Source: a virus | Taxonomy: Duplodnaviria; Caudoviricetes | DNA length: 63,210 nucleotides | IMG/VR virus record: IMGVR_UViG_3300037502_001755 | Coordinates: 1 to 63,210 of that record | Reading direction: 5' to 3' (one strand) | Shown: positions 1 to 63,210 of the stretch, one piece after another | Numbering within the stretch: the stretch's first letter is position 1 | Layout of the letters: the number at the start of each line of letters is the position of its first letter | Translations under genes and position numbers: made by a program | The notes under the pieces: generated by a model | Database searches by the model: none | Told to the model about the DNA's origin: nothing | What the model saw: only the letters and a program-made list of their open reading frames with translations

Positions 1-2949
1 CACTTTGGCCTGCGCGAAATGCTTGGCGGGGATTACGCCAAGGTCATGAACGACATCTACGACGGCAACGAGGATACCCGCGCCCAAGCCGACGCCAAGA
101 TGGCCGCCGACCCCGCACTGTCTCGTGAAGTCGCTGTGGAAGAAGTTTTGGCAGAGCTTGCAGAGCAAGGCCCCAACGCTAACTCCAAGGCCATGAACGC
201 GCTGCGCCGCATCTTCTACGCTATCAAACGCTGGTTTGCGGACAAGCTGGGCATAAAGAACGTATCGGATTCAGAAATTCGTCAACTCGTGGCGGATGCG
301 CGGCGGTTTGTGAAGAAGGGTGTGGGAGCGCGGGGCGGAGATGTTGACACCAGCACTGCCCTGTACCGCACCCGTGCGACCTACGCCAACCCGGAGATGG
401 CCGAACTTGGTAAATCCACCGACCGCATGGTGGCCCGCCAGAGAACGATGTGGGAGAAGATCAAGGCCAACACGTCCGGGCTGGCGTTTGAGACCCAGCT
501 TGTGGATCGCTTCGCGGGCTTTGAGCGTCTGGCCAAGTACATGGAGCCGCTCAAGGGTTCCCAGATGCTGTACTACCTGCGCATGTATGACCAGCGCATG
601 AACGCCGTGTCGCAGTCGGTCTCCGAAGGCGCTCCGCAACTGATTGAGAAGACCCGCCCCGACGGGCGCAAAGAATACGTGCTGGAGTCCAAGGCTGGGC
701 CGAGCATCAAGGGTGTGGTGGAAACGCTGCGCGGAGCGCAGAAACATGTGGGCAACGCTGAGGCGGTCAACCGCATGTTCACCAAGTATCTGGCAGCCAT
801 CCGTGCCAAGCGCGTCGGACTGGAGGCACTGCACTTTGGCGATGAAGTTACGCAAGAGATGCTCGACGCCACGCTGCGCGCGGTGGACGGCAACCCGGAA
901 CTCAAGAGAATCTTCGAGGCAGCGCGGGGGGAGTACAACTCGTACAACCGCAACTTGATGAAGTTCTTGGCGGACACGGGCGCTATCTCTGCGTCGCTTG
1001 CGGAAAAGCTGTCGTCAACCAACGACTACATCCCGTTCTACCGGGAGCAAAACGGCAACGCCATGCTGATCATCAGCGGCGAAACCCCGATCCGGGTCGG
1101 CAGTATTGCGGAGCAACCGTACCTGAAAGAACTGGTAGGCGGCGACGAAGCCATCCTTGACTTCATGACTTCCAGCGTGCAGAACACCAACATGCTGGTG
1201 GATATGGGGCTGCGCAATCTGGCCACCAAGAACGCCATATTCGAGCTGATCAACCTGAACGCTGCCAAGATCGTCAAAGGCCGCCCGTCCGGCGCAGACG
1301 TGGTGAAGTTCAAGGTCGATGGCGAAGATCGCTACGCGGTTGTGGACACCGAAACGGTGACGGTTGGCGGCAAGAAGTTTGATACTGGCGTGCCTGCCGA
1401 TCTGCTGGTCAAAGGCATGGAAGGTATCCCGGCGCAGATTCCGTTTGTCTTCCGCATGATGGGGGTGCCCGCGCAGTTGCTGCGCAAGGCCGTCACGCTG
1501 TCTCCGCTGTACATGGCCAAGCAGGTGTTCCGCGATTCGTTGGCAGCCCCGATTGTGTCTGGGGCGAACTTCACGCCTGTGCTGGGCGCGCTGCGCCAGA
1601 TCGGCAGCCCCGCTGCTGCCACGCTGGAGAGCCGGTTCGTTACTGGCGGCCAGTACATGACGGGTACATCCGAGGACTTGTCCAAAATTTTGCGGGATAT
1701 TGCGTCGGGTAAGCCCGGCTGGATGAACGCACTGGGTAAGTTTGAGGCGATGGGTATGTCCGCAGATGCGCTGACTCGCCGGGCCCAGTACAACAGCTAC
1801 ATCGCGCAGGGCATGTCGGAGATGGAAGCTACCCTGATGGCGCTGGAGTCGATGAACTTCAACAAGCGCGGCGCGTCGCCCAGCATCCACATCCTGAACT
1901 CGCTGATCCCGTTCCTGAACGCTCAGATTCAAGGCTTGAACGTTCTGTACAAGGCGTTTACCGGTAAGCTGCCGTTCAACGACAAGCTGAAGATTCAGCA
2001 AAAGCTGCTGCTTCGGGGCGGCATGATGGCCGTTGCGTCGATGGTCTACGCCGCCATGATGGAAGAGGACGAGGCGTACAAGAATGCCACGCCTGACCAG
2101 AAGTACGGCAACTGGTTTGTCCGACTGCCGGGCTTTGACGAGCCGGTGCGCTTGCCTGTGCCGTTTGAAATTGGCTACATCTTTAAGGCGCTGCCCGAGG
2201 CTGTCTACAACACCATGACCCAGAAGGACGGCGGGGAGGAGGCGGTCAAGGCGTTCAAGCAAATTCTGCTCCAGACGATCCCGGGCGGCTCCAGCTACGG
2301 CATCCCGCAGGCCCTCAAGCCCGCCATCGAGGCGGGGCTGGGCAAGTCGTTCTACACCGGACGGGACATCCTGTCGGCACGGGAGAAGGAATTGCTGCCG
2401 GAAGAACAGTTCCGCGCCAACACCTCCGAGGTGGCCAAGGCTTTTGGCAAGGCGTTCGACATCTCCCCGGTCATGCTGGAGTATGTGGTGCGTGGCTATA
2501 CCGGCACGCTGGGGCTGGGATTCCTGCACGCGCTCAGTCTGGGCGCGCCTAAGTCGGAGTCTCCCGAGGCTGCGGTCAAGCGTCTGTCCGAATACCCGCT
2601 GGTTGGCGGCGCGTTCCAGCCCAACGACGCGGGCGGCATCATCAACACCGCTTACGAACGCTTCAACGAAGACATCAAGGTGCGCAACACCTACCAGAAG
2701 CTGGTCAAGGAAGGTCAGATGTCGCAGGCGGCAGACCTGCTCCAGCGCCGCAGCAACGAGATCATGGAGGCCGAGATCGGGGATTCGTTCAAGACCAACA
2801 TGAACAAGCTGACGCAGGCTGAGCGGGCGATTGCTGCCTCCAACATGTCGCCCGAAGAAAAGCGCAAACAGCTCGATGAGATTCGTCGAATCAAGACCGG
2901 GCTGGCTAGAACCTACCGCGAAGTGGCAGATAAAACCACACCCCAATAA
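1..2949 (+). CDS. C-terminal part of giant polyvalent virion/ejection protein (end of zincin domain, LPD38-like domain)
   Basis: Frame open from base 1 (HFGLREMLGG...EEVLAELAE zincin helix); KYGNWFVRLPG...RLPVPFEIGYIFKALPE resembles LPD38; continues the ORF starting at 58081. Confidence 0.85.
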   Translation, partial: HFGLREMLGGDYAKVMNDIYDGNEDTRAQADAKMAADPALSREVAVEEVLAELAEQGPNANSKAMNALRRIFYAIKRWFADKLGIKNVSDSEIRQLVADARRFVKKGVGARGGDVDTSTALYRTRATYANPEMAELGKSTDRMVARQRTMWEKIKANTSGLAFETQLVDRFAGFERLAKYMEPLKGSQMLYYLRMYDQRMNAVSQSVSEGAPQLIEKTRPDGRKEYVLESKAGPSIKGVVETLRGAQKHVGNAEAVNRMFTKYLAAIRAKRVGLEALHFGDEVTQEMLDATLRAVDGNPELKRIFEAARGEYNSYNRNLMKFLADTGAISASLAEKLSSTNDYIPFYREQNGNAMLIISGETPIRVGSIAEQPYLKELVGGDEAILDFMTSSVQNTNMLVDMGLRNLATKNAIFELINLNAAKIVKGRPSGADVVKFKVDGEDRYAVVDTETVTVGGKKFDTGVPADLLVKGMEGIPAQIPFVFRMMGVPAQLLRKAVTLSPLYMAKQVFRDSLAAPIVSGANFTPVLGALRQIGSPAAATLESRFVTGGQYMTGTSEDLSKILRDIASGKPGWMNALGKFEAMGMSADALTRRAQYNSYIAQGMSEMEATLMALESMNFNKRGASPSIHILNSLIPFLNAQIQGLNVLYKAFTGKLPFNDKLKIQQKLLLRGGMMAVASMVYAAMMEEDEAYKNATPDQKYGNWFVRLPGFDEPVRLPVPFEIGYIFKALPEAVYNTMTQKDGGEEAVKAFKQILLQTIPGGSSYGIPQALKPAIEAGLGKSFYTGRDILSAREKELLPEEQFRANTSEVAKAFGKAFDISPVMLEYVVRGYTGTLGLGFLHALSLGAPKSESPEAAVKRLSEYPLVGGAFQPNDAGGIINTAYERFNEDIKVRNTYQKLVKEGQMSQAADLLQRRSNEIMEAEIGDSFKTNMNKLTQAERAIAASNMSPEEKRKQLDEIRRIKTGLARTYREVADKTTPQ

Positions 2950-3100
2950 GTCCGTCGCGGATACAAGGCACCGCCTTGATACGGAGCCGCTGCCCTACCG
3001 CAGCGCGTAGCCCAAGCTCCCGGGCTTTCTCCGTATCAAGTGCGGGCACGAAGAACCCGTCACCCGGCTTCAGGCTTGACCAAGGATAGTTGATCTGCAT
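2906..3100 (-). CDS. Small hypothetical protein (64 aa)
   Basis: YPWSSLKPGDGFFVP motif typical of small phage proteins; overlaps the 3' ends of both the primase and the giant gene. Confidence 0.65.
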   Translation of the reverse strand: MQINYPWSSLKPGDGFFVPALDTEKARELGLRAAVGQRLRIKAVPCIRDGLIGVWFYLPLRGRF

Positions 3101-6014
3101 CAATCTCGTCCGTGCGTCGGCTGATGTGCATGACGTTCACACGCATGGCAGGGCCGTTGGTCTTGGCCAGCATGTCTTTCTTGATGTACGCCACTCGGAA
3201 CTGTTTCTCAAGCTGGGTCTTGAAGTCCGCGTAGCCGAAGCTCATGGACACGCAGTGCTGCTTGAGTAGCTGCTCCTCGATGAAGTACTCGGTGTACCCG
3301 TCTTGCAGGGTGTTGTGCTCGATGCGCCCCAGCACCTTGGTGCGTGTGAGCGACCTGTCCACGGTGTTGCCCCCGTCTCCCCACTTTGTCAGCAGTCTGT
3401 TGCCCGGGCCGTCAGCCTTCCACAGCACGACGAAGCCGCCGTAGTTGTCACGGGTGTAGGCGTTGAGCACATCTTCTGCCGTACGCACGCTGCGCCGCAG
3501 AACCCCACGAGCACGAGCGACAAGCTCCTCCAGCGCCCCTATGATGCCCTTGATCGGCACAGTCAGGATGTCTGCGTACTGCGGGCCTAGCAAGACAGCG
3601 GCAGTCACGACCTCGGTGCAGCCCGTGTGCCAGTAGCGCTCGTCGTCGGTGAACTCCATCTTGACCTTCAAGTGCTCATGCACGCGGCGCATCATGTCGG
3701 CGGCGGCATCTTGGTTGCGCACCAGCCACCGTATCCACGCCTCGCCAGCCACGCCGTAGTTGTTCTTGATGGACTTGAGGATGACGCGCTCCTCGTCGCT
3801 CCACTGCAAGGGTTTGCTCGGCGTCCACTCCAGCGTGCGCAGCAGTTCGCCGTTGGACGAGTGCTTGCGGGCACCGGACATGTAGTCCGTAAGGTGTACG
3901 TTCGAGGTCAGCGTACAGGTGGCATTCCAGATCGTGTTGTTGATCCGCTCCTTGTTCGCCCCCGACTCCATGCGCTCCTTGCCTTGGCCCTCGGTAAAGT
4001 CAAAGATGAACGCGGGTGCCCACTCCATGTTGTCCCGCGCCTTGGCCGTGATCTCGTCGATCAGCAGCGGCATCGAGTTGAGCAAGCCCGCTCTTTGCTG
4101 CATTGCAACAGGAGAAGTTGACTTACCCGTGCGGTAGCGGATGGGGTGCCCCCACACGCCCGCCTTGGCCGACAGCGTGAGCGACTTGCCCGTGCCCGAC
4201 TCGGTAGAGCCGATGTGCCAGACGAACCCCTCGTACTCGGTGAACTTCATCAGCGCGCAGCCGAAGCTGTCAAGGCAGAGAGCCAACATCGTGTACATCT
4301 TTCGATGTACCATCAACTCCCAGAAGTGCCGCCAACCCTCCAGCGTGCCCTTGCTCTCGGTGTTCTTGTTGATGTTCTCCAACCCGGGCATCGGCACCGC
4401 AATCTCCCGACCGTCCTTGGTGAAAACCCTATAGTTGTAGACGAAGCTGCCATCCTTCTGCCAGCCGCACTGCAACGGCACATCAATCGCTTTGCGGGTG
4501 AGAGACGCCTCCTCCACGCAAGCCCGCACGTAGTTGAACAGGTTGTTGTCGCTGCCCTTGCCGAAGCTGGCAATCACGTTCTGGCTGGCGAGGAACTTGA
4601 CTGTCTCCTCCCGAGACACCACGCACTTGCTGGGCATGATGATATTTTTCAGGCCATCGGGACGGGTGGCTACGAGGTGTACGCCGTAGTCTTCTTCCTG
4701 CCTGAGCATATCCACCACAAACAGGTCGAAGGCCAGAATCTGAACCGTCTTTTTCGACTTGGTGCCGTCGTCGCCCTCGATCTCCCGCTCCATGTACACG
4801 CCGCCGTTCTGGCCATAGGAGAAGCCGCGAGGCGGGGTTGGGCGCTTGACGACCTGCCGTGGGATTTCTTCGTCGGACAGGTCCGGCTCGTCCGCGTAGC
4901 CAAACTCAGCCTCCTCGTCCCGGTCAGCCATCTCGGTGGGGTTCAGGGAAATGAGTTTCTCAGAAGTGTCGAGCTTGACCTCGCGCCCCAGCGCCAGCGG
5001 GTTGGTGATTTTGCCGAAGTGCGGGCAGCCCGCACACACGCCCGGGTTCTCGCTGTCCATCTTCAGGCACGGGTATGGGCCTTTGATCTGCGCCAGCTTC
5101 TCGTGCATGCGCTGCTCGGGGTACGGATGCAGGGCGCTGACCCACTTTGACCAGTCGTCGCCGTCCTCGCACACCTTCGTCCACGACAGCAGCCCGCGCC
5201 AGATCGGCTCCAGCCCGTCTTCCTGCGGCTGGTCGATGTAAGCCTTAAGTTGTGCACAGCCAGTACCGGCCATGGTCTGGTCGTAGATGTTCTCGAACAG
5301 CGTCACGCTGTTTTGCAGCAGCTTGACCTGCGTGGCCCCGGGCTTGCGGCTGGGGCGTTGGCCTTGGAGCGGTGCTTCGACCTTGGCGTGGAACTCGGGT
5401 TTGAGCTTGCCGCTGATCAGCGCCTCGAAGGCCGCGAACTCGAACGTGTCGCCCGCACCAAGGAACTTCACGTCCCGTGGCGTGCCGTACTTCTTCTTGT
5501 GGTTGCGGGTGCCCGGCACACGCAGAACTCGCGATACGTCTGCCGTCACGTTCATGTCGATGCGCAGGCCCTCCTGCTTGCACAGACGCTTGAAGTTCTC
5601 AGCAACAGGTTTCCAAGTGGCAACCGGAAGCGTATCCGTCAGCGGCCAGTAGACGTGCAGTCCCCCGCCCGAGCCAACGAACCACGGCTTGCCGAGCGTA
5701 TCCATCTCGGTCTTCTCCATGAACTGCGCCAGCGCAGCGGCTGCCTCCTTCTTGGAGGCGTACCCATCCATGTCGATGAACATGGCCTTGATGAACCGCG
5801 CGTTCACGGCTTCGCGGCTATCGACCTCCGCAAAGGTGGACAGGGCAAAGTAGATGTCACGGTCTTTGCCGTTCCATGCGTCGATGACGGGGATCAGGTT
5901 CTCAAGTTTCTCCTCATAGCGGTGCTCCTTTTTGTTTGTACTTAGTTCCGCCGCGCAGTAGTACCCGTGATCCGGGGATGGCAGAACCGCCGCTAAGAAA
6001 TCCAGCGGGTTCAT
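3060..6014 (-). CDS. Primase-helicase (AEP/RepB-like primase + Cys cluster + DUF927/P-loop helicase), 984 aa
   Basis: FIDMD, SGGGLHVYW, SRVLRVPGT primase motifs; C..YPC..CAGCPH; GSTESGTGKS Walker A; LLIDE Walker B; SD GAGGA before ATG 6014. Confidence 0.85.
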   Translation of the reverse strand: MNPLDFLAAVLPSPDHGYYCAAELSTNKKEHRYEEKLENLIPVIDAWNGKDRDIYFALSTFAEVDSREAVNARFIKAMFIDMDGYASKKEAAAALAQFMEKTEMDTLGKPWFVGSGGGLHVYWPLTDTLPVATWKPVAENFKRLCKQEGLRIDMNVTADVSRVLRVPGTRNHKKKYGTPRDVKFLGAGDTFEFAAFEALISGKLKPEFHAKVEAPLQGQRPSRKPGATQVKLLQNSVTLFENIYDQTMAGTGCAQLKAYIDQPQEDGLEPIWRGLLSWTKVCEDGDDWSKWVSALHPYPEQRMHEKLAQIKGPYPCLKMDSENPGVCAGCPHFGKITNPLALGREVKLDTSEKLISLNPTEMADRDEEAEFGYADEPDLSDEEIPRQVVKRPTPPRGFSYGQNGGVYMEREIEGDDGTKSKKTVQILAFDLFVVDMLRQEEDYGVHLVATRPDGLKNIIMPSKCVVSREETVKFLASQNVIASFGKGSDNNLFNYVRACVEEASLTRKAIDVPLQCGWQKDGSFVYNYRVFTKDGREIAVPMPGLENINKNTESKGTLEGWRHFWELMVHRKMYTMLALCLDSFGCALMKFTEYEGFVWHIGSTESGTGKSLTLSAKAGVWGHPIRYRTGKSTSPVAMQQRAGLLNSMPLLIDEITAKARDNMEWAPAFIFDFTEGQGKERMESGANKERINNTIWNATCTLTSNVHLTDYMSGARKHSSNGELLRTLEWTPSKPLQWSDEERVILKSIKNNYGVAGEAWIRWLVRNQDAAADMMRRVHEHLKVKMEFTDDERYWHTGCTEVVTAAVLLGPQYADILTVPIKGIIGALEELVARARGVLRRSVRTAEDVLNAYTRDNYGGFVVLWKADGPGNRLLTKWGDGGNTVDRSLTRTKVLGRIEHNTLQDGYTEYFIEEQLLKQHCVSMSFGYADFKTQLEKQFRVAYIKKDMLAKTNGPAMRVNVMHISRRTDEIDADQLSLVKPEAG

Positions 6015-6034
6015 TCGTTTCCTCGGGAGAAGGG

Positions 6035-6175
6035 TTATTTGTTGTCGTCGAGCAGATTTACGAAGCGTTCCACCAACTCCTTGATCCACTCCTCGGGCAC
6101 CTTGTCGAAGCCCATGATGTAGATGTAGCGCAGCAGCTCGTTGTCGCTTAGGTTGTGAGGTTGAATGCCTTGCAT
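6035..6175 (-). CDS. Hypothetical protein (46 aa, MQGIQPHNLSDNELLR...)
   Basis: Translated by hand; fills the gap between the HTH and primase genes; below the ORF-track cutoff. Confidence 0.6.
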   Translation of the reverse strand: MQGIQPHNLSDNELLRYIYIMGFDKVPEEWIKELVERFVNLLDDNK

Positions 6176-6426
6176 GCTTTTCTCCAAGCGTCGTCGGTTG
6201 TGGCCGAGGACTTCAAAATTGTTAGTAGGTCGGTGACGGCGGGGCGGTAGGCGACGAACACTTCGCCACCCTCAAACCAGTTGTAGACAGTCTGGCGCGA
6301 CGCGCCCGTTATCTGCGCGATCTTGGTCACCGGGAAATTAAGGTACACGGCCCAGCGCCCAAGCTGGTTGCCCAGCGTCTTGGGTGCCTTCTTGACCGTG
6401 TCGGTTACTTGTTGGGAGTAGGCCAT
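6148..6426 (-). CDS. Cro/XRE-like HTH DNA-binding protein (92 aa)
   Basis: VTKIAQITGASRQTVYNWF helix-turn-helix; ATG at 6426. Confidence 0.8.
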   Translation of the reverse strand: MAYSQQVTDTVKKAPKTLGNQLGRWAVYLNFPVTKIAQITGASRQTVYNWFEGGEVFVAYRPAVTDLLTILKSSATTDDAWRKACKAFNLTT

Positions 6427-6437
6427 GGTGTGTGGGT

Positions 6438-6556
6438 GGGAGGCAGCGTGGCCGCAAAGCCAGAGGAAACGCTTTCGTGTGCATGCAAGTCTATGTCTAA
6501 CGAGGAAGTCCAAACAAACCCCGGCACACGCAAAGCGACTGCTCCTGCTACCTCCC
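6438..6556 (-). ncRNA. Candidate multibranch structured RNA between the SSB and HTH genes
   Basis: 10-bp closing stem 6438-6447/6547-6556; 13-bp inner stem 6470-6482/6524-6537; extra hairpins. Confidence 0.6.
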
Positions 6557-6563
6557 GAACTCC

Positions 6564-7520
6564 TTACTCGTCGTCCCAGTCGTCAACCATGGAGGCGAGG
6601 TTGGCCTTGGCGGCGGGCACCGCGTTGGGCTTCTTCTCCTCCTTGCGCACGACGGGCTCGTCCGCTTCCTCGACCGGCTCGGGCTTGGCCTTCGCGGTCT
6701 TCTTGGGCGGGGGCGGGGGTGCCTCATCCTCCTCGGCTGCCGCCTTGGCCTTGGCACGCGGCGGGGTTCCCTCAAGGGGGGCTGCGATCTTGGGCACGCC
6801 GTCCATCTTCGCCACCGTCATGGTGATGGCCTTGAGCGCGTCACCGGACTTGGCTTGCTCTTGGCAGGAGCCGTACTCGCCGTCCGACAGGAAGCGCATG
6901 GCTTTGAAGTGCAGCTTGGGGGACTCACTGGAGGTATCGAACTTCAGGCGCGTGACCACGTCGGTCGGGTCAACGTTCTGCGCAGCCAGCCACTGAGCGT
7001 ATGCCTTCAGGGGGCGCTTGTCGCCGTCTTCCTTACCGAAGATGGAGGTTGCCGGGAGCGCCAATTGCAGCACGTCACCACCCATGTCGTTGGCCAGCAC
7101 CACAGCCAGACGCTGTTGGTAGCGGCAAGCGCGGGAGTTTCCGTTGCCCGAGCCAGCGATGTTCTGGGGGCACTCTTCGCAACGCGAAGCCTGTTTGTTC
7201 TCGCTGTCAGCGCTGGGAGTCACGCCGTCGGCAGACCAGCAGTCAGGCGCAGCCACTTCGCTGGGGTCGAACTTCTTCATGTAGAAGACGCGGTTGACGG
7301 TCGGGGCGGCGTTGACAATCACCACGTCCAGATGGCGATCCTCGATGCTGGCAATCTCTTTACCGCCAGCGACCAGACGGAACACCCCGCCTTTGATCGA
7401 GATGCGCTTGCTGCTGCCACCACCGCCACCAGCGAGAGCCTTGGCCACGTCGGACAGACCGCCACGGCGCTTAACGAAATCCGGCACTTCGCCGGGATTG
7501 AACAGAGCCACATTACTCAT
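6564..7520 (-). CDS. Putative single-stranded DNA-binding protein
   Basis: In replication module; Cys motif; Pro/Lys-rich linker and acidic-aromatic tail DDWDDE. Confidence 0.6.
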   Translation of the reverse strand: MSNVALFNPGEVPDFVKRRGGLSDVAKALAGGGGGSSKRISIKGGVFRLVAGGKEIASIEDRHLDVVIVNAAPTVNRVFYMKKFDPSEVAAPDCWSADGVTPSADSENKQASRCEECPQNIAGSGNGNSRACRYQQRLAVVLANDMGGDVLQLALPATSIFGKEDGDKRPLKAYAQWLAAQNVDPTDVVTRLKFDTSSESPKLHFKAMRFLSDGEYGSCQEQAKSGDALKAITMTVAKMDGVPKIAAPLEGTPPRAKAKAAAEEDEAPPPPPKKTAKAKPEPVEEADEPVVRKEEKKPNAVPAAKANLASMVDDWDDE

Positions 7521-7532
7521 GTTTCTATCTCC

Positions 7533-7982
7533 TTACTTGGTAGGTTTACGAACAGAAATTTGGTACTCGGTCACCGAGTTCATGCCGGGAGGCAGCGCGC
7601 CGGGGTTCTCTTCCAAGAACGTAGCCATGTTGCCCTGCGCGATACGCTTCTCCAACAGGTCGAGCGCGTCGTGCTCCTTGATGAACTCCTTGAAAGAGTC
7701 CCAGTCTTGGGTTTGGTAGCGGGTCTTCGTTGACAACACCACCGTGCCGTTATCGGTGCGCACCGAGCTGATGCCCATCACGAGCATCTGATCCTTCAGC
7801 GCGTTCTTCACCGCATCTTGTTGGCGCTTGATGTTCTCAATCTGCCCGTCGTACTCAGCGGTGAGCCGCTGAATCTCCGCTTGCATCTTGCGATACACCT
7901 TCGCCAGTTTGTCCATGGGGATGGCCGCCATGTCGGCGTCTTGTTGTGGAGGCGGTGCCTCCTCGTCGTCCAGTTCAGTCAT
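7533..7982 (-). CDS. Conserved coiled-coil phage protein
   Basis: Coiled coil, then SVRTDNGTV..DWDSF..LLEKRI, a layout common in PolA modules. Confidence 0.7.
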   Translation of the reverse strand: MTELDDEEAPPPQQDADMAAIPMDKLAKVYRKMQAEIQRLTAEYDGQIENIKRQQDAVKNALKDQMLVMGISSVRTDNGTVVLSTKTRYQTQDWDSFKEFIKEHDALDLLEKRIAQGNMATFLEENPGALPPGMNSVTEYQISVRKPTK

Positions 7983-8003
7983 TGCAAGCTCCGTTGTGTT
8001 ATT

Positions 8004-8046
8004 TGTCTAGGGTTTGACATCGTACAATAAAATTCTGTTTGCGCAA
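8004..8046 (-). promoter_or_regulatory. Sigma70-like promoter (TTGCGC-16-TACGAT) with operator-like palindrome TGTCTA-N4-TTGACA over the start site
   Basis: AT-rich intergenic; near-identical 16-mer at 21549. Confidence 0.55.
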
Positions 8047-8055
8047 TACCCTCCT

Positions 8056-9618
8056 TCACAAATTTTTTACTTCGCTGTCGAACATGCCCACCAGCAGCGC
8101 GTGGTCGCTTACTTTGGTGCTCATCGCCTTGAAAAGTTTTTTCTCGATGGGGCTTGACTCGATGTGGTGAACTGTGACTTTGTCTGAGTCCTGCCCCTTG
8201 CGGTCAGCCCGGGCGATGCACTGGGTGTACATCTCCACCGACATGAGCGGGCCGTAGAACACCACTGTGTCAGCCGCTGTCAGCGTAATGCCGTGCGCCG
8301 TGGCCTGCGGCTGCATCACCAGCACGCGGATCGTCTCCGTGGTTTGGAAGTCGTGGATGATTTTGCCGCGCTTGGTGGCCGTCACATCCCCGTGGATCAC
8401 GTCCACGCCCACGCCTTGTTTTTGCAGGTGCGTCAGTATAGTGTCGATGGAGGAGCGGAACAGGGCGAAGATGATCACCTTGCGCGAAGTCTCCTCAAGG
8501 ATTTCGTCCAGCACGTTCAGGCGCGGCGCGGCATCGAACTCCACCACCTCCTTGTCGTCGGTGTAGGCGGCACCGCAAGAGATTTGCAGCAGCTTGTTTA
8601 CAGCAACTCCGGCATTCACTGCGCTGATCGTCTCGCCCGCTGCCCGCACCAGCATCTGTTCCTTGAGCATTTTGTAATACTTGCTCTGCTGCGCGGTCAT
8701 CGGCACCTCTCGCGTCACCGTCACAACGGGCGGTAGGTCAAGGCACTGCGTCTTGGTAAAGCGGATTGCTGGTTGCAGTGCAGCATAAACGGTAGCGGTA
8801 GCGTCGGTCTTGGGTGCCCACTTGAACATGCTGATCTTGTTCATCACCTTGTCGCGCCATGCCGTGAAGAACTTGGGCACGCCGCCGGGGTTGACCAGCT
8901 TGGCCAAGCCGTAGGCATCGACCGGGGACTGCGAGGCAGGGGTGCCCGTCATCATCCACAGGTACGTCTCGGGCTTGATGATGGAGGCCAGCGCCTTCCA
9001 GCGCCGGGTGCTCGGGTTCTTGTAGGCGTTGGCTTCATCCACGATCACGAGGTCAAACCGCCCGTCGTTGGCAATCTCCTGCGCAATCAGGTTCAGGCCG
9101 TCGTAGTTGGTGATGACAATCTCGTAGTCCTTCTGAATCATCTCGATGCGCCGAGCAGCTTGCGCATGGTGGGCCACGACGGCTGAGCGATGGATGATGC
9201 TCTGATTGATGTCTCCCATCCACGCGCTGTGCATGATGGACAGCGGGCACAGGATCAGCACCCGGCGCACATCACCGCGCTTCATCAGATAGTCGGCTGC
9301 CCACAGGGCCGAGAGCGTCTTGCCCGTGCCGGGGTCGTTGAAGCAGAACGCTCTGCGATACAGCGTGAGGAACGACGCGGTGTCGATCTGGTGCTGCATG
9401 GGCGTGAAGCGCCCGGGCCAGTCGTAGCGTTTGGTGATCGGAGAGGGGGCGTGCTTGACTCCGAGATTGCGCAGCACGCGCACTTCGTCCAGTCCCCAGT
9501 ACACCGCCACGTCGTATATCCCCGTGCTGACCTCCACGATCTTGTGCTTGGGGATGACTTTGTATTTGTGCGGGTTGCGCGTCCTTACGACAAGCGCTTT
9601 GTTTTCAATTATCTGCAA
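8056..9618 (-). CDS. SNF2/SF2 DNA helicase
   Basis: DPGTGKT, IVDEA, MTGTP, HGITLT, QCIARADRKGQ motifs. Confidence 0.9.
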   Translation of the reverse strand: MQIIENKALVVRTRNPHKYKVIPKHKIVEVSTGIYDVAVYWGLDEVRVLRNLGVKHAPSPITKRYDWPGRFTPMQHQIDTASFLTLYRRAFCFNDPGTGKTLSALWAADYLMKRGDVRRVLILCPLSIMHSAWMGDINQSIIHRSAVVAHHAQAARRIEMIQKDYEIVITNYDGLNLIAQEIANDGRFDLVIVDEANAYKNPSTRRWKALASIIKPETYLWMMTGTPASQSPVDAYGLAKLVNPGGVPKFFTAWRDKVMNKISMFKWAPKTDATATVYAALQPAIRFTKTQCLDLPPVVTVTREVPMTAQQSKYYKMLKEQMLVRAAGETISAVNAGVAVNKLLQISCGAAYTDDKEVVEFDAAPRLNVLDEILEETSRKVIIFALFRSSIDTILTHLQKQGVGVDVIHGDVTATKRGKIIHDFQTTETIRVLVMQPQATAHGITLTAADTVVFYGPLMSVEMYTQCIARADRKGQDSDKVTVHHIESSPIEKKLFKAMSTKVSDHALLVGMFDSEVKNL

Positions 9619-9631
9619 GGCTAACTCCGTT

Positions 9632-9958
9632 TTATTCTGGCATGCGGCACACGAACCGCGACCTGTCTGTCAGGTAGTGCACCTCCAACTCCCCGAGTGA
9701 GCGCAGCCGCTTGTGCACCAGCGAGTAGAAGGCATCGTCCATCACATCAGTGATGTCCACCCACTCGTGCCCGTAGCGCGTGAGCCACAGGTCTAAGAGG
9801 GTCTCCACCTTGGCGCTGAACACGTCGCTGTTGAGATCGCGTTGTGTCACTTTTTCTGCGTCCGTGATGATGCCGCCGGGGGCGTAGACCGTACTGTTTT
9901 GTCCGGTAACACCGAAGGGGCCACCCGTGCTTGTCTGGGTTGTGTATATCGTCGTCAT
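9632..9958 (-). CDS. Hypothetical protein
   Basis: 108-aa ORF, 4-nt overlap with the HNH gene. Confidence 0.65.
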   Translation of the reverse strand: MTTIYTTQTSTGGPFGVTGQNSTVYAPGGIITDAEKVTQRDLNSDVFSAKVETLLDLWLTRYGHEWVDITDVMDDAFYSLVHKRLRSLGELEVHYLTDRSRFVCRMPE

Positions 9959-10215
9959 TTAACCGAGTGGTCTGCGTTGCGCTTGTAGGTGCGGTTGTCG
10001 CTGGCAGTCTTCACCCTGAGGTTGGAGCGCGTCGTCGTGCCACCCTTGGACAGCGGCTTCTTGTGGTCAACGTCTTTGCCGTCGCCCTTGTGCACGAGTC
10101 CTTCGCGCTCCAGCATACGCCGGGCCTTGTTGCTTTGTGCTCGGCGCTTCTTGACCTCGGGCTTCTGCGCGTACGGGGGGTAGGTGTCACGATCAGCGGG
10201 GTTCTTGTAGGGCAT
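9955..10215 (-). CDS. Small HNH endonuclease
   Basis: DVDHKKPLSKGG...SNL...DNR; SD AAGGAG. Confidence 0.8.
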   Translation of the reverse strand: MPYKNPADRDTYPPYAQKPEVKKRRAQSNKARRMLEREGLVHKGDGKDVDHKKPLSKGGTTTRSNLRVKTASDNRTYKRNADHSVK

Positions 10216-10224
10216 GTTTGCTCC

Positions 10225-10539
10225 TTATCTAAACTGGTTGAGTTTTGCGAGGTCTTTTAGTTCATCGACCACGCGCTTGGGTTGGGTGCTCTCGGTCTTA
10301 ATCTTCATCACGTCAGCAGCGAGTCGCAGCGCCATCACGGTTGCGCACTCCGGGTGAAACCACACCGTTACGTACCCTTCAACAAGGTCGTGCAGTTGCG
10401 CAAGGCGCGGGTCTCTTGATTGTGTTAACTGGCCGTGCCCGCTGTGCTCTATGCCGTTTTGGTCTTCACGTATCTCTCCGTGACAAATATGGCAGAAACA
10501 TGGGTTGAGCATAAACTGCCCGGGGGGGTGTAGGGACAC
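10225..10539 (-). CDS. Hypothetical protein with CxxC...HxxC zinc motif
   Basis: CHIC...WFHPEC; GTG start after SD AAGGAG. Confidence 0.65.
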   Translation of the reverse strand: MSLHPPGQFMLNPCFCHICHGEIREDQNGIEHSGHGQLTQSRDPRLAQLHDLVEGYVTVWFHPECATVMALRLAADVMKIKTESTQPKRVVDELKDLAKLNQFR

Positions 10540-10548
10540 GTCTGCTCC

Positions 10549-11214
10549 TTAATGTTTGGGGTTGAACTCGCAGCCAGTGACTTGGCACCAGTTGCATAGG
10601 GGGGTTTGTGTGGGGTTCCATACATCGTTCTCGAAGCACGCCTCAAGTCGAGCCGTGCGTTCACGGTAGCGCCACCAAGCTGCGTCCTTGGCCCCGCGCT
10701 CCATCTGCATCTTCACCATGTCGTTCTTCACGATGAACAGCAGCGCCGAGTTGACCTTGCGGATGTGGGGGAAGTGCTCGAAGACCATGAGCGACATGAG
10801 CACAAGCTGATCCCTGTCGGGGTACTTGTTGCTGCCAGTCTTCCAGTCGCCCACCCACGCCGTGAGGTTCTCGTCGTCAATGATCAGGATGTCCGCAATG
10901 CCCCGCACCCACACGTCGGGGGACTTCCACGCGGTGGGCTTGAGGTCGGCTGTCAGCGCCATCTCATACTCAGCCAGCTTGCGTCCGGACTTGCTTAGCA
11001 TGGCGTCGGCCACGTCCTTGAACTGCGCGTACTCCGGGGGAATCTCCTTGCCGTCTCGGATGTACAGTTCCAACGCCTCGTGCACCTGATTGCCATACCT
11101 TGTTGCCTGCGTTTCCTGAAACGGGTACTTCTTCAAGACCTTGACCTCGTGGTATCTGCGGGCGCAGCCCTCGAAGTCTTTGAGAGAGGAGTGAGACCAA
11201 GCGGGCTTTTTCAT
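10549..11214 (-). CDS. Cas4/RecB-like PD-(D/E)XK exonuclease
   Basis: WSHS..CAR, GNQVHEALE, GIAD, DWKTG, QL, C-terminal CNWC...C. Confidence 0.85.
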   Translation of the reverse strand: MKKPAWSHSSLKDFEGCARRYHEVKVLKKYPFQETQATRYGNQVHEALELYIRDGKEIPPEYAQFKDVADAMLSKSGRKLAEYEMALTADLKPTAWKSPDVWVRGIADILIIDDENLTAWVGDWKTGSNKYPDRDQLVLMSLMVFEHFPHIRKVNSALLFIVKNDMVKMQMERGAKDAAWWRYRERTARLEACFENDVWNPTQTPLCNWCQVTGCEFNPKH

Positions 11215-11408
11215 GTTAGGAGCCAGTCAATTAGTTGCTTGCGGTTTTCTGCAACGCGTATGTCAACAGTGCTGTCGGTGTCACTGATCTGGCGCGACAG
11301 GTACCACCACTTCTTTTCGCACTGGTACTCCACGTACCAGCCACGCAGCACCGCCAGCGAGTCGATGGCGTCATCATCAAGCTCATAGTTTGGCGGTGTG
11401 GACGACAT
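11211..11408 (-). CDS. Hypothetical protein (~65 aa)
   Basis: Fills the operon gap with an ATGA-type overlap; start codon uncertain. Confidence 0.55.
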   Translation of the reverse strand: MSSTPPNYELDDDAIDSLAVLRGWYVEYQCEKKWWYLSRQISDTDSTVDIRVAENRKQLIDWLLT

Positions 11409-11691
11409 CATTGAGCCTGCGTGCAAAGTTATCGACGAAGTCCTCGTTGGCTTCGAGCTTGTGGCCCATGTCGTTGAGGATGGCGTGGGTCACCTCGTGC
11501 CAGAAGGTGTGCGCTTGATAGCGGTCAGCGACGAGGCGCTTGGTGCTGGGGTGACGCGAGGCGATGAAGATGTCACGGGTGGTGTAGTTGATGTCGCCAT
11601 ACACGTAGCGTGCACCGCTGCGGATCACGCCCGGTGCGACAGTGACTTTGTACAGCTTGCCGTTGATGCGAAATTGTTTTGGTATCTCCAT
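11383..11691 (-). CDS. Small zincin-like metallopeptidase
   Basis: TFWHEVTHAIL...NEDFVD (HExxH plus distal E). Confidence 0.75.
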   Translation of the reverse strand: MEIPKQFRINGKLYKVTVAPGVIRSGARYVYGDINYTTRDIFIASRHPSTKRLVADRYQAHTFWHEVTHAILNDMGHKLEANEDFVDNFARRLNDVVHTAKL

Positions 11692-11704
11692 TGTGTTGCT
11701 CCGT

Positions 11705-13675
11705 TTAGTTCTTGGCTAACCCATATCGGCGGTGTGCGCCACCGTCAGCGGCCAGAGGTATCCCCGGCATGTACTTCGGCTCCATGGTCATCTGCGCCAA
11801 GACCCAAGTCTTAGCGTCAGCGACCTCCTCATCGGGCACAACTGCAATCAACTCGTCATGCACTGTGCCCGCCACGGGGTACTTCTTAGCCACCCGCAGC
11901 ATCCCATCCGTCATCACGATCCGCGCTGCCCCCTGCACCACGTTGTTCGTGATCTTGCCCGGGTACAGCTTCGTCTCGTCCTGTCCGTACACCCACTGCA
12001 TCTGACCCGTGTCTTTGTCCTTGACCTGACGCAGATTCGGGTACAGCAAGCTCATGCCGTTGGGCAATACGATCTCCTCCTTTCGGAAGGTGAGACATTT
12101 ATACACGACCTCCTCGCCGCCGACAAGGCTGCGCGTGAGTAGCTGCCCCATCAACTCCCAGAAGGCAACCACTGGCCAAGCCGTTGATCGGTAGATGTCG
12201 ATGATCTTCTTGGCCGCCACGCAGTGTGTAAGAAGTTCTTCCTCAGTACAGATGTGCGGGATGTCCAGCATCTTCTGCACGTTCGCGTCGTCGCTTAGAA
12301 ACTTCTCTACGTACGCCCGGTTCACGCCCAGCTTCTTGGCGAACGCCATCTCGTAGCGCACCGGGGGAGCCCCGAGGAAGCCAACGAGTAGCTGCGCGGC
12401 AAAGCTGGCCCACCCAAGGCCATACCCACAGCCCAGCAGGGCCGACTTCGCGCTCTGGCGCAGGTCTGGGTGGCTGTCTTTGGTCAGCCCGGGGATGTTG
12501 AACATCTGCGCGCCGAAGGCTGCGTAGGGGTCGCCGCCTGACTTGAAGATCAACAGCATGTCCTCGTAGTCAGCCAGCCATGCCAGCACCCGGGGCTCGA
12601 TCTGGGATAAGTCGCCCACCACCAACTGGTGCCCCTCGGGGGCCATGATGGCCTTGCGCAGGAAGCTGCCGCGCTTGAGGTTTTGCATGTTGATGGCGCT
12701 GCCCTTGGCCGCCGCCCACCGCCCCGACTTGGCTCCGTAGTAGCTCAGGGGTACAGGCAGGGGGCCGCGCGTGGAGATGTCTAGGAAACGCTGCGCCCGC
12801 GTGCGCTCCGTCGTTGACTTAACTTTGAGTCGCGCTTCACAGAGCGCTGCAACTTCCTCATTCCCACCATTGAGGAGTGCTTGGAAGAGCGCATCGTTCT
12901 TGGCAAGCGCGAGCGTACGCTTACCAGTCGTCTTGCTAACCTTCGTAGGCGGCTCGACACCAAGCGCTTTGAGCGCTTCTGCAAAACGCGGGTTCGATGC
13001 CAGAACAGCTTCATCCAAGCCGAGCCTGTGTAATAGACCTTCACGTTTGGTTTTCTCCTCTTCAAGTGCTTTCTCTAACATCTGCGAGTCCAACACCAGC
13101 AGCGGGTTGGTGTACATCTTGAGCGTCATGTCAATAAGACGTAGCTCTTTCGCGGGGTAACCATCGCCCAGTCGTGTGAAAATCTCCTCGCACAGATACA
13201 CATCATGTTTGCAGTATTCAGCGAGTTCTTGTTCGATATCTGGAGTAAGTTCGCTAAGCCCGTCAGTCGAGTGAACGGCTTTCCCTTTTGGCGGTAGTGC
13301 GAAGTCTTCGGAAAGCTTTGCAAGGGAATTGCCAACTTCCACACCGCGTAAAGCTCTCGCCATTGATAGGGTGTCGAAGATGAAGGCTGGGCGTACGCCG
13401 TACCGCCATCCCAGTATGGAGATATCGAATTGGGAGTTATGCGCAAGGACGGCGGTTCGTCCCCAGTCGATTCCAGAAAGGAACTGAGGTAGGTCTGCTC
13501 CTCCAACCCATTTAATTGGCTCGTCGCTTCCGTATACATGGAAGCAAGCTCCGAATGCCTTGAAGCGTTCATCACGGATGTACTCCTCGGTTGTCATCTT
13601 TGACAAGGTGTAGTCGCTGCGATCCCAGCGGGTCTCGAAATCCACAGTCAGAATGCGGTCGTAGGGGCGGCTCAA
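11705..13675 (-). CDS. polA: Family A DNA polymerase with 3'-5' exonuclease
   Basis: Exo motifs DFET, HNSQFD, YCKHD; polymerase motifs DLSQIEPR, RQSAKSALLGCGYG, VHDE. Confidence 0.95.
   Translation of the reverse strand: MSRPYDRILTVDFETRWDRSDYTLSKMTTEEYIRDERFKAFGACFHVYGSDEPIKWVGGADLPQFLSGIDWGRTAVLAHNSQFDISILGWRYGVRPAFIFDTLSMARALRGVEVGNSLAKLSEDFALPPKGKAVHSTDGLSELTPDIEQELAEYCKHDVYLCEEIFTRLGDGYPAKELRLIDMTLKMYTNPLLVLDSQMLEKALEEEKTKREGLLHRLGLDEAVLASNPRFAEALKALGVEPPTKVSKTTGKRTLALAKNDALFQALLNGGNEEVAALCEARLKVKSTTERTRAQRFLDISTRGPLPVPLSYYGAKSGRWAAAKGSAINMQNLKRGSFLRKAIMAPEGHQLVVGDLSQIEPRVLAWLADYEDMLLIFKSGGDPYAAFGAQMFNIPGLTKDSHPDLRQSAKSALLGCGYGLGWASFAAQLLVGFLGAPPVRYEMAFAKKLGVNRAYVEKFLSDDANVQKMLDIPHICTEEELLTHCVAAKKIIDIYRSTAWPVVAFWELMGQLLTRSLVGGEEVVYKCLTFRKEEIVLPNGMSLLYPNLRQVKDKDTGQMQWVYGQDETKLYPGKITNNVVQGAARIVMTDGMLRVAKKYPVAGTVHDELIAVVPDEEVADAKTWVLAQMTMEPKYMPGIPLAADGGAHRRYGLAKN
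13126..13575 (-). CDS. Candidate overprinted ORF in the +1 frame of polA (149 aa)
   Basis: SD GAGGAG 7 nt before GTG; polA codons switch to A/T-ending across this interval. Confidence 0.35.
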   Translation of the reverse strand: MMNASRHSELASMYTEATSQLNGLEEQTYLSSFLESTGDEPPSLRITPNSISPYWDGGTAYAQPSSSTPYQWRELYAVWKLAIPLQSFPKTSHYRQKGKPFTRLTGLANLLQISNKNSLNTANMMCICARRFSHDWAMVTPRKSYVLLT

Positions 13676-13959
13676 TTGAAGGCCCCGCTTTCAGGCGCGT
13701 CACGCATCAGCAGCGCGGTGTGTTTGGGCATGGCTTCGACGATCATTGCGTACGCCTCGAACTCGTCGGCGTTGATGTGGAACACCGCGCTTTGGGTGTC
13801 GTCGGACAGCAGCAGGATGCCCTTGGCCTTGGCATCACGTCGGTACAGCTTGGACAGCACGGGCAGCAGGCGGGCGAAGCTCTCTTGTGCGTCGTCATCC
13901 ATGTGCGCTACGTCCTCGGTCAGGTCGGCCAGACATCGGGCCACAGTTTGTTTATTCAT
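13672..13959 (-). CDS. Hypothetical protein
   Basis: 95-aa ORF coupled to VRR-NUC and polA. Confidence 0.7.
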   Translation of the reverse strand: MNKQTVARCLADLTEDVAHMDDDAQESFARLLPVLSKLYRRDAKAKGILLLSDDTQSAVFHINADEFEAYAMIVEAMPKHTALLMRDAPESGAFN

Positions 13960-14263
13960 ATCGCATCATCTCTTTCATCCCAGTGATGTGCTTGTCGAGT
14001 TCGTCGAGGTTGGTCTCGCGCACCACAATCGCGACACCTCCACTCTCAACAATGCGGGTGATGTGGTCTTCCTGCAAGGCGGTGGTCTTACCCGTACCCG
14101 CCTTGGCTTCGATGGCGAAGAAGACGCCGCCCACGCAGCACAAGAAGTCCGGCACTCCGCTGTTGCCGTACCCGGTGCCAATCGGCATGGCGTAGTACAC
14201 GCCGTGCTTTTCGAGGATTGCACGTATTTTTTTCTTGACTAGCGCTTCTGGCGTAGAGGCCAT
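13952..14263 (-). CDS. VRR-NUC endonuclease / Holliday junction resolvase
   Basis: E..VKK, GVPDFL, AIEAKA, TALQ motifs; SD AAGGAG. Confidence 0.9.
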   Translation of the reverse strand: MASTPEALVKKKIRAILEKHGVYYAMPIGTGYGNSGVPDFLCCVGGVFFAIEAKAGTGKTTALQEDHITRIVESGGVAIVVRETNLDELDKHITGMKEMMRYE

Positions 14264-14287
14264 CTTCTTCTCCTTGTTGTTAAAGAT

Positions 14288-14443
14288 CGGGGGATGTGTA
14301 GATTCAGCGCCCCCGGCCGCTGTAATGGAGATAGACAGTGATGCTCACTTTTACAAGTTGCCGACACACCACCACCCACAAACGCACGTTTACATCTACA
14401 AGGCTTGCGTGCGTTAGACCAACCAAAATGTCGGCTTTGGTTG
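14288..14443 (-). ncRNA. Candidate triple-pseudoknot structured RNA upstream of the VRR-NUC/polA operon
   Basis: Three hairpins whose loops pair perfectly (7, 7 and 6 bp) with distal segments; strand inferred from flanking genes. Confidence 0.7.
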
Positions 14444-14447
14444 AAGC

Positions 14448-14627
14448 TTAGAACGGCGCGGCTGGCGCGTCGGTCTGTTTATTTGGTTGCGCTTGTTTGT
14501 TCAGGTGTGCCAACACTTTAGCGTCGGCGCGCATAAAAGGCCACCACTTTCGGCTTTGCAGCGCAGCAATCTCTGACGGCTGCGACTTAGTCCAGCGTGG
14601 TGAACTTGGGCGCTTGGGCGTACTCAT
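14448..14627 (-). CDS. Hypothetical protein (59 aa, MSTPKRPSSPRW...WWPF...AAPF)
   Basis: Translated by hand; ATGA overlap with upstream gene. Confidence 0.6.
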   Translation of the reverse strand: MSTPKRPSSPRWTKSQPSEIAALQSRKWWPFMRADAKVLAHLNKQAQPNKQTDAPAAPF

Positions 14628-14869
14628 AGTATCTGCCCCGCCCGCGTGAAGACTGTGAACTGCCTGACGCTGATGATGCGCTCGGACAGGGCCGCCACGT
14701 TACTGATGTCTTTGCCCTTCGCACGTTCGCGCTCGACCACCATCGTCTGGTTGTGCGACAGGGTAGCCGCTGCTTTCAAGTTAGGGTCGGTGGCGAAGAT
14801 TGACGGGCGCGGGTTGTCGCGCCAGTGGAAGGGGCTGTCCGGGGGGCACTTGCATGTGTACGTATTCAT
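14624..14869 (-). CDS. Hypothetical protein (81 aa)
   Basis: ATG overlaps upstream stop; CKCPPDSPFHW motif. Confidence 0.65.
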   Translation of the reverse strand: MNTYTCKCPPDSPFHWRDNPRPSIFATDPNLKAAATLSHNQTMVVERERAKGKDISNVAALSERIISVRQFTVFTRAGQIL

Positions 14870-15099
14870 TTCTTTTTCGTCTCCGGTTTGGGGCAGTGGG
14901 GAGGGGGCACGACGACACACCACACAGCAGCGAGGCGTCGGCCCGTCTTTTGCCATCTATCAATATACGCATCAGGGAACTTGTGCAGCATACGGTGAAC
15001 GTGCGTGTTGTCAGTGCCGACGGCCTCCGCGATTTGGGCGACAGTCATCCCGTCGCTGTTTCGCAATAGCTCTCGCACAATGTTTTGTCTATGTCCCAT
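14866..15099 (-). CDS. Winged-HTH protein (77 aa)
   Basis: GMTVAQIAEAVGTDNTHVHRML; C-terminal PPPHCPKP. Confidence 0.7.
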   Translation of the reverse strand: MGHRQNIVRELLRNSDGMTVAQIAEAVGTDNTHVHRMLHKFPDAYIDRWQKTGRRLAAVWCVVVPPPHCPKPETKKK

Positions 15100-15262
15100 A
15101 GCTCACAGCAAACCAAACGACAGCCCATGCGGCAGCAACAACAGACCAGAACTTGATATTGGGCCACAGGTCTTCAATCTCGGCGATCATCATGACAAAC
15201 GGAATCGTGATCAGCATCAGGACTGCGGTGGCTAACAGGAAGATGATGATGGCGAGGGTCAT
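15089..15262 (-). CDS. Small two-TM membrane protein (57 aa)
   Basis: Translated by hand: MTLAIIIFLLATAVLMLITIPF...VVAAAWAVVWFAV; SD GGGAG. Confidence 0.6.
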   Translation of the reverse strand: MTLAIIIFLLATAVLMLITIPFVMMIAEIEDLWPNIKFWSVVAAAWAVVWFAVSYGT

Positions 15263-15492
15263 TGAATTCTCCCCCGCATCGCCTCAATCTGCGCCCGTTG
15301 TTGATCCATCAGCGCATCACGTTGTTGGCATGCCTGCTCGTACATTGCGTAAAGCCGGTCAATACGATCTTGCGCCTCAAGTTTTGCCTCGCCGATCATG
15401 CCGATCAGGTGCTTGATCTCGTTGACTAGCGCCACGACAGTCTCTGGAGTAACCGGCACAATAGCACCGGGCATCAGCCATTCTTCTTTCAT
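15259..15492 (-). CDS. Hypothetical coiled-coil protein (77 aa)
   Basis: SD GAGGAGG, ATGA overlap. Confidence 0.65.
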   Translation of the reverse strand: MKEEWLMPGAIVPVTPETVVALVNEIKHLIGMIGEAKLEAQDRIDRLYAMYEQACQQRDALMDQQRAQIEAMRGRIQ

Positions 15493-15653
15493 TCCCAATC
15501 CTCCTCATCGCCTTCCATATGGCTGCGAATCAAGTGGGCCTTGATCACCTCCAGCACCCCGAGCACGGACACAAGGGGTATGGATTCTTCGTAGCGGCCG
15601 ATAACTTCCAATAGCTCGTCGGTTAACCCTTCGGCAAGTTTCAGCGGGGTCAT
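15489..15653 (-). CDS. Hypothetical protein (54 aa) between 18-bp direct repeats
   Basis: SD GAGGAGG, ATGA overlap. Confidence 0.65.
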   Translation of the reverse strand: MTPLKLAEGLTDELLEVIGRYEESIPLVSVLGVLEVIKAHLIRSHMEGDEEDWE

Positions 15654-15667
15654 TCCCAATCCTCCTC
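15489..15667. repeat. 18-bp direct repeat TCATTCCCAATCCTCCTC (15489-15506 and 15650-15667)
   Basis: Exact copies; each contains an SD and a stop/start overlap. Confidence 0.9.
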
Positions 15668-15811
15668 TTTCAGTTCTTCCAGACATTCGGCCCAGCCCAG
15701 CAGCATGTACCACGAATACACCTCGTTGCCTCGATTAAACGTGAAGTGCGCCATAGCCAAGTAATTAATAGCGGTTGACCACCAGCGGCTTCTTTCGTAG
15801 TCAGGGTGCAT
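15650..15811 (-). CDS. Hypothetical protein (53 aa)
   Basis: SD GAGGAG, start MHPDYERSRW. Confidence 0.6.
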   Translation of the reverse strand: MHPDYERSRWWSTAINYLAMAHFTFNRGNEVYSWYMLLGWAECLEELKEEDWE

Positions 15812-16145
15812 TGTTGTCTCCTCTTGCGCGGATGGCAGCGGCGCAGTCCTCGGCAGTCGCCTTCTGTAGTTCCAATTCAGGGCCAAATGGTTTCAGGTTT
15901 TCACACACCCGCGCACACGCCTCGCGCTCGGCGGCTACAGCATCCTCCATCGTCTTGATGTGCGCGTTAATATTCGCAATCTGCGGAGCGTTTAACATAA
16001 TGATGCGCTCGCGCTCGGCTGCGGCGACAAGGGCGGCGAAATGGACAAGCTCAGTTACACCCCAACGCGCTGGCTCCACCCACTTGTCTCCTGTGCGTAC
16101 AAGCCCAGTTTCCCGCGCCATCTTGACGATTTCATCTTGGGTCAT
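15801..16145 (-). CDS. Hypothetical phage protein (AAERE repeats, CxxxC)
   Basis: FAALVAAAERE...AAEREACARVCE...CAAAIRARG. Confidence 0.7.
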   Translation of the reverse strand: MTQDEIVKMARETGLVRTGDKWVEPARWGVTELVHFAALVAAAERERIIMLNAPQIANINAHIKTMEDAVAAEREACARVCENLKPFGPELELQKATAEDCAAAIRARGDNNAP

Positions 16146-16372
16146 GCCAATCCTCCGTGCATCGTCCACTCCCTCGCTTTCTCTGCCATAAACAATCCCT
16201 CAGCCCGGGTCATCTTGGATGAGCGAACAAATAGCTCGCCATCCTCGTCGTAGCCAAGGATAAAAACATCGGTCAGCCGACCCTCACGGCACATATCCAG
16301 CGCAGACAGCAGCGCCTGCTCCGGGGTGTAGTTCACGCTGGCGGGCAGCGAGATCACATTCTTGTTGTTCAT
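16142..16372 (-). CDS. Hypothetical protein (76 aa)
   Basis: DVFILGYDEDGEL..RSS motif; coupled overlap. Confidence 0.65.
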   Translation of the reverse strand: MNNKNVISLPASVNYTPEQALLSALDMCREGRLTDVFILGYDEDGELFVRSSKMTRAEGLFMAEKAREWTMHGGLA

Positions 16373-16373
16373 C

Positions 16374-16511
16374 TCAGTACCCCCAGCGAATACGAAAGCA
16401 CACCAGATACAGGTGCAGGACAAATTCGCTGCCACTACCGACGAACCCAATAGCGAAGCAGGGCCACTTGCGCGGCAAAAATTCGGTAGTCAGGTGTAGG
16501 CTCTTTCTCAT
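16374..16511 (-). CDS. Hypothetical protein (45 aa)
   Basis: Translated by hand: MRKSLHLTTEFLPRKWPCF...; ATGA overlap. Confidence 0.5.
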   Translation of the reverse strand: MRKSLHLTTEFLPRKWPCFAIGFVGSGSEFVLHLYLVCFRIRWGY

Positions 16512-16993
16512 GCGTTTTTCTCCTTGAGCTTGGCTTCGATGGCGCGGGCAAAATCAAGCGTGCAGTCTTGCCAGTTAAGGTCGCCAAAACAACTCCCTTC
16601 ATTTCCTGTACTAGCGGTGTCCCAGACCTCCTCATCCGTCAGCCCCACCCACGGCTTGCTGATCGTGAAGTCTTTGCCCTCTTTCATGGCTGGCACTACA
16701 CCAATCTTCATCTCACCATCGGTCTTGTATGCGGCGTAGGTCTGGAACTTGTACTCGGCCATGACTGTCTCGGGCTCCTCCCGCTCAGGCTGTAGGCTGC
16801 CCTTTGCAGGCACAACTTCCAACTTGCTTTCCCCAGCCACGCACTGGGCCTCCTCCCGCGCCAGCCGCTCGCGCAGGGCGGTAGATGCCACGCATACCGG
16901 GCAATCGCAGTTGTGCGGCTTTCGAGGCTCAATACAGTCAGCGGCCCAGTCCAGCGCCTCCAGCGCCTGCTGCATTAACTCGCGGTCGTTCAT
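16508..16993 (-). CDS. Hypothetical phage protein
   Basis: MQQALEAL...WVGLTDEE...FARAIEAKLKEKN mosaic motifs. Confidence 0.75.
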   Translation of the reverse strand: MNDRELMQQALEALDWAADCIEPRKPHNCDCPVCVASTALRERLAREEAQCVAGESKLEVVPAKGSLQPEREEPETVMAEYKFQTYAAYKTDGEMKIGVVPAMKEGKDFTISKPWVGLTDEEVWDTASTGNEGSCFGDLNWQDCTLDFARAIEAKLKEKNA

Positions 16994-17181
16994 TTCACCC
17001 TCCGCATCGGCTCCCAGCGGCCTTCAGGAATCTTCTCGGGGGGTGGCGGGGTCATCGTGGCACTGGGTGGTGTCCACCCGTGCCTGCGCCACGTTGCCTG
17101 TACGTCAGCGCCTCGCGTTGGTTTGAAGCGCTCATTAAACACATGCACGCTCGGTTCTACTCGGGTCTGTTCTCGTTTCAT
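16990..17181 (-). CDS. Hypothetical protein (63 aa)
   Basis: DVQATWRRHGWTPPS; ATGA overlaps on both sides. Confidence 0.65.
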   Translation of the reverse strand: MKREQTRVEPSVHVFNERFKPTRGADVQATWRRHGWTPPSATMTPPPPEKIPEGRWEPMRRVK

Positions 17182-18182
17182 TTTGTGTCTCCAAAAAACT
17201 TCTTGAGTTCATCGTAAAGCTGCTTGGCCTGCACCAACGTCAACTGGTTCAGGATGTCGTTGCCCGTGACCTGCGGCCTGACCGCAGGAGCAACCACCAC
17301 AGGCTCCTCCACCATCGTCACGGGGAGCGGCGCAGCCTCAACAGTATCCACCACTTGGGTTCGGCGAGTGTACGTGCGCTTGGGTGCGGCGACAGCCTTC
17401 TTGCGGGGCTTCGGTTTGTCCTCAATCAACATACGCTTGCCGTCGCGCATGACCATCCGAAGATGTGCGCGGGGCATCAACTCAGCCAGCTTCTTCGTCA
17501 CGACTGTCGAATAGGTCTTAAGCGGTGTGTACTCGGGAACCAGTGCACGCAGACAGTTGTAGTTGTCTCGGTGAAACATCTCCTGCTGCACCATCTGGCT
17601 GATCAGGGCGCTGACTGTCTTGCCGCTGAACCCCTTTGCCACAAGGTCGTTGGTGGCCTTTATACGGGAGATGCCGGGGTTGTCCCGCACGTAGTTGAAC
17701 GTCTCGCGGGTGACGTTGTTGGTGGGCTTGAACGCGCTAGAGGGCACGGGGTGGGTGGTCTGCGTAGGTTGCACGGAAGTCTCCTGTGGTTGCGTGGTCT
17801 GCGTGGTTTGGGGGGTGGTCTGATCGGGTTCGTCGTCCCACTCGGAGGGAACCGAGTTTGTGCGCTCAATGGCTTGTTTCAAAGCGTCTTGCAAAGAAGG
17901 CATGATGAATGTTCCTTTTTGGTTGGAGAGTTGCTCTTTGAGTTGCTTAATCCACTGCACGACTTCGCGTTTGTTGTAGTAAGGCGTGCGGTGGTTGTGG
18001 TAAACCCCTTGCACAGGCTTGGGGGCTCCGGGGTACTGCGCCGCCCAGCGACCGAACCATTGCGGCGATACACCCGCCGCTTCGCAGCACTCTTTCAGGG
18101 TGTGCAAAGGTTCGTGCCGCTTGCCTGATGCCTTATCTGCTTTGCGGCGGCGCATCATGTCGGAGAGTGTTTCGTATCTCAC
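17178..18182 (-). CDS. Excisionase/AlpA-like HTH fused to a winged-helix protein; probable internal start at 17903
   Basis: TLKECCEAAGVSPQW...PGAPKP...YYNKREVVQW; internal SD AAAGGA before MPSLQDALK. Confidence 0.65.
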   Translation of the reverse strand: MRYETLSDMMRRRKADKASGKRHEPLHTLKECCEAAGVSPQWFGRWAAQYPGAPKPVQGVYHNHRTPYYNKREVVQWIKQLKEQLSNQKGTFIMPSLQDALKQAIERTNSVPSEWDDEPDQTTPQTTQTTQPQETSVQPTQTTHPVPSSAFKPTNNVTRETFNYVRDNPGISRIKATNDLVAKGFSGKTVSALISQMVQQEMFHRDNYNCLRALVPEYTPLKTYSTVVTKKLAELMPRAHLRMVMRDGKRMLIEDKPKPRKKAVAAPKRTYTRRTQVVDTVEAAPLPVTMVEEPVVVAPAVRPQVTGNDILNQLTLVQAKQLYDELKKFFGDTK

Positions 18183-18197
18183 ATCGCGGTTCCTTTC

Positions 18198-19085
18198 TCA
18201 GAAAGAAAATTTGTCGAGGATGGCGTCCACGTTTTTCTTCACGTCGTCACGCACAGCCGCGTTCTTGCGCAGGTCGGCAGGGGTCACGCCGTTGAGAAGC
18301 TGCGACAGCGTCGAGCGCACGGACTCAAGCGCAGGGTCATTGGTCAGGTTCAACGCCTTGGTCATCTCGCACAACTCCAACGCGCCGTCAACCAGCGAGT
18401 CGAAGAACTTGCGCGGCTTAGCTTCCCCGGCCACGTAGTCGGTGGTCAGGCGGTCGGACATACGTGTGAGGTGGTCACCCAAGCGCTTGCGCACATCGGC
18501 GATGGCGTTCTCAACCCGCTCGTCTGCAAGTTGCTGGAGCTTGGCCTTGATGTCGTCCATGGCTGCGTTGCCCACGTCCACACGGAAGTCGCCAGCGGTG
18601 GGCACAGGCATGTAGTTCACCCGGAATGAGAACTTGGTCATGATCTCGTTCTGCGAGGGGTAGTCGTCGCGCCGGAACATATCGCCCAGTGCCAATGCTT
18701 GCGCCGTGATGAGCGAGGGGTAGATGGTCACGAAGCTGTGCACAAGGGCCTCGAACTCCTCCTCGAACTCGTTCATCTTGGATGCGAACTTCTCGAAGCT
18801 GCTGGTGGGCAACAGGCGCAGACCCGAGTCAGACCACGGCAGGGAGGTGTCGTACACGTATTGGCGTGCACGGGTGACCAGCTTCTGGATGACATCCAGT
18901 TCGTCGCGACCTGCCAGCAGGTGCTTGTTGACACGGGCTGCGTCCTTGGCCCCGGCCTTCTTGGCCGTGACGACCTCCTCGGTGGCGCTCTTGTCGAGTT
19001 TGCGGGCTGTCCAGACGGGAGCGTTGAACTCCACGAGCATGGCGCAGGTGTCGATGTTGTAACGGGCGTGGTTCAGTTGAGTCAT
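18198..19085 (-). CDS. DUF3150-like protein (295 aa)
   Basis: W.ARKLD, SLPWSDSGLRLLP, DYPS..EI..KF; follows the AAA/VWA pair. Confidence 0.6.
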   Translation of the reverse strand: MTQLNHARYNIDTCAMLVEFNAPVWTARKLDKSATEEVVTAKKAGAKDAARVNKHLLAGRDELDVIQKLVTRARQYVYDTSLPWSDSGLRLLPTSSFEKFASKMNEFEEEFEALVHSFVTIYPSLITAQALALGDMFRRDDYPSQNEIMTKFSFRVNYMPVPTAGDFRVDVGNAAMDDIKAKLQQLADERVENAIADVRKRLGDHLTRMSDRLTTDYVAGEAKPRKFFDSLVDGALELCEMTKALNLTNDPALESVRSTLSQLLNGVTPADLRKNAAVRDDVKKNVDAILDKFSF

Positions 19086-19119
19086 GTTGGTTCTCCTTGA
19101 ATGACGTTGAGTTGAAAAA

Positions 19120-20322
19120 TTAAGTGCGGATACGCACCACTTTGCCGCGTTGCGGCATGAAGTCGTCGTTGTTGACGACACCCCACAGCACAGGCAACTC
19201 GGGCAGCTTGTAGCTGTCCTCGATGTACCCGTCGGTCAGCATGATGACTGCCTTGGGTTTGTACTGTTTGTCTGCAATGTGCTGGGCAACACACGACACA
19301 GTCGTGCCCCCGCCACCCTTGGGCGACATGAGGTCGGACAGCTTGTCGTAGTCGTCGGGCTGGAACTGCTGGTCACCAGCCACCTCGGTGTCCCACCACA
19401 GCACACGCACGCTCTCGGGCCGAGCGTGCTGGCATACACGAGCGATCTCGCCGAACACCACCGGGTAGTGCGGATGCATGGAGCCAGAGGTGTCGCAAGC
19501 GATGATGATCTCGCCCACGCTTTCGTCGAAGTGCGACGGCATGAGAAAGCCCGATGCCATCAGGCGCTTGTTGGGAGGCGAGAAGCGGGAGTTCTCATCG
19601 CCCCGGCACATGGTGCTGATGAAGTCAATGAGCGGCTCTTTCCAGTTGGTGTCACGATCTTGCATCGTGCCGAAGATGTCGCCGCCATTGCTCTTGTCAC
19701 CGCGCAGCTTCTTGGACAGCAACTCGCCTTGGCGGTTGGCATCGTCGATCATCTTCTCCAGCGCCTCGCGCTCCTCGAAGGGCGTACCCTCGGGAGACAA
19801 CTCGTGCGTGTCCATAGGCTGGCCACGGCCGTCGCCACTGTCGGGCTGCTCGTCATTGTCCTTGGCCTCGTCGAGCAAAGCCTTGAGCACCTGCGGGAAA
19901 GACATCCCCTTGAACTTGTCGTCCACGAGCGGCTTGACCTTGGTCGGGCGCTCGACAAACTTGAAGTCAGGGTCAAGCGCCTCGATGGTGAGGTTGATGA
20001 CGTAGTCCGCAGCCATGTTGGCAAGTGCGCCGTGCTGCTTGAACAGGTCGCAGTAGAAGGGCAAGACGCAATGCTTGAACGCTACGTGGAAGTTCTCGTG
20101 CAGCACGAGGTAGCGCAACTGCTTGCGGTTGAAGTCGGTGGAGATGAACTCCGCGCCGTACAGCTTGTCCTTGCCGTTGGTGCACGCAGTAGGCAAGCCG
20201 GGCACGACCTCGGACTTGCCCATGGGGATCACGCCCGCAAGGCGGGCGAACTGGGGGTGGCGCATACAGTCGATGTTGACCGCTTGGATGCGCTGTGCGA
20301 GTGTGAGTTTGTCAAAGCTCAT
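19120..20322 (-). CDS. DUF2201-type metallopeptidase + VWA domain protein
   Basis: TACTNG, LHENFH (HExxH), NMAADYVIN; MIDAS motifs DTSGS, GGGGT, TDG. Confidence 0.85.
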   Translation of the reverse strand: MSFDKLTLAQRIQAVNIDCMRHPQFARLAGVIPMGKSEVVPGLPTACTNGKDKLYGAEFISTDFNRKQLRYLVLHENFHVAFKHCVLPFYCDLFKQHGALANMAADYVINLTIEALDPDFKFVERPTKVKPLVDDKFKGMSFPQVLKALLDEAKDNDEQPDSGDGRGQPMDTHELSPEGTPFEEREALEKMIDDANRQGELLSKKLRGDKSNGGDIFGTMQDRDTNWKEPLIDFISTMCRGDENSRFSPPNKRLMASGFLMPSHFDESVGEIIIACDTSGSMHPHYPVVFGEIARVCQHARPESVRVLWWDTEVAGDQQFQPDDYDKLSDLMSPKGGGGTTVSCVAQHIADKQYKPKAVIMLTDGYIEDSYKLPELPVLWGVVNNDDFMPQRGKVVRIRT

Positions 20323-20340
20323 GGTTGGTTCTCCTTGGAG

Positions 20341-21465
20341 TTACTTGGTGCTAAAGAAGATTTTGTGGGCCGCCAGCATCTTGCCGAAGTTGCCCAGCGT
20401 CACGTAGATGCCAGTGCGCGAGGACTGCGCCACCGAGTTGCAGAAGATCGACTGCACCTCGGCCTTCATGCGCCACACGTAGTCCACGATCTTCTCTGCG
20501 TCGTCGCGGTTGTCACAGCGAGATACGAACTGGAAGATTTGCACAAGCTGTGCGGTGGGGTTGTCGCTGATAGGTGCGGTGGCAGGGTCATGCAGCACGC
20601 GGTCATAGGCGCAGATGTCACGGCCAAAGCGAATGAACGCGGCAAGGTTGGCCGCAGTCACAGCACCGACAGTGCCGACCAGCGCAGCCTCGATGGTGTC
20701 GTCGTCCAGCACGTTCAAGCTCTCGTGCAGGATGTCAGAGGCGGCCACAAGGGAGCGAGGCGTAGCGTAGGCAAGGGTTGTAGCGCGGGGGCTGAAGATC
20801 ATGCCGTTGTCCTTGGATACGTCCTTGCCCTCGTGCTTGCCGCCCTTCTCGTAGTCAAGGAACGAGTCCATGACAGGCTCGTACTGGTCAACGAAGGCGA
20901 TCACCATCGGGTGCACACCAGCGTCCACGGCCCACGCTTTCCACTCCTGTGCGGTGGGCTTGCGCATCTTGACGAAGACGAGGCGGTTACGCAGGTGGGC
21001 CTGAATGCTGTCGCCCAGACCCTCGACCGCTAGGTTGGTCGCGCAGAACACGACGGAGCCCTCGGGCATATGGTAGTTGCCAACGCGCCGCTCGTAGATG
21101 ATCGGGGCCAGTACGTTCTTGATGAACTGCGGGGCCTTGGCGATCTCGTCGAGGAAGCACATGATCGGCTTGCTGTTGTTGACGCCAAGCTGGTTGTGCT
21201 TGCTGACACCGAAGCGCTCGTTGGGCAACTCGCGGGAGATGCCGTTCTCGCGGTCAAGGTCAGGCATCCACACCGAACCATCGGACAACTGCGTGCAGTC
21301 AATGGGGTCGACAGCGATGTGGTTGGCGAACTGGGGCATCCGCTTCAAGGCATGGAACAGCGCGGTCTTGCCGATGCCGTTCTCACCCTCGACGATGATG
21401 GTGCGCTTGTGCCCGACAGCAGCGATCAGGGACACGACTTGAGAGAAGGAAAGAAGTTTGGACAT
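20341..21465 (-). CDS. MoxR-like AAA+ ATPase
   Basis: GENGIGKT, FLDEI, ATN sensor, LRNRL, TPRSL. Confidence 0.85.
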   Translation of the reverse strand: MSKLLSFSQVVSLIAAVGHKRTIIVEGENGIGKTALFHALKRMPQFANHIAVDPIDCTQLSDGSVWMPDLDRENGISRELPNERFGVSKHNQLGVNNSKPIMCFLDEIAKAPQFIKNVLAPIIYERRVGNYHMPEGSVVFCATNLAVEGLGDSIQAHLRNRLVFVKMRKPTAQEWKAWAVDAGVHPMVIAFVDQYEPVMDSFLDYEKGGKHEGKDVSKDNGMIFSPRATTLAYATPRSLVAASDILHESLNVLDDDTIEAALVGTVGAVTAANLAAFIRFGRDICAYDRVLHDPATAPISDNPTAQLVQIFQFVSRCDNRDDAEKIVDYVWRMKAEVQSIFCNSVAQSSRTGIYVTLGNFGKMLAAHKIFFSTK

Positions 21466-21537
21466 GGTTGATTTCTCCGTTGTTGAAAAGTGATTTTTGT
21501 TGGAACTCGCGGACGTTTTGTCCGCGACCTAGATGCA

Positions 21538-21565
21538 GTATAGCAATGTGTCTAGCGTTGGACAA
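21538..21565 (-). promoter_or_regulatory. Sigma70 promoter TTGTCC-17-TATACT for the AAA operon, overlapped by TGTCTA-N4-TGGACA
   Basis: Near-consensus hexamers with 17-nt spacer. Confidence 0.7.
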
Positions 21566-21571
21566 CTCCTT

Positions 21572-22546
21572 TCATTTGTTGGGATGTTGGGTGGTGATGT
21601 TGCTGCGCACAATGTCACCATTGCTGGGGAACTGTGGGTATTCGATGTACCCAGAGGTACTACTCAGACGGGTGGAGTTCTTGAGTTTGCTCCACAACGA
21701 GTTGATGAGAGTCTTCTCGTCGATGGGCTCGATGTCGCTGTAGCGGGCGTTGCTTATGTTCCTGTAGCTGATCAGCCCCGCAGCGAATGCGCGGTTGCTG
21801 GCGATCTTGTCAAAGCAAAGCTGGGCCTGCTCCATGAGGGTGTCCAGCGCTGCTTGCGGTGGGGGCAGGTCTTTCTCCAGCGCGTGCACGAGTTCCATGG
21901 AGTGCCTGTGCCACATGGACGCTTCCTCCACAGCGTTGAACACACCGGCCATGTAGAAGTCGAACTTCACGTCGGCTGCGAACTCGGGTATACGCATGGC
22001 AATGAGGGTGAGCATCCCATCGAGCGCGGCCTTGACCTTCTTGCGCGCCGCCTTGTCTGCGTCGCTGCTGACCTTGCGGAAGATGCGCGTGTGCCGTGAG
22101 CGCTCCACTATGAGCTTGCCAGACGGCGCGAACCACAGGTCAGTGGAGAAGTCCTCACCGGGCAGGGGCCGTGTGGACACCGGGGCCACCACTGTGCGCT
22201 CGTCAGTTGTCGTGCGTCGGTTGAGCCACTCGATGTTGGCCACGTCGCGCAGGAAGCCCTGCGAGGTCTGCGAGTAGTGGTTGATGTACTGACGGCGCTC
22301 GTTACCCTCAGCGTCGGGCTTGTGGAGGCGGGCCAGCGTGGTCTGGTACAGCACGAGGTCGTAGTAGGAGTCGTCGCCCGTGACCGAGCGCTCGATGCGG
22401 TAGTGGTGGCTGCGGGTGTCCTTGAGCGGGCGTTGAGACGCGTGCCACTTCTTGCTGCGAGGCGGCAGCTTGGTGCGCTCGAAGTAGTCGTGCGCCTTCT
22501 TGTAGCTGGACAGAAGCGGTAGAAGGTAGGTTTTACCTGAGTACAT
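21572..22546 (-). CDS. Hypothetical early protein (324 aa)
   Basis: Long ORF with GGAGAACCAACCATG leader. Confidence 0.8.
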   Translation of the reverse strand: MYSGKTYLLPLLSSYKKAHDYFERTKLPPRSKKWHASQRPLKDTRSHHYRIERSVTGDDSYYDLVLYQTTLARLHKPDAEGNERRQYINHYSQTSQGFLRDVANIEWLNRRTTTDERTVVAPVSTRPLPGEDFSTDLWFAPSGKLIVERSRHTRIFRKVSSDADKAARKKVKAALDGMLTLIAMRIPEFAADVKFDFYMAGVFNAVEEASMWHRHSMELVHALEKDLPPPQAALDTLMEQAQLCFDKIASNRAFAAGLISYRNISNARYSDIEPIDEKTLINSLWSKLKNSTRLSSTSGYIEYPQFPSNGDIVRSNITTQHPNK

Positions 22547-22584
22547 GGTTGGTTCTCCTTGGGTTGGTGGTTGGTGGTTGTGGA

Positions 22585-22857
22585 TTAGATTTCGGTCTTG
22601 TTGTTACGCATGGCGATGAGCACGCGGTACTTGTCCAGCGCCTCGTCGGGGACAATCTTCACGCCTTGCGTGTGGGTGGCGGCATCGAAGGGCATGAAGC
22701 TGATGTCGTACTCCTGATTGCGCCCGTAAAAGCCATTGTTGTTGCCCCGGTACGTGGTCTCCATGGCCTCGCAGCCCGAGAGGAGTTTGTGCAGCTTTTC
22801 TATCTGCGCGGGGGAGAGCAGCAACTGCGTGCCGCCAATGTCGATCAAAAGTTTCAT
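22585..22857 (-). CDS. Hypothetical protein (90 aa)
   Basis: SD GGAG before MKLLIDIGG. Confidence 0.7.
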   Translation of the reverse strand: MKLLIDIGGTQLLLSPAQIEKLHKLLSGCEAMETTYRGNNNGFYGRNQEYDISFMPFDAATHTQGVKIVPDEALDKYRVLIAMRNNKTEI

Positions 22858-22859
22858 GG

Positions 22860-23021
22860 TCAGGGTCTCCAAACAAAAACGTCCAACAGGACGACGATGA
22901 CAGCGGCTACGCAAACTACAGGGTAGAAACTCGCGGACAAACTGTCCGCAAGCCGTTGCCGCCACGAATACAGCCGAATCGGCTGGGGGAGAGAGGACTG
23001 ATGAATGTTCCTCTTGGGCAT
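22860..23021 (-). CDS. Small membrane protein (53 aa, ends LLDVFVWRP)
   Basis: Translated by hand; SD AAGGAG; one TM helix; contains a palindrome copy (LADSLSAS). Confidence 0.65.
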   Translation of the reverse strand: MPKRNIHQSSLPQPIRLYSWRQRLADSLSASFYPVVCVAAVIVVLLDVFVWRP

Positions 23022-23023
23022 GG

Positions 23024-23344
23024 TTACTCCTTCAGTTCGTCAGGCACATCCACCTCAACATCGGGACTATTCAACATGACGTAGTACCGCATCGCCGCAA
23101 CAAGCGGCGTAGGGCCATGCATCTCGACAGGACGCGGGCCAGCGGCCCACCCATTTACTTCGTGATCCCCCAGCGGGTACAGCGCGATACCCTCCCGCTC
23201 AATGATCGGCCCACCCACCAGCCAGTTTGTGGAGTAGCTCGTGATGTATTGCGGGTAGATGGTGAACAGCTTTCGCTCAGCCTCCAACTTCGTCACCACC
23301 CAATCCAGCGCGGCCCCGGTCAGTTCAGATGTTTTCAGTTTCAT
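23024..23344 (-). CDS. NinX/DUF2591-family protein
   Basis: ELTGAALDW, YSTNW..GGPIIERE, GPTPLVAAMR. Confidence 0.75.
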   Translation of the reverse strand: MKLKTSELTGAALDWVVTKLEAERKLFTIYPQYITSYSTNWLVGGPIIEREGIALYPLGDHEVNGWAAGPRPVEMHGPTPLVAAMRYYVMLNSPDVEVDVPDELKE

Positions 23345-23364
23345 GGTTGCTTTCTCCTAGTTGT

Positions 23365-23380
23365 GGGGGCCGAAGCCCCC
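23365..23380 (-). other. GC hairpin with UUCG loop, no U-tract (mRNA stabiliser or weak terminator)
   Basis: GGGGGC-TTCG-GCCCCC on the minus strand. Confidence 0.55.
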
Positions 23381-23385
23381 GGTTG

Positions 23386-24051
23386 TTAAACGACGTTGTT
23401 GTTCAGCGCCTTCTTGAGGGCAGGCAGCAGGTAATCGCCGAGGTTGTCTTTGTTCAGGAAGTCGTTGGTCTCGGTGAACTGGTCGACGATGTGCTCGATG
23501 TCGCCCTCGTCATGGTGCTCGGTGTCGTTCGTGTGGTTCTCGATGGCGTCGCTGATCATCTCCTCGATGCGGCGCTCGGTCAGGTCGTTCCCACGCAGGG
23601 CCTCGGTCACCTTGTCGTCGATGTAGTCGTCGTTGAAGTGCTCCTCGTTGCGCTCGTGGTTGTATATCTTCTCGTCGGCAACCTCCTCGGCGATCTCCGA
23701 TGCGATCTCCCGCATCTTCTGCTCGATGTCCGAGTCCAGCTTGGTCAGCGTCATGTTGTTGTCCACCATCGCTGCGAACTTGGCCTCCACCATGTGCTCA
23801 AGGTGCGGCTTGATGTACAGCAGCGCAGCGCTGAACAGGCTGTCGAACTTGGACAGCACGTCTGTCCACTCAGGGGTGGGAGCGGGAGCGGGAGCGGGAG
23901 CGGGAGCGGGAGCCGGGGTGGGCGCAGGGCTGGGAATCTCCGGGTTGACCGAGGGTTCGGGCACGATGAAGGCTGCCTCCATCAGGTTGATGATCTGCGC
24001 CGGGTCGGTGATGGCGGTGTAGCCATTGGCGTTTGGGTTGGTGTTTTCCAT
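23386..24051 (-). CDS. Highly acidic early protein with Pro-Ala linker and two His-containing repeats
   Basis: D/E-rich; HERNEEH and HTNDTEHH repeats; strong leader. Confidence 0.8.
   Translation of the reverse strand: MENTNPNANGYTAITDPAQIINLMEAAFIVPEPSVNPEIPSPAPTPAPAPAPAPAPAPTPEWTDVLSKFDSLFSAALLYIKPHLEHMVEAKFAAMVDNNMTLTKLDSDIEQKMREIASEIAEEVADEKIYNHERNEEHFNDDYIDDKVTEALRGNDLTERRIEEMISDAIENHTNDTEHHDEGDIEHIVDQFTETNDFLNKDNLGDYLLPALKKALNNNVV
23878..23913. repeat. (GGGAGC)x6 in-frame tandem repeat encoding (PA)n
   Basis: Read directly. Confidence 0.9.
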
Positions 24052-24138
24052 GGTTGGTTTCTCCTAAACAAGTTGCCCCGTGACCGACGGGGTGGCGGCT
24101 TGCGGACAAGTTGTCCGCGAGTTCTGGTTGTGTGGGTG

Positions 24139-25131
24139 TCAGGGGTTGTCCCACCAGTTGTCCGTGGTCTCGGGCGCTGGCTGTGTGGGTGGTGTGTCGG
24201 GTGGTGTGTCAGGTGGTGTGGGTGTTGTGTCGGGTTCGTCGACCACGAGGAAGAACCCCTTGCGCCCCTTTGTGCCTGACTTCTCCCACAACAAGGGGAT
24301 GCGGCTGCGGTAGCCGGGCTCCATCCACTGGCCTCGGGCGTGCTGGGCCTTGAGTTGCGCCCGCTCGTCGTCCGTGAGGAGGTGATGCCACATGGCCTCG
24401 GCCACAGGTATGTCCTTCATTTTCTGGGCCAGCGTGCCATCCTCGATATACGCATCAAGGCGGCTGCGCGCCTTGTGCAGCAACGCTCGGCGGTCGAGGT
24501 AGTACGCCAGACTATCGTCGTCCATCTTGGATATCCTGTCCCCATCAGCGTCGATGAAGGCGAGGTTCTTCTTGAGCACCTTGGCCACAGTCTCCAGCGA
24601 GGTGGTGATGCTGGCTTTGAGCGCGCTGACCAGCGTGGGGGCCATGCGTTTACCCGCCTTGCGCTTGGTGCGCCGCGCGAGGGAGAGTCGGCACACGTCG
24701 CACAGGTTGCTCGTGACGTAGTGCTGCGCGTCGGGGTTGCGCCCCATGCGTTTCTTCTGGGCGACTGTGGCAAGGGTGCGGAACACGGACAGGTGCTTCT
24801 CCTCGTAGCACGCCTTGCACACCTTGTTGTCAGGGTTCAGGGATTTTGGAAGCGGGCGCTTCTTGCCTGCCGGAGCCAACCAGCCGTGCGTCTGCGCCGC
24901 CTTGACCAGCAGCTTGTGCACTTTGTCGCCACGGAACTCGCGCACATCCCGCTCGTGGGCCAAGAGGTGCACTGCGGCCAGCGTGTCAGCGAAGGATTTG
25001 TAGCGCGGCGTGTCGGGCGAACCTGTCAGTCCTTTCTTAAGTTCCGCTTCTATTCGTATCAACGACCACGCCATGGCAAGCGCCCATGGGCGCGGCTTGA
25101 ATTCGGGATACGTGAGTTTTTGCTCGGTCAT
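24139..25131 (-). CDS. Basic zinc-finger protein (330 aa) with PPDT-repeat tail
   Basis: CKAC...CDVC; SD AAGGAG before MTEQKL. Confidence 0.75.
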   Translation of the reverse strand: MTEQKLTYPEFKPRPWALAMAWSLIRIEAELKKGLTGSPDTPRYKSFADTLAAVHLLAHERDVREFRGDKVHKLLVKAAQTHGWLAPAGKKRPLPKSLNPDNKVCKACYEEKHLSVFRTLATVAQKKRMGRNPDAQHYVTSNLCDVCRLSLARRTKRKAGKRMAPTLVSALKASITTSLETVAKVLKKNLAFIDADGDRISKMDDDSLAYYLDRRALLHKARSRLDAYIEDGTLAQKMKDIPVAEAMWHHLLTDDERAQLKAQHARGQWMEPGYRSRIPLLWEKSGTKGRKGFFLVVDEPDTTPTPPDTPPDTPPTQPAPETTDNWWDNP

Positions 25132-25202
25132 ACAGGGCTCCTTGGTTGATTCGACACGAATAGTACCCGAACAAGTACCAATGCGTCCAGTTGCGTCCAC
25201 AC

Positions 25203-25490
25203 CATACCCACCAATTCCGAGGCTAGGCGTCGGCTTGGAACCCGCATGGATGCTGGGCGCGCAAGGTTTTGACACCAATAAGAGGGCTTTTGCGCAACAA
25301 CACACACGGGAAAGCCGTGTAGGAGAATCGCCCCATCAACCACACGAATATGTGCTCATACAAATATTTACTCCACCATCTATATATATAAGTATTTCTA
25401 AAAATATATATATATGTGTGTCGAAAGTGGACGGAGCGAGGATTCATGCGGGTTGCGGGGCTACGCTTAGCTTCGGAATTAGTGGGTATG
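25203..25490. repeat. 49-bp imperfect inverted repeat around an AT-rich (TA)n core; putative replication origin
   Basis: Arms 25203-25251 and 25442-25490 match at 40/49; TATATATATA tracts within ~25380-25415. Confidence 0.75.
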
Positions 25491-25541
25491 CGCAGGACAG
25501 TGAAGTTCTCACAAAGAAGTTGCGGACAAGTTGTCCGCGAG

Positions 25542-25751
25542 TCAGCGAAAGAGTTTGCCCTGCTTGAGAGGGCGCACGGACTGCGTGTAGTCCAGCCACT
25601 CGTTGTCTCGGGCCTTGGCCTCGTCGAGGATGCGGCGCTTGTGGGCGTTGTCTGCTTGGATGCGGACGTAGTCCTCGCGTAGCTCTTTGAGGCGGGCAAG
25701 CGAGGCGCTTTTGATGGTGCTGTGGATGGCGTAGCGGTTGGTCTTGGACAT
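25542..25751 (-). CDS. Hypothetical early protein (69 aa)
   Basis: GGAGAACCAACCATG leader. Confidence 0.75.
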   Translation of the reverse strand: MSKTNRYAIHSTIKSASLARLKELREDYVRIQADNAHKRRILDEAKARDNEWLDYTQSVRPLKQGKLFR

Positions 25752-25766
25752 GGTTGGTTCTCCGGG

Positions 25767-25835
25767 TTAGATGAAGAAGACGGACAGGGTGAGGACGAGC
25801 CAGATGAGGCAGGCGAAGGCGGCGATGGTTTTCAT
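25767..25835 (-). CDS. 22-aa hydrophobic peptide
   Basis: MKTIAAFACLIWLVLTLSVFFI; ATGA overlap, SD AAGGGG. Confidence 0.45.
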   Translation of the reverse strand: MKTIAAFACLIWLVLTLSVFFI

Positions 25836-25996
25836 GCTGCCCCCTTGAGGCTTGCGAGGGACAGTGTGACTGTCGCCGTGCCCCACACGACAGCGCCGAG
25901 GTAAATCCACATACCCTGTGGGATGAGTGCTGTCAGGCCAAGGATTAGCCCGGCAGTGCCGAGGATTGCGGTGATGCAAAGATACAGGTTACGCAT
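25832..25996 (-). CDS. Small two-TM membrane protein (54 aa)
   Basis: SD GGAG; two hydrophobic helices. Confidence 0.65.
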   Translation of the reverse strand: MRNLYLCITAILGTAGLILGLTALIPQGMWIYLGAVVWGTATVTLSLASLKGAA

Positions 25997-26010
25997 GGTG
26001 GTTACTCCGG

Positions 26011-26181
26011 TTAGAAGGGAAGAAGTTGGGTCTTGGTCAGCACCACGCACCAGCCTTCGGTGGCTGCGGTGGCCCGAGCGTGAGTCTCGGCATCCCTCGG
26101 GGTGAGGGCGTGCACATCGGTGCGGACGACGAACTCACGCCCGTTGTCCCAGACTTGCAGGAAGACGCGATAGGTTTTCAT
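26011..26181 (-). CDS. Hypothetical early protein (56 aa, MKTYRVFLQVW...)
   Basis: Translated by hand; SD TAAGGAG. Confidence 0.65.
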   Translation of the reverse strand: MKTYRVFLQVWDNGREFVVRTDVHALTPRDAETHARATAATEGWCVVLTKTQLLPF

Positions 26182-26191
26182 GGGTAGCTCC

Positions 26192-26356
26192 TTAGAAGTT
26201 GGGGTTGTAGCGTTGCATGAGGGTTGCGCCGTCCCACATCTCGACAGGGAAGCCGAGCTTGGTTAGGGCGGCGAACAGCACGATGGCATCGCCTTGGCTC
26301 TGGCACTCGTAGGTGCGGTCGGTGAACATATGGCGCAGGATGATGGTGGGTTTCAT
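26192..26356 (-). CDS. Hypothetical early protein (54 aa)
   Basis: SD AAAGGAG before MKPTIIL. Confidence 0.65.
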   Translation of the reverse strand: MKPTIILRHMFTDRTYECQSQGDAIVLFAALTKLGFPVEMWDGATLMQRYNPNF

Positions 26357-26467
26357 GGGTGGCTCCTTTGGACAAGAAACGAAACAGCGGCCGGGCCTCG
26401 CAGCCACGACCGCCGGGGAAAACTCGCGGACAAGTTGTCCGCAAGTCGTTGGTGAGAAGTACAAGGC

Positions 26468-26866
26468 TTAGGCGATCTTGGCCTTGAACGAGCGCTTCTC
26501 AGCAGCGCTCAGCTTCTCGAATGCAGCCACCAGCTTCTCCACGGCTGACTGCGCGTGCTTGCGACCAGTGGCTTTGGGCAAGTCCGCGCTGGGGTAGCAG
26601 ATAGCCAGCACGCGATTGACGGCACGCTCGGCTGCGCTGTCGCGTCGTGTGTAGGTGAGGCCGCGCTGACCCTGCTTGAGGCCCGTGTCCGCGTACTTGG
26701 CGATAGCCCAGGCCATCGCGTAGGGCCGTGCCTCCGCACGGCTGGCCAGCCCCGCCTTCAGTAAGGCGTCAGCGAAACTGGCGGACGATCCGTCCGCAAG
26801 ATCGAACGTGGGTGCAGAGGCGGCGAGGACGGCAGGGTTGATGCCGAGCAGTTTGTTGATGTGCAT
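26468..26866 (-). CDS. First early protein (132 aa, basic, Ala-rich)
   Basis: GGAGAACCAACCATG leader; contains a palindrome copy. Confidence 0.75.
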   Translation of the reverse strand: MHINKLLGINPAVLAASAPTFDLADGSSASFADALLKAGLASRAEARPYAMAWAIAKYADTGLKQGQRGLTYTRRDSAAERAVNRVLAICYPSADLPKATGRKHAQSAVEKLVAAFEKLSAAEKRSFKAKIA

Positions 26867-26878
26867 GGTTGGTTCTCC

Positions 26879-26950
26879 AAAAGAAAACCCGGCAACTGGC
26901 CGGGCGACAGATCGGCGAGACAACCCCAACCGATGCCTCTAGTATACCAC
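26879..26950 (-). promoter_or_regulatory. Early promoter (TGG-TATACT extended -10) followed by two hairpins and a U-tract
   Basis: -10 at 26941-26946; stems 26911-26934 and 26888-26904; TTTTCTTTT. Confidence 0.55.
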
Positions 26951-27224
26951 AGTGGCTTTCAGAGAACCCTTGACATGGGGTTGTTTTGGCTAGGCGACGA
27001 CCCCACCGGTGGGTGGGAACCCCTTTTTGGCGGTGGGGCTGCGATACGGCAAGAACACTAATCCTCAACCACACACCACATTTTGTAAAACCCGAGACAT
27101 CGCAGCAAAATCCCAGACAACACTGTGTAGCACAAATTAGCTACACTTCTATCCGCAGCCCAACACACCGGCCCCCAAAAATTTTTTAAAAAATTTGGAA
27201 AAACCCGTGTCAAACAGCGCCAAG

Positions 27225-27252
27225 AAAAAAGCCCCCGGGGTGAGCCGGGGGC
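27225..27252 (-). terminator. Intrinsic terminator on the minus strand
   Basis: GCCCCCGG-loop-CCGGGGGC-TTTTTT. Confidence 0.7.
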
Positions 27253-27282
27253 CAAGAACAACGGAGATAGCAAGACGACCCC

Positions 27283-27312
27283 TTGCAAGGCCGCCGTGTA
27301 ACAGTGTACATT
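27283..27312 (+). promoter_or_regulatory. Putative late-arm promoter TTGCAA-18-TACATT
   Basis: Hexamer match upstream of the terminase genes. Confidence 0.45.
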
Positions 27313-27356
27313 CCGCTCAACGAGGTTACAAGGCATACCGCCTACCTACGCGATAA

Positions 27357-27965
27357 ATGCTGGAACACTTGGTGCACTTTAATCCGGAAGTATCACCGCC
27401 CGGAAACTACACGCCCCTCGACGAAGTGGGGCCGGACGACCTGTTGGCGGCCAAAGTAGCCACCACGAGTTGGCTCGAAGAGATCGGCGCACCGCCGGAC
27501 GACGAAATCGAGGCTGAGGTTGAGAAGGCCCACGCCAGAAAAGCCTTCGGTGCGCTGTCTGTAAATGTGGATTCGTTGGAAGCGAAAGCGGCCATCGCCG
27601 CCCTGAAAACCCCCGAGGCTGTGCGCCACCTGACTGGCATGCTGTCCGCATACGACTGGGAGTTCATCGAGCAGGCCAAGGAACTGCGCGGGTACACGGT
27701 GGCCAAGTTGGTCGAGGAGACGACCAATACCAACGCCAACATCCGCCTCAAAGCGCTGGCCCTGCTGGGCAAAGTCACGGAGGTCGGGCTCTTTACGGAA
27801 AAGATTGAAGTGAAGAACGCCCCGGCATCGGATGCCGAGCTGGACGCCCGGATCAAGGAGAAGTTGGGCAAGTTCATGGGCGTGGTGGATGTCATGGACA
27901 TCAGTAAGCAGGAAGCGCAGGACATCGTCCTCTCGGAAATCCCCGATGAGGGCTCCAAAGAGTGA
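27357..27965 (+). CDS. Putative terminase small subunit
   Basis: Directly upstream of TerL; IRLKALALLGK..VGLFTEKIEV. Confidence 0.65.
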   Translation: MLEHLVHFNPEVSPPGNYTPLDEVGPDDLLAAKVATTSWLEEIGAPPDDEIEAEVEKAHARKAFGALSVNVDSLEAKAAIAALKTPEAVRHLTGMLSAYDWEFIEQAKELRGYTVAKLVEETTNTNANIRLKALALLGKVTEVGLFTEKIEVKNAPASDAELDARIKEKLGKFMGVVDVMDISKQEAQDIVLSEIPDEGSKE

Positions 27966-29497
27966 CCAGCCTGACCAAGCTGGAGCTTGAAGCCTTGCAA
28001 AAGGCCCTGCCGCATATGAATGCGCAGGAGAAGGCTGAACTGCTCCAAGACTTGGAAGAGCGCGAGAGACGAACACGCCTTGCGGCGGCCAACGACAACA
28101 TGCTGGGCTTTGCCAAGGCGGTGTACCCGGGCTTTAAGGTCGGCCCCCACCACAAGAAGCTGGCAAAAATCTTCACGGACGTGATCGAGGGCAAGAAAAA
28201 GCGGGTGATCATCAACATCGCGCCGCGTATGGGCAAGTCCGAATTCAGCTCCTACCTGTTCCCCGCCTATTTTCTAGGTAAATACCCTAATAAGAAGATC
28301 ATCATGGGCACGCACACCGCGAGCCTGTCCGAGGACTTTGGCCGAAGAATACGAAATTTAATTGATAGTGAAGAGTACAGGGAAATCTTCCCTGCCACAG
28401 TCGTGGCGGACGACCAGAAAGCTGCGGGCAAGTGGAGTACTAGTGTAGGCGGGCAGTATTACGCCGCAGGCGTAGGCGGTGCCCTAGCAGGACGCGGTGC
28501 AGACTTGTTCGTCATCGATGACCCCCATTCAGAACAAGATGTGAAGGTCAACTCGCGCCTGTCTTTCGACACCGCATGGTCGTGGTTCCAGACGGGGCCC
28601 TTGCAGCGTCTGATGCCGGGCGGCGCGATCATTATCATCATGACGCGCTGGTCCCTCTTGGACCTCACAGGGCGGCTGATCGACTACCAGATCAAGAATC
28701 CGGAGAGTATTCCGTGGGAGATCGTGGAGCTGCCAGCAATTCTTGAATCTGCAAGCGATGATGGCACCACCATCGAGAAAAGCCTGTGGCCAGAGCAGTG
28801 GCCCATCGAGTCTCTCAAAGCCACCCGCGCATCGCTGGACCCCCGGTACTGGAACGCCCAGTACATGCAGCAGCCGACCTCCGAGAGCAGCGCTTTGGTG
28901 AGCAGGAAGTCGTGGCGCATCTGGGACAGGGAAGACCCGCCGCCGTGCGACTACGTGATCCAGTCATGGGACACGGCGTTCGAAGCCAAAACCAGCGCTG
29001 ACTACAGCGCCTGTACAACGTGGGGCGTTTGGTACAACGAGGAGGAGGGCAACAGCCCCCAGCTAATCCTGTTGGACGCGTTTAAGGCCCGGATGACGTT
29101 CCCGGAGCTTAAAGAGGTGGCGCTTAAGCACTACAAGGAGTGGACGCCAGATGCGTTCATTGTGGAAAAGAAGGCCGCCGGTGCGCCGCTGATCCAAGAG
29201 CTGCGCCAGATGGGCATCCCCGTTCAAGAATTTACGCCCAGTCGGGGAAATGACAAAATGGTGCGCCTGAACGCCGTGGCAGACTTGTTCTCCTCCGGCA
29301 AAGTGTGGGCACCGGACACGCGCTGGGCGCGTGAAGTGATCGAGGAGGTGGCGGCGTTTCCTGTGGGTGAGCACGACGACTACGTGGACACGACAACGCA
29401 GGCGCTGCTGCGCTACCGGCAGGGCGGGTTTATCAGTTTGGATACCGATGAGCCCGAGGATCGTCTCTTTCAGCGCCGCCGGGCGGCGTACTACTGA
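27962..29497 (+). CDS. terL: Terminase large subunit
   Basis: APRMGKS Walker A, VIDDP, MTRW, YMQQP, SWDTA, HDDYVD. Confidence 0.95.
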   Translation: MTSLTKLELEALQKALPHMNAQEKAELLQDLEERERRTRLAAANDNMLGFAKAVYPGFKVGPHHKKLAKIFTDVIEGKKKRVIINIAPRMGKSEFSSYLFPAYFLGKYPNKKIIMGTHTASLSEDFGRRIRNLIDSEEYREIFPATVVADDQKAAGKWSTSVGGQYYAAGVGGALAGRGADLFVIDDPHSEQDVKVNSRLSFDTAWSWFQTGPLQRLMPGGAIIIIMTRWSLLDLTGRLIDYQIKNPESIPWEIVELPAILESASDDGTTIEKSLWPEQWPIESLKATRASLDPRYWNAQYMQQPTSESSALVSRKSWRIWDREDPPPCDYVIQSWDTAFEAKTSADYSACTTWGVWYNEEEGNSPQLILLDAFKARMTFPELKEVALKHYKEWTPDAFIVEKKAAGAPLIQELRQMGIPVQEFTPSRGNDKMVRLNAVADLFSSGKVWAPDTRWAREVIEEVAAFPVGEHDDYVDTTTQALLRYRQGGFISLDTDEPEDRLFQRRRAAYY

Positions 29498-29509
29498 GGA
29501 ATTTCAGAT

Positions 29510-31957
29510 ATGGCCACGAATATCGACAAGGCGCTGTTCCAATCCCCCCAAGGCATCGCCGACGCGGCTGAGGCTGAAGAACCGATTGAGATCGAGATCA
29601 TTGATCCCGAACAAGTCAACATCAAAGCCGGTCCGCTGGAGATTGAGATTGAGAAGGCTGAGCCTTCCATCGAGGACTTCGACGCCAACCTCGCGGAGTT
29701 TTTGCCCGAGGGCGAGATTACGACGATGGTCTCCGAGCTTGCCTCGGACATCGACAACGACCGCAGTTCGCGCAAGGAGTGGGAGAAGGCATACGTCACG
29801 GGGCTGAAGCTGCTGGGCCTACAGATAGAAGAGCGCACGGAGCCGTGGGACGGGGCGTCGGGGGTGTTTCACCCGATGCTCACGGAGGCAATCGTCAAGT
29901 TCCAGAGCGAGACGATCACGGAGACATTCCCTGCGCAGGGGCCCGTGCGCACGAAAATCATTGGTAAGCAGACTCCGCAGAAGCAGGATGTGGCCGTCCG
30001 TGTGCAGGACGACATGAACTACCAGTTGACGGAGAAGATGCACGAGTTCCGCCCGGAGCACGAGCGCATGCTGTGGTCGCTGCCAGCCACGGGTAGTGCG
30101 TTCAAGAAGGTGTATTTCGATCCGAACCTCGGGCGTCAGGTCAGTATTTTTATTCCTGCGGAAGACATTCTGCTGCCGTACGGCACTTCGGACATCCAGA
30201 CTTGCTACCGCGTATCGCACCAGATGCGCAAGACCAAGGATGAGATCAAGAAGCTTCAGATGCAGGGCTTTTACTGCGAGGCCGATATTGGTGAGCCGGA
30301 CAAGGCGATTGACGAGATCAACAAAGCCAAGGACAAAGAGACTGGCTTTACGGACATCAACGACGACCGTTTCCACCTAATCGAAACCCACGCCGACCTG
30401 TGCATCAAGAGCGACCCGCTGTGCGTGCGCGATGAAGATGGCGAGCCCGCAGGCATCACACTGCCGTACGTGGTGACGTTCATCCGGGGCACGAACACCG
30501 TGATGGCCATCCGCAGGAACTGGAACGAGGACGACGAGCTACATCTGAAGCGCCAGCACTTCGTTCACTACCAGTACATCCCCGGCTTCGGCGCATACGG
30601 CTTCGGTCTGTTCCATCTGATTGGGGGCTTTGCCAACTCCGCAACCTCTTTGATGAGGCAACTGATTGACGCAGGCACGCTGTCGAACCTGCCGGGTGGA
30701 CTGAAAAGCAGAGGGTTGAGGATTAAAGGCGACGACACGCCGATTGCCCCCGGTGAATTTAGAGATGTCGACATCGGCTCCGGCGCGCTGCGCGACAACA
30801 TCCTGCCCCTGCCGTACAAGGAGCCGTCGGCCACCCTCTATAACCTGCTCAATACGGTCGTTGAAGAGGGTCGTCGGTTCGCAGCAACTGCGGACATGAA
30901 GGTGGCAGACATGTCCGCGCAGGCACCGGTGGGCACGACGCTGGCCCTGCTAGAGCGCCAGCTTAAGGTTCTCACCGCAGTGCAGGCGCGGGTGCACTAC
31001 GCGCTCAAGCAAGAGCTTCAACTGCTCAAGAACATCATCCGTGACTACACGGACGACGAGTACACCTACGAGCCGGACACCACGGACGACGCACCGCGTC
31101 GGGTCAAGAAGTCTGACTACGACATAGTGGAGGTGATCCCGGTCTCCGACCCCAATGCGGCCACGCTCAGCCAGCGACTGGTTCAATACCAAGCCGTAAT
31201 TCAGCTTTCGCAGACCGCGCCGGACATCTACAACCTGCCGCAGTTGCACCGAGGGATGCTGGAGGTGTTGGGGATCAAGAACGCCGACAAACTGGTGCCG
31301 TTGCCCGAGGATCAGAAACCGAAAGACCCCGTGGCCGAGAACATGGCTGCGCTCAAGGGTGAGCCGCTCAAGGCGTTCCAGTATCAGGACCACGAGTCGC
31401 ACATCAAGGTGCACATGTCGGCCATGCAGGACCCGGTCATCATGCAGCTTGTTGGGCAGAACCCCCGCGCTCCGGTGATACAGGCAGCCATGATGGCGCA
31501 CATCGCGGAGCACGTTGGGTTCGCGTATCGCCAGAAGATCGAGCAGCAACTGGGCATGCCCCTGCCGCCCGAGGACGAGAAGCTGCCGCCGCAGATGGAG
31601 TTGGCCCTGTCGCAGATGATGGCTCAGGCCGCGCAGCAGGTGCTCCAGCAAAACCAAGCGCAGGCGGCTCAGCAGCAAGCGCAGCAGCAAGCTCAAGACC
31701 CGGTGTTGCAGATGCAGCTCAAAGAACTTGCTATCCGCGAGCAGGAGGTGGCGCTCAAGGACAAGAAAATTCAGATCGATGCTGCTGCCAAAGCGGACGA
31801 GTTGGACCTCAAGGAGAAACAACTTCAGGTCGACGCCGCGTACAAGGCAGACAAGCTGGAGGCAGATCAGGAACGGGACGGTGTCCGCATGGGCATCGAT
31901 ATTGCAAAGAGTCGGCAACAGGCCGCATCACAAAGAAGGAGCCAACGTAACCAATGA
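29510..31957 (+). CDS. Portal protein (P22-like, long Gln-rich C-terminal barrel)
   Basis: Position after TerL; 815 aa; GSAFKKVYFD; Q-rich coiled-coil tail. Confidence 0.9.
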   Translation: MATNIDKALFQSPQGIADAAEAEEPIEIEIIDPEQVNIKAGPLEIEIEKAEPSIEDFDANLAEFLPEGEITTMVSELASDIDNDRSSRKEWEKAYVTGLKLLGLQIEERTEPWDGASGVFHPMLTEAIVKFQSETITETFPAQGPVRTKIIGKQTPQKQDVAVRVQDDMNYQLTEKMHEFRPEHERMLWSLPATGSAFKKVYFDPNLGRQVSIFIPAEDILLPYGTSDIQTCYRVSHQMRKTKDEIKKLQMQGFYCEADIGEPDKAIDEINKAKDKETGFTDINDDRFHLIETHADLCIKSDPLCVRDEDGEPAGITLPYVVTFIRGTNTVMAIRRNWNEDDELHLKRQHFVHYQYIPGFGAYGFGLFHLIGGFANSATSLMRQLIDAGTLSNLPGGLKSRGLRIKGDDTPIAPGEFRDVDIGSGALRDNILPLPYKEPSATLYNLLNTVVEEGRRFAATADMKVADMSAQAPVGTTLALLERQLKVLTAVQARVHYALKQELQLLKNIIRDYTDDEYTYEPDTTDDAPRRVKKSDYDIVEVIPVSDPNAATLSQRLVQYQAVIQLSQTAPDIYNLPQLHRGMLEVLGIKNADKLVPLPEDQKPKDPVAENMAALKGEPLKAFQYQDHESHIKVHMSAMQDPVIMQLVGQNPRAPVIQAAMMAHIAEHVGFAYRQKIEQQLGMPLPPEDEKLPPQMELALSQMMAQAAQQVLQQNQAQAAQQQAQQQAQDPVLQMQLKELAIREQEVALKDKKIQIDAAAKADELDLKEKQLQVDAAYKADKLEADQERDGVRMGIDIAKSRQQAASQRRSQRNQ

Positions 31958-32148
31958 TCCAAGACTTCGCACGCGTACTGCGCGAGAAGATACGCACCGA
32001 CATGCACAACTACGCCGATGATTTGGCGGGGGGTTCGTGTCGCTCTTTCGATGAATACAAAAAACTCTGCGGTGTGATCCAAGGTCTCGCCATCGCAGAG
32101 CGCCATCTCCTTGACCTTGCAGAGAAAGTTGAGCAATCCGATGAGTGA
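31954..32148 (+). CDS. Conserved small head-module protein
   Basis: EYKKLCGVIQGL motif; overlaps portal stop. Confidence 0.75.
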   Translation: MIQDFARVLREKIRTDMHNYADDLAGGSCRSFDEYKKLCGVIQGLAIAERHLLDLAEKVEQSDE

Positions 32149-32575
32149 ATCCGGTCTGATCCTGCCTGCGGGCATTACTTTGCCCAAAACCATTCAGCCC
32201 GTGGAGACGCCCGCCGAGGACGCATCTGCGGAGCAAAAGGCGACAGCACTGCCTGAGCCGACTGGTTGGAAGCTTTTGTGCGTGGTGCCTGACGTAAAAG
32301 ACACGTTTGAGAACTCCAGCATCGTCAAGGCCGAGTCCTTCATGAAATCCGAAGAGCATGCGACGACAGTCCTCTTCGTTTTGAAAGTGGGCCCCGACGC
32401 ATACAAGGACACCACCAAGTTCCCCGCCGGTGCGTGGTGCAAGGCTGGCGACTTCATTCTCGTTCGTACCTACTCGGGTACGCGATTCAAAATCTTTGGT
32501 AAGGAGTTCCGCCTTATCAACGATGACCAAGTGGACGCTGTTGTCCAAGACCCTCGCGGCTTGACCCGCGCTTAA
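32141..32575 (+). CDS. groES: GroES-like co-chaperonin
   Basis: PTGWKLL, VLKVGP, GDFIL..YSGT.FK..GKEFRLINDDQVDAV. Confidence 0.85.
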   Translation: MSESGLILPAGITLPKTIQPVETPAEDASAEQKATALPEPTGWKLLCVVPDVKDTFENSSIVKAESFMKSEEHATTVLFVLKVGPDAYKDTTKFPAGAWCKAGDFILVRTYSGTRFKIFGKEFRLINDDQVDAVVQDPRGLTRA

Positions 32576-32585
32576 AGGAGCCCCC

Positions 32586-33575
32586 ATGTCAGGATACAAG
32601 TTCCCCGACGAGATGGAAGACGACGATAAGAAAATCGTCCAAGCCGACGAGTCGGGTACCGAAAACGAAGTCAAAGTTACTGCCGATTCGCAGGACGAAG
32701 TCGAAATTGAGATCGTCGACGACACCCCCGCGCAAGACCGTGGCCGCAAGCCGCTGGAGCGAGAAGTAACCGATCCGACTGAAGAAGAGATTGACGGGTA
32801 CTCCGAAGGCGTTAAAAAGCGTATCAAGGAACTGACCCATGCGCGTCATGACGAGCGCCGGGCCAAGGAAGCGCTTTTGCGGGAAAAGCAGGAGCTTGAG
32901 CGTCTTACACAGCACATGGTTGAGGAGAACAAACGCCTCAAACAATACGTACAGACTGGCACTGAGCAGTACGTTGCGTCCCAAGTGCAGGTGGCAGAGT
33001 CTGAGCTTGATAAAGCCAAGCAACAACTGAAGGCAGCCACGGAGTCGTTTGATTCCGACGCCATCATCGCGGCCCAAGAGGCTATGATGGAAGCCAAGCT
33101 AAAGTTGCAGCAGACAAAAACTTTTAAGCCTGCCCCTTTACAAGAAGAACGTCCTGAGGTACAAATTCCTCAGAAATCGGCTCCCGAGCCGGAATTGGAC
33201 CAAAAAACCCTGAACTGGCAGGCAAAAAACCAGTGGTTCGGTTCTCCGGGATACGAGGAACTTACCAGCTTCGCACTGGGGCTGCATCAAAAACTGGTGA
33301 ATTCGGGGGTGGACCCCCGCGCAGATGAGTACTTCGAGAGGATCGACTCTCGCATGAAGGACAAGTTTCCCGAGGTCTTTGGGGAGCAACAGTCCAAGCC
33401 GCAATCCGGCGGTGGCTCCAAGAAGCCTACGACGGTTGTTGCACCGGCGTCTCGTTCGTCTGGTGCAAAGAAAATCCAGCTGACTCCCACGCAAATCGCG
33501 TTGGCGAAGAAGTTTGGGCTGACCCCGCAGCAATACGCTGCACAAGTAGCAAAATTGGAGCAATCGAATGGCTGA
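32586..33575 (+). CDS. Capsid scaffolding protein
   Basis: Acidic N-terminus, coiled coil, NQWFG, C-terminal LAKKFGLTPQQYA. Confidence 0.8.
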   Translation: MSGYKFPDEMEDDDKKIVQADESGTENEVKVTADSQDEVEIEIVDDTPAQDRGRKPLEREVTDPTEEEIDGYSEGVKKRIKELTHARHDERRAKEALLREKQELERLTQHMVEENKRLKQYVQTGTEQYVASQVQVAESELDKAKQQLKAATESFDSDAIIAAQEAMMEAKLKLQQTKTFKPAPLQEERPEVQIPQKSAPEPELDQKTLNWQAKNQWFGSPGYEELTSFALGLHQKLVNSGVDPRADEYFERIDSRMKDKFPEVFGEQQSKPQSGGGSKKPTTVVAPASRSSGAKKIQLTPTQIALAKKFGLTPQQYAAQVAKLEQSNG

Positions 33576-34026
33576 AACTATCAACCGGACCCCTCGTGAC
33601 CTTGGTTCACGCGATAAAAATGCACGCTCGGTGTACACACCGCCCAGTGCACTTCCCGATCCGACGCCCGAGCCGGGCTACGTATATCGTTGGGTTGCGA
33701 CCCACGTTCTTGGTGAGAGCCAGAATGTGAACGTGTCCAACAAGATGCGTGAAGGCTGGGAGCCGGTGAAGGCGGTAGACCATCCTGAACTGATGCTGCA
33801 AGGCAACGAAAAGACTGGAAACGTGGAGATTGGTGGCCTCATGCTTTGCAAGATGCCTGCCGAACGCGTGCGTTCCCGGGACGAGTACTACGCCAACCAG
33901 AACAGAGCGCAGATGGATTCTGTCGATAACAACTTCATGCGAAACAATGACCCGCGTATGCCGCTGTTTGCCGACCGCAAGTCGTCAGCCAGTCGCGGAG
34001 GCGGGTTCGGTTCTGGTACTAAGTAA
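33568..34026 (+). CDS. Conserved head-module protein
   Basis: GYVYRWV..EGWEPV..GGLMLCKMP. Confidence 0.75.
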   Translation: MAETINRTPRDLGSRDKNARSVYTPPSALPDPTPEPGYVYRWVATHVLGESQNVNVSNKMREGWEPVKAVDHPELMLQGNEKTGNVEIGGLMLCKMPAERVRSRDEYYANQNRAQMDSVDNNFMRNNDPRMPLFADRKSSASRGGGFGSGTK

Positions 34027-34040
34027 CTAGGAGTCCTTAA

Positions 34041-34643
34041 ATGGCATCTACCAACACCCCCTACGGCCTACGAGCCGTAAACCGTAACGACGGCATGCCC
34101 TATGCTGGCGCTACGAGTCAGTTCCTGATTGATCCCGCAGGTCTGGCATCCAACATCTTCAACGGCCAAGTCGTTATCATTAACGCCAACGGCTATATCG
34201 CTCTGTCTACCGCTACCGGTGCAGACCTGACCACTAACAACCTCGGCGGCAATACCCTTGGCGCTTGGGGCGTGTTCGTGGGCTGCTCGTACATCAACGC
34301 GCAAGGTCAGCAGATTTACGGCCAGTACTACCCCTCCGGCACCACCGGCGTTGTTACTGCGTATGTCATCACCGACCCCAGCGTGACGTTCCAAGCTCAA
34401 CTGGATGGCCAAGTTACCCAAGCCGCTCTCGGCGCGAACACCTTCTTCGCTGCCGCTCAGAGCACCAGCACGGGTTCTACCACCACCGGTAACTCGACTA
34501 GCGCTTTGGAGTCCACGGTTGTCACCACCGCTGCCGCGTTCAAGATCATCGGTTTCGCTTCCCCGCTGACCGATACCTACACTGAAGTGCTGGTGAAGTT
34601 CAACCCCGGCGCTCATGCCTACACCAACGCCGTCGGCATTTAA
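34041..34643 (+). CDS. Capsid decoration/auxiliary protein
   Basis: Directly before MCP; Gly/Ala/Thr-rich beta protein with strongly biased codons. Confidence 0.7.
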   Translation: MASTNTPYGLRAVNRNDGMPYAGATSQFLIDPAGLASNIFNGQVVIINANGYIALSTATGADLTTNNLGGNTLGAWGVFVGCSYINAQGQQIYGQYYPSGTTGVVTAYVITDPSVTFQAQLDGQVTQAALGANTFFAAAQSTSTGSTTTGNSTSALESTVVTTAAAFKIIGFASPLTDTYTEVLVKFNPGAHAYTNAVGI

Positions 34644-34656
34644 GGAGTAATTAAAA

Positions 34657-35586
34657 ATGGCTATTTCTCGCGCACAGCTACTTAAAGAACTCCTGCCCGG
34701 CCTGAACGCGCTGTTTGGTATGGAATACGCCCGTTACGGCGAAGAGCACAAGGAAATCTACGAGACGGAGAAGTCCGAGCGTAGCTTCGAAGAGGAGACC
34801 AAACTCTCCGGCTTCGGCGCTGCCCCGGTCAAGAACGAAGGCTCGGCGATTGCCTATGACAACGCTCAGGAAGCCTTCACCGCTCGCTACACCCACGAGA
34901 CCATCGCTCTGGGCTTCTCGATCACCGAGGAAGCGGTTGAAGACAACCTGTACGACAGCCTGTCTGCTCGCTACACCAAGGCTCTGGCTCGCGCCATGGC
35001 CTACACCAAGCAGGTTAAAGCCGCTTCCGTTCTGAACAACGGTTTCAACGGCTCCTACCCGGGCGGTGACGGTGTTTCGCTGTTTGGCGTGAACTCCAGT
35101 GCTGCCCGCGTGGGTCACCCGCTGGTTGGCGGTGGTCAGAACTACAACAGCCCCACGGTTGCTGTGGACCTGAACGAGACCGCGCTGGAAAACGCGACCA
35201 TTCAGATCGCTGCTTGGACTGACGAGCGCGGCCTGCTGATCGCTGCTAAACCGGTCAAACTGGTGGTTCCCCCGAGCCTGATGTTCACGGCCAAGCGCCT
35301 GCTGGACACCGAACTGCGTGTTGCTACTGCGGATAACGACATCAACGCTATCAAGCAGATGGGCACCATTCCCGGTGGCTTCACCGTCAACCACTTCCTG
35401 ACCGACGTGAACGCTTGGTTCATTTGCACCGACGTTCCCAACGGCATGAAGATGTTTGAGCGTGTGGCTCTGGCTACTTCCATGGACGGTGATTTCGACA
35501 CCGGCAACGTGCGCTACAAGGCCCGCGAGCGTTATTCGTTCGGCTGGTCCGATCCCCTGGGCATGTGGGGTTCTGCTGGCGCTTAA
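34657..35586 (+). CDS. Major capsid protein (HK97 fold)
   Basis: MAISRAQLLKELLPGL; ALGFSITEEAVED; YKARERYSFGW; strong SD and downstream terminator. Confidence 0.9.
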   Translation: MAISRAQLLKELLPGLNALFGMEYARYGEEHKEIYETEKSERSFEEETKLSGFGAAPVKNEGSAIAYDNAQEAFTARYTHETIALGFSITEEAVEDNLYDSLSARYTKALARAMAYTKQVKAASVLNNGFNGSYPGGDGVSLFGVNSSAARVGHPLVGGGQNYNSPTVAVDLNETALENATIQIAAWTDERGLLIAAKPVKLVVPPSLMFTAKRLLDTELRVATADNDINAIKQMGTIPGGFTVNHFLTDVNAWFICTDVPNGMKMFERVALATSMDGDFDTGNVRYKARERYSFGWSDPLGMWGSAGA

Positions 35587-35595
35587 TTGCAGCCT

Positions 35596-35637
35596 GCAAA
35601 AACAGAAAAAGGGGCCTTGTGCCCCTTTTTCTTTTGC
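35596..35637. terminator. Bidirectional intrinsic terminator after MCP
   Basis: AGAAAAAGGGGC-loop-GCCCCTTTTTCT. Confidence 0.85.
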
Positions 35638-35645
35638 TGTATATT
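35617..35645 (+). promoter_or_regulatory. Promoter TTGTGC-17-TATATT overlapping the terminator
   Basis: Hexamers with 17-nt spacer; +1 expected near 35652. Confidence 0.55.
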
Positions 35646-35653
35646 GGTTCTAA

Positions 35654-35723
35654 CTCGGATTTTCCGGGGCGTCAGACTGACCGAGCAGACGACATGCAGA
35701 CGGACGCCCTATAACTCGCATGT
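35654..35723 (+). ncRNA. Candidate double-pseudoknot leader RNA with three CAGAC motifs
   Basis: Interleaved helices 35654-58/35681-85, 35667-73/35703-09, 35692-97/35718-23. Confidence 0.65.
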
Positions 35724-35732
35724 GAGGACATC

Positions 35733-36020
35733 ATGGCCCAAACTCGCTTTACTGGTCCCGTTGTTTCCGACAACGGTTTTGTTGGTTCTGTCACTGGCAA
35801 CGTCACGGGTAACGTGGTTGGCACAGTCACCGGCACCATCATTCTCCCCACCGCTACCGCTGCTAACCTTGGCGCGATTGCTAACGCAATCAACACCACT
35901 GGCAAAGTGACTGGCAAGACGGTTGTGGACATCGCTACGGGCGTGATCTATACCGCTTCTGGCGCAACCGCTGGTTCTGTCTGGTACGGCTCGGACGCGA
36001 CCACCGTCACCCCGTCCTGA
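35733..36020 (+). CDS. Virion structural protein (possible head fibre)
   Basis: TRFTGPVVS.NGF N-terminus; GNVT repeats. Confidence 0.7.
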   Translation: MAQTRFTGPVVSDNGFVGSVTGNVTGNVVGTVTGTIILPTATAANLGAIANAINTTGKVTGKTVVDIATGVIYTASGATAGSVWYGSDATTVTPS

Positions 36021-36032
36021 TAGGAGGCCGAC

Positions 36033-36320
36033 ATGGCCATGCAATACGACGTTAAGGCCGCGTATACGGCGTCTGACGCGGCGATGGTTGCGTACCCGGT
36101 GCGTGTGAAGGGGGCGTATGTCTCCGTTACCACTGGCGGCGCTAACCCTGTTGTCTTGTACGACAACGCTTCTGCTGCGTCCGGAAATGTGCTGCTGCGT
36201 ATTGGCGTGACTGCCGCTGGGTGCCACACGGTGGTGATCCCCGGCGAAGGCATTCGTGCTGACAACGGGGTGTTCTGCGACACGGGTGATGCCGCCGCAG
36301 TCACGATCTTCTATGGCTAA
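36033..36320 (+). CDS. Virion structural protein (possible capsid vertex/spike base)
   Basis: LYDNASAASG...IPGEGI..NGV...TIFYG. Confidence 0.7.
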   Translation: MAMQYDVKAAYTASDAAMVAYPVRVKGAYVSVTTGGANPVVLYDNASAASGNVLLRIGVTAAGCHTVVIPGEGIRADNGVFCDTGDAAAVTIFYG

Positions 36321-36567
36321 GACACCAGCATGGCAGCGCAAAGAGGGCAAGTCGGAGAAGGGCGGCCTCAACGCGAAGGGCCGTGCGTCTTACAACAAAG
36401 CCAACCCCGGGAAACCCGGGTTGAAAGCTCCGCAACCAGAGGGCGGGTCAAGGCGCGACTCCTTCTGCGCTCGGATGAGTGGCATGAAGAAGAAGCTAAC
36501 CTCGGCGAAGACCGCGAACGACCCAAACTCCCGGATTAACAAGTCGCTGCGTGCGTGGAAGTGTTGA
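36313..36567 (+). CDS. Small basic protein (DUF6321-like, 84 aa)
   Basis: GGLNAKGR...RRDSFCARMSG...SLRAWKC. Confidence 0.7.
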   Translation: MAKTPAWQRKEGKSEKGGLNAKGRASYNKANPGKPGLKAPQPEGGSRRDSFCARMSGMKKKLTSAKTANDPNSRINKSLRAWKC

Positions 36568-36568
36568 C

Positions 36569-36757
36569 ATGGCTGATACGGAATTAACTGACCGCGAGCG
36601 CTTGATTGCCAAAGAAGCAGCAAAGCTTGCGCTTGAGGAACTCTCCGGTGAGTTCTACAAGAAGGTGGGCAAGACTATTGTTGAGAAGCTGCTGATCTGG
36701 GTCGGCATGCTGGTTGTTGGCTTTGTGTTGGGCAAAGGCTGGATCGTTAAGGTCTGA
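36569..36757 (+). CDS. Small membrane protein (62 aa)
   Basis: C-terminal TM helix LLIWVGMLVVGFVLG. Confidence 0.7.
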   Translation: MADTELTDRERLIAKEAAKLALEELSGEFYKKVGKTIVEKLLIWVGMLVVGFVLGKGWIVKV

Positions 36758-36758
36758 T

Positions 36759-37088
36759 ATGCCCAGCAGCAGTAAGAAGCAGCACAACTTCATGGCGGCG
36801 GTGGCCAAGAACCCCGCGTTTGCCAAAAAGGCCGGAGTTCCCGCGAGTGTGGGACAAGATTTCCTCAACGCGGACAAGGGCCGCAAGTTTAAAGAAGGTG
36901 GCGATATGAAAGAGTCCAAGAAGATGATCGGTCAAGAACTGGCCTTCATGAAAAAGAAGGGCGCTCCCAAGTCCATGATTAAACATGAGAGGGGCGAGAT
37001 GAAGATGGCCAAGGGTGGCGGCATTGAGTCCAAAGGCAAGACCAAGGGCAAGATGATCACCATGAAGCGCGGCGGCAAAGCCTGCTAA
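36759..37088 (+). CDS. Small Lys-rich protein with three xxxGG tags (109 aa)
   Basis: MPSSSKKQHNFMAA; FKEGG, MAKGG, MKRGG. Confidence 0.75.
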   Translation: MPSSSKKQHNFMAAVAKNPAFAKKAGVPASVGQDFLNADKGRKFKEGGDMKESKKMIGQELAFMKKKGAPKSMIKHERGEMKMAKGGGIESKGKTKGKMITMKRGGKAC

Positions 37089-37102
37089 TTTAGGAGGTCG
37101 AC

Positions 37103-37471
37103 ATGGCAAGAAGTGAATTTGGCAACGCGTTTGCCGCAGCTCGTAAATCGGGGCTGAAGACCTTTGAGTTCAAAGGTAAGAAGTACACGACTGAACTGGC
37201 AAAGCCTAAAAGAGCCGCTGCGACTGCTGAATTGGGGTCGGAAATGGGGCAGAAAATGACCCCTGATGAGTCCGCTCGGGCCATGCGTAGGTTTGGTAAC
37301 CCTCCCGGTTCGGAGAGCCGAGTTGGTACAGAAACGCCTCAAGAAGAAACTTCCGACATGACCTACAGGAAGCGTGGCGGCCAAGTCAAGAAGATGGCGT
37401 CTGGCGGTTCGGCTTCTTCTCGTGCGGATGGCTGCATCACCAAAGGCCACACTCGCGGGAAGATGGTGTAA
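37103..37471 (+). CDS. Small basic protein
   Basis: AFAAARKSG.KTFEFKGKKYTT motif; KRGG, MASGG; SD AGGAGG. Confidence 0.8.
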   Translation: MARSEFGNAFAAARKSGLKTFEFKGKKYTTELAKPKRAAATAELGSEMGQKMTPDESARAMRRFGNPPGSESRVGTETPQEETSDMTYRKRGGQVKKMASGGSASSRADGCITKGHTRGKMV

Positions 37472-37473
37472 CC

Positions 37474-37749
37474 ATGCGAGCCAGCCGTGGTATGGGGGCC
37501 ATCAACCCCTCCAAAATGCCGGGGGCTAAGAAAAAGCCCCGGCGGGATGACACCGACTTCACTCAGTACGCTGAGGGAGGGAAGGTAAACGCGGCTGGCA
37601 ATTACACCAAACCCGGTCTGCGCAAGCGGATCGTGTCGCAGGTGAAGGCTGCTGCTACCCACGGCACCGGCGCAGGTCAATGGAGCGCGAGAAAAAGCCA
37701 ATTGGTAGCGAAAAAATATAAAGCTGCCGGTGGTGGGTATCGTGACTGA
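37474..37749 (+). CDS. Small basic protein (resembles N-half of DUF5872)
   Basis: YAEGG; NYTKPGLRKR...GQWSARKSQ...YKAAGGGY. Confidence 0.75.
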   Translation: MRASRGMGAINPSKMPGAKKKPRRDDTDFTQYAEGGKVNAAGNYTKPGLRKRIVSQVKAAATHGTGAGQWSARKSQLVAKKYKAAGGGYRD

Positions 37750-38200
37750 AGCGCTAAAGACCTGTACAGATTGCGGCGAAACAAAGCCGCTGTCCGCGTT
37801 TCGAAGCCGTGGTGGGCAGATGGCGCATCTGTACAAAAGTCACTGCAACACGTGCCTGTACAAGAGGCACAAGGCGTGGGCTGAAAGCAACCAGCACCGA
37901 GTGTCGGAGTATCGTGAAAAAGACCCGTGGACTTTAGCTAAGCGGTGTTCTCGTCGTGGCATCACTCCGGAACAGCTTGTAGATTGTTATGAACGGCAGG
38001 AAGGCTGCTGCGCCATCTGCAAATGTGAGGTGGCTTTGATCAACAGCGCTATCGACCACAATCACAATACGGGCGAATTCCGGGGAGTTCTGTGTAAACA
38101 GTGCAATCGTGCGCTTGGAATGTTTAAAGACAGCCCCGCCATCTTGCGTAACGCCGTAGAATATCTTGAGGATTTTGGGAGTTACGGCGATGGCACTTAA
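37742..38200 (+). CDS. Endonuclease VII-family (free-standing homing-type) endonuclease
   Basis: CTDC..CNTC; QEGCCAIC..IDHNH.TGEFRGVLCKQCNRALG. Confidence 0.9.
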   Translation: MTEALKTCTDCGETKPLSAFRSRGGQMAHLYKSHCNTCLYKRHKAWAESNQHRVSEYREKDPWTLAKRCSRRGITPEQLVDCYERQEGCCAICKCEVALINSAIDHNHNTGEFRGVLCKQCNRALGMFKDSPAILRNAVEYLEDFGSYGDGT

Positions 38201-38429
38201 AGCCCCGCAGCAGTCATTGAAGGCTTGGGGCGACCAGAAGTGGAGGACCAAAAGTGGCAAACCGTCTAGTAAAACTGGTGAGCGATACCTTCCAGAAGCT
38301 GCGATCAAAAGCCTCAGCTCTGCTGAGTACGCTGCAACAACGCGTGCGAAGCGTGCGGGCAAAGCTGCCGGGAAGCAATTCGTAAAGCAACCCAAGGGCA
38401 TAGCTAAGAAAACAGCAGGGTTTCGATAA
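38190..38429 (+). CDS. Small basic protein (resembles C-half of DUF5872)
   Basis: QQSLKAWGDQKWRTKSG..TGERYLPEAAIKSLS. Confidence 0.75.
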   Translation: MALKAPQQSLKAWGDQKWRTKSGKPSSKTGERYLPEAAIKSLSSAEYAATTRAKRAGKAAGKQFVKQPKGIAKKTAGFR

Positions 38430-39127
38430 TGGCAACCTCCGGCACCTCCAACTTCAACTTAGACCTCTCCGAGATTGTCGAAGAGGCGTTTGAGCGTTGC
38501 GGCTCGGAGATGCGCACGGGCTACGATTTGCGGACTGCCCGCCGCAGTTTGAATTTGTTGTTCGCCGACTGGGCCAACCGGGGCGTGAACATGTGGACGT
38601 TCGAGCAGGGCTCGATTGCGCTGACCGCTGGCACGGCCACGTATCTGCTGCCTACCGACACGGTCGACCTTCTTGAGCACGTCATTCGCACGGGGGCCGG
38701 AAGCGCGGCCACGCAGGCAGACCTGACCATCACGCGTATTAGTGTTTCTACCTACGCCACGATCCCCAACAAGCTTCAACAAGGCCGCCCCATCCAAGTG
38801 TGGATTGAGCGCCTGAATACCCCACAGATCACGGTCTGGCCTGTGCCGGACGATTCGCAGCCCTACACGTTTGTGTACTGGCGTCTGCGGCGTATTCAGG
38901 ATGCGGGCAACGGCGTCAACACGATGGACATGCCGTTCCGATTCATTCCGTGCATGGTTGCCGGGCTGGCGTACTACCTGTCGATGAAGGTCCCCGGTGC
39001 GGAAAGCCGCATGACTACCCTGAAAGCTCAGTACGACGAAGCGTGGGAGCTTGCTGCCACGGAAGACCGCGAAAAAGCGGCGGTGCGGTTTGTTCCGCGC
39101 AAATACTACTTGGGTAGCGGCACTTAA
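38429..39127 (+). CDS. Head-tail adaptor / tail tubular protein A-like
   Basis: IVEEAFERCG, ARRSLN, GRP, WPVPD, GLAYYL. Confidence 0.7.
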   Translation: MATSGTSNFNLDLSEIVEEAFERCGSEMRTGYDLRTARRSLNLLFADWANRGVNMWTFEQGSIALTAGTATYLLPTDTVDLLEHVIRTGAGSAATQADLTITRISVSTYATIPNKLQQGRPIQVWIERLNTPQITVWPVPDDSQPYTFVYWRLRRIQDAGNGVNTMDMPFRFIPCMVAGLAYYLSMKVPGAESRMTTLKAQYDEAWELAATEDREKAAVRFVPRKYYLGSGT

Positions 39128-39517
39128 ATGGCCAATCGGTTTGCCTCCGGTAAAAACGCCATCGCCATGTGCGACCGGTGTGGGCAGCGCTTTAAGCTCA
39201 GCGAACTTAAAACTGAGATTGTTAAAACTAAAAGGTACCAGCTTCTTGTCTGCCCGCCGTGCTGGGACCCCGACCAGCCGCAGTTGCAGTTGGGCATGTA
39301 TCCTGTGGACGACCCGCAGGCGCTGCGCAACCCTCGCCCGGACAGCACGTATCGTGTGGCGGGTACCGGGCCGGACGGCACCCTGACCGGCGGTAGCCGG
39401 ATAATTCAATGGGGATGGAACCCGGTTGGCGGAAGCAGATTTTTTGATGCCACACTGACGCCGAATAACTTGGTTTCGTCAGTACAAATTGGTACAGTAG
39501 TAGTTGTCACGACGTAA
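39128..39517 (+). CDS. Zinc-ribbon virion-associated protein
   Basis: CDRCG...CPPCWDPDQPQL. Confidence 0.7.
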   Translation: MANRFASGKNAIAMCDRCGQRFKLSELKTEIVKTKRYQLLVCPPCWDPDQPQLQLGMYPVDDPQALRNPRPDSTYRVAGTGPDGTLTGGSRIIQWGWNPVGGSRFFDATLTPNNLVSSVQIGTVVVVTT

Positions 39518-39527
39518 GGAGTCGATC

Positions 39528-39698
39528 ATGGACGCGATGAAGAAAGTGGCTAAGGCCGAAGTCAAGGCCCACGAGAAGCGCATGCACGGCGCTAAAGGTA
39601 TGCGCGCTGGCGGTAAGACCAACGCCGACATGCTCAAGTATGGGCGCAACATGGCCAAGGTCATGAACCAGCGCAGCCCCGGTCGTAAAGGAGCCTGA
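39528..39698 (+). CDS. Small basic protein (56 aa)
   Basis: SD AAGGAG; HEKRMH, MRAGG. Confidence 0.7.
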   Translation: MDAMKKVAKAEVKAHEKRMHGAKGMRAGGKTNADMLKYGRNMAKVMNQRSPGRKGA

Positions 39699-39699
39699 G

Positions 39700-39897
39700 A
39701 TGGCCACCTATAAAAACCCGAAGTACACCCCGCTGGAACCTGCGGGCACGATGCCGGTTAAAGAAGCTCTGCGGGCAAATCAATCGCTGGCCAACGAGCG
39801 CTCCAACCCCTATCCCGAGACCAAGACCAGCGGTATCAAAATCCGTGGTACCGGTGCGGCTACCAAAGGCGTGATGGCTCGCGGCCCGATGGCTTGA
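39700..39897 (+). CDS. Small basic protein (65 aa)
   Basis: SD AAGGAG; IRGTGAATKG motif. Confidence 0.7.
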   Translation: MATYKNPKYTPLEPAGTMPVKEALRANQSLANERSNPYPETKTSGIKIRGTGAATKGVMARGPMA

Positions 39898-39904
39898 GGA
39901 CGGC

Positions 39905-40612
39905 ATGAACTACACCGCGTTGGTCACTGCGATTCAGGACTACACTGAGAACACGTTTGATTACGGGTCCAACCCGTCAATCATCAACACGTTCATTCAG
40001 CAGGCCGAGCAGCGCATCTACAACACGGTGCAGTTTCCGTCGCTTCGCAAGAACGTGACGGGCATTACCACGGCGTCCAACAAGTACCTCTCGGCTCCCA
40101 CCGACTTCCTGTCGGTGTATTCGCTGGCGGTGATCGACGGCACGGGCAACTACGAGTACCTGCTCAACAAGGACGTGAACTTCATCCGGCAGGCGTACCC
40201 GAACCCCAGCAGTGTGGGCATTCCCAAGTACTACGCGCTGTTTGGCCCCACGACCACGGGCGGAGCCAACCCGGTGCTGACGGACGAGTTGTCGTTCATT
40301 CTGGGGCCGACCCCGGATACGCAGTACACAGTGGAGCTTCACTACTTCTTCTATCCGGAGTCCATCACGGTGGCTGGGGACGGGCAGACTTGGCTGGGCG
40401 ACAACTTTGACTCGGTGCTGCTGTACGGCTCGCTGGTTGAGGCGTACACGTACATGAAGGGTGAGCAGGATATGATGGCCCTGTACGACGGCAAGTACAA
40501 GGAAGCGCTGGCGCTGGCCTCGCGTCTGGGTGATGGTCTGGAGCGCAGCGATGCGTATCGCAGCGGACAGGCGCGTGTTGCACCTCTGCCGCAGAATAAC
40601 GGGGTCCGGTAA
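39905..40612 (+). CDS. Second adaptor / tail tubular-like protein
   Basis: FIQQAEQRI, GIPKYY, GPTPD..Y.VELHY, LLYGSLVEA. Confidence 0.7.
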   Translation: MNYTALVTAIQDYTENTFDYGSNPSIINTFIQQAEQRIYNTVQFPSLRKNVTGITTASNKYLSAPTDFLSVYSLAVIDGTGNYEYLLNKDVNFIRQAYPNPSSVGIPKYYALFGPTTTGGANPVLTDELSFILGPTPDTQYTVELHYFFYPESITVAGDGQTWLGDNFDSVLLYGSLVEAYTYMKGEQDMMALYDGKYKEALALASRLGDGLERSDAYRSGQARVAPLPQNNGVR

Positions 40613-41028
40613 TGGCGTTTACGGGCAACGTTACTTGCAACGTTTTCAAGCAAGGCTTGCTAAAAGGCGACTTCGACTTTGACTCGGACACCTTTTATTT
40701 GGCCCTGTACACGAACGCGGCAACGCTGGACGCCAACACCACTGAGTACACAACGACTGGTGAAGTTGTTGCATCCGGGTACACCGCTGGCGGTCTGCCT
40801 TTGACAGTTACAACGACTCCCGCGATTGGGGGCGACGTTGCGTATATTTCGTTTGGGAACGTCTCGTGGTCGTCGTCTTTGACTGCGCGGGGCGCGTTGA
40901 TCTACAAAGCTGGAGCCAACGGTGCTGTCTGCGTTCTGGACTTCGGTTCGGACAAAACCTCAACCAATTCTTTCACTGTGCAGATGCCCGCTAACACCAG
41001 CACGTCTGCTTTAATTCGGCTTGTTTAA
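40612..41028 (+). CDS. Fibre-module beta-sandwich protein (138 aa)
   Basis: FYLALYT..GEV..GYTAGG..ARGALIY..LDFG. Confidence 0.65.
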   Translation: MAFTGNVTCNVFKQGLLKGDFDFDSDTFYLALYTNAATLDANTTEYTTTGEVVASGYTAGGLPLTVTTTPAIGGDVAYISFGNVSWSSSLTARGALIYKAGANGAVCVLDFGSDKTSTNSFTVQMPANTSTSALIRLV

Positions 41029-41037
41029 GGAGCAACC

Positions 41038-41559
41038 ATGTTCAACGAAAAAGTTAAAGCTGGCGGCGTGTTCACTGTGCAGTGTCACGACCAAGACGGC
41101 AACCTCAAGTGGCAAGCTGAGAAGCACAACCTCGTGGTCAACGTCGGCCTCAAGGACATGAACGACAAGTACTTCACCGGCAGTGGTTACACCGCTGCTT
41201 GGTACATCGGTCTGTACGGCGCTGCTTCTTCCAACAACCCGGCTGCTGGCGACACCATGTCTTCTCACGGCGGCTGGACTGAAGTTACCGACTACAGCCA
41301 AGCTACTCGCCCCGCTGCTACGTTCGCTGCGGCTACCACCGCTGACCCGTCTGTGATCACGAACTCGGCTTCCCCGGCTACGTTTAGCATCAACGGCACG
41401 ACCACTGTGGGCGGCGCGTTCTTGACCAGCGATAACACCAAGGGTGGCACGACCGGCATTTTGTTCTCGGCCTCGGACTTCCAGTCTCCCGGCGACCGCT
41501 CGGTGGTCAACGGCGATACGCTGACCGTCACCTACACCTTCAGCCTCGACGCTGCTTAA
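41038..41559 (+). CDS. Fibre-module subunit (173 aa)
   Basis: NLVVNVG, WYIGL, GWTEV..Y..TRP, GDTLTVTY; biased codons, strong SD. Confidence 0.65.
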   Translation: MFNEKVKAGGVFTVQCHDQDGNLKWQAEKHNLVVNVGLKDMNDKYFTGSGYTAAWYIGLYGAASSNNPAAGDTMSSHGGWTEVTDYSQATRPAATFAAATTADPSVITNSASPATFSINGTTTVGGAFLTSDNTKGGTTGILFSASDFQSPGDRSVVNGDTLTVTYTFSLDAA

Positions 41560-41568
41560 GGAGGCCAC

Positions 41569-41748
41569 ATGGCTACCGCTTTCAAAAAGGGCGACGTTGT
41601 GAAGCTGGCCAGCGTGGTGCCGCAAGGCCCTGTGTTGGCTTTGCGAATGGACGACAGCGGCATCATCCAGTACCTCGTGGAGTGGGTGGATGCCAACGGT
41701 GTCACGCAACAACGCTGGTTCGACGAAGACAAACTGACGGGGGCTTAA
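41569..41748 (+). CDS. Small SH3-like protein (59 aa)
   Basis: Translated by hand: MATAFKKGDVVKL...YLVEW...RWFDEDKL; SD AAGGAGG. Confidence 0.7.
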   Translation: MATAFKKGDVVKLASVVPQGPVLALRMDDSGIIQYLVEWVDANGVTQQRWFDEDKLTGA

Positions 41749-41749
41749 T

Positions 41750-42208
41750 ATGGCCTTCGTCCTTGCGGACCGCGTCCGCGAGACTACGACAAGTACCGGC
41801 ACCACTGCGGTGACGCTGGCGGGAGCCGTCACGGGGTTTCAGACCTTCGCGGCAATCGGCAACGCCAACATCACCTACTACACCATCGCAGGGCAAGGCA
41901 CCTCCGAATGGGAGGTGGGAATCGGTACGTACACGGCCTCGGGCACTACGCTGTCCCGGGACACGGTGTTGGCGTCGAGTAACTCTGGTTCGCTGGTGAA
42001 CTTCTCCGCCGGTACCAAGGACGTGTTCTGTGACTACCCCGCTGGCCGCGCTGTCATCGGTGGCATGGGCTACATCGAGAACGCCGCCACCATCTCGGTG
42101 TCGTCCACCATCAACACGGGCAATAACGCCATCAGTGGTGGGCCTGTGACTGTGGACTCGGGCGTGACGGTGACTGTGCCCTCCGGGTCTACTTGGACGG
42201 TCGTCTGA
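41750..42208 (+). CDS. Tail fibre adaptor protein
   Basis: LADRVRETT, WEVGIGTY, FSAGTKDVF; C-terminal GPVTVDSGVTVTVPSGSTWTVV. Confidence 0.7.
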   Translation: MAFVLADRVRETTTSTGTTAVTLAGAVTGFQTFAAIGNANITYYTIAGQGTSEWEVGIGTYTASGTTLSRDTVLASSNSGSLVNFSAGTKDVFCDYPAGRAVIGGMGYIENAATISVSSTINTGNNAISGGPVTVDSGVTVTVPSGSTWTVV

Positions 42209-43293
42209 TGTTTGGCTTTTACGCGTTCTCCACTACCGCCATCTCTGCGCTGGCGGGGAACGTGTTCACGGCTGCGGTTATTGAGTCTGCCACTGCGTCG
42301 GATGCCAACGTCGCCCAGATTTCTGTACCGGCTTCTGTCTCGGAGCTTGCCTCTGGGGTAGATGCGGTTTCGGCGCGCATCACTTTTGGTACGGCGGTCT
42401 CGGAATCTGCCACGGGCAGCGACGCAGTTGCGGCTTTGGCGACGTTCGGTGGGGTGATTGCGGAGTCCGCTACCGGTAGCGAGACCGTGGCTGCTGCCGC
42501 GACGTTTGTGAGCGCGGTGGACGAGACTGCGACGGGTACGGATACGGTTTCTTCTACCCCGAACTACGCGGTGAGCGTAGCGGAGTCCGCCACTGGCAAC
42601 GACTCGGTTCTGGCGGGCGCGGTGCTGACCTCCAACATTTCGGAGACTGCTCAAGGCACGGATTTCACCTTCACCCAGCACGCCGTGTTCAGTGTGGTAG
42701 ACGAGGGGGCGACGGGCACGGATACGGTTGCTGCTGCGGCGACGTTCCCGGTGAGCGTGGCTGAATCTGCCCAAGGCAGCCAGACTAATTCTGCGGCTGC
42801 AAACTTTGCGGTTAGTTTTGTGGCAGGTGTGACGGCGCAGGACACAACTGCTTCGGTGCCCACCTACTCTGCGCAGATTGCGGAGACGGCTACTGGGTCG
42901 GACGCGACGGTTCCGAGCCTTGTCTATTTTGGCTTTGTGGACGAGACCGCAACAGGTACGGACGCTGCGGCGTCGCAGTTGATCCTCGGGGCTTCGGTGA
43001 TTGAAGCAGCTACGGGTAGCGAGACCATGGCGGCAGCGGCTACGTTCCCGGCGGTTATTGACGAGAGCGCCCAAGCGGCGGAAGCCTTTACTGTGATTGC
43101 GGCGTTCGCTGCCCTGATCCAAGAGAACGTAAACGCAGCGGACCAGATCATGGCCCGTCTGAAGTGGGAATTGATTGCGGACGCGCAGTCTGCCGGATGG
43201 ACAGTAATTGATGACACGGGGCCTTCCTCGTGGCAAAATGTTTCAACTTCGGCTGACGCTGGCTGGCGCAATATAGACACCAAGGAGCCTTAA
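42208..43293 (+). CDS. Protein with ~14 tandem 20-aa repeats
   Basis: E(S/T)A(T/Q)GxD repeated with an exact 20-residue period. Confidence 0.8.
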   Translation: MFGFYAFSTTAISALAGNVFTAAVIESATASDANVAQISVPASVSELASGVDAVSARITFGTAVSESATGSDAVAALATFGGVIAESATGSETVAAAATFVSAVDETATGTDTVSSTPNYAVSVAESATGNDSVLAGAVLTSNISETAQGTDFTFTQHAVFSVVDEGATGTDTVAAAATFPVSVAESAQGSQTNSAAANFAVSFVAGVTAQDTTASVPTYSAQIAETATGSDATVPSLVYFGFVDETATGTDAAASQLILGASVIEAATGSETMAAAATFPAVIDESAQAAEAFTVIAAFAALIQENVNAADQIMARLKWELIADAQSAGWTVIDDTGPSSWQNVSTSADAGWRNIDTKEP

Positions 43294-43884
43294 ATGCCAT
43301 CCGCATATACCTCGCTGCTCGGGTTCGTGCAGCCCGTCACCGGGGAGTTAAACAACACTTGGGGCAACGCCGTCAACAATCAGTTAACGCAACTGGTTGA
43401 AGATTCGATTGCCGCTACGTCCACTGCGGACGTGACGGCTGGCAACTGGACCCTGTCCACCACTGCTGGCGGTGCGGCCAACGAAGCCCGGACTGCCATT
43501 CTGATTGCTACCGGTACGCCCGGTACGGCTCGGATTGTCTACGCCCCCAAGTCCAGCAAGACCTACGTGGTCATCAACAACAGCGACAGTACCCTGACGC
43601 TCAAGGGTGGCCCGGGGTCTCCGACCACGGGTATCGCGCTTGCCCCTGATAGCTCGGTGTTGGCTGCGTGGGACAGCGATGTGGGCGACTTCGTGAAGGT
43701 TGCCGGAGGCGGTGGCGGTGCCACGGGTGGTGGCGCGAACCAAGTGTTTTTTGAAAACGACCAGACAGTCACCAACGACTACACCATCCCCGGCAACAAG
43801 AACGCCGGTACGTTTGGCCCCATCACGGTGGACAGCGGCATTACGGTGACGGTGTCTTCGGGCGCTGTGTGGACGATTGTTTAA
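43294..43884 (+). CDS. Proximal tail fibre/adaptor protein
   Basis: GE..NTWG..N N-terminus; C-terminal GPITVDSGITVTVSSGAVWTIV. Confidence 0.7.
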   Translation: MPSAYTSLLGFVQPVTGELNNTWGNAVNNQLTQLVEDSIAATSTADVTAGNWTLSTTAGGAANEARTAILIATGTPGTARIVYAPKSSKTYVVINNSDSTLTLKGGPGSPTTGIALAPDSSVLAAWDSDVGDFVKVAGGGGGATGGGANQVFFENDQTVTNDYTIPGNKNAGTFGPITVDSGITVTVSSGAVWTIV

Positions 43885-43893
43885 GGGGTAACC

Positions 43894-44847
43894 ATGACGA
43901 TAACAATTAACGGAACCACGGGGCTTGCTGGGGTTGACGGCTCCGCATCCACTCCTGCGGTGCAGGGTGGCGACACCAACACGGGCGTTTTCTTCCCCGC
44001 TGCTGACACGATTGCGTTTGCTGAAGGTGGTGCGGAGGTGGCGCGGTTTGATAGCTCGGGGAACTTGGGCATCGGGACGGGGTCGCCGCAACGCAAGTTG
44101 GACGTTACGGTTAGCGACACCACCACCGCTCAGGTCTATTTGCGTAACAATAACGCATCGTATGCCTCTGGTTTGATTGTTTACAACGCTGGTGGCGAAG
44201 CGTCCATGTTCAGGCACAACGGTGGTTCTGACACTTCTTACGCTGGCGCTAACTCCGTCAACATCGGGTCTATCACCAACAACGTGGTTGGGTTTATCCA
44301 AAACAACACCGAACGCGCCCGCATCGACAGCAGCGGGAATCTGCTGGTGGGGACGACTAGCCACTTTGACAGTGCTTATACGATGGCGCTCCAAGTACGG
44401 AGTTCGACTGGCGGTCTTGTCATTCGCCCCGGCGCTGACGGATACACCGCAATTAGTTTTCGCAACGCGGCGAATTCTCAAGTTGGCTCAATTTCCAACA
44501 GTTCGACCAACACTTCGTACAACACTTCCTCTGACTATCGGCTAAAGCATGACACTGCGCCGATGACCGGAGCACTTGCAAAAGTGGCGGCGCTTAAGCC
44601 CTGCACCTACAAGTGGAACGTGGACGACAGCGAAGGAGAGGGCTTCATTGCCCACGAACTGGCCGAGGTGTGCCCTCACGCCGTCACTGGCGAGAAAGAC
44701 GCCGTGGATGCAGATGGCAAGCCTGTCTATCAAGGCATCGACACCAGCTTCCTTGTCGCCACGCTGACCGCAGCCATCCAAGAGCAACAAGCCCTCATCG
44801 CCGCGCTGCAAGCAGATGTCGCCGCGCTGAAAGGAGCACAAGCATGA
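43894..44847 (+). CDS. Tail fibre with C-terminal S74 intramolecular chaperone
   Basis: RFDSSGNLGIGT repeats; TSSDYRLK, GFIAHEL, C-terminal coiled coil. Confidence 0.9.
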   Translation: MTITINGTTGLAGVDGSASTPAVQGGDTNTGVFFPAADTIAFAEGGAEVARFDSSGNLGIGTGSPQRKLDVTVSDTTTAQVYLRNNNASYASGLIVYNAGGEASMFRHNGGSDTSYAGANSVNIGSITNNVVGFIQNNTERARIDSSGNLLVGTTSHFDSAYTMALQVRSSTGGLVIRPGADGYTAISFRNAANSQVGSISNSSTNTSYNTSSDYRLKHDTAPMTGALAKVAALKPCTYKWNVDDSEGEGFIAHELAEVCPHAVTGEKDAVDADGKPVYQGIDTSFLVATLTAAIQEQQALIAALQADVAALKGAQA

Positions 44848-45410
44848 GTTCCATCAAATTAACCCCCAACGCCTCCGGCACGGGCATCTTCACGGTGGCC
44901 GCACCGAACAGCAACACGGATCGCACGCTGACGCTGCCGGATAGCACCGGGACATTTTTGACCACGGGCACGGCTGGCGTGCCTGTGAATGGGCCTGCGT
45001 TCAGCGCATATCGCGCCAGCAACCAATCCATCAGCGCCGCAACTTATACCAAAATTCAGTTTGGGTCTGAAGATTTTGACACGGCCAGTTGTTATGACTC
45101 TTCAACAAACTATCGCTTCACGCCAAACGTGGCGGGATATTATCAAATTAGCTCAACTATTAGTATCTCTGCATACAGCAACCGCTATACGGCTTACCTG
45201 TATAAAAATGGCTCTTCTTTTTTAATCGGGCTGTCTAACACTGGAAACGGCACCAATACAGATAGCGTCGGGGTCTACGGGACTATTTATTTAAACGGAT
45301 CGACTGACTACGTTGAAATTTATGTGCAGGGCAACAACGCGGTTACAGTTGAGGGAAGTTCTGGGCGAGAAACTTACTTTCAGGCTTTCCTTGCACGGAG
45401 CGCAACATGA
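44844..45410 (+). CDS. Tail fibre with C1q/TNF-like head (188 aa)
   Basis: RTLTLPD; PAFSAY, RFTPNVAGYYQ, YLNGSTDYVE. Confidence 0.8.
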   Translation: MSSIKLTPNASGTGIFTVAAPNSNTDRTLTLPDSTGTFLTTGTAGVPVNGPAFSAYRASNQSISAATYTKIQFGSEDFDTASCYDSSTNYRFTPNVAGYYQISSTISISAYSNRYTAYLYKNGSSFLIGLSNTGNGTNTDSVGVYGTIYLNGSTDYVEIYVQGNNAVTVEGSSGRETYFQAFLARSAT

Positions 45411-45568
45411 CCTTGTACGAAAAGATCAAAGCTCTGTACCCGGAACTCACTGACCGGGACTTCATGGACACCATCCGTCTGCAAAACGACAGCGATGGCC
45501 GTGGCGACTACATCGCCAAGTGGGAACACCCGACGCTGGCGCGTCCGACTGAGGAGCAACTGGCATGA
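45407..45568 (+). CDS. Small fibre chaperone (XkdW-like, 53 aa)
   Basis: Translated by hand: LQNDSDGRGDYIAKW..RPTEEQL; ATGA overlaps on both sides. Confidence 0.7.
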   Translation: MTLYEKIKALYPELTDRDFMDTIRLQNDSDGRGDYIAKWEHPTLARPTEEQLA

Positions 45569-46587
45569 GTACCGTCCGCGCATCAACCTACCAAGACGCT
45601 ACCGGTGGCAGCAACGCTGTCTTCAGTGGCGTGGCCTCGCCGCCTAATAGCATGGGGTTCAGGAATCGGATTCTGAACGGAGGGATGGTTATTGACCAGA
45701 GGAATGCTGGGGCGAGTGTGACGCCTGCGACAGACACCTACACGCTGGATCGCTGGGGGTACGCAGCCAGCCAAGCAAGCAAATTCACGGTGCAGCAGAA
45801 CGCCGCTTCTGTTACGCCTCCTGCGGGGTTCACCAACTACCTCGGTGCAACGGTTGCATCGGCGGTGACGATTGGCGCAGCAGATTTCTTTTGGATTCAG
45901 CAATTCATTGAAGGCTACAACATTGCCGATCTGGCGTGGGGCACCGCATCGGCGCAGTCGGTCACGCTGTCGTTCTGGGTTCGATCTTCCCTGACCGGCA
46001 CGTTTGGCGGGGCGCTGCAAAACTCTGCAAACAACCGCTCGTATCCGTTTAGCTTCACGATCAGCGCGGCAAACACTTGGGAATACAAGACGGTCACCAT
46101 CGCCGGTGACACGACGGGAACATGGCTGACGACGAACGGTAAAGGCATCCGTCTGAGCTTCGGTCTGGGTGTTGGCTCTGACCGGACTGGAACTGCTGGA
46201 GCATGGGCCGCCGCCAACTATGCTTCTGCAACGGGTGCGACCAGCGTGGTAGGAACAGCAGGCGCAACTTTCTACGTCACCGGCGTCCAGTTTGAAGCTG
46301 GCACTGTGGCCTCGCCGTTTGAGCGCAGGGACTACGGGCGGGAGTTGATTATGTGTCAGCGGTATTATGAAACTTGCACTGCGCTGAACACAAGGAATAC
46401 TGGCGCTTCTTCAGCAGAAATACGCATTCCGTTTGTCTATAAGCAAGAAAAAAGAGCGTCTCCTACTGTTACGCCTACAACCGGATTGGCGACTGAGGTT
46501 GGAGTTAGTGCTGCCAATTTGTATAACACAACAGGAGCTAATGCTGTTTATAACACCGGCACTATCACTGTTTCTGCGGAGCTGTAA
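45565..46587 (+). CDS. Tail fibre / receptor-binding protein with carbohydrate-binding-like domain
   Basis: RNRILNG..IDQR, DRW, VTLSFWV, GVQFEAG.VASPFE, EL..CQRYY. Confidence 0.8.
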   Translation: MSTVRASTYQDATGGSNAVFSGVASPPNSMGFRNRILNGGMVIDQRNAGASVTPATDTYTLDRWGYAASQASKFTVQQNAASVTPPAGFTNYLGATVASAVTIGAADFFWIQQFIEGYNIADLAWGTASAQSVTLSFWVRSSLTGTFGGALQNSANNRSYPFSFTISAANTWEYKTVTIAGDTTGTWLTTNGKGIRLSFGLGVGSDRTGTAGAWAAANYASATGATSVVGTAGATFYVTGVQFEAGTVASPFERRDYGRELIMCQRYYETCTALNTRNTGASSAEIRIPFVYKQEKRASPTVTPTTGLATEVGVSAANLYNTTGANAVYNTGTITVSAEL

Positions 46588-46731
46588 ATGTACAAACTGA
46601 CGGAATACGGCGATACCATTCAGCGCCTCGCTGACAACGCCTTCATCCCCTTCGACCCCGACAACGCCGACTACCAACAGTACCTCGCGTGGCTGGAGCA
46701 GGGCAACACGCCTCTACCGGCAGATGAGTAA
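46588..46731 (+). CDS. Small fibre chaperone (47 aa)
   Basis: Translated by hand: IPFDPDNADYQQYLAW..GNTP.PAD. Confidence 0.7.
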   Translation: MYKLTEYGDTIQRLADNAFIPFDPDNADYQQYLAWLEQGNTPLPADE

Positions 46732-46733
46732 AC

Positions 46734-47198
46734 ATGATCGATCCGATTACCGCGTTTGCGACCGCGCAGGCTGCGGTAGCGGGCATCCAAAAAGCCATCA
46801 AATTAGGCAAGGACATCAACGGCCTTGTCGGTGAGTTTGGTAGGTTTTTTGACGCGCGGGACGTGGTCCAAAAAGCTGCGAACGATGCGGGTAAATCGGG
46901 GAAGTCTGACACGGGCCGCGCGATGGAGATCGTGATGCAGGCCAACGCCCTGCGCGAGGCGGAAGAGGCGCTCAAACATCAGTTGGTCTACGGCGGTTAC
47001 CCCGAGTTGTGGGAGATGATGCTCAAGGAGCGCATGAAGATCAAGCAGGCGCGCGAGAAGCAAGAACGCGAAGCCAAGATCGCACGCAAGAAGGTGGTGG
47101 CCGAACGCCTGTTGATGGCTCAAATCGTCGGCGGTGCAATCGCAGTCATCATCATCGGCACCATCATCATCTTCATCGTTAAGCAAGCGCTGTCGTGA
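46734..47198 (+). CDS. Coiled-coil protein with C-terminal TM (lysis region)
   Basis: MIDPITAFA; C-terminal hydrophobic helix. Confidence 0.7.
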   Translation: MIDPITAFATAQAAVAGIQKAIKLGKDINGLVGEFGRFFDARDVVQKAANDAGKSGKSDTGRAMEIVMQANALREAEEALKHQLVYGGYPELWEMMLKERMKIKQAREKQEREAKIARKKVVAERLLMAQIVGGAIAVIIIGTIIIFIVKQALS

Positions 47199-47812
47199 GC
47201 GAAGAGAAGGTCAACCCCAACAGCCTGATCGAGAAGATTCTTGGTTACGTTGACTCGCCGTTTAAATTGTTTGCCATCATCTTGATGGCCGTGTTTGCCT
47301 TTGTCGGTTACTTTGTCTGGCAGAACCAGGCCTTCCTGATTGGTGCGTACAAGGAGCAGCAAAAGCTGCCCAGCATCGCCGAGGACCGGGTGGAGGATGC
47401 GGCAGCACATTTGTTCCGAAATACCGAGGCGGTGGTGGTCGCCATCTTTAAAGTGAACCCAATGTTTGGCACCCGCGTCTTATACCGGGCCTACACCAAG
47501 GACGGCAGGGATAAAACCCACGAGGGGTTGGATGTGGGCCTCTTCACCGCCAACGTAGCCAATAACCGGGATGTCGTGGCGCTGATGGCCAGCGAGATTC
47601 CCTGCGGCCCGTACAAGACCGCCCAGTCCGAGATTGGGTTATGGTATATGGAGAGGGGTATGACCTTTGGCTGCCGGATTAGCGTGCCGCCAGAGCAGGG
47701 TAAGTTCGTGGGTCAGATCACGGTGGGCTGGAAAGAGGAGCCGCCGGATGTGGATCAGTACCGGGTTCTTTTGCAGATCGCAGCAACTATGTTGGCAAGG
47801 AGTAAAAAGTAA
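47195..47812 (+). CDS. Single-TM protein with GAF-like domain, resembling T4 holin T
   Basis: N-terminal TM; C-terminal C...VGQITVGW...AATMLARSKK recalls the T4 t C-terminus. Confidence 0.5.
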   Translation: MSEEKVNPNSLIEKILGYVDSPFKLFAIILMAVFAFVGYFVWQNQAFLIGAYKEQQKLPSIAEDRVEDAAAHLFRNTEAVVVAIFKVNPMFGTRVLYRAYTKDGRDKTHEGLDVGLFTANVANNRDVVALMASEIPCGPYKTAQSEIGLWYMERGMTFGCRISVPPEQGKFVGQITVGWKEEPPDVDQYRVLLQIAATMLARSKK

Positions 47813-48309
47813 TGGATTGGCTTAAACAAATAGCTCCAACCATCGCTACGGCGCTGGGCGGACCCTTGGCCGGTATGGCCGTCTCGGCTATCTCCAAAGC
47901 CGTTGGTGTGGACGAGGACAAGGTCCAAGACCTGATCTCCAGCAACAAGATGACGCCCGATCAGATCGCGCAGGTCAAGCTGGCCGAGATCGAGTTAAAG
48001 CGCCAAGAGAATGAACTGGGCCTGAACTTTGAATCGTTGGCCGTGGATGACCGCAAATCCGCTCGTGAGATGCAGGCCACCACCCGCTCCATCGTGCCCC
48101 CCGTGCTGGCTGCAATCGTCACTATCGGGTTCTTCGGCATCATGGTGATGATGCTGCTGGGCAAGGTGGACTCCAACAACCCCGCCATCCTGATGATGCT
48201 GGGCTCCCTCGGTACCGCATGGACCGGGATCATTGCCTATTACTTTGGTTCTAGCGCAGGATCGCAGGCCAAGACTGATCTTCTTTCTAAAGCACCTGCA
48301 ATCAAATGA
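47812..48309 (+). CDS. Holin (3TM/GTA-type)
   Basis: DRKSAREM, two TM helices, YYFGSS. Confidence 0.8.
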   Translation: MDWLKQIAPTIATALGGPLAGMAVSAISKAVGVDEDKVQDLISSNKMTPDQIAQVKLAEIELKRQENELGLNFESLAVDDRKSAREMQATTRSIVPPVLAAIVTIGFFGIMVMMLLGKVDSNNPAILMMLGSLGTAWTGIIAYYFGSSAGSQAKTDLLSKAPAIK

Positions 48310-48908
48310 TGAGCCTCGCAAACACCCTCGCCAAACTCAAAATCAGCGCCGACTGGATCGAGCCTCTGGAAGAGGTTTTCCACCGCTACGAGATCAACAC
48401 CCCAGCGCGGCAGGCTGCGTTCATCGGGCAGTGCGCCCATGAGAGCATGAACTTCAAGACGCTGGAAGAGAACCTGAACTACAGCGCCGAGGCCCTGATG
48501 AAGACTTGGCCGAGCCGGTTCCCGACGATGGAGATTGCCAAACAATACGCCCGCAACCCCGAGAAGATTGCCAACAAGGTCTACGGCGGGCGCATGGGCA
48601 ACGGCACCGAAGAGACGGGGGATGGCTGGCTGTACCACGGGCGCGGGCTGATCCAGCTCACCGGCAAGGACAACTACACGCTGGCAGGGGATGCCCTGAA
48701 TATGGACTTCATCCATTCGCCGGATTACGTGCTGGTCCCCAAGTACGCTGCCTTGACCGCCGGGTGGTACTGGAACAAGCGCCAGCTCAATAAAGAGGCT
48801 GATGCTAAAGACTACACGGGCATGACAAAAAAGATCAACGGCGGTACCATTGGGCTGGACGACCGGATTGCGCACATCCAGCATGCGCAGGCGGTGCTGA
48901 CTGCATAA
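48306..48908 (+). CDS. Endolysin, glycoside hydrolase family 19
   Basis: AAFIGQCAHES, EENLNYS, YHGRGLIQLTGKDNY, TKKINGG. Confidence 0.95.
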   Translation: MMSLANTLAKLKISADWIEPLEEVFHRYEINTPARQAAFIGQCAHESMNFKTLEENLNYSAEALMKTWPSRFPTMEIAKQYARNPEKIANKVYGGRMGNGTEETGDGWLYHGRGLIQLTGKDNYTLAGDALNMDFIHSPDYVLVPKYAALTAGWYWNKRQLNKEADAKDYTGMTKKINGGTIGLDDRIAHIQHAQAVLTA

Positions 48909-48917
48909 GGGCCACTC

Positions 48918-51263
48918 ATGCCGCTCCAGAAAATTCTCTTCAAGCCCGGGGTCAACCGGGAGAACACGCGGTACACGACCGAAGGGGGTTGGTACGACTG
49001 CGAGAAGGTGCGCTTTCGTCAAGGCACGCCCGAGAAGATTGGTGGCTGGCAGCAGATTTCTCCGTACACCTTCCAAGGTGTGTGCCGCTCGCTGTGGACT
49101 TGGGGCACCGTAACCAACCCGACAGTGATCACGGGCGTGGGCACCAACAAGAAGTTCTATATCGAAGAAGGCGGTGCGTACAACGACATCACTCCTGCCC
49201 GCGACTACGAGGGGCCGCTGACCAATCCGTTTGCAGCATCGACGGGGTCCACCACAATCACGGTGACTGACACCGCGCACGGCTGCCAGACGGGGGACTT
49301 TGTAACGTTCCTTGGGGCGCAGGGCCTGAGCACGCAGACTTTTACGAGGTCCTCCGCTACGGACTTTGTCTTGTCTACGGCGCTTGCAGACAACACCCCG
49401 GTGCTGCTCTCCGTTTCTGCGGGCGGCGCTTTGCCGACCGGCTTGCTCACGGGGGTGCAGTATTTTGTGCAGGTGGTGGCGGGCACTACGATCAACTTCT
49501 CGAACGTGATTGACGGTGCGGCTATCAGCACCACCACTGCGGGTTCGGGCACGTTCTCGTTAGAAGTGAATCAAGGCATCACCTCGGCGGTGCTCAACCA
49601 GAACTTCGAAGTCACGCTCGTCAACGCCAACAGTTACACGATCCAGAGTCCAGTGGCTGCAACGGCTTACGACGTGGGCGGAGGCGGCACTTCCGTTTAT
49701 GCCGTGTATGAGGTCCCCACGGGTAGCGAGATTGTTACGCCGCTCAGTGGCTGGGGCGCAGGCTCTTGGAGTTCGGGTCCGTGGGGTGTTGGCACTTCAA
49801 CGCTGATCGGTGCGCGGCTTTGGTATCAGAACAATTTTGGTGAAGACCTCGTTTACGGTTACCGGGGCGGCGCGCTGTACTACTGGAACGCCAAGATTGG
49901 CGTCAGCCCCGGGGTCTTCACCGTGACGATTGCCTCTCCCGGGGTGGTGACGTTTTCCAGTTCGGAGTTGGTGGACGGCACAGCAGTGGTGCTGGAGACG
50001 ACGGGCGCGCTGCCCACGGGCCTCACGGTGGGTGTGGTGTATTACGTTGTCAACGCGGTCAGCAACGTATGTAATCTGGCAGCTACGCCGGGCGGCACGC
50101 CCATCACTACTACTGGCACTCAGTCGGGCGTCCACTATGTGTCGCCTCGGGGGCTCCCGGTTGCGAGTCTGGCGGGGGCGTCCGATGTGCCGACGGCGGT
50201 CAACAATATGATCGTCTCGGATGTGAGTCGGTTCGTGATAGCAATGGGCTGCAATCCGCTGGGAGAGACTGAGATCGACCCAATGCTCATTCGCTGGACT
50301 GATCAGGAGTCGGTGGTGAACTGGACCCCGGCAGCAACCAATCAAGCAGGCGGCACGCGGCTGTCTCACGGCTCTGAGATTCGCACGGGTATCCAGTCTC
50401 GACAGGAGATTTTGGTGTACACCGACGCAGCGTTGTATTCGTTGCAATACCTCGGGCCTCCGTATGTCTGGGGTGCACAGCTTCTGGGTGACAACATCTC
50501 TATCGCCGGAGTGAATACGGCCATCGTTGCGTCCGGTATCACGTACTGGATGGGCGTGGACAAGTTTTACATGTACTCGGGGCGCGTGCAGACATTGCGA
50601 TGCGACCTTCGCCAATACATTTATGGCGACATCAACCTCGACCAGCAGGATCAGTTTTTTGCCGGGACCAACGAAGGCTTCAATGAGGTCTGGTGGTTCT
50701 ACTGCTCGTCTGGCTCCACTGTGGTGGACCGCTACGTGGTCTACAACTACGCTGAGGACATCTGGTACTACGGCACGATGGGGCGCACGGCATGGGTGGA
50801 CTCGGGGCTAAACGCTTACCCGATGGCTGCGACCTACTCCAACAATCTCGTGTTTCACGAACTTGGTGTGGATGACAACGTCTCTGGGACACCCGTTGCG
50901 ATTGATTCGTACATCACCTCGTCTCAGTTTGATATTGGCGACGGTCACGCATTTGGTTTTATTTGGCGTTTGATCCCAGACGTGACGTTCCGTGGCTCGA
51001 CTGCGGCCAGTCCGCAAGTGTCGATGACGCTGCTGCCACTACAAAACTCAGGCTCTGGGTACAACAACCCGCCTTCTGTTGGCGGAACTGACAGCGCGGC
51101 TGTAGTGCGTAGCGCCACGGTTCCTGTCGAGCAATTTACGGGGCAGGTCTACATCCGGGTGCGCGGGCGGCAGATGTCGTTCAAAGTGGCGGGCAACCAG
51201 CTTGGCCTTCAGTGGCAGCTTGGCGCACCGCGTATCGACATCAAACCGGATGGCCGGAGGTAA
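48918..51263 (+). CDS. Tail nozzle (P22 gp10 / tubular B-like) with inserted beta domains
   Basis: KPGVNRE, EKIGGW; propeller-like repeats; EVWWFY, YVVYNY; RVRGRQ. Confidence 0.75.
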   Translation: MPLQKILFKPGVNRENTRYTTEGGWYDCEKVRFRQGTPEKIGGWQQISPYTFQGVCRSLWTWGTVTNPTVITGVGTNKKFYIEEGGAYNDITPARDYEGPLTNPFAASTGSTTITVTDTAHGCQTGDFVTFLGAQGLSTQTFTRSSATDFVLSTALADNTPVLLSVSAGGALPTGLLTGVQYFVQVVAGTTINFSNVIDGAAISTTTAGSGTFSLEVNQGITSAVLNQNFEVTLVNANSYTIQSPVAATAYDVGGGGTSVYAVYEVPTGSEIVTPLSGWGAGSWSSGPWGVGTSTLIGARLWYQNNFGEDLVYGYRGGALYYWNAKIGVSPGVFTVTIASPGVVTFSSSELVDGTAVVLETTGALPTGLTVGVVYYVVNAVSNVCNLAATPGGTPITTTGTQSGVHYVSPRGLPVASLAGASDVPTAVNNMIVSDVSRFVIAMGCNPLGETEIDPMLIRWTDQESVVNWTPAATNQAGGTRLSHGSEIRTGIQSRQEILVYTDAALYSLQYLGPPYVWGAQLLGDNISIAGVNTAIVASGITYWMGVDKFYMYSGRVQTLRCDLRQYIYGDINLDQQDQFFAGTNEGFNEVWWFYCSSGSTVVDRYVVYNYAEDIWYYGTMGRTAWVDSGLNAYPMAATYSNNLVFHELGVDDNVSGTPVAIDSYITSSQFDIGDGHAFGFIWRLIPDVTFRGSTAASPQVSMTLLPLQNSGSGYNNPPSVGGTDSAAVVRSATVPVEQFTGQVYIRVRGRQMSFKVAGNQLGLQWQLGAPRIDIKPDGRR

Positions 51264-51269
51264 AGCAGT

Positions 51270-52004
51270 ATGGACAAAAAATACAAAGTTCAAGGCGCGT
51301 ACTTTGTGCCCAACACGCCGCAGTACGAAGCTTTTGCAAAAGCTGTTTCCAAACGTCCCGACGCATGGACTGCCGCCGGTGGGGTGTACCTTCCTTCAGA
51401 AAAGGAAGTTACCGAACAGAACTACATTCGCGCCCGCCGTGCTAACCCCTTAAACAAGTTCGGGGCAAAAGACCGGATGGAGACCCAAGACTACGGGTAC
51501 GACCGCGAGACCATGGCCAATCTTCTTGGAGCCTACAAAAAGGCCTCAGAAAAACACGGCGTGCAGATGCTGCACCCGGACGATCTAACTAACCTTGCGT
51601 TGGTTGAGGGCCGGTCGAACTTTGGCTACAACGAGTACAACGTCAACAACCGCAGAGCAGCCAAGATTGCACAAGACTTGGTAGCGCAGGGAATCGATCC
51701 GTATGCCGCAGGTTTTCCGGCGGCGATTGTTGATAAACAGATGCAGGCCAAGCGTCTGAATGTTCCGTTTTATCAAGTCTGGAACGGTGCAGGGCCCAAA
51801 GCCAAAGAGTACGCCAAGAAGATCGAAGAGCATCGGTACGCCGTGGAGGACCCGCGTAACAAGGATTTGCGGGACTTTATCCGTCAGACGGTCGGATACA
51901 AAGAACCTGCCGCTCAAGTGGCCATGGCAGCGCCCGAATTTAAACGCGGTGGGCCTGTCAGCATGCCTGAAAGTTACAGTTCCGGAAACTGGAAACTGAT
52001 TTAA
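51270..52004 (+). CDS. Possible lysozyme-fold/transglycosylase virion protein
   Basis: LALVEGRSNFG (candidate catalytic E), WNGAG..AKEY; C-terminal FKRGG tag. Confidence 0.5.
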   Translation: MDKKYKVQGAYFVPNTPQYEAFAKAVSKRPDAWTAAGGVYLPSEKEVTEQNYIRARRANPLNKFGAKDRMETQDYGYDRETMANLLGAYKKASEKHGVQMLHPDDLTNLALVEGRSNFGYNEYNVNNRRAAKIAQDLVAQGIDPYAAGFPAAIVDKQMQAKRLNVPFYQVWNGAGPKAKEYAKKIEEHRYAVEDPRNKDLRDFIRQTVGYKEPAAQVAMAAPEFKRGGPVSMPESYSSGNWKLI

Positions 52005-52016
52005 CGGAAGCTGCTG

Positions 52017-53405
52017 ATGACCCTGATCGTCACCTCTGAGTTTGAACTTAACCGTGTCACAGCGCCGCGTTTACCAAACGCACCTACTGAGTACGAGCAG
52101 CGCTACCACGATCAGTTCGCTGACGTTCTGCGCCTGTATTTCAACCGGCTGGACAACATTCTGGGGCAACTGGTAGCTTCTATGGAAACAATCCCCGTAT
52201 CAATCGGCGGCACCAATACGGACGCTTTTGGGCGGCTGCGGGTCAGCCAGCCCTATACCCTCTTTGACAGCCAGAACCGCTACGCGGCAGACAACCAGTT
52301 TGATGTCGCAACGACCGGGACGGGCACAACTACGTTCCTCTCCAACGAGGCGGCGGTCAAAATGGAAGTCGCCGGGGCGGGCGTGGGCACCGTAACCCGA
52401 CAGTCCTTCCGTTCGTTTCCGTACCAACCGGGCAAGGGCTTGCTGGTGCTGGCAACCTTTGTCATGGACAGCAGCCAGAGCCTGAACCTGACCCAGCGGG
52501 TGGGCTACTACAACGACAGCAACGGCGTGTTCTTCCAGCGCGTGGACGGGACGTATTCTTTTGTGCTACGTTCTAGCTCAATCCCCACTCCGGGTACGCC
52601 CAGTGATGTTCGCACGGTCAATCAATCCTCGTGGAACGGCGACAAGCTGGACGGCACCGGAGCTTCTGGCCTGACGCTGGACCCCTCCAAGGCGCAGATT
52701 TTGTGGATGGACTTTGAGTGGCTGGGTGTCGGCTCGGTGCGCTGCGGCTTCATTATTGACGGCCAGTACATCGTCTGCCACACCTTTGAGAACGCTAACG
52801 ATATCACTAGTGTGTACATGACGACGGCTATTCTACCCGTTCGTTACGAAATTAACACTACAACTTCGGCAGTGGCTGCGTCCATGAAGGCGATCTGCTG
52901 CTCTGTGGTATCTGAGGGTGGCTTTGAGCAGACCTCCATTGACCATGTGGCGCGGCGCACCACGATCTTGGGCACGATTGGGACGACGTTCTTGCCGCTG
53001 GTGTCTATCCGGCTGGCTGCTGGGCGCACGGGCGCGGTGGTGTTACCTAACCGGGTTCAGGTTTTGCCAACCACCAGCCAGAACTACGAGGTTGTTCTAA
53101 TTAAAAACCCAACCCTGACCGGGGCAACTTTTGCGGCTACGGTACCTTCTGATTCCAACGTGGAGTTTGACGTAGCTGCCACCGCCACAACGGGCGGGAC
53201 GATTGTTCAGTCGGATTATCTTGCGTCCAACACCGCCGGGGGCACCGGGAGCACCAGCTTTGCCAACGCCTACAACTTTGACCTCCAGCTTGGCGCGTCG
53301 ATTGCCGGGGTCAGTGATATTTACACCGTAGCAATTCGCACGGTTTCCGGGGCCACAACCGGCGATGCTCTTGGGTCGCTGTCTTTCTTTGATTTGACGC
53401 AGTAA
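52017..53405 (+). CDS. Tail needle/spike with lectin-like head
   Basis: N-terminal P.LP.AP.EY..LRLYFN; DAFGRLRVS, YQPGK, WLGVG.VR.GF. Confidence 0.65.
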   Translation: MTLIVTSEFELNRVTAPRLPNAPTEYEQRYHDQFADVLRLYFNRLDNILGQLVASMETIPVSIGGTNTDAFGRLRVSQPYTLFDSQNRYAADNQFDVATTGTGTTTFLSNEAAVKMEVAGAGVGTVTRQSFRSFPYQPGKGLLVLATFVMDSSQSLNLTQRVGYYNDSNGVFFQRVDGTYSFVLRSSSIPTPGTPSDVRTVNQSSWNGDKLDGTGASGLTLDPSKAQILWMDFEWLGVGSVRCGFIIDGQYIVCHTFENANDITSVYMTTAILPVRYEINTTTSAVAASMKAICCSVVSEGGFEQTSIDHVARRTTILGTIGTTFLPLVSIRLAAGRTGAVVLPNRVQVLPTTSQNYEVVLIKNPTLTGATFAATVPSDSNVEFDVAATATTGGTIVQSDYLASNTAGGTGSTSFANAYNFDLQLGASIAGVSDIYTVAIRTVSGATTGDALGSLSFFDLTQ

Positions 53406-53434
53406 TTGCCTCTAAGAACCCCCCATGTTAGACT
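53406..53434 (+). promoter_or_regulatory. Promoter TTGCCT-17-TAGACT with TG extension, upstream of the ejection genes
   Basis: Hexamers at 53406-11 and 53429-34. Confidence 0.6.
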
Positions 53435-53462
53435 CAATTAACCCCCATTCCGTGAGGCCCCA

Positions 53463-54881
53463 ATGAGCCTACAAGTTGCCGCTAAACACCTTGCATCCAA
53501 GGGCCGTGGTCCGGACACGATGCTTGTCCACATGGCTCCGAGCGAAGTCGCGGGGCTGCAAGCGTTGGCGCGTGCTCATGGTGGCACGCTGACTACCAAC
53601 CCAGATACCGGCCTGCCTGAAGCTGGGTTTTTAAGAGCAATTCTGCCGATGGTTGCCGGTGCGGGGCTGACGTTTATTTCCGGCGGCGCTATCAACCCGC
53701 TGACAGCGGGCCTTATCACGGGCGGTGTTACTGGTGTGGCTACCGGCAGTCTCAAACAAGGTTTGATGGCGGGCCTTGGCGCTTATGGTGGTGCAGGTAT
53801 TGGCAGTGTGGTGAGCGGTGCTGGCGCTGGCGCTGCTTCCAATATGGCTGCCGCAGAAGCCGCAGCGGCGGGCGAGCTTGCTGCGCAACAAGCGATTATC
53901 CCGTCTGGTATTCCCGCAGCGCCTGTTACTCCAGTGGCTCCGCCTGTTGCCACTGCGCCTGTTGTGCCCGCAGAATACGCTTCGCTTAGTGCGACTCCTG
54001 ATAACTTTGGTGCGTTTGGGGAGCCGCCGATCTCGGCTACCCCCGCTGCACCTGCTGCATCGGTGACTGACCCAGTCACCCGGATGAACATGGAAGTTGC
54101 ACAGGGAGCGCCTACGGTTATGAATAGCCCCGCACCCGCCGCTTCTACTCCGTACTATCCTGAAAATGTTGGTGGCGAGTACATGCGCCCCACTGGTCCA
54201 AGCTACGAGCAGATGCGCTCGGCGGGTTTATCTGACGCACAAATTTCGCAGAGCGCACGAGATTACGCATCCAACATGAAAGGGTTTGCACAAGACCCGT
54301 TCTCTCCGGCCACGCGTGAAGCGATGTCCAGCCCGATTTCGACAGGCATCAAAGCAATCGCTGACAAGCCGTCGCTGCTCTTCAACAAAGAGAACCTCAA
54401 GTACGGTGCCGCTGCTGCTGCGCCGCTGATGTTCCAAGAACCCGAAAAAGGTTCCGGCTATCAAGGCAGCGGCCCCAATCCGTTCCAGTACGAGTACGAC
54501 CCCAACACGCAGACCTACGCCTCCACGTCGTCCTCCAGTGCGGAGCGGCAGTACTTTGATCCGCGCTATCGGCGTTTGGCCTCAGGCGGCATCTCTAACT
54601 TGGGCGACTACTCTGATGGCGGTCGCCTGCTGCGCGGCCCCGGTGATGGCGTCTCGGACTCCATTCCTGCATCTATTGCCGATAAGCGCCCCGCACGCCT
54701 TGCCGATGGTGAGTTCGTGGTCCCCGCGCGTGTTGTGTCTGAACTGGGTAACGGCTCGACTGAGGCAGGCGCGCGTAAGCTGTACGCCATGATGGACCGT
54801 ATTCAGAAAAATCGCGCTAAGACTATTGGTAAAGGCAAGGTAGCTGTAAACAGCCGCTCTGAGAAGCTGCTTCCGGCATGA
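53463..54881 (+). CDS. Internal virion/ejection protein with conserved N- and C-terminal modules
   Basis: GRGPDTMLVH...NPDTGLPE; Gly-rich TM region; YSDGG..GPGDGVSDSIPA..DGEFVVPA. Confidence 0.7.
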   Translation: MSLQVAAKHLASKGRGPDTMLVHMAPSEVAGLQALARAHGGTLTTNPDTGLPEAGFLRAILPMVAGAGLTFISGGAINPLTAGLITGGVTGVATGSLKQGLMAGLGAYGGAGIGSVVSGAGAGAASNMAAAEAAAAGELAAQQAIIPSGIPAAPVTPVAPPVATAPVVPAEYASLSATPDNFGAFGEPPISATPAAPAASVTDPVTRMNMEVAQGAPTVMNSPAPAASTPYYPENVGGEYMRPTGPSYEQMRSAGLSDAQISQSARDYASNMKGFAQDPFSPATREAMSSPISTGIKAIADKPSLLFNKENLKYGAAAAAPLMFQEPEKGSGYQGSGPNPFQYEYDPNTQTYASTSSSSAERQYFDPRYRRLASGGISNLGDYSDGGRLLRGPGDGVSDSIPASIADKRPARLADGEFVVPARVVSELGNGSTEAGARKLYAMMDRIQKNRAKTIGKGKVAVNSRSEKLLPA

Positions 54882-55342
54882 GCATTCAATACGCTGTAGA
54901 AGACCCCGCGACCTTCATCGAGGAGTTCAAAGTGCTCGCCCCAGCCCACTACGAAGAGCTGTGTGTGACCAAGGACTTCCCGATGGACCCGGACCTTGAA
55001 GCGTATGGCAAGCTACATATGGCGGGGATGCTCAAGTGTGTGACGGCACGGGATGATGAAGAGCTGGTTGGGTACGCTATTTTTATTGTGCAGCCGCACC
55101 TGCACTACAAGTCATGTAAGACAGCGTTTGAGGATTTGTATTTCCTCAAGAAGACACACCGACTGGGGCGCACGGGTATCCGGCTCTTTCAGTTTGCAGA
55201 AGAGGCGCTTCGCGCAGAAGGGGTGCACCGCATCATCTTCCATACGAAAGTGCATTTAGACAATTCGCGGCTGTTTGAGTACTTGGGCTACAAGCACACG
55301 GACAAGCTGTACACAAAGATACTGAGTACGGAGCAATCATGA
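54878..55342 (+). CDS. GNAT-family acyltransferase
   Basis: ELVGYAIF, DLYFLKKTHR.GRTG..L, RLFEYLGY. Confidence 0.85.
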   Translation: MSIQYAVEDPATFIEEFKVLAPAHYEELCVTKDFPMDPDLEAYGKLHMAGMLKCVTARDDEELVGYAIFIVQPHLHYKSCKTAFEDLYFLKKTHRLGRTGIRLFQFAEEALRAEGVHRIIFHTKVHLDNSRLFEYLGYKHTDKLYTKILSTEQS

Positions 55343-56244
55343 GCTACTCTCGCCGACAACTCGAAGCGCTGGGGGAACCCCTTGGCGACTGCGTTACCCG
55401 CAAAGAGGGTGGCCGAATCATTTATGGTGGCGGCGGTAGTAGCAGCCCTCCCGCTACGCAGACGCAGATCTCCGATCTGCCGGACTGGGCCAAACCTACT
55501 GCCCAGAAGCTGCTGGGCAAAGCCGAAGCGTTGGTTGAAGGTTCTCCGTACCAACAATATAAGGGCGAACGTATTGCTGGGTTCTCGCCGCTGCAACAGC
55601 AGGCATTCCAAGGTGCCGCCCAGATGGATGCGGGGCCCCAAGGGTTTGCCCAGCAGGTCGGACAGTACATGTCTCCGTACATGCAGAACGTTGTCGACCG
55701 CGAAAAGATGGAGGCGTATCGCGCCTCCCAGATGTTGGGCCAGCAGCAGCAGGCCCGGGCTACGCAGGCCGGTGCGTTTGGTGGTTATCGCGAAGGAATT
55801 GAACGCGCTGAGCGTGAGCGTGGGTTGCGTTCCCAGTTGGGCGACATTCAAACCCGTGGCCTGCAATCCGCATACGACCGCGCAGCCGATCAGTTCCGTA
55901 CCGGGATTACGCAAGGGCTGGCCGTGGGCCAACAGCAATCGCAGCTTGGCGGCATGCAGCAACAGCGCGAACAGAACGTCATGTCCCAGCAGTATCAGGA
56001 CTTCCTGAACCAGCAGCGGTATCCGTACCAGCAGCTTGAGTACCTGTCCGGCATCCTACGCGGCACGCCCATGGGCACTGTTAATACTTTGTATGGCGGA
56101 CAGCCCAGCGCCGCTTCGCAACTTCTTGGCGCGGGCACGTCGTTGGCTGGCGCGTACATGCTGGGTGGCGGGAAATTTGCCGAAGGTGGCGAAGTTCAAT
56201 CACGCCCCGCCGGTCTTGCTGAACTGGCTATGACCAAGATTTGA
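55339..56244 (+). CDS. Ejection/DNA pilot protein
   Basis: Leader then GGGGSS; LPDW, YMSPY, GAFGG; Gln-rich; C-terminal FAEGG. Confidence 0.7.
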   Translation: MSYSRRQLEALGEPLGDCVTRKEGGRIIYGGGGSSSPPATQTQISDLPDWAKPTAQKLLGKAEALVEGSPYQQYKGERIAGFSPLQQQAFQGAAQMDAGPQGFAQQVGQYMSPYMQNVVDREKMEAYRASQMLGQQQQARATQAGAFGGYREGIERAERERGLRSQLGDIQTRGLQSAYDRAADQFRTGITQGLAVGQQQSQLGGMQQQREQNVMSQQYQDFLNQQRYPYQQLEYLSGILRGTPMGTVNTLYGGQPSAASQLLGAGTSLAGAYMLGGGKFAEGGEVQSRPAGLAELAMTKI

Positions 56245-56251
56245 GGACGCC

Positions 56252-57994
56252 ATGATTAACGTCGACCAGATTACCGCCCGGCTGGCCAAAATGCCCGACA
56301 CCGCGTTGCAGCAATATGCTGCAATGCACAAAAACGACCCGTACATCATGGCGCTGGCGGTGTCGGAGTCCAATCGCCGCAAGCAAGTTCGCCAAGCCGC
56401 GCAGGGTGCGCAAGGCGAGATGGAGCAGCCCAAAGTTGCCGATCAGGCGCTGGCTGAGATGGCCCCACAGGTGTTGCCGGAGGAGCAGGGGATTGCGCAG
56501 CTACCCGTGGGCGACATGGAGTTTGCCGGTGGCGGCCTCGTGGCGTTTGCTGGTGGTGGGGATGTTGAGCGGTATGCGCCGGGGGGTATGCCCCCCACAT
56601 CGGAAGAGGCTGAGCGTTTGCTTCGAGAAGCTCGTGCCCGTGCAGCGCAACGTGCAGCTATGCGGCCTGTCGGACCGCATTCGGTGTTTCCTCGTGCAGT
56701 TATGCCTGCTGCGGCGGGGCCTTTGTCTGCTGCGCTCATCCCAGCGGCGGTGCCGATTGGGCTGGCAGGGGCCTTGGTGTCTGGGATGGAGGGCATGCGG
56801 GAGGAGGGTTATCCCGTAGATACAACTGCACCGGAGTTTGCGACCGAGGCTACGCCAGAGCAAATCGCTTTTGATGCCCAGCGTGTTGCCAGAGCGCGGG
56901 CACTTGCTGCTCCTTCTGCTCCTTCTACCCCTTCCGCCCCGGCGGCTGCGGCTGCCGGGTCTATCTCACCTGAGGCCATGGCCCAAGCGCGTACGCCAAG
57001 GACGGGTGTGGAATCAACCACATCTACGTACACGCGGTCGGGCCGCCCTGCTCCCGGGGCTCCTAGCGCGCCTGCGGCTCCCGGTACTAAACCTGCTGGT
57101 GGTCCCGGTGCTGCACCTGTGGATGCTGCGGCTACTGCTGCGGCTTCCGGTATTGCCGGGCTGGATGTTGGCAGGATGACTGCTGACGCGCTTAGAGTCG
57201 CTGGACAACAGCCCAATCCGTTTGCGGCGGACGTAGAGCGGGTTGGTAAAGAAAAGGTCAAAGCGGCAGAAGAAAAAGTGAAAGGGTTGGAGGCTATCCA
57301 CAAACAGTTTTCCGACATCTTCAAAGGCCGCAAGGAGCGCTTGGACACCCGCGAAGCCGAAATTGGAAAGATGAAAGACCAGAATATTGGTCTGTCGCTG
57401 TTGCAAGCGGGTGCCACCATGATGTTCACGCCCGGCGGTGTGGGCGCGGCGTTGGGTAAAGGTGTCAAAGTTGGCACGGAGCAGTACGCAGCAGGGTTGG
57501 ACCGGTTGCGCGGTGCGCAGGAAAAACTGCTGGATGCGCGGGATCGACTGGAAGAGATTGAGAATCAACGCAGTGAGATGTCGGCTCGTGAGCTGTTTAC
57601 CGCCCGCAACGAAGTGAAAAACATCGGCATCTCTGTCAAAGAGGACTTGATCAAGTCCAACATGCAGATGTACGGCGTAAATCGCGATACCGCCATGAAG
57701 ATGGTTGAGCAACAAATTAAGCTCGGCATCTCTGTGTACGAGCAACAGCAGCAGACCAAACGCACAGGCATGTCCAACGCTGCGACCCTTGAAGCTGCAA
57801 GAATTGCCGCTGCGTCACGAGCCACTGGACGCGACTCTGAAATGGAAGAGTACACCAAATGGCTTAAAGAGAATCCGCAGTACATGGCCAACCCGCAAGC
57901 CGGTGTTCAAGCGTTCCTCAAAGCCAAGGCAGCGATCTCAGGGTTTACAAACACGACTCTCACCGATAAGCCTGCGGGTAGAGAGCGCGAGTGA
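56252..57994 (+). CDS. Ejection/internal virion protein
   Basis: FAGGGLVAFAGGG..YAPGG; Pro/Ala linker; amphipathic helices and coiled coil. Confidence 0.7.
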   Translation: MINVDQITARLAKMPDTALQQYAAMHKNDPYIMALAVSESNRRKQVRQAAQGAQGEMEQPKVADQALAEMAPQVLPEEQGIAQLPVGDMEFAGGGLVAFAGGGDVERYAPGGMPPTSEEAERLLREARARAAQRAAMRPVGPHSVFPRAVMPAAAGPLSAALIPAAVPIGLAGALVSGMEGMREEGYPVDTTAPEFATEATPEQIAFDAQRVARARALAAPSAPSTPSAPAAAAAGSISPEAMAQARTPRTGVESTTSTYTRSGRPAPGAPSAPAAPGTKPAGGPGAAPVDAAATAAASGIAGLDVGRMTADALRVAGQQPNPFAADVERVGKEKVKAAEEKVKGLEAIHKQFSDIFKGRKERLDTREAEIGKMKDQNIGLSLLQAGATMMFTPGGVGAALGKGVKVGTEQYAAGLDRLRGAQEKLLDARDRLEEIENQRSEMSARELFTARNEVKNIGISVKEDLIKSNMQMYGVNRDTAMKMVEQQIKLGISVYEQQQQTKRTGMSNAATLEAARIAAASRATGRDSEMEEYTKWLKENPQYMANPQAGVQAFLKAKAAISGFTNTTLTDKPAGRERE

Positions 57995-58019
57995 CAAATT
58001 AGAGACACGCCTCTACAAT
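57991..58019 (+). promoter_or_regulatory. Promoter GTGACA-17-TACAAT for the giant gene
   Basis: Near-consensus hexamers with 17-nt spacer. Confidence 0.65.
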
Positions 58020-58021
58020 TT

Positions 58022-58066
58022 AAGCACCGTCTGTTTTCGGCGCAGGCGGTGCTTTTTAATAGCCGA
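58022..58066 (+). terminator. Terminator-like hairpin whose loop can form a pseudoknot
   Basis: 12-bp stem 58022-33/58043-54 with a T5 run at 58053-57; loop TCGGC pairs with GCCGA at 58062-66. Confidence 0.55.
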
Positions 58067-58080
58067 CACAATTCGACGCC

Positions 58081-61000
58081 ATGGCAAAGTACCTGAACCT
58101 ACCGGATGGAACCTCTCTTCGACTCAAAGAGGGCGAAACCAAAAATCAGGCGCTTGCCAGAGCGTTTGAAAAATACCCCGAAGCGTTTGGTTTTGGTGCG
58201 GCGGCTGCGGCTCCTGCCGAGCAACCAGAGTCCGGCTTCACCCCCGCGCTGAAGTCCGGGTTTGCTGAACTAAAGTCGGGCCTTGCTGCGCTGGCCGGTA
58301 AGACCGGCGTCATGGATACGGCGGCGGCTGAAAAATACATTGCGGAGCAGGAGGCGTATCAAAAACGCACCTTCAAGCCCACCGCTACCTTTGGCGAAGC
58401 GCCGGTCACCAAGACCCTCGAACTGTTGGGTGGTTCGCTGCCGTACATGGCAGCACCCCTTGTCGTTGGTGGAGCGGCGGCCACTGCCCCGGTCTCTGCC
58501 CCTGTAGCTACGGCCCTCGGTCTTGGTGCCGCAGGCGCTGCATCGGCTACGCAGTTCACAGGTTCGAACCTACGAGCGCAAATGCGGGGTGAGGAGGGTG
58601 TTGCCCCCAGGACGCTTGCCCAGACCGAACTGGCTCCGGCGTTTGGTGCGTCCATCCCACAGGCCGCGATGGATGCGCTGAGCTTCAAGATGATGCCCGG
58701 TATCCGGCAGATTCTTACTGCTGCGGGTAAAGACGTTACTCCGGCTGCCGCCAAGAAGATTGCGGAGCAGGGCGTGCGCGAGACTGTCAAGGACTACACG
58801 CTTGCTACCGGTAAGTCGATGAGCGTCGAAGGTCTGACTGAAGTCGGACAGCAGTTTCTTGAGCGGATGCAGGCGGGTCTTGAACTCACGGACGCCAAAG
58901 CCCGGGACGAATACTTCGACAGTCTGGTTGGCGGTGTGGTTCTTGGCGGTGTGTTGTCCCCTGCAGGCCGCTACGTCGAGCGCCGAGGCGAGGCCAAGAA
59001 AGAGAAAGCGGTAGAGCTTGAGGAAGCCAAAGCGCTGGAGGCACAGCAAGCGGCGCAGCGGGAAGCAGAAGCCGCGCAGCGGCAGACCCCCGAAGGTCGG
59101 CTGGCTTTTGTGCAGGAATACGAGGCCCGGCTTGCGCGGTTCAACGAACTCAAGGCCATCAAAAAGCCCGGCAGTGACGCCAGCCCGTTGCAGCAGGCCG
59201 AGTACAGCGAGATCAAGAAAGAACGCCAAGACCTCGCCAAGCAGTTAACCAAGGACACAAAAGAGTACAAGGCCGCCAAGACGGCTGTGGCCGACCTGTT
59301 GGAGCAGCAGCGCGTAGCGGGCATGACGCCCGAGGACTACATGCTGGAGCAGATGGGGCTTGAGACGCCGGAGGCGCCCGCGCCCAGAATGCGCACGGTC
59401 ATCGACGAGTTTGGCCAGATCACTGAGGTGCCCGAGACCGCGCCTGAAGCTGAACCTGTTGGGGAAGGCGAGCAGTACCTGAACGCTCAGGTGCAGGCGG
59501 CTCGGGAGATGGGTGCACTGGATATTGCTGACATGGCGGACTTCGCCATGCAGGACCCGATCAAGGCGGCGCAGGCCGTTAAAGAAGGCGCGGGTGTTCA
59601 GGGACTGAGCCCCCAAGATAACGGCGCGTTGCTCGGTGGCATCCGGCTGCGTTTGAAAGCGCTGGAGAGACAAGCTGCCGACAGGGCCAAAGCCGAGATG
59701 GCGCAGCGCACCGAAGACCTCAAAGCGCAAAAGCCGGGCGAAGGCGCTAGTGCCGAGCAGCAACAGCTTGCAGACTTGTTTGAAGAGCAAGGCACGACCC
59801 TGCGCGAGGGCGAGCCCAACTTTGATTATCTCGATCCGGTTTTCGAGAAAGCGTTTGGTGGCGAGGAAGTCATCAAGGTCGACCCCAACGTCACCCCCGT
59901 TAAGAACGCCGCCGCTTTGCGTGCGCGGATCACCACGTTGGAGCAGGAGATTGCCAAGGCTCGGGAAGAAGCTGACGCTGCACGGCGCACCCGTAACCCG
60001 CAGGCTGTGGTTGATGCGCGCAGGAACATTGCCAGTCTGAACAATCAGATTGAGACCATGACGCAGGAGAGCGGCGTCTACATCCCCCAGATGATGACCC
60101 TGCGCCAACAGCAGCAGGCATCCCTTGCGGCGCTGGACGACATTGCTGACCAGCTTCGTAGCGGCCAGACGCTTGGCGGCCCCAATAAGGAAATGGCGGC
60201 GTCCACGGAGCAGACCCTGAAGAACCGGGCGGAGAGAGAACGCGCTGCGCTGGTTACGGCGGCTTTGCAAGAGGCGGCGCTGCATCGACGCGCCCAAGGC
60301 GCGCCCGCGTTGACCCGAGACGAAGCGCTCAAGGCGGCCATCAAACTGTCGGACACCGTCAACGACTTTATTGCCCGCGCCGCCACTAAAGCCGCGCCCG
60401 CTGAGACTGAAGAAGTAGTTGTTGAGCCCGCACAGATGCGCGCCAATAAGGTTGTGCGCGGTGCACGCACCGAGATGCGTGAGGTTACGCCTGCGCAGCA
60501 GGCCCTGAGTCTGGCAGAGCGCAAGCACTTTAATCAGCGGCTGCAAACCGTTATTGATAACCTGACCAAGGTGGAGCGCGCACCGGCCACCAAGACAGAC
60601 GAAGGTTTCCTCAAGCAGCAGTTTGCGACCACCGAGGCCAAGAAGGTTGCAGAAGCTCGGGGTGAGACGGCCACAACGGTTGGGGGAGAACTGCGCCGCC
60701 GCACGGAGTTTGTACGCGAGAAGATGTCGCGGATGAACCTGACGCCTGCCAACGTTGGCAGAAGTTGGATGGCTACCCGCAACGCGCTCAACCGCGCGGC
60801 TGACGTACTCGACAGTGGGAAACCCACGACGGCGCTGCTCGATGCCGTCGAGCCTGTGGTTGACTCCGTCCTCATGGGCCGCGAGATTTCTCAGGCCGAC
60901 CTTCGCGCTATTGCAGACGCGCTGGCAGCAGCCAAGCCCACGGCACTCGAACAGAAAGAAGCTGGCCAGAAATCGTTTGACCTTGAGTTTACGGGCCCCG

Positions 61001-63210
61001 AGGTGGAGACGCCCTATGAAGGGAAAGGGCGCGAGAAGCCTGCTGTTGCGTACAAGTTGCGCGGCATCAGCGACGAGTTTGGATACATCCGTGCTACTCC
61101 GGCTAACTTCGCCAAGTCCCCCCGCATCAAGTCGGTGTGGGACGCGCTGGAGAAAGCCCGGGCGCTACAAGCTCAGCAAGCTAAAGCGGCTGCGCAGCGC
61201 AAGGCGCGAGAGACCGCCGGGATTGCCACCATCGAGAAGCTCAAGGATCAGATCGACAACATCGAGCAGAGCACCGAGTTTTTCTGGAAGAACCAGCCTA
61301 AGTGGACTGAAGCGCAGATTGCCAAAGCGTTTGTGCAGTTCCCTGACATTGGACAGACCCCGGAAGAAAAGGCGCTTGTCCGTAAGTATTTGTCACGAAC
61401 CAAGCTGACCCCGCAGGAATCGGCGGCGGTTGACCAGATTCTGCGCGCATTTCGCGAAACGCATATGGCTGAGTATGCGGCCAAGATTAAGCAGTCTCAG
61501 ATTCTGCTTGCGCAAGGCATCCGGCTTGATGCGGTCGAGAACTCGTTGGCGGACTTCGCACAGTCCAGCAACGCCAAGTCTCGCGAAGCTGCCAAGGCTT
61601 TGGCTGCACGTATTGCGCCCCTGCAAACCGCGATCAAACAGATCAAGTCGATGCTGCGCGGCACTCCGGTGCTGACCGAGGCACAGAAACGCCTGATGCA
61701 GGCGGACGAAGCTGTGAAGAAACAGCGCGACGAGTTCCAGCGTGCGGTGGAGCAGGCGCTCATGAAGTCCCGGGCCGAGATCGAGGCCGCCCGCGCAGAA
61801 CTCCTTGACCCCCGGTTGGCTGAGATTGGCAAAGCGCTGGACGAAGCCAAGGCAACGCTGGATAAAGAGCAGGCTGAACTCGACAAAATCAAAAAACGTT
61901 TTGACGAAGTGCTGGCGCAGGAGTCGGGGCGGGATCGTGCGCAACTGGCTACGTATCAGTTGTTCCGGTACGAGGAGAAGAAGGGCATCATTGATGACCT
62001 GAAGGCCAAGATTGCAGAGCAGGAGACGGTGCTCAATAAGCTAGTCGAAGACCGCTTTGGCGAAATCGACGGCAAAACCATTACGGTTCAGGCCATGCTG
62101 GATAAGAACGTCCGCATGGAGCGCGACTACCTTGAGATGATGGAAGCGCAACTCGCCGCCTTGCGCGGAGAGAACGTCATCGACCAGCCGAACAAGTATC
62201 CGTTCGCTGCGCGGCGCGCCCAGCTTAACGTGGATGCGCAAAAGAAACAGGTACAGGCTGCCGAGAAGCGCGCCGACGACTTCAAGAAAGAATCGGCCAA
62301 GGCCAAGGAAGATATTAAGCAGCAGTGGAGTGGTCTGCGTCGGGTCAGCGGTGTTGTGCAGTCGCTGGACGAGATTCGTGAGCAGCAGCGCATGGACAAG
62401 CTGCGCGAAGAGATGATGCGCGACACGATGAACGCGGCGGAGAAAGCCAAGACCGACGCCGAGAAGCAGGCGGTCATCGACGACATCATTGAAGAGCAGA
62501 ATCAACTGGCGCTTGATATTGCCCGCTACCCGGGCCCGATGGACCGTGAAGGTCTGGTCGATTTGTTGGCCAGCAAAAAGCCCACGGATGAAGAGAAAGC
62601 GCTGTATACCATCAAGTTTGACCTGCTGCAAAAATACGGCATCCTCGATGCACAGCTTGACGTTATTAAAGAAGGCAAGCCCAAGCGCCCCCCGCGTCCT
62701 GCCACCGCGCCCAGCACGGCAGTCATGTCTGCGCAGAAACCTCTGCGTACCGGTGCTGTGCTGGAGGAATATACCCGCGAAGAAGTACGCGAAGCCAACC
62801 GTCTGGCAGGACAGATTCGCGGAACCAAAGCTGCGCCCGCGCCCAAGCCTTCGACCAAAGTTCAGCGCGGCAGTGGTGTGTTGGACGAGGACATCGGGCT
62901 GTTTGATGAGCCTGATCTTGACGGTGTGTTCCGCACAACCAACAAGGCGGGGCCCGGCCTCAAAGGCGAGACGATTGCCAAGATTGTGGCAAAACTGACG
63001 GAGGGCTGGTCGCGCATGCCCGAAGTAGTTATTGTGGCGGACGAAAAGGGGTTGCCAGCTCGTATATATGAGCAAGCGGTAGCGCAAGACAAGCTTGGAA
63101 AAATTCCCGGCTTGTACGATCCGAAGACCAAGAAGGTCTACCTGATTGCCGCCAACCTCAAGGACGATGCGGACGTGGCGCTCACGATTGCTCACGAGGT
63201 GGCAGGACAC
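58081..63210 (+). CDS. N-terminal 1710 aa of giant polyvalent virion protein (continues at base 1; ~2690 aa total)
   Basis: Missing from the ORF track because it has no stop; frame spot-checked open; MAKYLNLPDG start, hydrophobic segment, long coiled coils, GLYDP..KVYL..IAHEVAGH at the end. Confidence 0.9.
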   Translation, partial: MAKYLNLPDGTSLRLKEGETKNQALARAFEKYPEAFGFGAAAAAPAEQPESGFTPALKSGFAELKSGLAALAGKTGVMDTAAAEKYIAEQEAYQKRTFKPTATFGEAPVTKTLELLGGSLPYMAAPLVVGGAAATAPVSAPVATALGLGAAGAASATQFTGSNLRAQMRGEEGVAPRTLAQTELAPAFGASIPQAAMDALSFKMMPGIRQILTAAGKDVTPAAAKKIAEQGVRETVKDYTLATGKSMSVEGLTEVGQQFLERMQAGLELTDAKARDEYFDSLVGGVVLGGVLSPAGRYVERRGEAKKEKAVELEEAKALEAQQAAQREAEAAQRQTPEGRLAFVQEYEARLARFNELKAIKKPGSDASPLQQAEYSEIKKERQDLAKQLTKDTKEYKAAKTAVADLLEQQRVAGMTPEDYMLEQMGLETPEAPAPRMRTVIDEFGQITEVPETAPEAEPVGEGEQYLNAQVQAAREMGALDIADMADFAMQDPIKAAQAVKEGAGVQGLSPQDNGALLGGIRLRLKALERQAADRAKAEMAQRTEDLKAQKPGEGASAEQQQLADLFEEQGTTLREGEPNFDYLDPVFEKAFGGEEVIKVDPNVTPVKNAAALRARITTLEQEIAKAREEADAARRTRNPQAVVDARRNIASLNNQIETMTQESGVYIPQMMTLRQQQQASLAALDDIADQLRSGQTLGGPNKEMAASTEQTLKNRAERERAALVTAALQEAALHRRAQGAPALTRDEALKAAIKLSDTVNDFIARAATKAAPAETEEVVVEPAQMRANKVVRGARTEMREVTPAQQALSLAERKHFNQRLQTVIDNLTKVERAPATKTDEGFLKQQFATTEAKKVAEARGETATTVGGELRRRTEFVREKMSRMNLTPANVGRSWMATRNALNRAADVLDSGKPTTALLDAVEPVVDSVLMGREISQADLRAIADALAAAKPTALEQKEAGQKSFDLEFTGPEVETPYEGKGREKPAVAYKLRGISDEFGYIRATPANFAKSPRIKSVWDALEKARALQAQQAKAAAQRKARETAGIATIEKLKDQIDNIEQSTEFFWKNQPKWTEAQIAKAFVQFPDIGQTPEEKALVRKYLSRTKLTPQESAAVDQILRAFRETHMAEYAAKIKQSQILLAQGIRLDAVENSLADFAQSSNAKSREAAKALAARIAPLQTAIKQIKSMLRGTPVLTEAQKRLMQADEAVKKQRDEFQRAVEQALMKSRAEIEAARAELLDPRLAEIGKALDEAKATLDKEQAELDKIKKRFDEVLAQESGRDRAQLATYQLFRYEEKKGIIDDLKAKIAEQETVLNKLVEDRFGEIDGKTITVQAMLDKNVRMERDYLEMMEAQLAALRGENVIDQPNKYPFAARRAQLNVDAQKKQVQAAEKRADDFKKESAKAKEDIKQQWSGLRRVSGVVQSLDEIREQQRMDKLREEMMRDTMNAAEKAKTDAEKQAVIDDIIEEQNQLALDIARYPGPMDREGLVDLLASKKPTDEEKALYTIKFDLLQKYGILDAQLDVIKEGKPKRPPRPATAPSTAVMSAQKPLRTGAVLEEYTREEVREANRLAGQIRGTKAAPAPKPSTKVQRGSGVLDEDIGLFDEPDLDGVFRTTNKAGPGLKGETIAKIVAKLTEGWSRMPEVVIVADEKGLPARIYEQAVAQDKLGKIPGLYDPKTKKVYLIAANLKDDADVALTIAHEVAGH

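What the first reader, a model, noticed from the sequence alone, without database searches (positions are those of the whole stretch)
14288..14443. Compact ~155-nt RNA with three loop-mediated pseudoknots ahead of the replication operon
All pairs below are Watson-Crick. Hairpin 14420-27/14436-43 has a loop (14429-35) that pairs with 14360-66. Hairpin 14381-88/14408-15 has a loop segment (14394-400) that pairs with 14297-303. Hairpin 14305-09/14318-22 has a loop (14310-15) that pairs with 14288-93, a classic H-type knot. A fourth hairpin sits at 14337-41/14345-49. That is 46 bp of interlocked helices, ending 12 nt before the VRR-NUC SD. I could not match it by eye to twister, pistol, HDV-like, preQ1 or SAM-II consensus. 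It could be a new ribozyme, riboswitch, nuclease-resistant RNA or translational operator.
Basis: partly seen in the sequence, partly recalled or inferred. Interest (0 to 1): 0.85.

Follow-up and report, generated by a model that had tools for sequence, protein, structure and literature searches.

The report
New triple-pseudoknot RNA in phage operons
A roughly 150-base RNA with three interlocked pseudoknots lies just before the DNA-replication genes of this phage, recurs in about a hundred related uncultured phages with matching base-pair changes, and fits no catalogued RNA family, so it looks like a new structured RNA class of unknown function.

Summary
All seven pairings exist at the stated coordinates, on the minus (gene) strand. 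The arrangement is rare in shuffles (≥3 such knots in 1.0% of 2000).

Comparative data support it strongly. About 100 distinct copies occur in IMG/VR phage contigs. There is one copy per locus, and all 65 hits in gene-anchored loci lie on the gene strand.

Six helices covary:
- S1/S2, an H-type knot.
- T1, pairing the P2 hairpin loop with loop 3 of that knot.
- P1, P2 and P3.

The outer hairpin of knot 1 is seen only in close relatives.

No Rfam 15 family matches. GenBank phages give no match. All 119 matches examined (from 120 stretches returned) in cellular genomes look like chance.

The RNA sits inside an operon. It usually lies between a DUF3310 gene, whose stop codon abuts P1, and a small Hjc/VRR-NUC-like endonuclease gene that heads the PolA replication module.

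Function is unproven. My best guess (0.45) is a cis-acting ligand- or protein-responsive leader. Ribozyme, antiterminator and trans-acting RNA remain open.

The parts
14448..14627 (-). Upstream 59-aa ORF. Its stop codon UAA is at 14448-14450, 4 nt before the first helix.
   Evidence: No Pfam or PHROG match. In relatives the upstream ORF is DUF3310 in 38 of 79 distinct cases, and its stop codon abuts or overlaps P1.
14420..14443 (-). P0 hairpin, CAACCAAA (14443-36) with UUUGGUUG (14427-20). It presents the P1 5' strand in its loop. Lineage-specific.
   Evidence: Analogous hairpins were seen by eye only in L002, L008 and L192. It is not part of the family consensus.
14429..14435 (-). P1 5' strand, GCCGACA.
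   Evidence: It pairs with 14360-66. In alignment A7, all 8 P1 pairs show two-sided changes and 90% of cells are paired, against 30-43% when slid. Native duplex energy is -17.2 against -10.5 kcal/mol for cross-lineage pairs.
14408..14415 (-). P2 5' strand, AACGCACG.
   Evidence: It pairs with 14381-88. All 10 P2 pairs show two-sided changes.
14389..14407 (-). P2 terminal loop, CAAGCCUUGUAGAUGUAAA. It holds a 2-bp mini-helix P2' (G14404-U14392, C14403-G14393) and the T1 5' strand UGUAGAU (14400-14394).
   Evidence: This is the most conserved stretch of the family, with consensus (C)AAGCCU-N-GUAGAU-G(C/U)GA. P2' is 92% paired.
14381..14388 (-). P2 3' strand, CGUGCGUU.
14367..14377 (-). P3 5' strand, GGGUGGUGGUG. 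It is rich in G-U pairs in this phage and its register is ambiguous because of the GGU repeats.
   Evidence: It pairs with 14333-43 in alignment A9. Family-wide, all 9 P3 pairs show two-sided changes and 96% of cells are paired, against 24-45% when slid.
14360..14366 (-). P1 3' strand, UGUCGGC. It lies in the loop of P3, so P1 and P3 cross and form a pseudoknot.
14333..14343 (-). P3 3' strand, CAUCACUGUCU.
14323..14332 (-). Pyrimidine-rich linker ('tail') containing UCUCC (14331-27), which resembles an anti-Shine-Dalgarno sequence.
   Evidence: CUCC or UUCC is present in 70 of 93 copies, and a pyrimidine run of 4 or more in 84 of 93. Its complementarity to the SD shows no covariation.
14318..14322 (-). 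S1 5' strand, CAGCG.
   Evidence: It pairs with 14305-09. All 5 pairs show two-sided changes and 97.7% of cells are paired. S1 was not part of the model used to make that alignment.
14305..14315 (-). S2 5' strand CGGGGG (14315-10), directly followed by S1 3' strand CGCUG (14309-05).
   Evidence: Model R1 scores 44.3 bits (E = 7e-9) here. This is the only hit in the genome; the next best has E = 0.38.
14297..14303 (-). T1 3' strand, AUCUACA, inside loop 3 of the S1/S2 knot. It pairs with the P2 loop at 14394-400.
   Evidence: A perfect 7-nt complement lies 55-86 nt upstream in 88 of 100 copies, and a 6-nt complement in 10 more. Shuffled controls average 4.7 nt. Three of the 7 pairs show two-sided changes.
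14288..14293 (-). S2 3' strand, CCCCCG. This is the 3' end of the conserved RNA.
   Evidence: Four of the 7 S2 pairs show two-sided changes and 96% of cells are paired.
14264..14287 (-). G-poor spacer (14287-76), Shine-Dalgarno AAGGAG (14275-70) and the spacer to the start codon.
   Evidence: Family-wide, the 12 nt after S2 are 5.6% G. An SD-preceded start lies 16-68 nt after S2 in 78 of 93 copies.
13952..14263 (-). Downstream 103-aa PD-(D/E)XK endonuclease gene (Hjc/VRR-NUC-like). It is the first gene of the replication module.
   Evidence: phrog_93 'endonuclease', E = 6e-15. Pfam Hjc, E = 0.0014, which is below the cut-off. PolA 11705-13675, exonuclease 10549-11214, SNF2 helicase 8056-9618 and DUF927 3060-6089 follow on the same strand.

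Best explanation
This is a member of a previously uncatalogued family of phage RNAs. Copies have a median length of about 145 nt (range 105-164). The RNA is transcribed on the gene strand as part of a long early/middle operon.

Shown: the fold has two linked domains.
- The 5' domain has helix P1 pairing the 5' end with the loop of hairpin P3, which makes a pseudoknot, with hairpin P2 between them.
- The 3' domain is an H-type pseudoknot, S1/S2.
- The domains are tied together by a 7-bp helix, T1, between the highly conserved P2 loop (AAGCCU-N-GUAGAU-GCGA) and loop 3 of the S1/S2 knot (AAUCUAC-N).

Inferred: it acts in cis as a regulatory leader for the cistron that follows, most often the endonuclease that heads the PolA replication module. 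The folded core would be a docking site for a small ligand or a protein. Its folding state would set how accessible the ribosome-binding site 12-30 nt downstream is, possibly through the conserved CUCC tract just 5' of the knot. Ribosomes terminating on the upstream ORF, whose stop codon abuts P1, would transiently unfold the 5' domain and so couple the switch to upstream translation.

I put about 0.97 on the existence and architecture of the structured RNA. The 0.45 given here is for the cis-regulatory mechanism.
For: Structure:
- S1/S2: 96.9% of cells paired, 9 of 12 pairs with two-sided changes, 0 of 500 shuffles as high, and 51-64% paired when slid (88 distinct sequences).
- On a plain MAFFT alignment of 96 distinct full-length copies: 88.1% paired against 75.7% shuffled, and 23 of 31 pairs with two-sided changes.
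- T1: 88 of 100 copies have a perfect 7-nt complement.
- P1: 8 of 8 pairs covary.
- P3: 9 of 9 pairs covary.

Strand and copy number:
- 65 of 65 model hits in PolA- or nuclease-anchored loci lie on the gene strand.
- There is one hit per locus in 100 loci and one in this 98%-complete genome.
- G-U pairs outnumber A-C mismatches 168 to 68.

Cis-regulatory placement:
- An SD-preceded start lies 16-68 nt after S2 in 78 of 93 copies.
- The spacer after S2 is 5.6% G.
- The CUCC/UUCC tract is present in 70 of 93 copies.
- In a nested-only ensemble the SD pairs with that tract with mean probability 0.35. The SD is slightly less accessible than with shuffled upstream RNA: 0.305 against 0.361 unpaired, lower in 45 of 76, Wilcoxon p = 0.02.
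- The upstream stop codon lies at or inside the parsed P1 5' strand: median -10 nt, IQR -13 to -2.5, n = 78.
- In relatives that lack the RNA, the DUF3310 gene runs straight into the nuclease start. So the RNA is an insertion inside one operon.
Against: - No ligand, protein partner or expression data exist.
- Tail-to-SD complementarity shows no covariation beyond composition: native -5.6 against cross-lineage -5.4 kcal/mol, p = 0.23.
- The SD-accessibility effect is small.
- The downstream gene is not constant. The nuclease family accounts for 57 of 86 distinct downstream ORFs. Others include PolA, a helicase, a PD-(D/E)XK nuclease, DUF2201 and proteins of 330-350 aa. That is unusual for a gene-specific switch.
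- In one lineage (L088, L090, L097, L118, L122) the RNA is followed by a palindrome or terminator-like hairpin and a consensus sigma-70 promoter, with the nuclease start 7 nt after the -10 box. There it cannot act on that RBS.
- The T1 helix is more conserved in sequence than pairing alone requires (4 of 7 pairs never vary). This fits recognition by a partner but does not say which.
Confidence: 0.45

Rival explanations
1. The RNA is a self-cleaving or otherwise catalytic RNA. It would cut the polycistronic transcript at the boundary between early genes and the replication module, giving the two halves different stability or translation.
For: - Nested and interlocked pseudoknots, with a few near-invariant unpaired or sequence-fixed nucleotides, are typical of small ribozymes (own knowledge).
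- The element is portable. It occurs between different gene pairs of the same operon, for example DUF3310|nuclease, DUF2201|330-aa gene and upstream of DUF2201. It is absent from many relatives: hits in 27 of 80 PolA loci.
- It keeps its full form even where no RBS follows.
Against: - No known ribozyme model matches, even at E up to 10.
- It has more helices than the known small self-cleaving classes as I recall them.
- No cleavage-site signature could be recognised.
- There are no RNA-end data; no RNA run was available.
Confidence: 0.15
2. The RNA is trans-acting or a ribonucleoprotein component, released from the operon transcript. It might act as a decoy or sponge for a host factor or defence protein, as a cofactor of a phage replication protein, or as a replication primer.
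For: - There is a single copy per genome.
- Its position within the operon varies.
- In some lineages it sits at the 3' end of a transcription unit, before a promoter.
- Minimal forms keep only P2 plus the S1/S2/T1 core (L200, L260, by eye). This suggests a self-contained recognition module.
- The sequence-fixed T1 helix fits recognition by a partner.
Against: - No dedicated promoter or terminator flanks it. In the window the only promoter-like site in 13900-15300 lies at 15014-14987, and there are no minus-strand terminator-like sites.
- Terminator-like sites occur within 150 nt downstream in 4 of 89 copies.
- It abuts coding sequence on both sides.
- No co-varying partner gene was identified.
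Confidence: 0.2
3. The RNA is a processive antitermination or pausing element, like HK022 put or EAR. It would modify RNA polymerase so that it reads through terminators in the long replication operon.
For: - It is a single cis element near the head of an operon longer than 10 kb, on the gene strand.
- In L219 a strong intrinsic terminator, and in L088/L090/L118 a hairpin followed by a U-rich tract, follow the RNA directly.
Against: - Terminator-like sites occur within 150 nt downstream in only 4 of 89 copies. Two of those (L070, L073), by my reading, fall in the conserved coding stretch of the downstream nuclease gene. The next 150 nt have 2 of 89.
- There is no match to Rfam antiterminator RNAs.
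- Known put RNAs are two simple stem-loops (own knowledge).
Confidence: 0.1
4. The element works at the DNA level, for example as an origin, a packaging site or protein-binding inverted repeats, or it is a chance arrangement.
For: - All reader pairings are Watson-Crick and therefore strand-symmetric.
- It lies next to replication genes.
- The nested MFE is not unusual.
Against: - Six helices, three of them crossing, covary over about 100 sequences. This is not expected for duplex-DNA protein sites.
- G-U pairs exceed A-C mismatches 168 to 68 on the gene strand.
- Orientation relative to genes is invariant, 65 of 65.
- Shuffles rarely give the pattern.
Confidence: 0.03

Closest known systems
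Phage T4 gene 32 mRNA translational operator (5' pseudoknot plus unstructured spacer and RBS, bound by gp32). Recalled from own knowledge; mentioned in a passage of PMC10690425.
   Same: - It is a phage mRNA element.
- An H-type pseudoknot sits a short, unstructured, G-poor stretch upstream of the RBS of a replication or recombination gene.
- It acts in cis.
   Different: - The knot here is only one domain of a roughly 145-nt RNA with five further helices.
- The downstream gene is an endonuclease or another gene, not an SSB.
- No autoregulatory protein is known.
- No T4-type model exists in Rfam to test against.
Pseudoknotted riboswitch aptamers (preQ1-II/III, SAM-II/V, ZTP, c-di-GMP-II; glmS ribozyme-switch).
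   Same: - Compact multi-pseudoknot folds with strongly conserved loop and junction nucleotides.
- Located just 5' of an RBS.
- Helices supported by covariation.
   Different: - No covariance-model match, even at E up to 10.
- The SD is not one of the pseudoknot strands.
- No ligand is known.
- The downstream gene is variable.
- It was found in phage contigs only.
Small self-cleaving ribozymes common in phage intergenic regions (HDV-like/theta, twister, hammerhead, pistol, hatchet).
   Same: - Interlocked pseudoknots.
- Portable intergenic elements in phage genomes, present in some relatives and absent in others.
   Different: - No match to any of their Rfam models.
- More helices than the known small self-cleaving classes as I recall them.
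- Cleavage is untested.
Processive antiterminator RNAs (HK022 put, EAR).
   Same: A cis-acting structured RNA, in single copy, early in a long phage or polysaccharide operon.
   Different: - The fold is different and there is no Rfam match.
- Terminators rarely follow it: 4 of 89.
Unnamed 'csRNA' candidates mined from IMG/VR intergenic regions (PMC10690425; passages read, supplements closed).
   Same: - Same data source (IMG/VR).
- Same kind of evidence (covariation in phage intergenic regions).
- Parts of this RNA, such as the P2 hairpin or the S1/S2 knot, could be among its 8495 models of 29-151 nt.
   Different: - The main text mentions no nuclease- or polymerase-associated motif; those terms occur 0 times.
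- Its method models nested structure of short regions.
- Whether it holds this RNA could not be checked.

Membership tests
Any Rfam 15 family (4227 models, including the DUF2800 and DUF2815 phage motifs, riboswitches and ribozymes) | Covariance-model score at or above the family's gathering score | tested here: not met
   There are 0 matches in the whole window. On 14200-14520 at E up to 10 there are only mir-87 (16 bits against 49), ceN108 (13 against 50) and RT-7 (9 against 117). In 15 related loci the only hit is an unrelated Betaproteobacteria-1 RNA elsewhere in L213.
T4 gene 32-type autoregulatory operator | H-type pseudoknot 5' of an unstructured spacer and the RBS | tested here: met
   The S1/S2 knot has covariation. 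The spacer is G-poor. The SD lies 12 nt after S2 in the window.
T4 gene 32-type autoregulatory operator | The regulated gene encodes the ssDNA-binding protein that binds the operator | tested here: not met
   The downstream gene is a PD-(D/E)XK endonuclease or other non-SSB genes.
Riboswitch | Conserved, covariation-supported aptamer-like fold in an mRNA leader | tested here: met
Riboswitch | Expression platform with alternative pairing that occludes the SD or forms a terminator | tested here: inconclusive
   The CUCC tract is complementary to the SD but shows no covariation. The SD is slightly less accessible than with shuffled upstream RNA, p = 0.02. Terminators follow in 4 of 89 copies.
Riboswitch | Specific ligand binding that changes the structure | not testable with these tools
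   This needs in-line probing or ITC with candidate ligands.
Self-cleaving ribozyme | Site-specific self-scission | not testable with these tools
   No RNA-end data are available (one search lists no RNA run). Known classes do not match.
Processive antiterminator RNA (put/EAR-like) | Lies upstream of terminators that must be read through | tested here: inconclusive
   Terminator-like sites within 150 nt occur in 4 of 89 copies. L219 is the clear case by eye, two others (L070, L073) fall by my reading inside the nuclease coding sequence, and more distant terminators were not surveyed.
Intrinsic terminator | GC-rich hairpin followed by a U-tract on the transcribed strand | tested here: not met
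   There is no minus-strand terminator-like site in 13900-15300. S2 is followed by AUCUUUAACAAC.
tRNA, tmRNA or tRNA-like gene | Recognised by ARAGORN | tested here: not met
   ARAGORN finds 0 genes in the window.
   The only Pfam hit is Hjc, E = 0.0014, 18.9 bits, below the 21.1 cut-off. The PHROG hits are 'endonuclease' and 'Holliday junction resolvase'. My reading is that it belongs to the same PD-(D/E)XK superfamily (own knowledge, not tested here).

The most novel reading that the evidence does not exclude
This is a new class of riboswitch or ribozyme, found so far only in uncultured phages. In this reading the sequence-fixed P2-loop/loop-3 helix and the two pseudoknot domains form a binding or catalytic pocket. 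That pocket would sense an unknown signal or cut the transcript, and so gate the phage's replication and recombination module. The decision would be coupled to ribosomes terminating on the upstream gene, whose stop codon lies at helix P1.
Probability: 0.35. Interest if true: 0.9.

Novelty: categorically new. Interest (0 to 1): 0.82.

Why it matters
Structured RNAs this complex, with six covarying helices and three crossing interactions in about 145 nt, have often turned out to be riboswitches, ribozymes or RNP cores. Few have been described from phages.

This one marks the entry to the DNA-replication module in a large group of uncultured phages, and it appears to be absent from cellular genomes and cultured phages. 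If it senses a ligand or a protein, it would reveal how these phages time replication. If it is catalytic, it would be a new ribozyme class.

In either case it is a well-defined target that can be tested directly. The sequences, helices and compensatory mutants are already specified. It also gives a marker for an otherwise unannotated phage lineage.

Tried and rejected
- **Nested MFE folding.** The z-scores were not significant. I rejected this as a test because the structure is pseudoknotted.
- **Plain blastn of the intergenic region against relatives.** It found only the 3' 50 nt. This wrongly suggested that the 5' part was not conserved, and anchored and model-based searches overturned it.
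- **MAFFT alignments.** They mis-register P1, P3 and the outer part of P2. P1 and P3 were therefore counted on model-fitted alignments, which lean towards the fitted structure. The slid and shuffled controls, and the native against cross-lineage duplex energies, are the safeguard.
- **Tail-to-SD helix.** There is no covariation, so it is not claimed as a helix.
- **Tail-to-S2a alternative pairing.** It is compatible in 91-98% of cells but with only 2 pair types per pair in three of the four columns and 3 in the fourth. It is not claimed.
- **Terminator survey downstream.** Terminators are rare.
- **Small-protein reading.** A stop-free frame spans the RNA in 34 of 93 copies. By my rough estimate that is about what composition predicts, and one frame always carries the UAG of GUAGAU. 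Rejected.
- **Cellular genomes.** Of the 119 matches examined, 0 have the upstream T1 complement and 15 pass the loose S1/S2 filter, so I read them as chance matches.
- **Cultured phages.** There is no blastn match to the window region or to a consensus-like copy. Only a chance 19-mer appeared, at E = 6. The closest cultured PolA is 33% identical.
- **Expression.** No RNA holder is listed among public runs. Read laying was not used, because only DNA contigs were on offer.
- **Literature.** Searches found no description of this RNA. I read passages of PMC10690425 and PMC5737381. Their supplements, which list thousands of unnamed motifs, are closed and might contain parts of it.
Full report
**What is there**

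The window is a complete IMG/VR virus record of 63,210 nt, estimated 98% complete. Around the finding all genes run on the minus strand:
- a 59-aa ORF at 14448-14627;
- a 184-nt gap at 14264-14447;
- a 103-aa ORF at 13952-14263;
- a 95-aa ORF, PolA (11705-13675) and a PD-(D/E)XK exonuclease (10549-11214);
- further on, an SNF2 helicase and a DUF927 protein.

The 103-aa protein is an 'endonuclease' by PHROGs (phrog_93, E = 6e-15).

**Is it more than chance?**

In 2000 dinucleotide shuffles of the gap, three or more hairpin-loop/distal pairings arose in 1.0%. Two or more perfect hairpins of at least 8 bp arose in 0.2%. Nested MFE z-scores are unremarkable, as expected for a pseudoknotted fold.

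**Relatives**

PolA and nuclease queries fetched 141 related IMG/VR loci. blastn of the gap saw only its last 50 nt or so. In the regions upstream of the nuclease gene, that stretch appeared as a recurring motif with obvious compensatory changes.

Together these give 107 distinct 90-mers, of which 101 pass a simple S1/S2 test.

A covariance model of the knot (R1) behaves as follows:
- It hits the window once, at 14283-14326 on the minus strand, with 44 bits and E = 7e-9. The next best hit has E = 0.38.
- It hits 27 times in 80 PolA loci and 38 times in 61 nuclease loci, always on the gene strand.
- It hits once in each of 100 chosen loci.

**The H-type knot, S1/S2**

On the 88 distinct sequences of alignment A2:
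- 96.9% of cells pair.
- 9 of 12 pairs have two-sided changes.
- No shuffle out of 500 reaches the observed values.
- Slid partners pair in 51-64% of cells.

S1 was not in the model used to align, and all 5 of its pairs covary.

**The long-range helix T1**

The loop-3 heptamer AUCUAC-N has a perfect complement 55-86 nt upstream in 88 of 100 copies. It has a 6-mer complement in 10 more. Shuffled controls average 4.7 nt. The variable positions change together, for example UA 48, AU 28, GC 14 at one pair.

**The 5' domain**

Anchoring on T1 exposed the rest of the RNA. Hairpin P2 carries the T1 strand in a near-invariant loop. Helix P3 starts right after P2. Helix P1 pairs the 5' end with the P3 loop.

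- P2: on a plain MAFFT alignment of 96 distinct full-length copies, all 10 pairs show two-sided changes. Overall 88.1% of cells pair, against 75.7% shuffled.
- P1: a P1+P2 model (R2) found 56 of 100 loci, including the window. All 8 pairs show two-sided changes, with 90% of cells paired against 30-43% when slid.
- P3: a P2+P3 model (R3) found 84 of 100. All 9 pairs show two-sided changes, with 96% paired against 24-45% when slid.

The last two alignments are fitted to the helices they test. As an independent check, I compared native duplex energies with cross-lineage pairings:

| Helix | Native (kcal/mol) | Cross-lineage (kcal/mol) |
|---|---|---|
| P2 | -12.3 | -4.2 |
| P3 | -15.4 | -7.5 |
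| P1 | -17.2 | -10.5 |

Cross pairs reach the native value in 3.7%, 2.7% and 15.6% of trials respectively.

The hairpin that presents it in the window, 14420-27/14436-43, recurs only in close relatives (by eye).

Some copies appear to lack P1: their P1 energies are near the cross-lineage value. L200 and L260 look by eye to keep only P2 plus the S1/S2/T1 core. That points to this core as the essential part.

**Strand and nature**

G-U pairs outnumber A-C mismatches 168 to 68 on the gene strand. Orientation relative to the genes never varies. A stop-free frame spans the RNA in 34 of 93 copies, which by my rough estimate is about what composition predicts. ARAGORN finds no tRNA or tmRNA gene in the window.

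**Context**

- Upstream ORF: DUF3310 in 38 of 79 distinct cases. Others include an NrdR-like zinc ribbon (5) and DUF2201 (3).
- Upstream stop codon: it lies at or inside the parsed P1 5' strand (median -10 nt, n = 78). In the window it ends 4 nt before P0.
- Downstream ORF: the nuclease family in 57 of 86 distinct cases (at least 39% identity). Otherwise it is PolA, a helicase, a PD-(D/E)XK nuclease, DUF2201 or proteins of 330-350 aa.
- Downstream start: an SD-preceded start follows S2 by 16-68 nt in 78 of 93 copies, after a G-poor spacer.
- Relatives without the RNA: the DUF3310 gene runs directly into the nuclease start. So the RNA is an optional insertion inside one operon.
- One lineage: the RNA is followed by a palindrome or terminator-like hairpin and a consensus sigma-70 promoter placed for a leaderless nuclease mRNA.

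**Tests of mechanism**

- The conserved CUCC tract 5' of the knot is complementary to the SD, but it shows no covariation with it.
- In a nested ensemble the SD is slightly less accessible than with shuffled upstream RNA (0.305 against 0.361 unpaired, p = 0.02).
- Terminator-like sites follow within 150 nt in only 4 of 89 copies.
- No RNA sequencing run holds the region.

The function is therefore inferred, not shown. I favour a cis-acting, ligand- or protein-responsive leader (0.45). The rivals are a trans-acting or RNP RNA (0.2), a ribozyme (0.15), an antiterminator (0.1) and a DNA-level element or chance (0.03).

**Comparison with what is known**

- Rfam 15 gives nothing at gathering score in the window or in 15 related loci. 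The one exception is an unrelated Betaproteobacteria-1 RNA elsewhere in L213.
- A lax scan of the region gives only noise.
- GenBank phages hold no similar sequence. The nearest cultured PolA is 33% identical.
- The same pattern in 185,579 species' genomes returned 120 stretches. Of the 119 matches examined, none has the architecture.
- Four literature searches found no description.
- A 2023 catalogue of 8495 unnamed IMG/VR motifs of 29-151 nt (PMC10690425; passages read) may include fragments of it. Its supplements could not be opened.

The closest functional analogies are the T4 gene 32 operator, pseudoknotted riboswitches, small phage ribozymes and put/EAR antiterminators. It fails the testable membership criteria of each.

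**Verdict**

This is a widespread, single-copy RNA family with six helices and three pseudoknots, found in phage contigs only. It is new to the catalogues I could check, and its function is open.

Noticed in passing
L213:1043-1158 (+): A Betaproteobacteria-1 RNA (RF02932; 85.7 bits, E = 4.5e-14) sits about 7 kb upstream of the new RNA in this phage contig. It may hint at a betaproteobacterial host for part of the group.
   Followed up: no
L088, L090, L097, L098, L104, L118, L122: the 100 nt or so between the RNA and the nuclease gene: A consensus sigma-70 promoter (TTGACA, 17 nt, TATAAT or TATACT) is placed so that the nuclease ATG lies about 7 nt after the -10 box, which implies a leaderless mRNA. 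It is preceded by a palindrome, CCCTAACA/TGTTAGGG, that looks like an operator or terminator. Similar palindromes occur in L126, L127, L239 and L252.
   Followed up: partly
L124, L130-L136 and L142, just before the nuclease start: A conserved GGGCTATACCC(A)(T/A)ATGGG block surrounds the start codon in one nuclease subgroup. CCCATATGGG is a palindrome that includes the ATG. It may be a separate RBS hairpin or protein site.
   Followed up: no
Loci without the RNA (for example L017-L019, L022, L024, L031, L037): the junction of the DUF3310 and nuclease genes: The DUF3310 ORF runs into or overlaps the nuclease start codon, which suggests translational coupling. The RNA, where present, is inserted exactly at this junction.
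   Followed up: partly
L252: the 70 nt after the RNA: Three tandem CAACAACUCAA-type repeats, then a GUUAGGGAAUCCCUAAC hairpin, lie between the RNA and the SD of a 353-aa gene.
   Followed up: no
window:2912-2943 (+): The second-best R1 hit in the genome (12.8 bits, E = 0.38) shares CCUACCGCGAA...CACC with the knot but lacks the core. I read it as chance.
   Followed up: partly
window:18198-20322 (-): DUF2201 (VWA/metallopeptidase-like) and DUF3150 genes lie upstream in the same operon. In other phages (L163, L185, L186, L252, L259) the RNA sits next to DUF2201 genes instead of next to the nuclease.
   Followed up: partly

Follow-up and report, generated by a model that had tools for sequence, protein, structure and literature searches.

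In Escherichia coli, the leaders of the alpha operon (S4; Rfam Alpha_RBS) and of rpsO (S15) are translational operators that trap the 30S subunit, and their folded state is recognized by a protein. The element in the T4 gene 32 mRNA is a simple H-type knot with an unstructured A/U-rich stretch before the ribosome-binding site (RBS), and the protein involved binds single-stranded DNA. Known riboswitches usually precede genes for the metabolism or transport of their ligand, and one of those with a small pseudoknot, SAM-V, has been described in Pelagibacter and in marine metagenomes. At the mRNA 5′ end, bacterial stabilizers are simple hairpins that require pairing near that end, as in the E. coli ompA leader, a 5′ end held in base pairs being the geometry that guards bacterial mRNAs from 5′-end-dependent decay; xrRNAs, which belong to RNA viruses of eukaryotes, have a different topology. 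To our knowledge, structured leaders backed by proven covariation are rare in phage mRNAs, and post-transcriptional control is known for very few phage structural genes. Fremin et al. (2023; PMC10690425) mined IMG/VR intergenic regions for covarying structures and, in the accessible part of that article, report 8,495 unnamed 'DNAVirus_N' candidates, many of them located directly upstream of genes; the same part of the article describes the T4 gene 32 RNA as being without an Rfam model. Unfolding of the rpsO pseudoknot by S1 is described in the accessible part of a separate article (PMC7038950).

Here, we analyzed a 63,210-base stretch of viral DNA (hereafter the window), which is a nearly complete virus record, and found a leader element directly 3′ of the major capsid gene that is a real, widespread structured RNA, for which neither Rfam nor the accessible literature has a description. 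The order after the capsid gene is a terminator, a −10-like TATATT, a 75-nt stretch, the sequence GAGGA, and the ATG of a 95-aa ORF (Table 1), and the terminator arrangement after the capsid gene is likewise present in relatives. Taken as a whole, the statement that this structure is the complete, approximately 80-nt 5′ untranslated leader of the gene after the major capsid gene, and that it gates expression of that gene, seems to us somewhat better than an even proposition.

Table 1. Features of the capsid gene–leader region, in coordinates of the window
Feature	Position	Strand	Basis or remarks
Major capsid protein gene, 309 aa	34657–35586	+	ORF; Pfam PF25209 Phage_capsid_4, 6.7e-13; PHROG 371 major head protein
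Capsid-gene terminator, intrinsic	35604–35637 (35604–35632 without the T run)	+	Strong; 12-bp stem, 5-nt loop, T run
Predicted sigma-70-type promoter	35617–35645	+	−35-like TTGTGC at 35617–22, 17-bp spacer, −10 TATATT at 35640–45
P1 5′ strand (P1a), CTCGG	35654–35658	+	Pairs with CCGAG at 35681–85; very 5′ end of the predicted transcript
L1 linker	35659–35665	+	Variable, mostly U/A-rich; usually 6–8 nt among relatives
P2 5′ strand (P2a)	35666–35675	+	Perfect core GGGCGTC at 35667–73; covariation
Junction A between P2 and P4	35676	+	Invariant alignment column
P4 5′ strand, CTG	35677–35679	+	Covariation
P4 loop, six nt	35680–35685	+	Includes the P1 3′ strand (P1b) CCGAG at 35681–85
P4 3′ strand, CAG	35686–35688	+	189/189 cells paired
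Junction ACG	35689–35691	+	AC invariant
P3 5′ strand (P3a), ACATGC	35692–35697	+	Pairs with GCATGT at 35718–23
Junction AGA	35698–35700	+	AGA in 98/114, NGA in 112/114 leaders
P2 3′ strand (P2b)	35701–35710	+	Perfect core GACGCCC at 35703–09
L3 linker	35711–35717	+	Usually 5–7 nt among relatives
P3 3′ strand (P3b), GCATGT	35718–35723	+	Directly abuts the SD
SD and start codon	35724–35735	+	GAGGA at 35724–28, ATG at 35733–35; window sequence
Putatively controlled gene, 95 aa	35733–36020	+	N-terminus MAQTRFTGPVVSDNGF conserved, remainder hypervariable

Reading the window sequence bore out the geometry put forward in the earlier note, namely three perfect helices, P1, P2, and P3, whose strands interleave in the order P1a-P2a-P1b-P3a-P2b-P3b, with P3 abutting the Shine-Dalgarno sequence (SD) and the word CAGAC occurring three times (at 35673, 35686, and 35697). 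The P2 helix, which is 8–10 bp long in most relatives, can be extended to ten positions, among which the window has one G-U pair and one A.G mismatch. The ATG of the window lies 9 nt past the end of P3, that is, outside the fold. When the 78-nt stretch was subjected to dinucleotide shuffling, 18 or more perfect pairs in a double-pseudoknot arrangement appeared in 0 of 2000 shuffles, and any double-pseudoknot topology with three helices of at least 5 bp appeared in 7 of 2000. Because a 63-kb genome holds about 1600 stretches of this kind, such a single-sequence test is by itself only marginal or suggestive, and it is the comparison with relatives that decides whether the leader is real.

Relatives were gathered in two sets. 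For the freshwater-type set, the capsid protein was searched against viral contigs and the best 80 of 600 matching stretches (79–93% identity; L003–L082) were taken, to which two phage records (L001 and L002) were added. The gene start read MAxTTFxGPV or MGFATHLGPW in 64/82 loci of this set, and 63 distinct alignable leaders, the window's own included, formed the input of a first alignment (A1). The marine set came from a second contig search, with the capsid protein of Pelagibacter phage HTVC023P as the query, and contributed another 80 loci. Covariance models were built of P1 plus P3 (R1) and of P2 alone (R2).

R1 matched 76/83 sources of the freshwater set, the window included, with exactly one match per source and always on the + strand. 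Seven sources stayed blank: three break off no more than 50 nt past the capsid gene (L046, L049, and L057), and three run 400–1,455 nt past the capsid gene and have another ORF first (L034, L053, and L071), the stretches of L034 and L071 being too short to reach the leader. In the seventh, Pag-Yong1 (L001), room is present and the motif is absent. HTVC023P carries the motif at 30% G+C (55 bits), and HTVC027P has a weaker copy, scoring 19.6 bits in an unfiltered search, with helices visible by eye; a quick R1 search of five whole phage records returned no match, but it also missed the weak copy in HTVC027P, so that its blank carries no weight. In the marine set, R1 matched 48/80 loci and R2 matched 42/82 sources. 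Among the 32 marine loci without an R1 match, seven have at most 135 nt after the capsid gene, and ten hold the downstream gene as judged by its N-terminus pattern. In three of these ten (L126, L153, and L155), the canonical helices are visible by eye and R1 simply missed them, one (L133) is a variant, and six have shorter leaders. Across all model matches the motif occurred in one copy per genome and on the + strand, and where another ORF sits between the capsid gene and the leader, the leader goes with its own gene. Public RNA runs yielded nothing beyond assembled contigs that shared small parts of the query. Contigs of relatives from two RNA libraries cover the capsid gene and leader bins, a coverage that shows neither transcription nor RNA ends.

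One of the checks named in the earlier note, covariation among post-capsid spacers, came out in its favor, in that the helices are retained in homologous spacers, as are the GAC words, which recur there as (A/T)GAC. In A1, a plain MAFFT alignment of the 63 leaders that was fitted to no structure, the three helices were paired in 85.8% of cells versus 68.5% in column shuffles, and 0 of 500 shuffles reached 85.8%. When the partner strand was slid by 1–3 columns, 28–48% of cells were paired, and all 18 pairs of the unshifted helices showed changes on both sides. The alignment derived from R1 (A2), in which P1 and P3 were fitted and P2 was unmodelled, was 89.3% paired; here, the unfitted P2 was 83.6% paired, and all 10 of its pairs changed on both sides. 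With only P2 fitted (A3, from R2), the unmodelled P1 was 97.8% paired and the unmodelled P3 86–92%. Two P2-fitted alignments were then pooled, giving 114 distinct leaders, for a swap test on two query 5-mers, that of P1b and the 3′-terminal one of P3a. In 109/114 leaders, an exact complement of the P1b query was present upstream (17 different 5-mers), and in 105/114 an exact complement of the P3a query was present downstream (22 different 5-mers), whereas with swapped partners (200 trials) the mean was 3.0 for P1 (maximum 7) and 3.5 for P3 (maximum 9).

Within the 1129 P2 cells, G-U combinations numbered 88 and A.C combinations 10, under a model that itself tolerates G-U, and this excess of G-U over A.C suggests that the RNA of the + strand is what folds. 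On these comparative grounds, the leader is almost certainly a genuine conserved RNA structure. The opposite reading, that the complementarity is due to chance or to a DNA-level signal without RNA structure, is already contradicted by the comparative data, and we give it almost no weight. It would be in keeping with the nested MFE fold of the leader, which was not unusually stable against shuffles (z = −0.58) in a comparison that is uninformative for pseudoknots. It does not, however, account for covariation in all four helices (the fourth is described below) against several controls, or for G-U combinations greatly exceeding A.C, and duplex DNA cannot form interleaved pairings.

The fourth helix, P4, emerged from the alignments and adds 3 bp that enclose P1b (Table 1). 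The triplets flanking P1b are complementary in 108/114 leaders, as CTG/CAG in 58, CAG/CTG in 41, CGG/CCG in 5, CCG/CGG in 3, and CCC/GGG in 1. On the unfitted A1, P4 was 100% paired (all 189 cells), its middle pair being AU in 29, UA in 24, CG in 5, and GC in 5 leaders. Since these flanking triplets covary, P1b would sit in the 6-nt loop of a 3-bp hairpin, and P4 continues P2 across the single invariant A. The predicted architecture shown by the comparison is thus a long hairpin, P2-A-P4, which carries two pseudoknots. In one of them, the apical 6-nt loop would pair with the first nucleotides of the transcript to form P1, and in the other, the 3′ side of the internal loop (ACG-P3a-AGA) would pair with the tail running into the SD to form P3. 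We assume here that P1 and P4 can coexist in a 6-nt loop closed by only 3 bp, for which fully paired kissing loops provide an analogy.

This fourth helix changes how the CAGAC words are to be read. The first comprises the last base of the P2a core, then A and G, which are paired in the extended P2, the unpaired A, and the opening base of P4a; the second joins P4b to the junction AC; and the third consists of the end of P3a, the junction AGA, and the first base of P2b. Their treatment as motifs stood with respect to recurrence, but two of the three are not free, because their C.G triplets pair as P4. The unpaired junction bases themselves are near-invariant (the A together with AC is kept in 110/114 leaders; the AGA counts are in Table 1), which implies a precise tertiary core or a binding partner.

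Conserved junction bases in a small double pseudoknot are a typical trait of self-cleaving ribozymes, and roughly half of the members carry CUGACGA after P1b, resembling the hammerhead box (CUGANGA). A self-cleaving ribozyme, or a processing element that trims the 5′ region of the mRNA, is nonetheless improbable in our view. The CAGAC of the window and of about half of the family breaks the hammerhead box, and the GAAA element is absent after P3b. The predicted promoter is located right at P1, which would leave nothing upstream for cleavage. Finally, no Rfam ribozyme model matched, and the cmscan search gave no match to hammerhead, twister, twister-sister, pistol, hatchet, or HDV-like cores.

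With respect to the 5′ end of the RNA, the earlier note had placed a promoter within the capsid terminator and had taken the leader to extend from about the predicted +1 to the SD, and both proposals agree with what we observed. In the window, the −35-like TTGTGC lies in the terminator loop, the promoter partly overlapping the terminator, and the transcript would start near 35652–53. Of 73 distinct upstream regions, nearly all have a TATAWW-like hexamer ahead of P1a (TATATT in 38, TATAAA in 15), and the distance from the end of this −10 element to P1a is 7–11 nt in 72/73 leaders. A perfect TTGACA is found 16–18 bp upstream of the −10 in 10/73, and matches to at least 4/6 positions of TTGACA at 16–18 bp in 25/73, versus 12% of random positions. 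In loci whose leader comes straight after the terminator, it is the terminator loop that holds the −35 position (TTGTGC in 18/73, the window included), and loci with an inserted ORF have a near-consensus TTGACA-N17-TATAxx. A simple consensus scan with a stricter threshold listed no promoter upstream of the leader. Tight promoter-to-P1 spacing is something that a 5′-terminal stabilizer needs and that an operator does not require. Given the 7–11 nt spacing, the RNA should begin 0–4 nt before P1, placing the start of P1 at about +1 to +4 of the predicted transcript, and the fold should then span the whole 5′ UTR.

At the other end of the fold, the position of the SD core (AGGA, GAGG, or GGAG) was determined relative to P3b (5-nt core) in the 99 leaders whose P1 and P3 are exact. 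It starts inside P3b in 20 leaders, 0–3 nt after it in 63, and 4–7 nt after it in 16. Put differently, its start lies between 3 nt inside and 3 nt beyond the P3b core in 83/99, and the SD core is outside P3 in 79/99. In many marine members, P3b is CTAGG and is followed by AG, so that the SD is partly paired. Between the SD and the ATG lie 5–8 nt in 87/99 leaders.

These two boundaries are what could be expected of an effector-free, cap-like 5′ stabilizer and translation enhancer, in which P1 protects the 5′ end and the SD is exposed at the helix end, so that the mRNA for a protein required many times per capsid would last long and be translated well. The promoter spacing would leave few unpaired nucleotides before P1, the SD core is outside P3 in most leaders, and the gene is situated behind a strong terminator with its own predicted promoter. 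A simple hairpin would do for this, however; the four covarying helices and near-invariant junctions argue instead for a tertiary core or a partner, and the overlap of P3 and SD in the 20 leaders mentioned above would oppose an enhancer. We consider the stabilizer and enhancer rather unlikely.

Each complete match leads into the SD and ATG of the same positional gene family. Over both sets, an N-terminus of the form MAxTTFxGPV or HLGPW was found for 107/124 matches, while 10 others had N-termini that looked related by eye and 7 were truncated or doubtful. Specifically, the 76 freshwater matches comprised 60 with an FxGP N-terminus, 6 with HLGPW, and 5 with MA(L/V)STTQSIWRSGGG, the remainder being truncated, and the 48 marine matches comprised 41 with FxGP, 2 with MATTSFQGIVRS, and 2 with MAVHFTGPILF, again with a truncated remainder. 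Conservation of the product is confined to its first 17–30 residues, and its length ranges from 75 to 248 aa among relatives. We presume the product to be a capsid-surface (decoration, cement, or fiber) protein, based on the position of the gene, the conserved N-terminal 'anchor', the variable remainder, and the deposition of the DSL-LC04 homolog under the annotation 'cement protein'. The 95-aa protein had no match in Pfam, PHROG, or PDB sequences, and the DSL-LC04 homolog gave only chance-level matches when searched against the PDB. For the downstream protein, the ESM Atlas returned only viral hypothetical clusters and one weak lead to a tail-like trimerization domain (0.91), and an AlphaFold2 model of a 179-aa homolog, from a 7-sequence alignment, was unusable (pLDDT 37).

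The constancy of the junction between leader and gene bears on a trans-acting or packaged small RNA, be it a virion RNA, a decoy, or a put-type antitermination RNA. The element is placed directly after a promoter, as are cis-acting antitermination RNAs, and its fold is compact and stable-looking. Against this, the interval from the fold to the ORF has no terminator, the spacing from P3 to the SD is constrained, and the element is always fused to the same gene, such that we regard an RNA of this type as highly improbable. The small virion RNA suggested in the earlier note found no support, since the element joins the SD and start codon in every complete match, with no terminator or processing signal in between.

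Several other candidates around the start of the gene were considered and set aside. An attenuator was dropped because the terminator-like hairpin inside the ORF (35758–76) is not conserved in relatives. A short ORF beginning at an ATG inside P3a exists only where P3a happens to hold ATG. As to a conserved anti-SD or alternative hairpin, a CCGG hairpin formed by P1a and the start of P2a was seen by eye only in the CCGGG class.

A shorter leader precedes the same gene in Roseobacter phage CRP-902 and in uncultured L137, L146, L148, L160, and L167. There are five distinct leaders of this form in all, a small sample. Their order is (C)CCTGAC, a hairpin with a covarying stem, GAC, about 9 nt, GAC, and AGGAG, so that the three GAC words are kept, and 4/5 distinct sequences have a hairpin loop complementary to the nucleotides that immediately precede the third GAC. 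Since the three GAC words and a pseudoknot beside the SD thus reappear within another scaffold, they may be the functional core.

We judge it likely that the leader exerts cis-acting control over the translation and/or stability of the downstream gene, and it probably controls the amount of the variable capsid-surface protein that is made. Within this, an effector-dependent translational operator is our first choice, put forward tentatively and at somewhat less than even odds. Under such a scheme, P1 would bury the 5′ end of the mRNA, the fixed short distance to the promoter making the 5′ end part of P1. P3 would set the SD flush against a helix beside the conserved junction core or, in about one-fifth of members, partly inside that helix. 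Because P3 ends at or inside the SD beside this core, ribosome binding and the fold should affect each other, and access of the ribosome would depend on the state of the fold, as in operators that work by entrapment or occlusion. The conserved junction would be the recognition site of a factor that thereby tunes synthesis of the accessory protein relative to capsids. A phage protein is the likelier factor than a metabolite, given that the element is gene-specific and single-copy, like the ribosomal-protein and T4 gene 32 operators. The conserved N-terminal ~17–30 residues of the product are not arginine-rich, so autoregulation by the product is not obvious. Moreover, P3 leaves the SD uncovered in the window and in most other members, so the folded state may itself be translatable, in which case an enhancer or stabilizer would be possible, and not a repressor. 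It is more speculative still that a phage protein (perhaps an oligomeric capsid component) or a ligand reads the junction with its three GAC words, and that translation thereby tracks capsid assembly.

If the three-way junction instead bound a small molecule or an ion, stabilizing P3 and altering ribosome access, the leader would be a riboswitch. Its compact, pseudoknotted, aptamer-like fold with invariant junction purines beside the SD would suit this, and the sharing of the architecture between phages of Pelagibacter and of freshwater bacteria fits a universal ligand. However, the element is confined to a single structural gene, with one copy in each genome, no Rfam riboswitch family matched, and inspection of the alignments by eye showed no conserved alternative (anti-SD) pairing, making a riboswitch unlikely. 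Altogether, we rank the effector-dependent operator first, followed by the stabilizer or enhancer, the riboswitch, the ribozyme, and lastly the trans-acting or packaged RNA.

A cmscan comparison with Rfam, a check that had been proposed along with the original observation, matched no existing family. Using Rfam 15 (4227 models, with riboswitches, ribozymes, r-protein leaders, and phage motifs among them) on positions 35300–36100 of the window, with E up to 10, only sub-threshold matches centered on the terminator were returned, the longest of them ending at 35666. For six further, diverse members (L083, L084, L002, L035, L060, and L012), with E up to 1, none was centered on the motif. The nearest was L20_leader at 26.7 bits (gathering threshold 58.7), which ends at L083:3984, the modelled span of the leader being L083:3976–4075. 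In the accessible literature on pelagiphages, phage pseudoknots, and leaders of capsid or decoration genes, we found no description of the element. The accessible part of the HTVC023P-type genome paper (PMC9599517) contains no wording on intergenic regions, promoters, noncoding elements, secondary structure, decoration, or homing endonucleases. Fremin et al. (2023) worked on the same IMG/VR collection in which the leader motif is abundant, and the accessible main text of that study (PMC10690425) presents no motif after a capsid gene or before this gene family. The candidates singled out in that text are all upstream of genes whose domains are known, and the gene of the leader has no such domain; part of the motif may be listed, without description, among the models of that study.

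Support for the leader is unusually clean in comparative terms, coming from more than 100 distinct sequences, and its topology, in which one hairpin ties both ends of the UTR, is uncommon. The element occurs in HTVC023P-type pelagiphages, and is a small, defined, and testable RNA, suitable for structural work and for addressing how phages dose capsid-surface proteins. For annotation, the leader can flag where a fast-evolving surface gene begins, one that is missed by sequence searches. Were the proposed assembly-feedback device true, it would represent a new class of effector-responsive RNA, common to the most abundant known group of pelagiphages and their freshwater relatives.

Compared with described systems, the leader lacks the testable membership features of S4/S15-type operators, T4 gene 32-type operators, and pseudoknot riboswitches, although it resembles each in part. 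Like the S4 and S15 leaders, it is pseudoknotted (doubly, in the case of S4) against an RBS, gene-specific, and single-copy, and it probably acts in cis. It differs in that it shows no sequence or structure match to them, in having the predicted 5′ end of the transcript inside the knot, and in preceding a phage structural gene. The RBS and start codon of Alpha_RBS and S15 are embedded in the knot, whereas here the ATG is outside and the SD overlaps only in the 20/99 leaders noted above. The T4 gene 32 mRNA shares with it a pseudoknot at the 5′ end of a phage leader, which in T4 regulates translation of the next gene, but our leader has four helices, no spacer, and a capsid-accessory gene downstream, in which Pfam found no SSB domain. 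SAM-II/SAM-V, preQ1-II, and guanidine-III riboswitches are likewise small and have the 3′ strand of the pseudoknot at or over the SD. Here, in contrast, there was no Rfam match, the context is non-metabolic, comprising one phage structural-region gene family only rather than genes for the metabolism or transport of a ligand, and the apical and internal loops of a hairpin pair with the 5′ and 3′ flanks. With 5′ stabilizers and xrRNAs, the leader would have in common a sequestered 5′ end and, as shown by the comparison, a compact pseudoknot with conserved junction bases. By working principle, its nearest counterparts are the pseudoknotted translational operators of S4, S15, and T4 gene 32, together with the SD-occluding pseudoknot riboswitches.

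Conservation of the protein controlled by the pseudoknot leader (the four-helix 5′ leader RNA adjoining the SD), as seen in the window and in the homologous ORFs of L002-L168, the capsid-gene loci of related phages and contigs, was confined to ~17-30 N-terminal residues, the remainder being hypervariable in both sequence and length (75-248 aa among homologues). Such variability is as expected for an exposed capsid-surface or fibre-like protein. Searches of the controlled protein against Pfam, PHROG, and PDB returned no match.

A shorter leader type was present before the same gene in several relatives, including Roseobacter phage CRP-902, and had the order TGAC, a covarying hairpin, GAC, ~9 nt, GAC, and the SD. 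In four of the five distinct sequences, the bases 5′ of the third GAC were complementary to the hairpin loop. A further short form, comprising a CCTTCGGG hairpin with GAC flanking both sides, was noted in L157 and L165.

Features in the window and in loci of related phages and contigs
Feature	Locus	Position	Remark
Capsid terminator	window	35604-35632	
Six-codon reading frame (MQTDAL)	window	35695-35715	opened by ATG inside P3a
Controlled ORF	window	35733-36020	
Terminator-like hairpin and T run	window	35758-35776	within controlled ORF, 25 nt past start codon
Shorter leader type	L085	3966-4048	Roseobacter phage CRP-902
Shorter leader type	L137, L146, L148, L160, L167	within the 80 nt directly preceding the controlled-gene homologue	
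Extra ORF	L006, L008, L013, L014, L017, L022, L036, L051, L055, L058, L061, L065, L066, L073, L076, L077, L081	capsid gene-to-leader interval	
Insertion slot, listed additionally	L087	3998-5548	

The short frame opened within P3a, the 5′ strand of leader helix P3, was rejected as a gene, having no SD and being missing wherever the P3a sequence differs; longer versions of it turn up in relatives as spurious ORFs. The hairpin inside the controlled ORF is probably fortuitous, because conservation of it was looked for in relatives and not found. The terminator of the capsid gene is symmetric, with an A run 5′ and a T run 3′, and is therefore predicted for either strand. It drew matches from several Rfam sRNA models, all below threshold, and these matches are terminator look-alikes.

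Three deposited records (OQ594354.1, OL906435.1, and PP438419.1) have the same length (65,014 bp) and the same match statistics against the capsid gene, are assigned to three different cyanobacterial hosts, and look like a single phage reported three times. The pseudoknot motif was absent from their post-capsid spacer.

Finally, the slot directly 3′ of the capsid terminator was an insertion hot spot in relatives. Many of these had an inserted ORF encoding 150-250 aa, together with a small conserved leader hairpin belonging to that ORF, with the pseudoknot leader and its promoter both kept downstream. In Caulobacter phage GB2A, the gene annotated at this same post-capsid slot is a homing endonuclease.

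Follow-up and report, generated by a model that had tools for sequence, protein, structure and literature searches.

A Gly-Gly joint under protein-level selection at module boundaries of small basic and tape-measure-like late proteins in a podovirus

GG-directed maturation in adenovirus and ASFV uses (M/I/L)-x-G-G sites with the hydrophobic residue at P4, and the capsid-targeting sequence of phage T4 is an N-terminal peptide that is removed by the prohead protease. In tailed phages, lambda gpH is matured to gpH* and gpHC by a cut in its glycine-rich C-terminal region, whose site and catalyst are given as not established in PMC12617516, and according to PMC10038345 a cut after R1127 divides T5 pb2 into pb2* and pb2C; the sequence at this mapped cut reads FVPR↓AEGGMM. 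In P22, the host oligopeptidase A (OpdA) removes a 20-residue leader from the ejection protein gp7 to leave a mature protein that starts KGGKG (GenBank note; PMC8402733), and the latter source describes the leader as dispensable for packaging. The sequence at the P22 cut is SYPE↓KGGKGG, that is, E20↓KGG.

Here, we analyzed a 63,210-nt stretch of viral DNA (the window), naming its genes by their start coordinates; the features given below as ranges with two dots are on the + strand. The original prediction held that eight late proteins share a hydrophobic-x-x-GG tag that may serve the sorting or processing of capsid cargo, and its 14 pentapeptides and YRKRGG were each located in the window. With a motif that was defined after being seen, [FYM]..GG occurred 22 times in the 41 late proteins (11,380 aa) against 8.1 ± 2.8 when each protein was shuffled separately (0 of 500 shuffles reached 22), and the tight form [FYM][AK].GG occurred 11 times against 1.5 ± 1.2 (0/500). 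The x-V/I that was said to follow the glycines was also in excess (GG.[VI], 20 vs 9.8; 0/500), and the consensus became [K/G]-[M/Y/F]-[A/K]-x-G-G-x-[V/T]. Register controls in the same proteins were flat ([FYM].GG, 7 vs 8.2; [FYM]GG, 9 vs 8.1; GG..[FYM], 7 vs 8.2), and local shuffles in 12- or 20-residue blocks left the excess in place (23 vs 9.7 in a second gene set), so a Gly-rich background does not explain it. The adenovirus-type register that had been named as a precedent is not supported, since hydrophobic-x-GG is the first of these flat controls and the enriched hydrophobic residue lies at P5. When the carriers were separated post hoc from the remaining late proteins, the excess was located in the eight carriers (17 vs 2.4 expected), and the other 33 showed none (5 vs 5.8 expected). 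The five late matches outside the carriers include one in TerL; those in 43894 and 48918 are not conserved. YTAGG in 40612, which lies inside a folded tail protein, is conserved in 59/59 orthologues, and the pentapeptide therefore occurs also as an ordinary structural turn.

The 41 early proteins of the window had no excess of [FYM]..GG (4 vs 3.4 shuffled). In ten complete relatives, the late strand carried 244 copies against 115.8 ± 11.5 and 138 copies of the tight form against 26.8 ± 4.8 (0/200 shuffles), and the early strand had no excess (20 vs 31.6); thus, the late-versus-early comparison that had been suggested as a check gave an excess in late proteins only, in the window and in these relatives. 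[LIV]..GG reached just 260 vs 227 in the ten relatives. No motif excess was detected in Caulobacter phage RW, CRP-902, an Alcaligenes phage or the T7 core. In HTVC027P, unrelated small basic proteins beside the portal gene carry the motif (tight form, 8 vs 2.3; 0/200).

Conservation in orthologues, on which the original prediction had staked itself, was counted from the best match per IMG/VR locus at a coverage of at least 50% with identical sequences removed. Gly-Gly was nearly invariant at median identities of 33-54%: it was kept in 55-57 of 57 sequences at two sites and 53/57 at the third in the 36759 family, in 23/23 for 37103, in 55/56 for 37474, in 40/40 at MRAGG of 39528, in 55/59 at FAEGG of 55339 and in 23/23 at the first site of 56252, and the two glycines of YSDGG in 53463 were found in 40/40 and 39/40. 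The Gly codons of the motif vary synonymously while the amino acids stay fixed, which indicates that the peptide, rather than the DNA, is selected. These results support a genuine motif that is specific to late proteins and selected at the level of the protein.

Four of the carriers are small and basic, as had been described (computed pI 10.2-10.9). The 109-aa protein at 36759..37088 (pI 10.3) has an N-terminal phiKZ-165.1-like domain, three joints (FKEGG at 36888-36902, MAKGG at 37005-37019 and MKRGG at 37062-37076) and a C-terminus that reads GGKAC. It has tail modules in common with the 122-aa protein at 37103..37471 (pI 10.2), in which a conserved basic tail of 20 aa (S-R-A-D-G-C...G-K-T-R-G-K) follows YRKRGG (37364-37381) and MASGG (37394-37408). 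In the 91-aa protein at 37474..37749 (pI 10.7), YAEGG occupies 37567-37581 (aa 32-36), and the phrog_17747 domain match begins at residue 36, the final Gly of the motif. This protein has GGK[VT]N in common with the 56-aa protein at 39528..39698 (pI 10.9), which carries MRAGG at 39600-39614. Some joints lie just 2-3 residues before the C-terminus (GGKAC in 36759; GGKK in HTVC027P), where cutting after Gly-Gly would gain little, a point against cleavage.

The larger carriers show that the motif marks module boundaries, at the edges of homology blocks, at a point of gene fission and at an optional leader. The protein at 53463..54881 (472 aa) has a conserved N-terminal module, a variable middle and a nearly invariant C-terminal module (54576..54878) that opens with LASGG (54576-54590) and YSDGG (54609-54623) and continues as GPGDG..SDSIPA..DGEFVVPA..LGNG..LYAMM. 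In order, its elements are [FY]-[AS]-x-G-G, a run of G-x-G, G-E-F-V, L-G-x-G and L-Y-x-[LM]-M, the arrangement of tape-measure C-termini of the lambda gpH type. Homology to 53463 restarts at residues 369-376, the site of LASGG, in 7/10 relatives; the family ranges from 121 to 1056 aa, and the module is always at the C-terminus. This tape-measure-like C-terminus agrees with the assignment of 53463 as an ejection-protein carrier; the protein had no Pfam or NCBIfam match, and a long-tail ruler role does not fit the podovirus-type tail genes of the window (two SU10_adaptor matches). The next gene encodes a GNAT-fold acetyltransferase (54878..55342, found in 8 retrieved loci) and overlaps the start of 55339..56244, whose 301-aa product matches the PHROG 'DNA ejection protein' family phrog_4287 (E 5e-10), in line with its proposed role. 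It begins with an optional 28-residue leader that ends IIY-GGGG (YGGGG, 55423-55437): the Gly run is preceded by 15 or more leader residues in 31/59 orthologues, 22/59 begin at the Gly run, and others of the 59 have whole modules before it. At the other end, FAEGG (56176-56190) lies 17 residues before the C-terminus, and homology stops at residues 280-297, at or just past this site, in 5/10 relatives.

The last carrier, a 580-aa ejection protein at 56252..57994, has a helical N-domain and then a triple joint (FAGGG at 56522-56536, FAGGG at 56546-56560 and YAPGG at 56573-56587) with conserved residues between the copies (I-V-A-F, V-x-R-[YF]). The homologues of 55339 and 56252 are separate genes in three relatives (G001, G003 and G009), as in the window, and are fused in 5/10 relatives into proteins of 694-947 aa with a motif cluster at the junction. 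Structure prediction gave pLDDT < 50 at YSDGG (model A1) and 45-49 at the triple joint, which adjoins a confident helical domain (model A2); motif segments are thus predicted to be disordered, and several are near C-termini, much as had been noted from the sequence. The triple joint resembles a small folding or binding unit more than three independent cut sites, a point against cleavage there.

Other roles that had been assigned at this locus were not supported. The product of 51270..52004 (244 aa), a candidate carrier with FKRGG at 51939-51953, 16 residues before its C-terminus, had been called muralytic, and it matched no family and no PDB entry; the protein has one homologue among ten genomes, and that one is without the aromatic residue. 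The giant protein (~2,690 aa) had been put forward as a zincin. No HExxH was found in its 1,710 + 983 residues and no peptidase family in either part, LPD38 is its sole Pfam match, and it had no match in PHROG (N-terminal part), NCBIfam or PDB sequence searches. This presumed largest cargo is also without a conserved motif copy, and tape measures, which are located in tails and not in heads, carry the same joint; a general capsid-cargo tag is therefore not upheld. The original prediction had recognized no prohead protease, and we likewise found none among the proteins searched (42 late; 34 early-strand or other). No peptidase family was matched in 42 late proteins with PHROGs, 40 with Pfam or 12 with NCBIfam, nor with Pfam in the 34 early-strand or other proteins except for a DUF2201_N metallopeptidase-like domain. 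The latter belongs to the only peptidase-like gene (19120-20322, early strand; DUF2201_N with HENFH, plus a VWA domain), which is missing in 3/11 motif-rich genomes. No protease common to the clade was found, which counts against cleavage. The capsid protein lacks a delta domain; an acidic, coiled-coil, scaffold-like protein is encoded separately at 32586-33575.

Lambda gpH, which had been named as a precedent, does carry the motif (FATGG at 733 and YATGG at 778). As in 53463, its copies are arranged around GEFV (754) and LYRLM, in the order YSDGG..DGEFVV..LYAMM (53463 383-460 vs gpH 733-775); hhalign of the 53463 module against gpH gave a weak match (E 0.0016, probability 16%), and a cut after F733 would yield 12.5 kDa by computation. 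However, gpH is the ruler of a long-tailed phage with two copies in one protein, whereas the window phage is a podovirus without a tail tube and has eight carriers. T5 pb2 is cut directly before A-E-G-G, which is the register of [M/Y/F]↓[A/K]-x-G-G here, but it has Arg where the motif has M/Y/F, and the likeness is at the motif level only: the profile comparison of the 53463 module with the pb2 C-terminus was not significant (E 0.53), and pb2C has a metallopeptidase motif whose His is missing in the module of the window phage. P22 gp7 and 55339 belong to one functional class, the ejection proteins of podoviruses, and both have a short leader ahead of a Gly run (BLASTP E 0.019 over 28 residues, marginal); the register of gp7 is Y-x-x-x-GG, and it is the only P22 protein known to undergo such processing. 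As these cuts are reported, T5 pb2 and P22 gp7 provide verified cleavages adjoining Gly-Gly in expelled virion proteins, a point for cleavage, and the differing registers (Arg at the M/Y/F position in T5; Y-x-x-x-G-G in P22) are a point against it. In the tape measure gp16 of Douge (PDB 8zdo), two internal repeats match the 53463 C-terminal profile (E 0.008; SYAGGGFLSGPGTGRSDS..ARVSNGEFI), and they are internal to a 1,699-aa ruler and outside the map-built residues 1658-1699. The joint is also present in tail rulers of long-tailed phages near their cut sites. The adenovirus, ASFV and T4 systems resemble the set described here: a single short site with Gly-Gly recurs in small basic core proteins and in other proteins of the virion. 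Adenain/ASFV pS273R-type maturation was not supported, with no virus-encoded clan CE cysteine protease among the proteins searched; nor was T4-type capsid targeting, with no prohead protease or T4-type protease gene found and with joints internal or C-terminal in 6/8 carriers. Unlike the T4 capsid-targeting sequence, the sites of the window phage are not N-terminal propeptides.

The motif is a selected short linear joint at module boundaries, and its carriers, the four small basic and the tape-measure-like ejection proteins, are most likely held in the podovirus head and expelled with the DNA. Tentatively, and at somewhat less than an even chance, we propose by analogy with T5 and P22 that the joint serves as a maturation-cleavage site within a disordered linker. 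The selection on the motif, its place at boundaries, the predicted disorder and the module layout seen in gpH and Douge gp16 also favor this reading. The cut would be made just upstream of Gly-Gly by a protease not visibly encoded by the phage, probably a host enzyme; by the T5 analogy, it may fall after M/Y/F and create new N-termini of A-x-G-G. The 53463 precursor would then release a C-terminal module of about 90-100 aa, the small basic carriers would give basic peptides, 55339 would mature to a form without its leader, and in phages with the fused gene the cut would separate the 55339-like and 56252-like halves. Our literature search found no virion proteomics for this phage or clade, and no cleavage has been observed in the clade. 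In a wider and distinctly unlikely version, hydrophobic/aromatic-[A/K]-x-G-G would mark cuts in tape measures and podovirus internal or ejection proteins alike, made one residue past the aromatic position in the manner of T5 pb2 R1127↓AEGG, by a conserved and probably host enzyme. If so, polyprotein-like precursors would yield sets of peptides and domains, and the code would account for the 50-year-old puzzle of lambda gpH cleavage and for gene splits, fusions and module swaps exactly at joints.

The main idea of the original prediction, which we consider rather unlikely, is that the joint stays uncut and acts as a tag for loading or docking. As a multivalent short linear motif, it would attach to one phage receptor common to the set (scaffold, portal, the interior of the capsid or other carriers) for uptake into the procapsid or retention in an internal core. 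Such a tag would fit the restriction of the motif to proteins presumed to be internal or ejected, and its recurrence in the unrelated HTVC027P proteins. It would also fit the conserved islands that the sites form within disordered stretches, where they are often close to a terminus and repeated in tandem (2-5 copies, consistent with avidity to an oligomer). Against it stand the giant protein and the tail-located tape measures, and the homologues of scaffold, capsid, portal and 33568 are present in RW and CRP-902, genomes without motif excess. Moreover, P22 gp7 binds procapsids via residues 21-154 and not via its leader, as reported in PMC8402733, and the cryo-EM maps, as described, do not resolve the stretches of lambda gpHC, T5 pb2C and Douge gp16 that bear the motif, so those virions show no ordered docking.

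The joints may instead be uncut hinges, aromatic-x-x-Gly-Gly-x-Val turns that have no fold inside the virion. They would adopt β structure, within one chain or across chains, only after ejection, as the proteins build a trans-envelope conduit, so that conservation would reflect the later fold. Tandem copies with an 8-11-residue period and conserved residues between them, strongly conserved segments predicted to be disordered as monomers, the invariant turn in 40612 and the refolding of tape measures and ejection proteins into channels (as reported in PMC12617516 and PMC8954989) all favor this reading. We nevertheless regard it as unlikely: it leaves unexplained the single copies in small basic proteins and those at the extreme C-terminus, and the M/Y/F restriction at P5, set against the near absence of an [LIV]..GG excess, suggests a pocket over plain strand packing. 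Finally, the motif might have no shared function and be a leftover of common descent (paralogous small proteins, shuffled tape-measure-like modules) or serve as microhomology for recombination, with an excess that reflects Gly-rich local composition. The shared tail modules of 36759 and 37103, the shared GGK[VT]N of 37474 and 39528 and the clear shuffling of modules at joints agree with such an origin, which is very unlikely given that the excess survived local-composition shuffles and register controls, that amino acids are held while codons drift, and that the motif is conserved at 33-42% identity where its flanks have diverged.

All pentapeptides listed in the original prediction, plus YRKRGG, were found at the positions reported for them in eight late proteins, named here by gene start: the small basic proteins 36759, 37103, 37474 and 39528, and 51270, 53463, 55339 and 56252. 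The underlying aromatic-x-x-Gly-Gly peptide ([FYM]..GG, hereafter the joint) occurred 22 times in 41 late proteins, compared to 8.1 ± 2.8 in per-protein shuffles (0/500). The tighter form [FYM][AK].GG occurred 11 times in these proteins versus 1.5 (0/500 shuffles), and GG.[VI] 20 times versus 9.8 (0/500 shuffles). No excess was detected in the 41 late proteins for the register controls [FYM].GG, [FYM]GG and GG..[FYM]. In addition, the excess survived when shuffling was confined to 12- or 20-residue blocks (23 versus 9.7), and thus local Gly-rich composition is not its cause. The late versus early comparison proposed at the outset gave an excess in late proteins only, as the 41 early proteins of the window held 4 joints versus 3.4 expected. 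Under a carrier/non-carrier split made post hoc, the eight carriers held the excess (17 versus 2.4, 0/1000), while the remaining 33 late proteins were at background (5 versus 5.8).

The record is 98%-complete, and its late genes occupy the + strand from 27357 to the record end. This block (+) encodes the large terminase, a portal of 815 aa, a GroES-like protein, a scaffold-like protein with an acidic coiled coil (32586) and a capsid protein of the HK97 type (34657). Next come two adaptor paralogues of the SU10 type, fibres and a GH19 lysin, and the block closes with 'virion structural' and ejection proteins. The final ORF (58081-63210, +) is open-ended and resumes in frame at 1-2949 (1,710 + 983 codons); because it reads on in frame at the record start, the record is a permuted circle. 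Judged from the sequence, the two parts are a single polyvalent-type protein of ~2,690 aa, in which Pfam LPD38 was recognised close to the end (in the 1-2949 part) and no second domain was recognised. The closest cultured relatives are HTVC027P/023P, DSL-LC04, Pag-Yong1, CRP-901/902 and Caulobacter RW, with portal identities of 33-42%.

To extend the comparison, ten complete relatives with TerL identities of 47-90% were analysed, using a codon-usage scorer for gene calls that recovers the late block of the window. Summed over their TerL-strand proteins, [FYM]..GG occurred 244 times versus 115.8 ± 11.5 (0/200) and [FYM][AKS].GG 138 times versus 26.8 ± 4.8 (0/200), although the ten genomes are mutually related and are not ten independent tests. 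The opposite strand showed no excess of either form (20 versus 31.6 and 6 versus 6.3). The carriers belonged to the same families throughout, and the consensus over 265 distinct sites was [K/G]-[M/Y/F]-[A/K]-x-G-G-x-[V/T]. Among more distant phages, no excess was found in RW (6 versus 6.8), Alcaligenes QDWS535 (6 versus 6.0) or CRP-902 (8 versus 9.6). In HTVC027P, the tight motif occurred 8 times versus 2.3 (0/200), in unrelated small proteins adjoining the portal gene, and HTVC023P gave 8 versus 3.5 (4/200). The phiKZ protein 165.1 resembles 36759 in its N-terminal domain only and lacks the joint. We ruled out the motif as a general trait of podovirus cores, since T7 gp13-16 contain only 1 versus 1.5 and P22 gp7, gp20 and gp16 contain zero [FYM]..GG.

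Conservation was assessed in 160 related IMG/VR loci by taking the best + strand ORF match per locus. Identical sequences and matches covering less than half of the query were removed, and up to 59 orthologues were aligned per family. The original prediction would have been undermined by a lack of conservation in orthologues, but Gly-Gly was kept nearly throughout the families aligned, and was nearly invariant despite a median identity of only 33-54%. It was kept in 55-57 of 57 members of the 36759 family at two sites and in 53/57 at the third, in 23/23 for 37103, 55/56 for 37474, 40/40 for 39528, 55/59 at FAEGG of 55339 and 23/23 at the first joint of 56252, with 40 and 39 of 40 at YSDGG of 53463. 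P5 of the joint was restricted to M/Y/F, apart from an L at LASGG and in 39528. Gly was encoded at these positions by 2-4 synonymous codons; therefore, the conserved unit is the peptide and not the DNA. For 51270, the ten genomes held a single homologue, in which the aromatic residue of FKRGG is missing. Outside the carriers, YTAGG was found in 59/59 orthologues of 40612 (40612-41028, +; a 138-aa tail-region protein, phrog_644) and also in HTVC027P and HTVC023P. Since 40612 is a folded tail protein, present too in relatives without the system, its invariant pentapeptide indicates that such a peptide can be an ordinary turn, and here it apparently is an ordinary structural one.

The joints coincide with module boundaries. 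In 53463, whose family varies in its middle part (protein lengths of 286-923 aa), the BLAST blocks shared with relatives resume at residues 369-376, corresponding to LASGG, in seven of ten genomes, and the final ~90 residues are almost invariant. Upstream of YSDGG, relatives carry 1-4 more degenerate copies at a spacing of 8-11 residues. In 55339, shared blocks stop at residues 280-297, at FAEGG or directly past it, and in 37474 the phrog_17747 domain begins directly after YAEGG. Both in the window and in three relatives (G001, G003 and G009), the 55339- and 56252-type proteins have separate genes; in G002, G004, G005, G007 and G008 they are fused into proteins of 694-947 aa, with the motif cluster at the junction. 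Throughout the 55339 family a Gly run precedes the conserved domain; 22/59 orthologues begin at this run, 31/59 carry 15 or more leader residues ahead of it, of several unrelated types, and in a few the position is occupied by entire modules, among them the C-terminal module of 53463. AlphaFold2 on the alignment of that module gave a mean pLDDT of 54.7 and a single helix, with values < 50 at the joint. For 56252 residues 1-140, the monomer fold (pLDDT 62.2) had confident N-terminal helices and values of 45-49 at the triple joint. A three-copy complex prediction for the 53463 C-terminal module scored 0.01 against a mark of 0.42 and carries no weight either way. The view that selection maintains the joint as a linear motif where modules of the internal and ejected proteins meet seems firm.

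Several rearrangements were seen among the same genes. A conserved module forms the N-terminus of 53463 (53463-53800; GPDTMLVHMAPSE...GGTLTTNPDTGLPE followed by a hydrophobic stretch resembling a Gly zipper); some relatives (L050, L074) have it fused before the 55339-type domain instead. L025 carries a tandem duplication of the 53463-type C-terminal module, and in L047 HYAAGG/FAAGD joints link this module to a 55339-type domain downstream of it. The leader of 55339 in the window reads MSYSRRQLEALGEP..., and a GNAT-fold gene (54878-55342) overlaps its start (ATGA).

Searching with the profile of the 53463 C-terminal module returned 13,319 cluster representatives, 2,864 of them at E ≤ 1e-30; among the best 150 of the 13,319 matches, the module was C-terminal in proteins of 121-1056 aa. 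Its sole match among PDB sequences (E 0.008) was to the mycobacteriophage Douge tape measure, at two internal repeats (SYAGGGFLSGPGTGRSDS..SNGEFI) that, in the available text of PMC13033339, are absent from the modelled map. Searches of PDB sequences with 51270 and 52017 gave no match. The F/Y-A-x-G-G peptides named in the original prediction for the C-terminus of lambda gpH are indeed present: FATGG 733 is followed by GEFV 754, LYRLM and YATGG 778, in the same order as in 53463, and profile comparison between the two was weak (E 0.0016, probability 16%). For gpH, the exact cleavage site and the catalyst are described as still open, and the resolved part of gpHC is limited to residues 818-849, in the part of PMC12617516 available; a hypothetical cut after F733 would give a fragment computed at 12.5 kDa. 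T5 pb2 is cleaved after R1127 (PMC10038345), within FVPR|AEGGMM, and its C-terminus has no significant similarity to the 53463 module. The joint is present at, or close to, the regions in which the lambda and T5 tape measures are cleaved. In P22 gp7, the host OpdA takes off 20 residues (SYPE|KGGKGG, mature start KGGKG); deletion of this leader retains ~60% of the burst, and procapsid binding is through residues 21-154 (PMC8402733).

We tentatively rank cleavage first among the readings of the joint, because every event mapped by experiment at a comparable place is a cut directly upstream of Gly-Gly, in T5, P22 and probably lambda, one of them by a host enzyme. Joints would be cut immediately upstream of Gly-Gly, and the resulting pieces would work separately; if they do, one would expect to see genes split, and leaders come and go, at the joints. 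However, the triple joint of 56252 is tandem and internally conserved, some joints lie 2-3 residues from C-termini, a protease is missing, and homology to T5 is weak or absent. An uncut tag for loading would account for the restriction of the motif to internal proteins and for its multivalency, but the joint also occurs in tape measures, the giant protein is motif-free and the P22 data do not fit, and we regard this function as rather unlikely.

Slightly less probable is a hinge that is left uncut and takes up its fold only once ejected: the periodicity of the copies and the predicted disorder agree with it, and the single copies in the small basic proteins are left unexplained. That descent or composition alone accounts for the motif is contradicted by the shuffle and register controls and appears very unlikely.

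Family searches for a reader found no protease family among the late proteins of the window. The giant protein, put forward as a zincin reader of the joint, contains neither HExxH nor a peptidase domain or family. Nor did the proposal of 33568 hold, as it has homologues in RW and CRP-902, both without an excess; in the protein atlas it matched only unnamed viral clusters. Homologues of the scaffold, capsid, portal and GroES-like proteins likewise occur in phages without the excess. The only peptidase-like gene (19120-20322), a putative metallopeptidase with DUF2201_N (HENFH) and a VWA domain, belongs to an early-strand trio (18198-21465, −) together with DUF3150 (18198-19181) and a 374-aa familyless neighbour (20341-21465). 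The trio is conserved as a block in 7/10 relatives, and we rejected 19120-20322 as the reader since it is missing from 3/11 motif-rich genomes (G005, G006 and G009) that keep the motif excess. The GNAT gene was rejected as well, being present in only 8 of the 160 fetched loci. The GroES mobile loop reads A-G-G-I-V-L; mimicry of it was discarded because it matches the joints of 56252 only and the consensus does not fit.

A description of the motif was not found in the searchable literature (phage, tape measure, ejection protein, Gly-Gly and motif strings), and no phage paper was among the matches listed for the motif strings. The word 'glycine' occurs 0 times in the available text of the ejection-protein review PMC8954989, and no virion proteomics for the clade was found in the literature searched, where the named relatives appear, in the text available, in genomics papers only. 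New here are the spread of the joint across eight separate late proteins of one podovirus, including four small basic ones, its late-only and clade-wide statistics, and the natural gene fission at the joint together with the optional leader. Of the infection machinery, the parts understood least are the ejection proteins of podoviruses and the tape measures of siphoviruses, and little has been established about their loading, maturation and expulsion. A demonstrably selected motif common to eight internal proteins, in an environmental phage clade that is abundant (13,319 cluster representatives for the 53463 C-terminal module alone), provides a concrete, mutable handle. Should the joints be cut, giant tape measures and many virion genes labelled 'small hypothetical' would represent precursors of peptides and domains that are injected; should they stay uncut, the motif would be a candidate tag for loading or assembly that could serve to package foreign cargo.

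The small basic proteins also end in conserved Cys tails, one with GGKAC at the extreme C-terminus (37062-37088) and a second reading S-R-A-D-G-C..G-K-T-R-G-K (37409-37471), and the tail Cys is retained in most orthologues. A search with the 37103 family gave 424 matches, and all source names among the 120 listed were 'hypothetical protein'. Among the genes for these proteins lies an endonuclease VII/HNH-type gene (37730-38200, +) that was passed over by the codon-based gene caller, and its atypical codon usage suggests that it is a mobile insertion.
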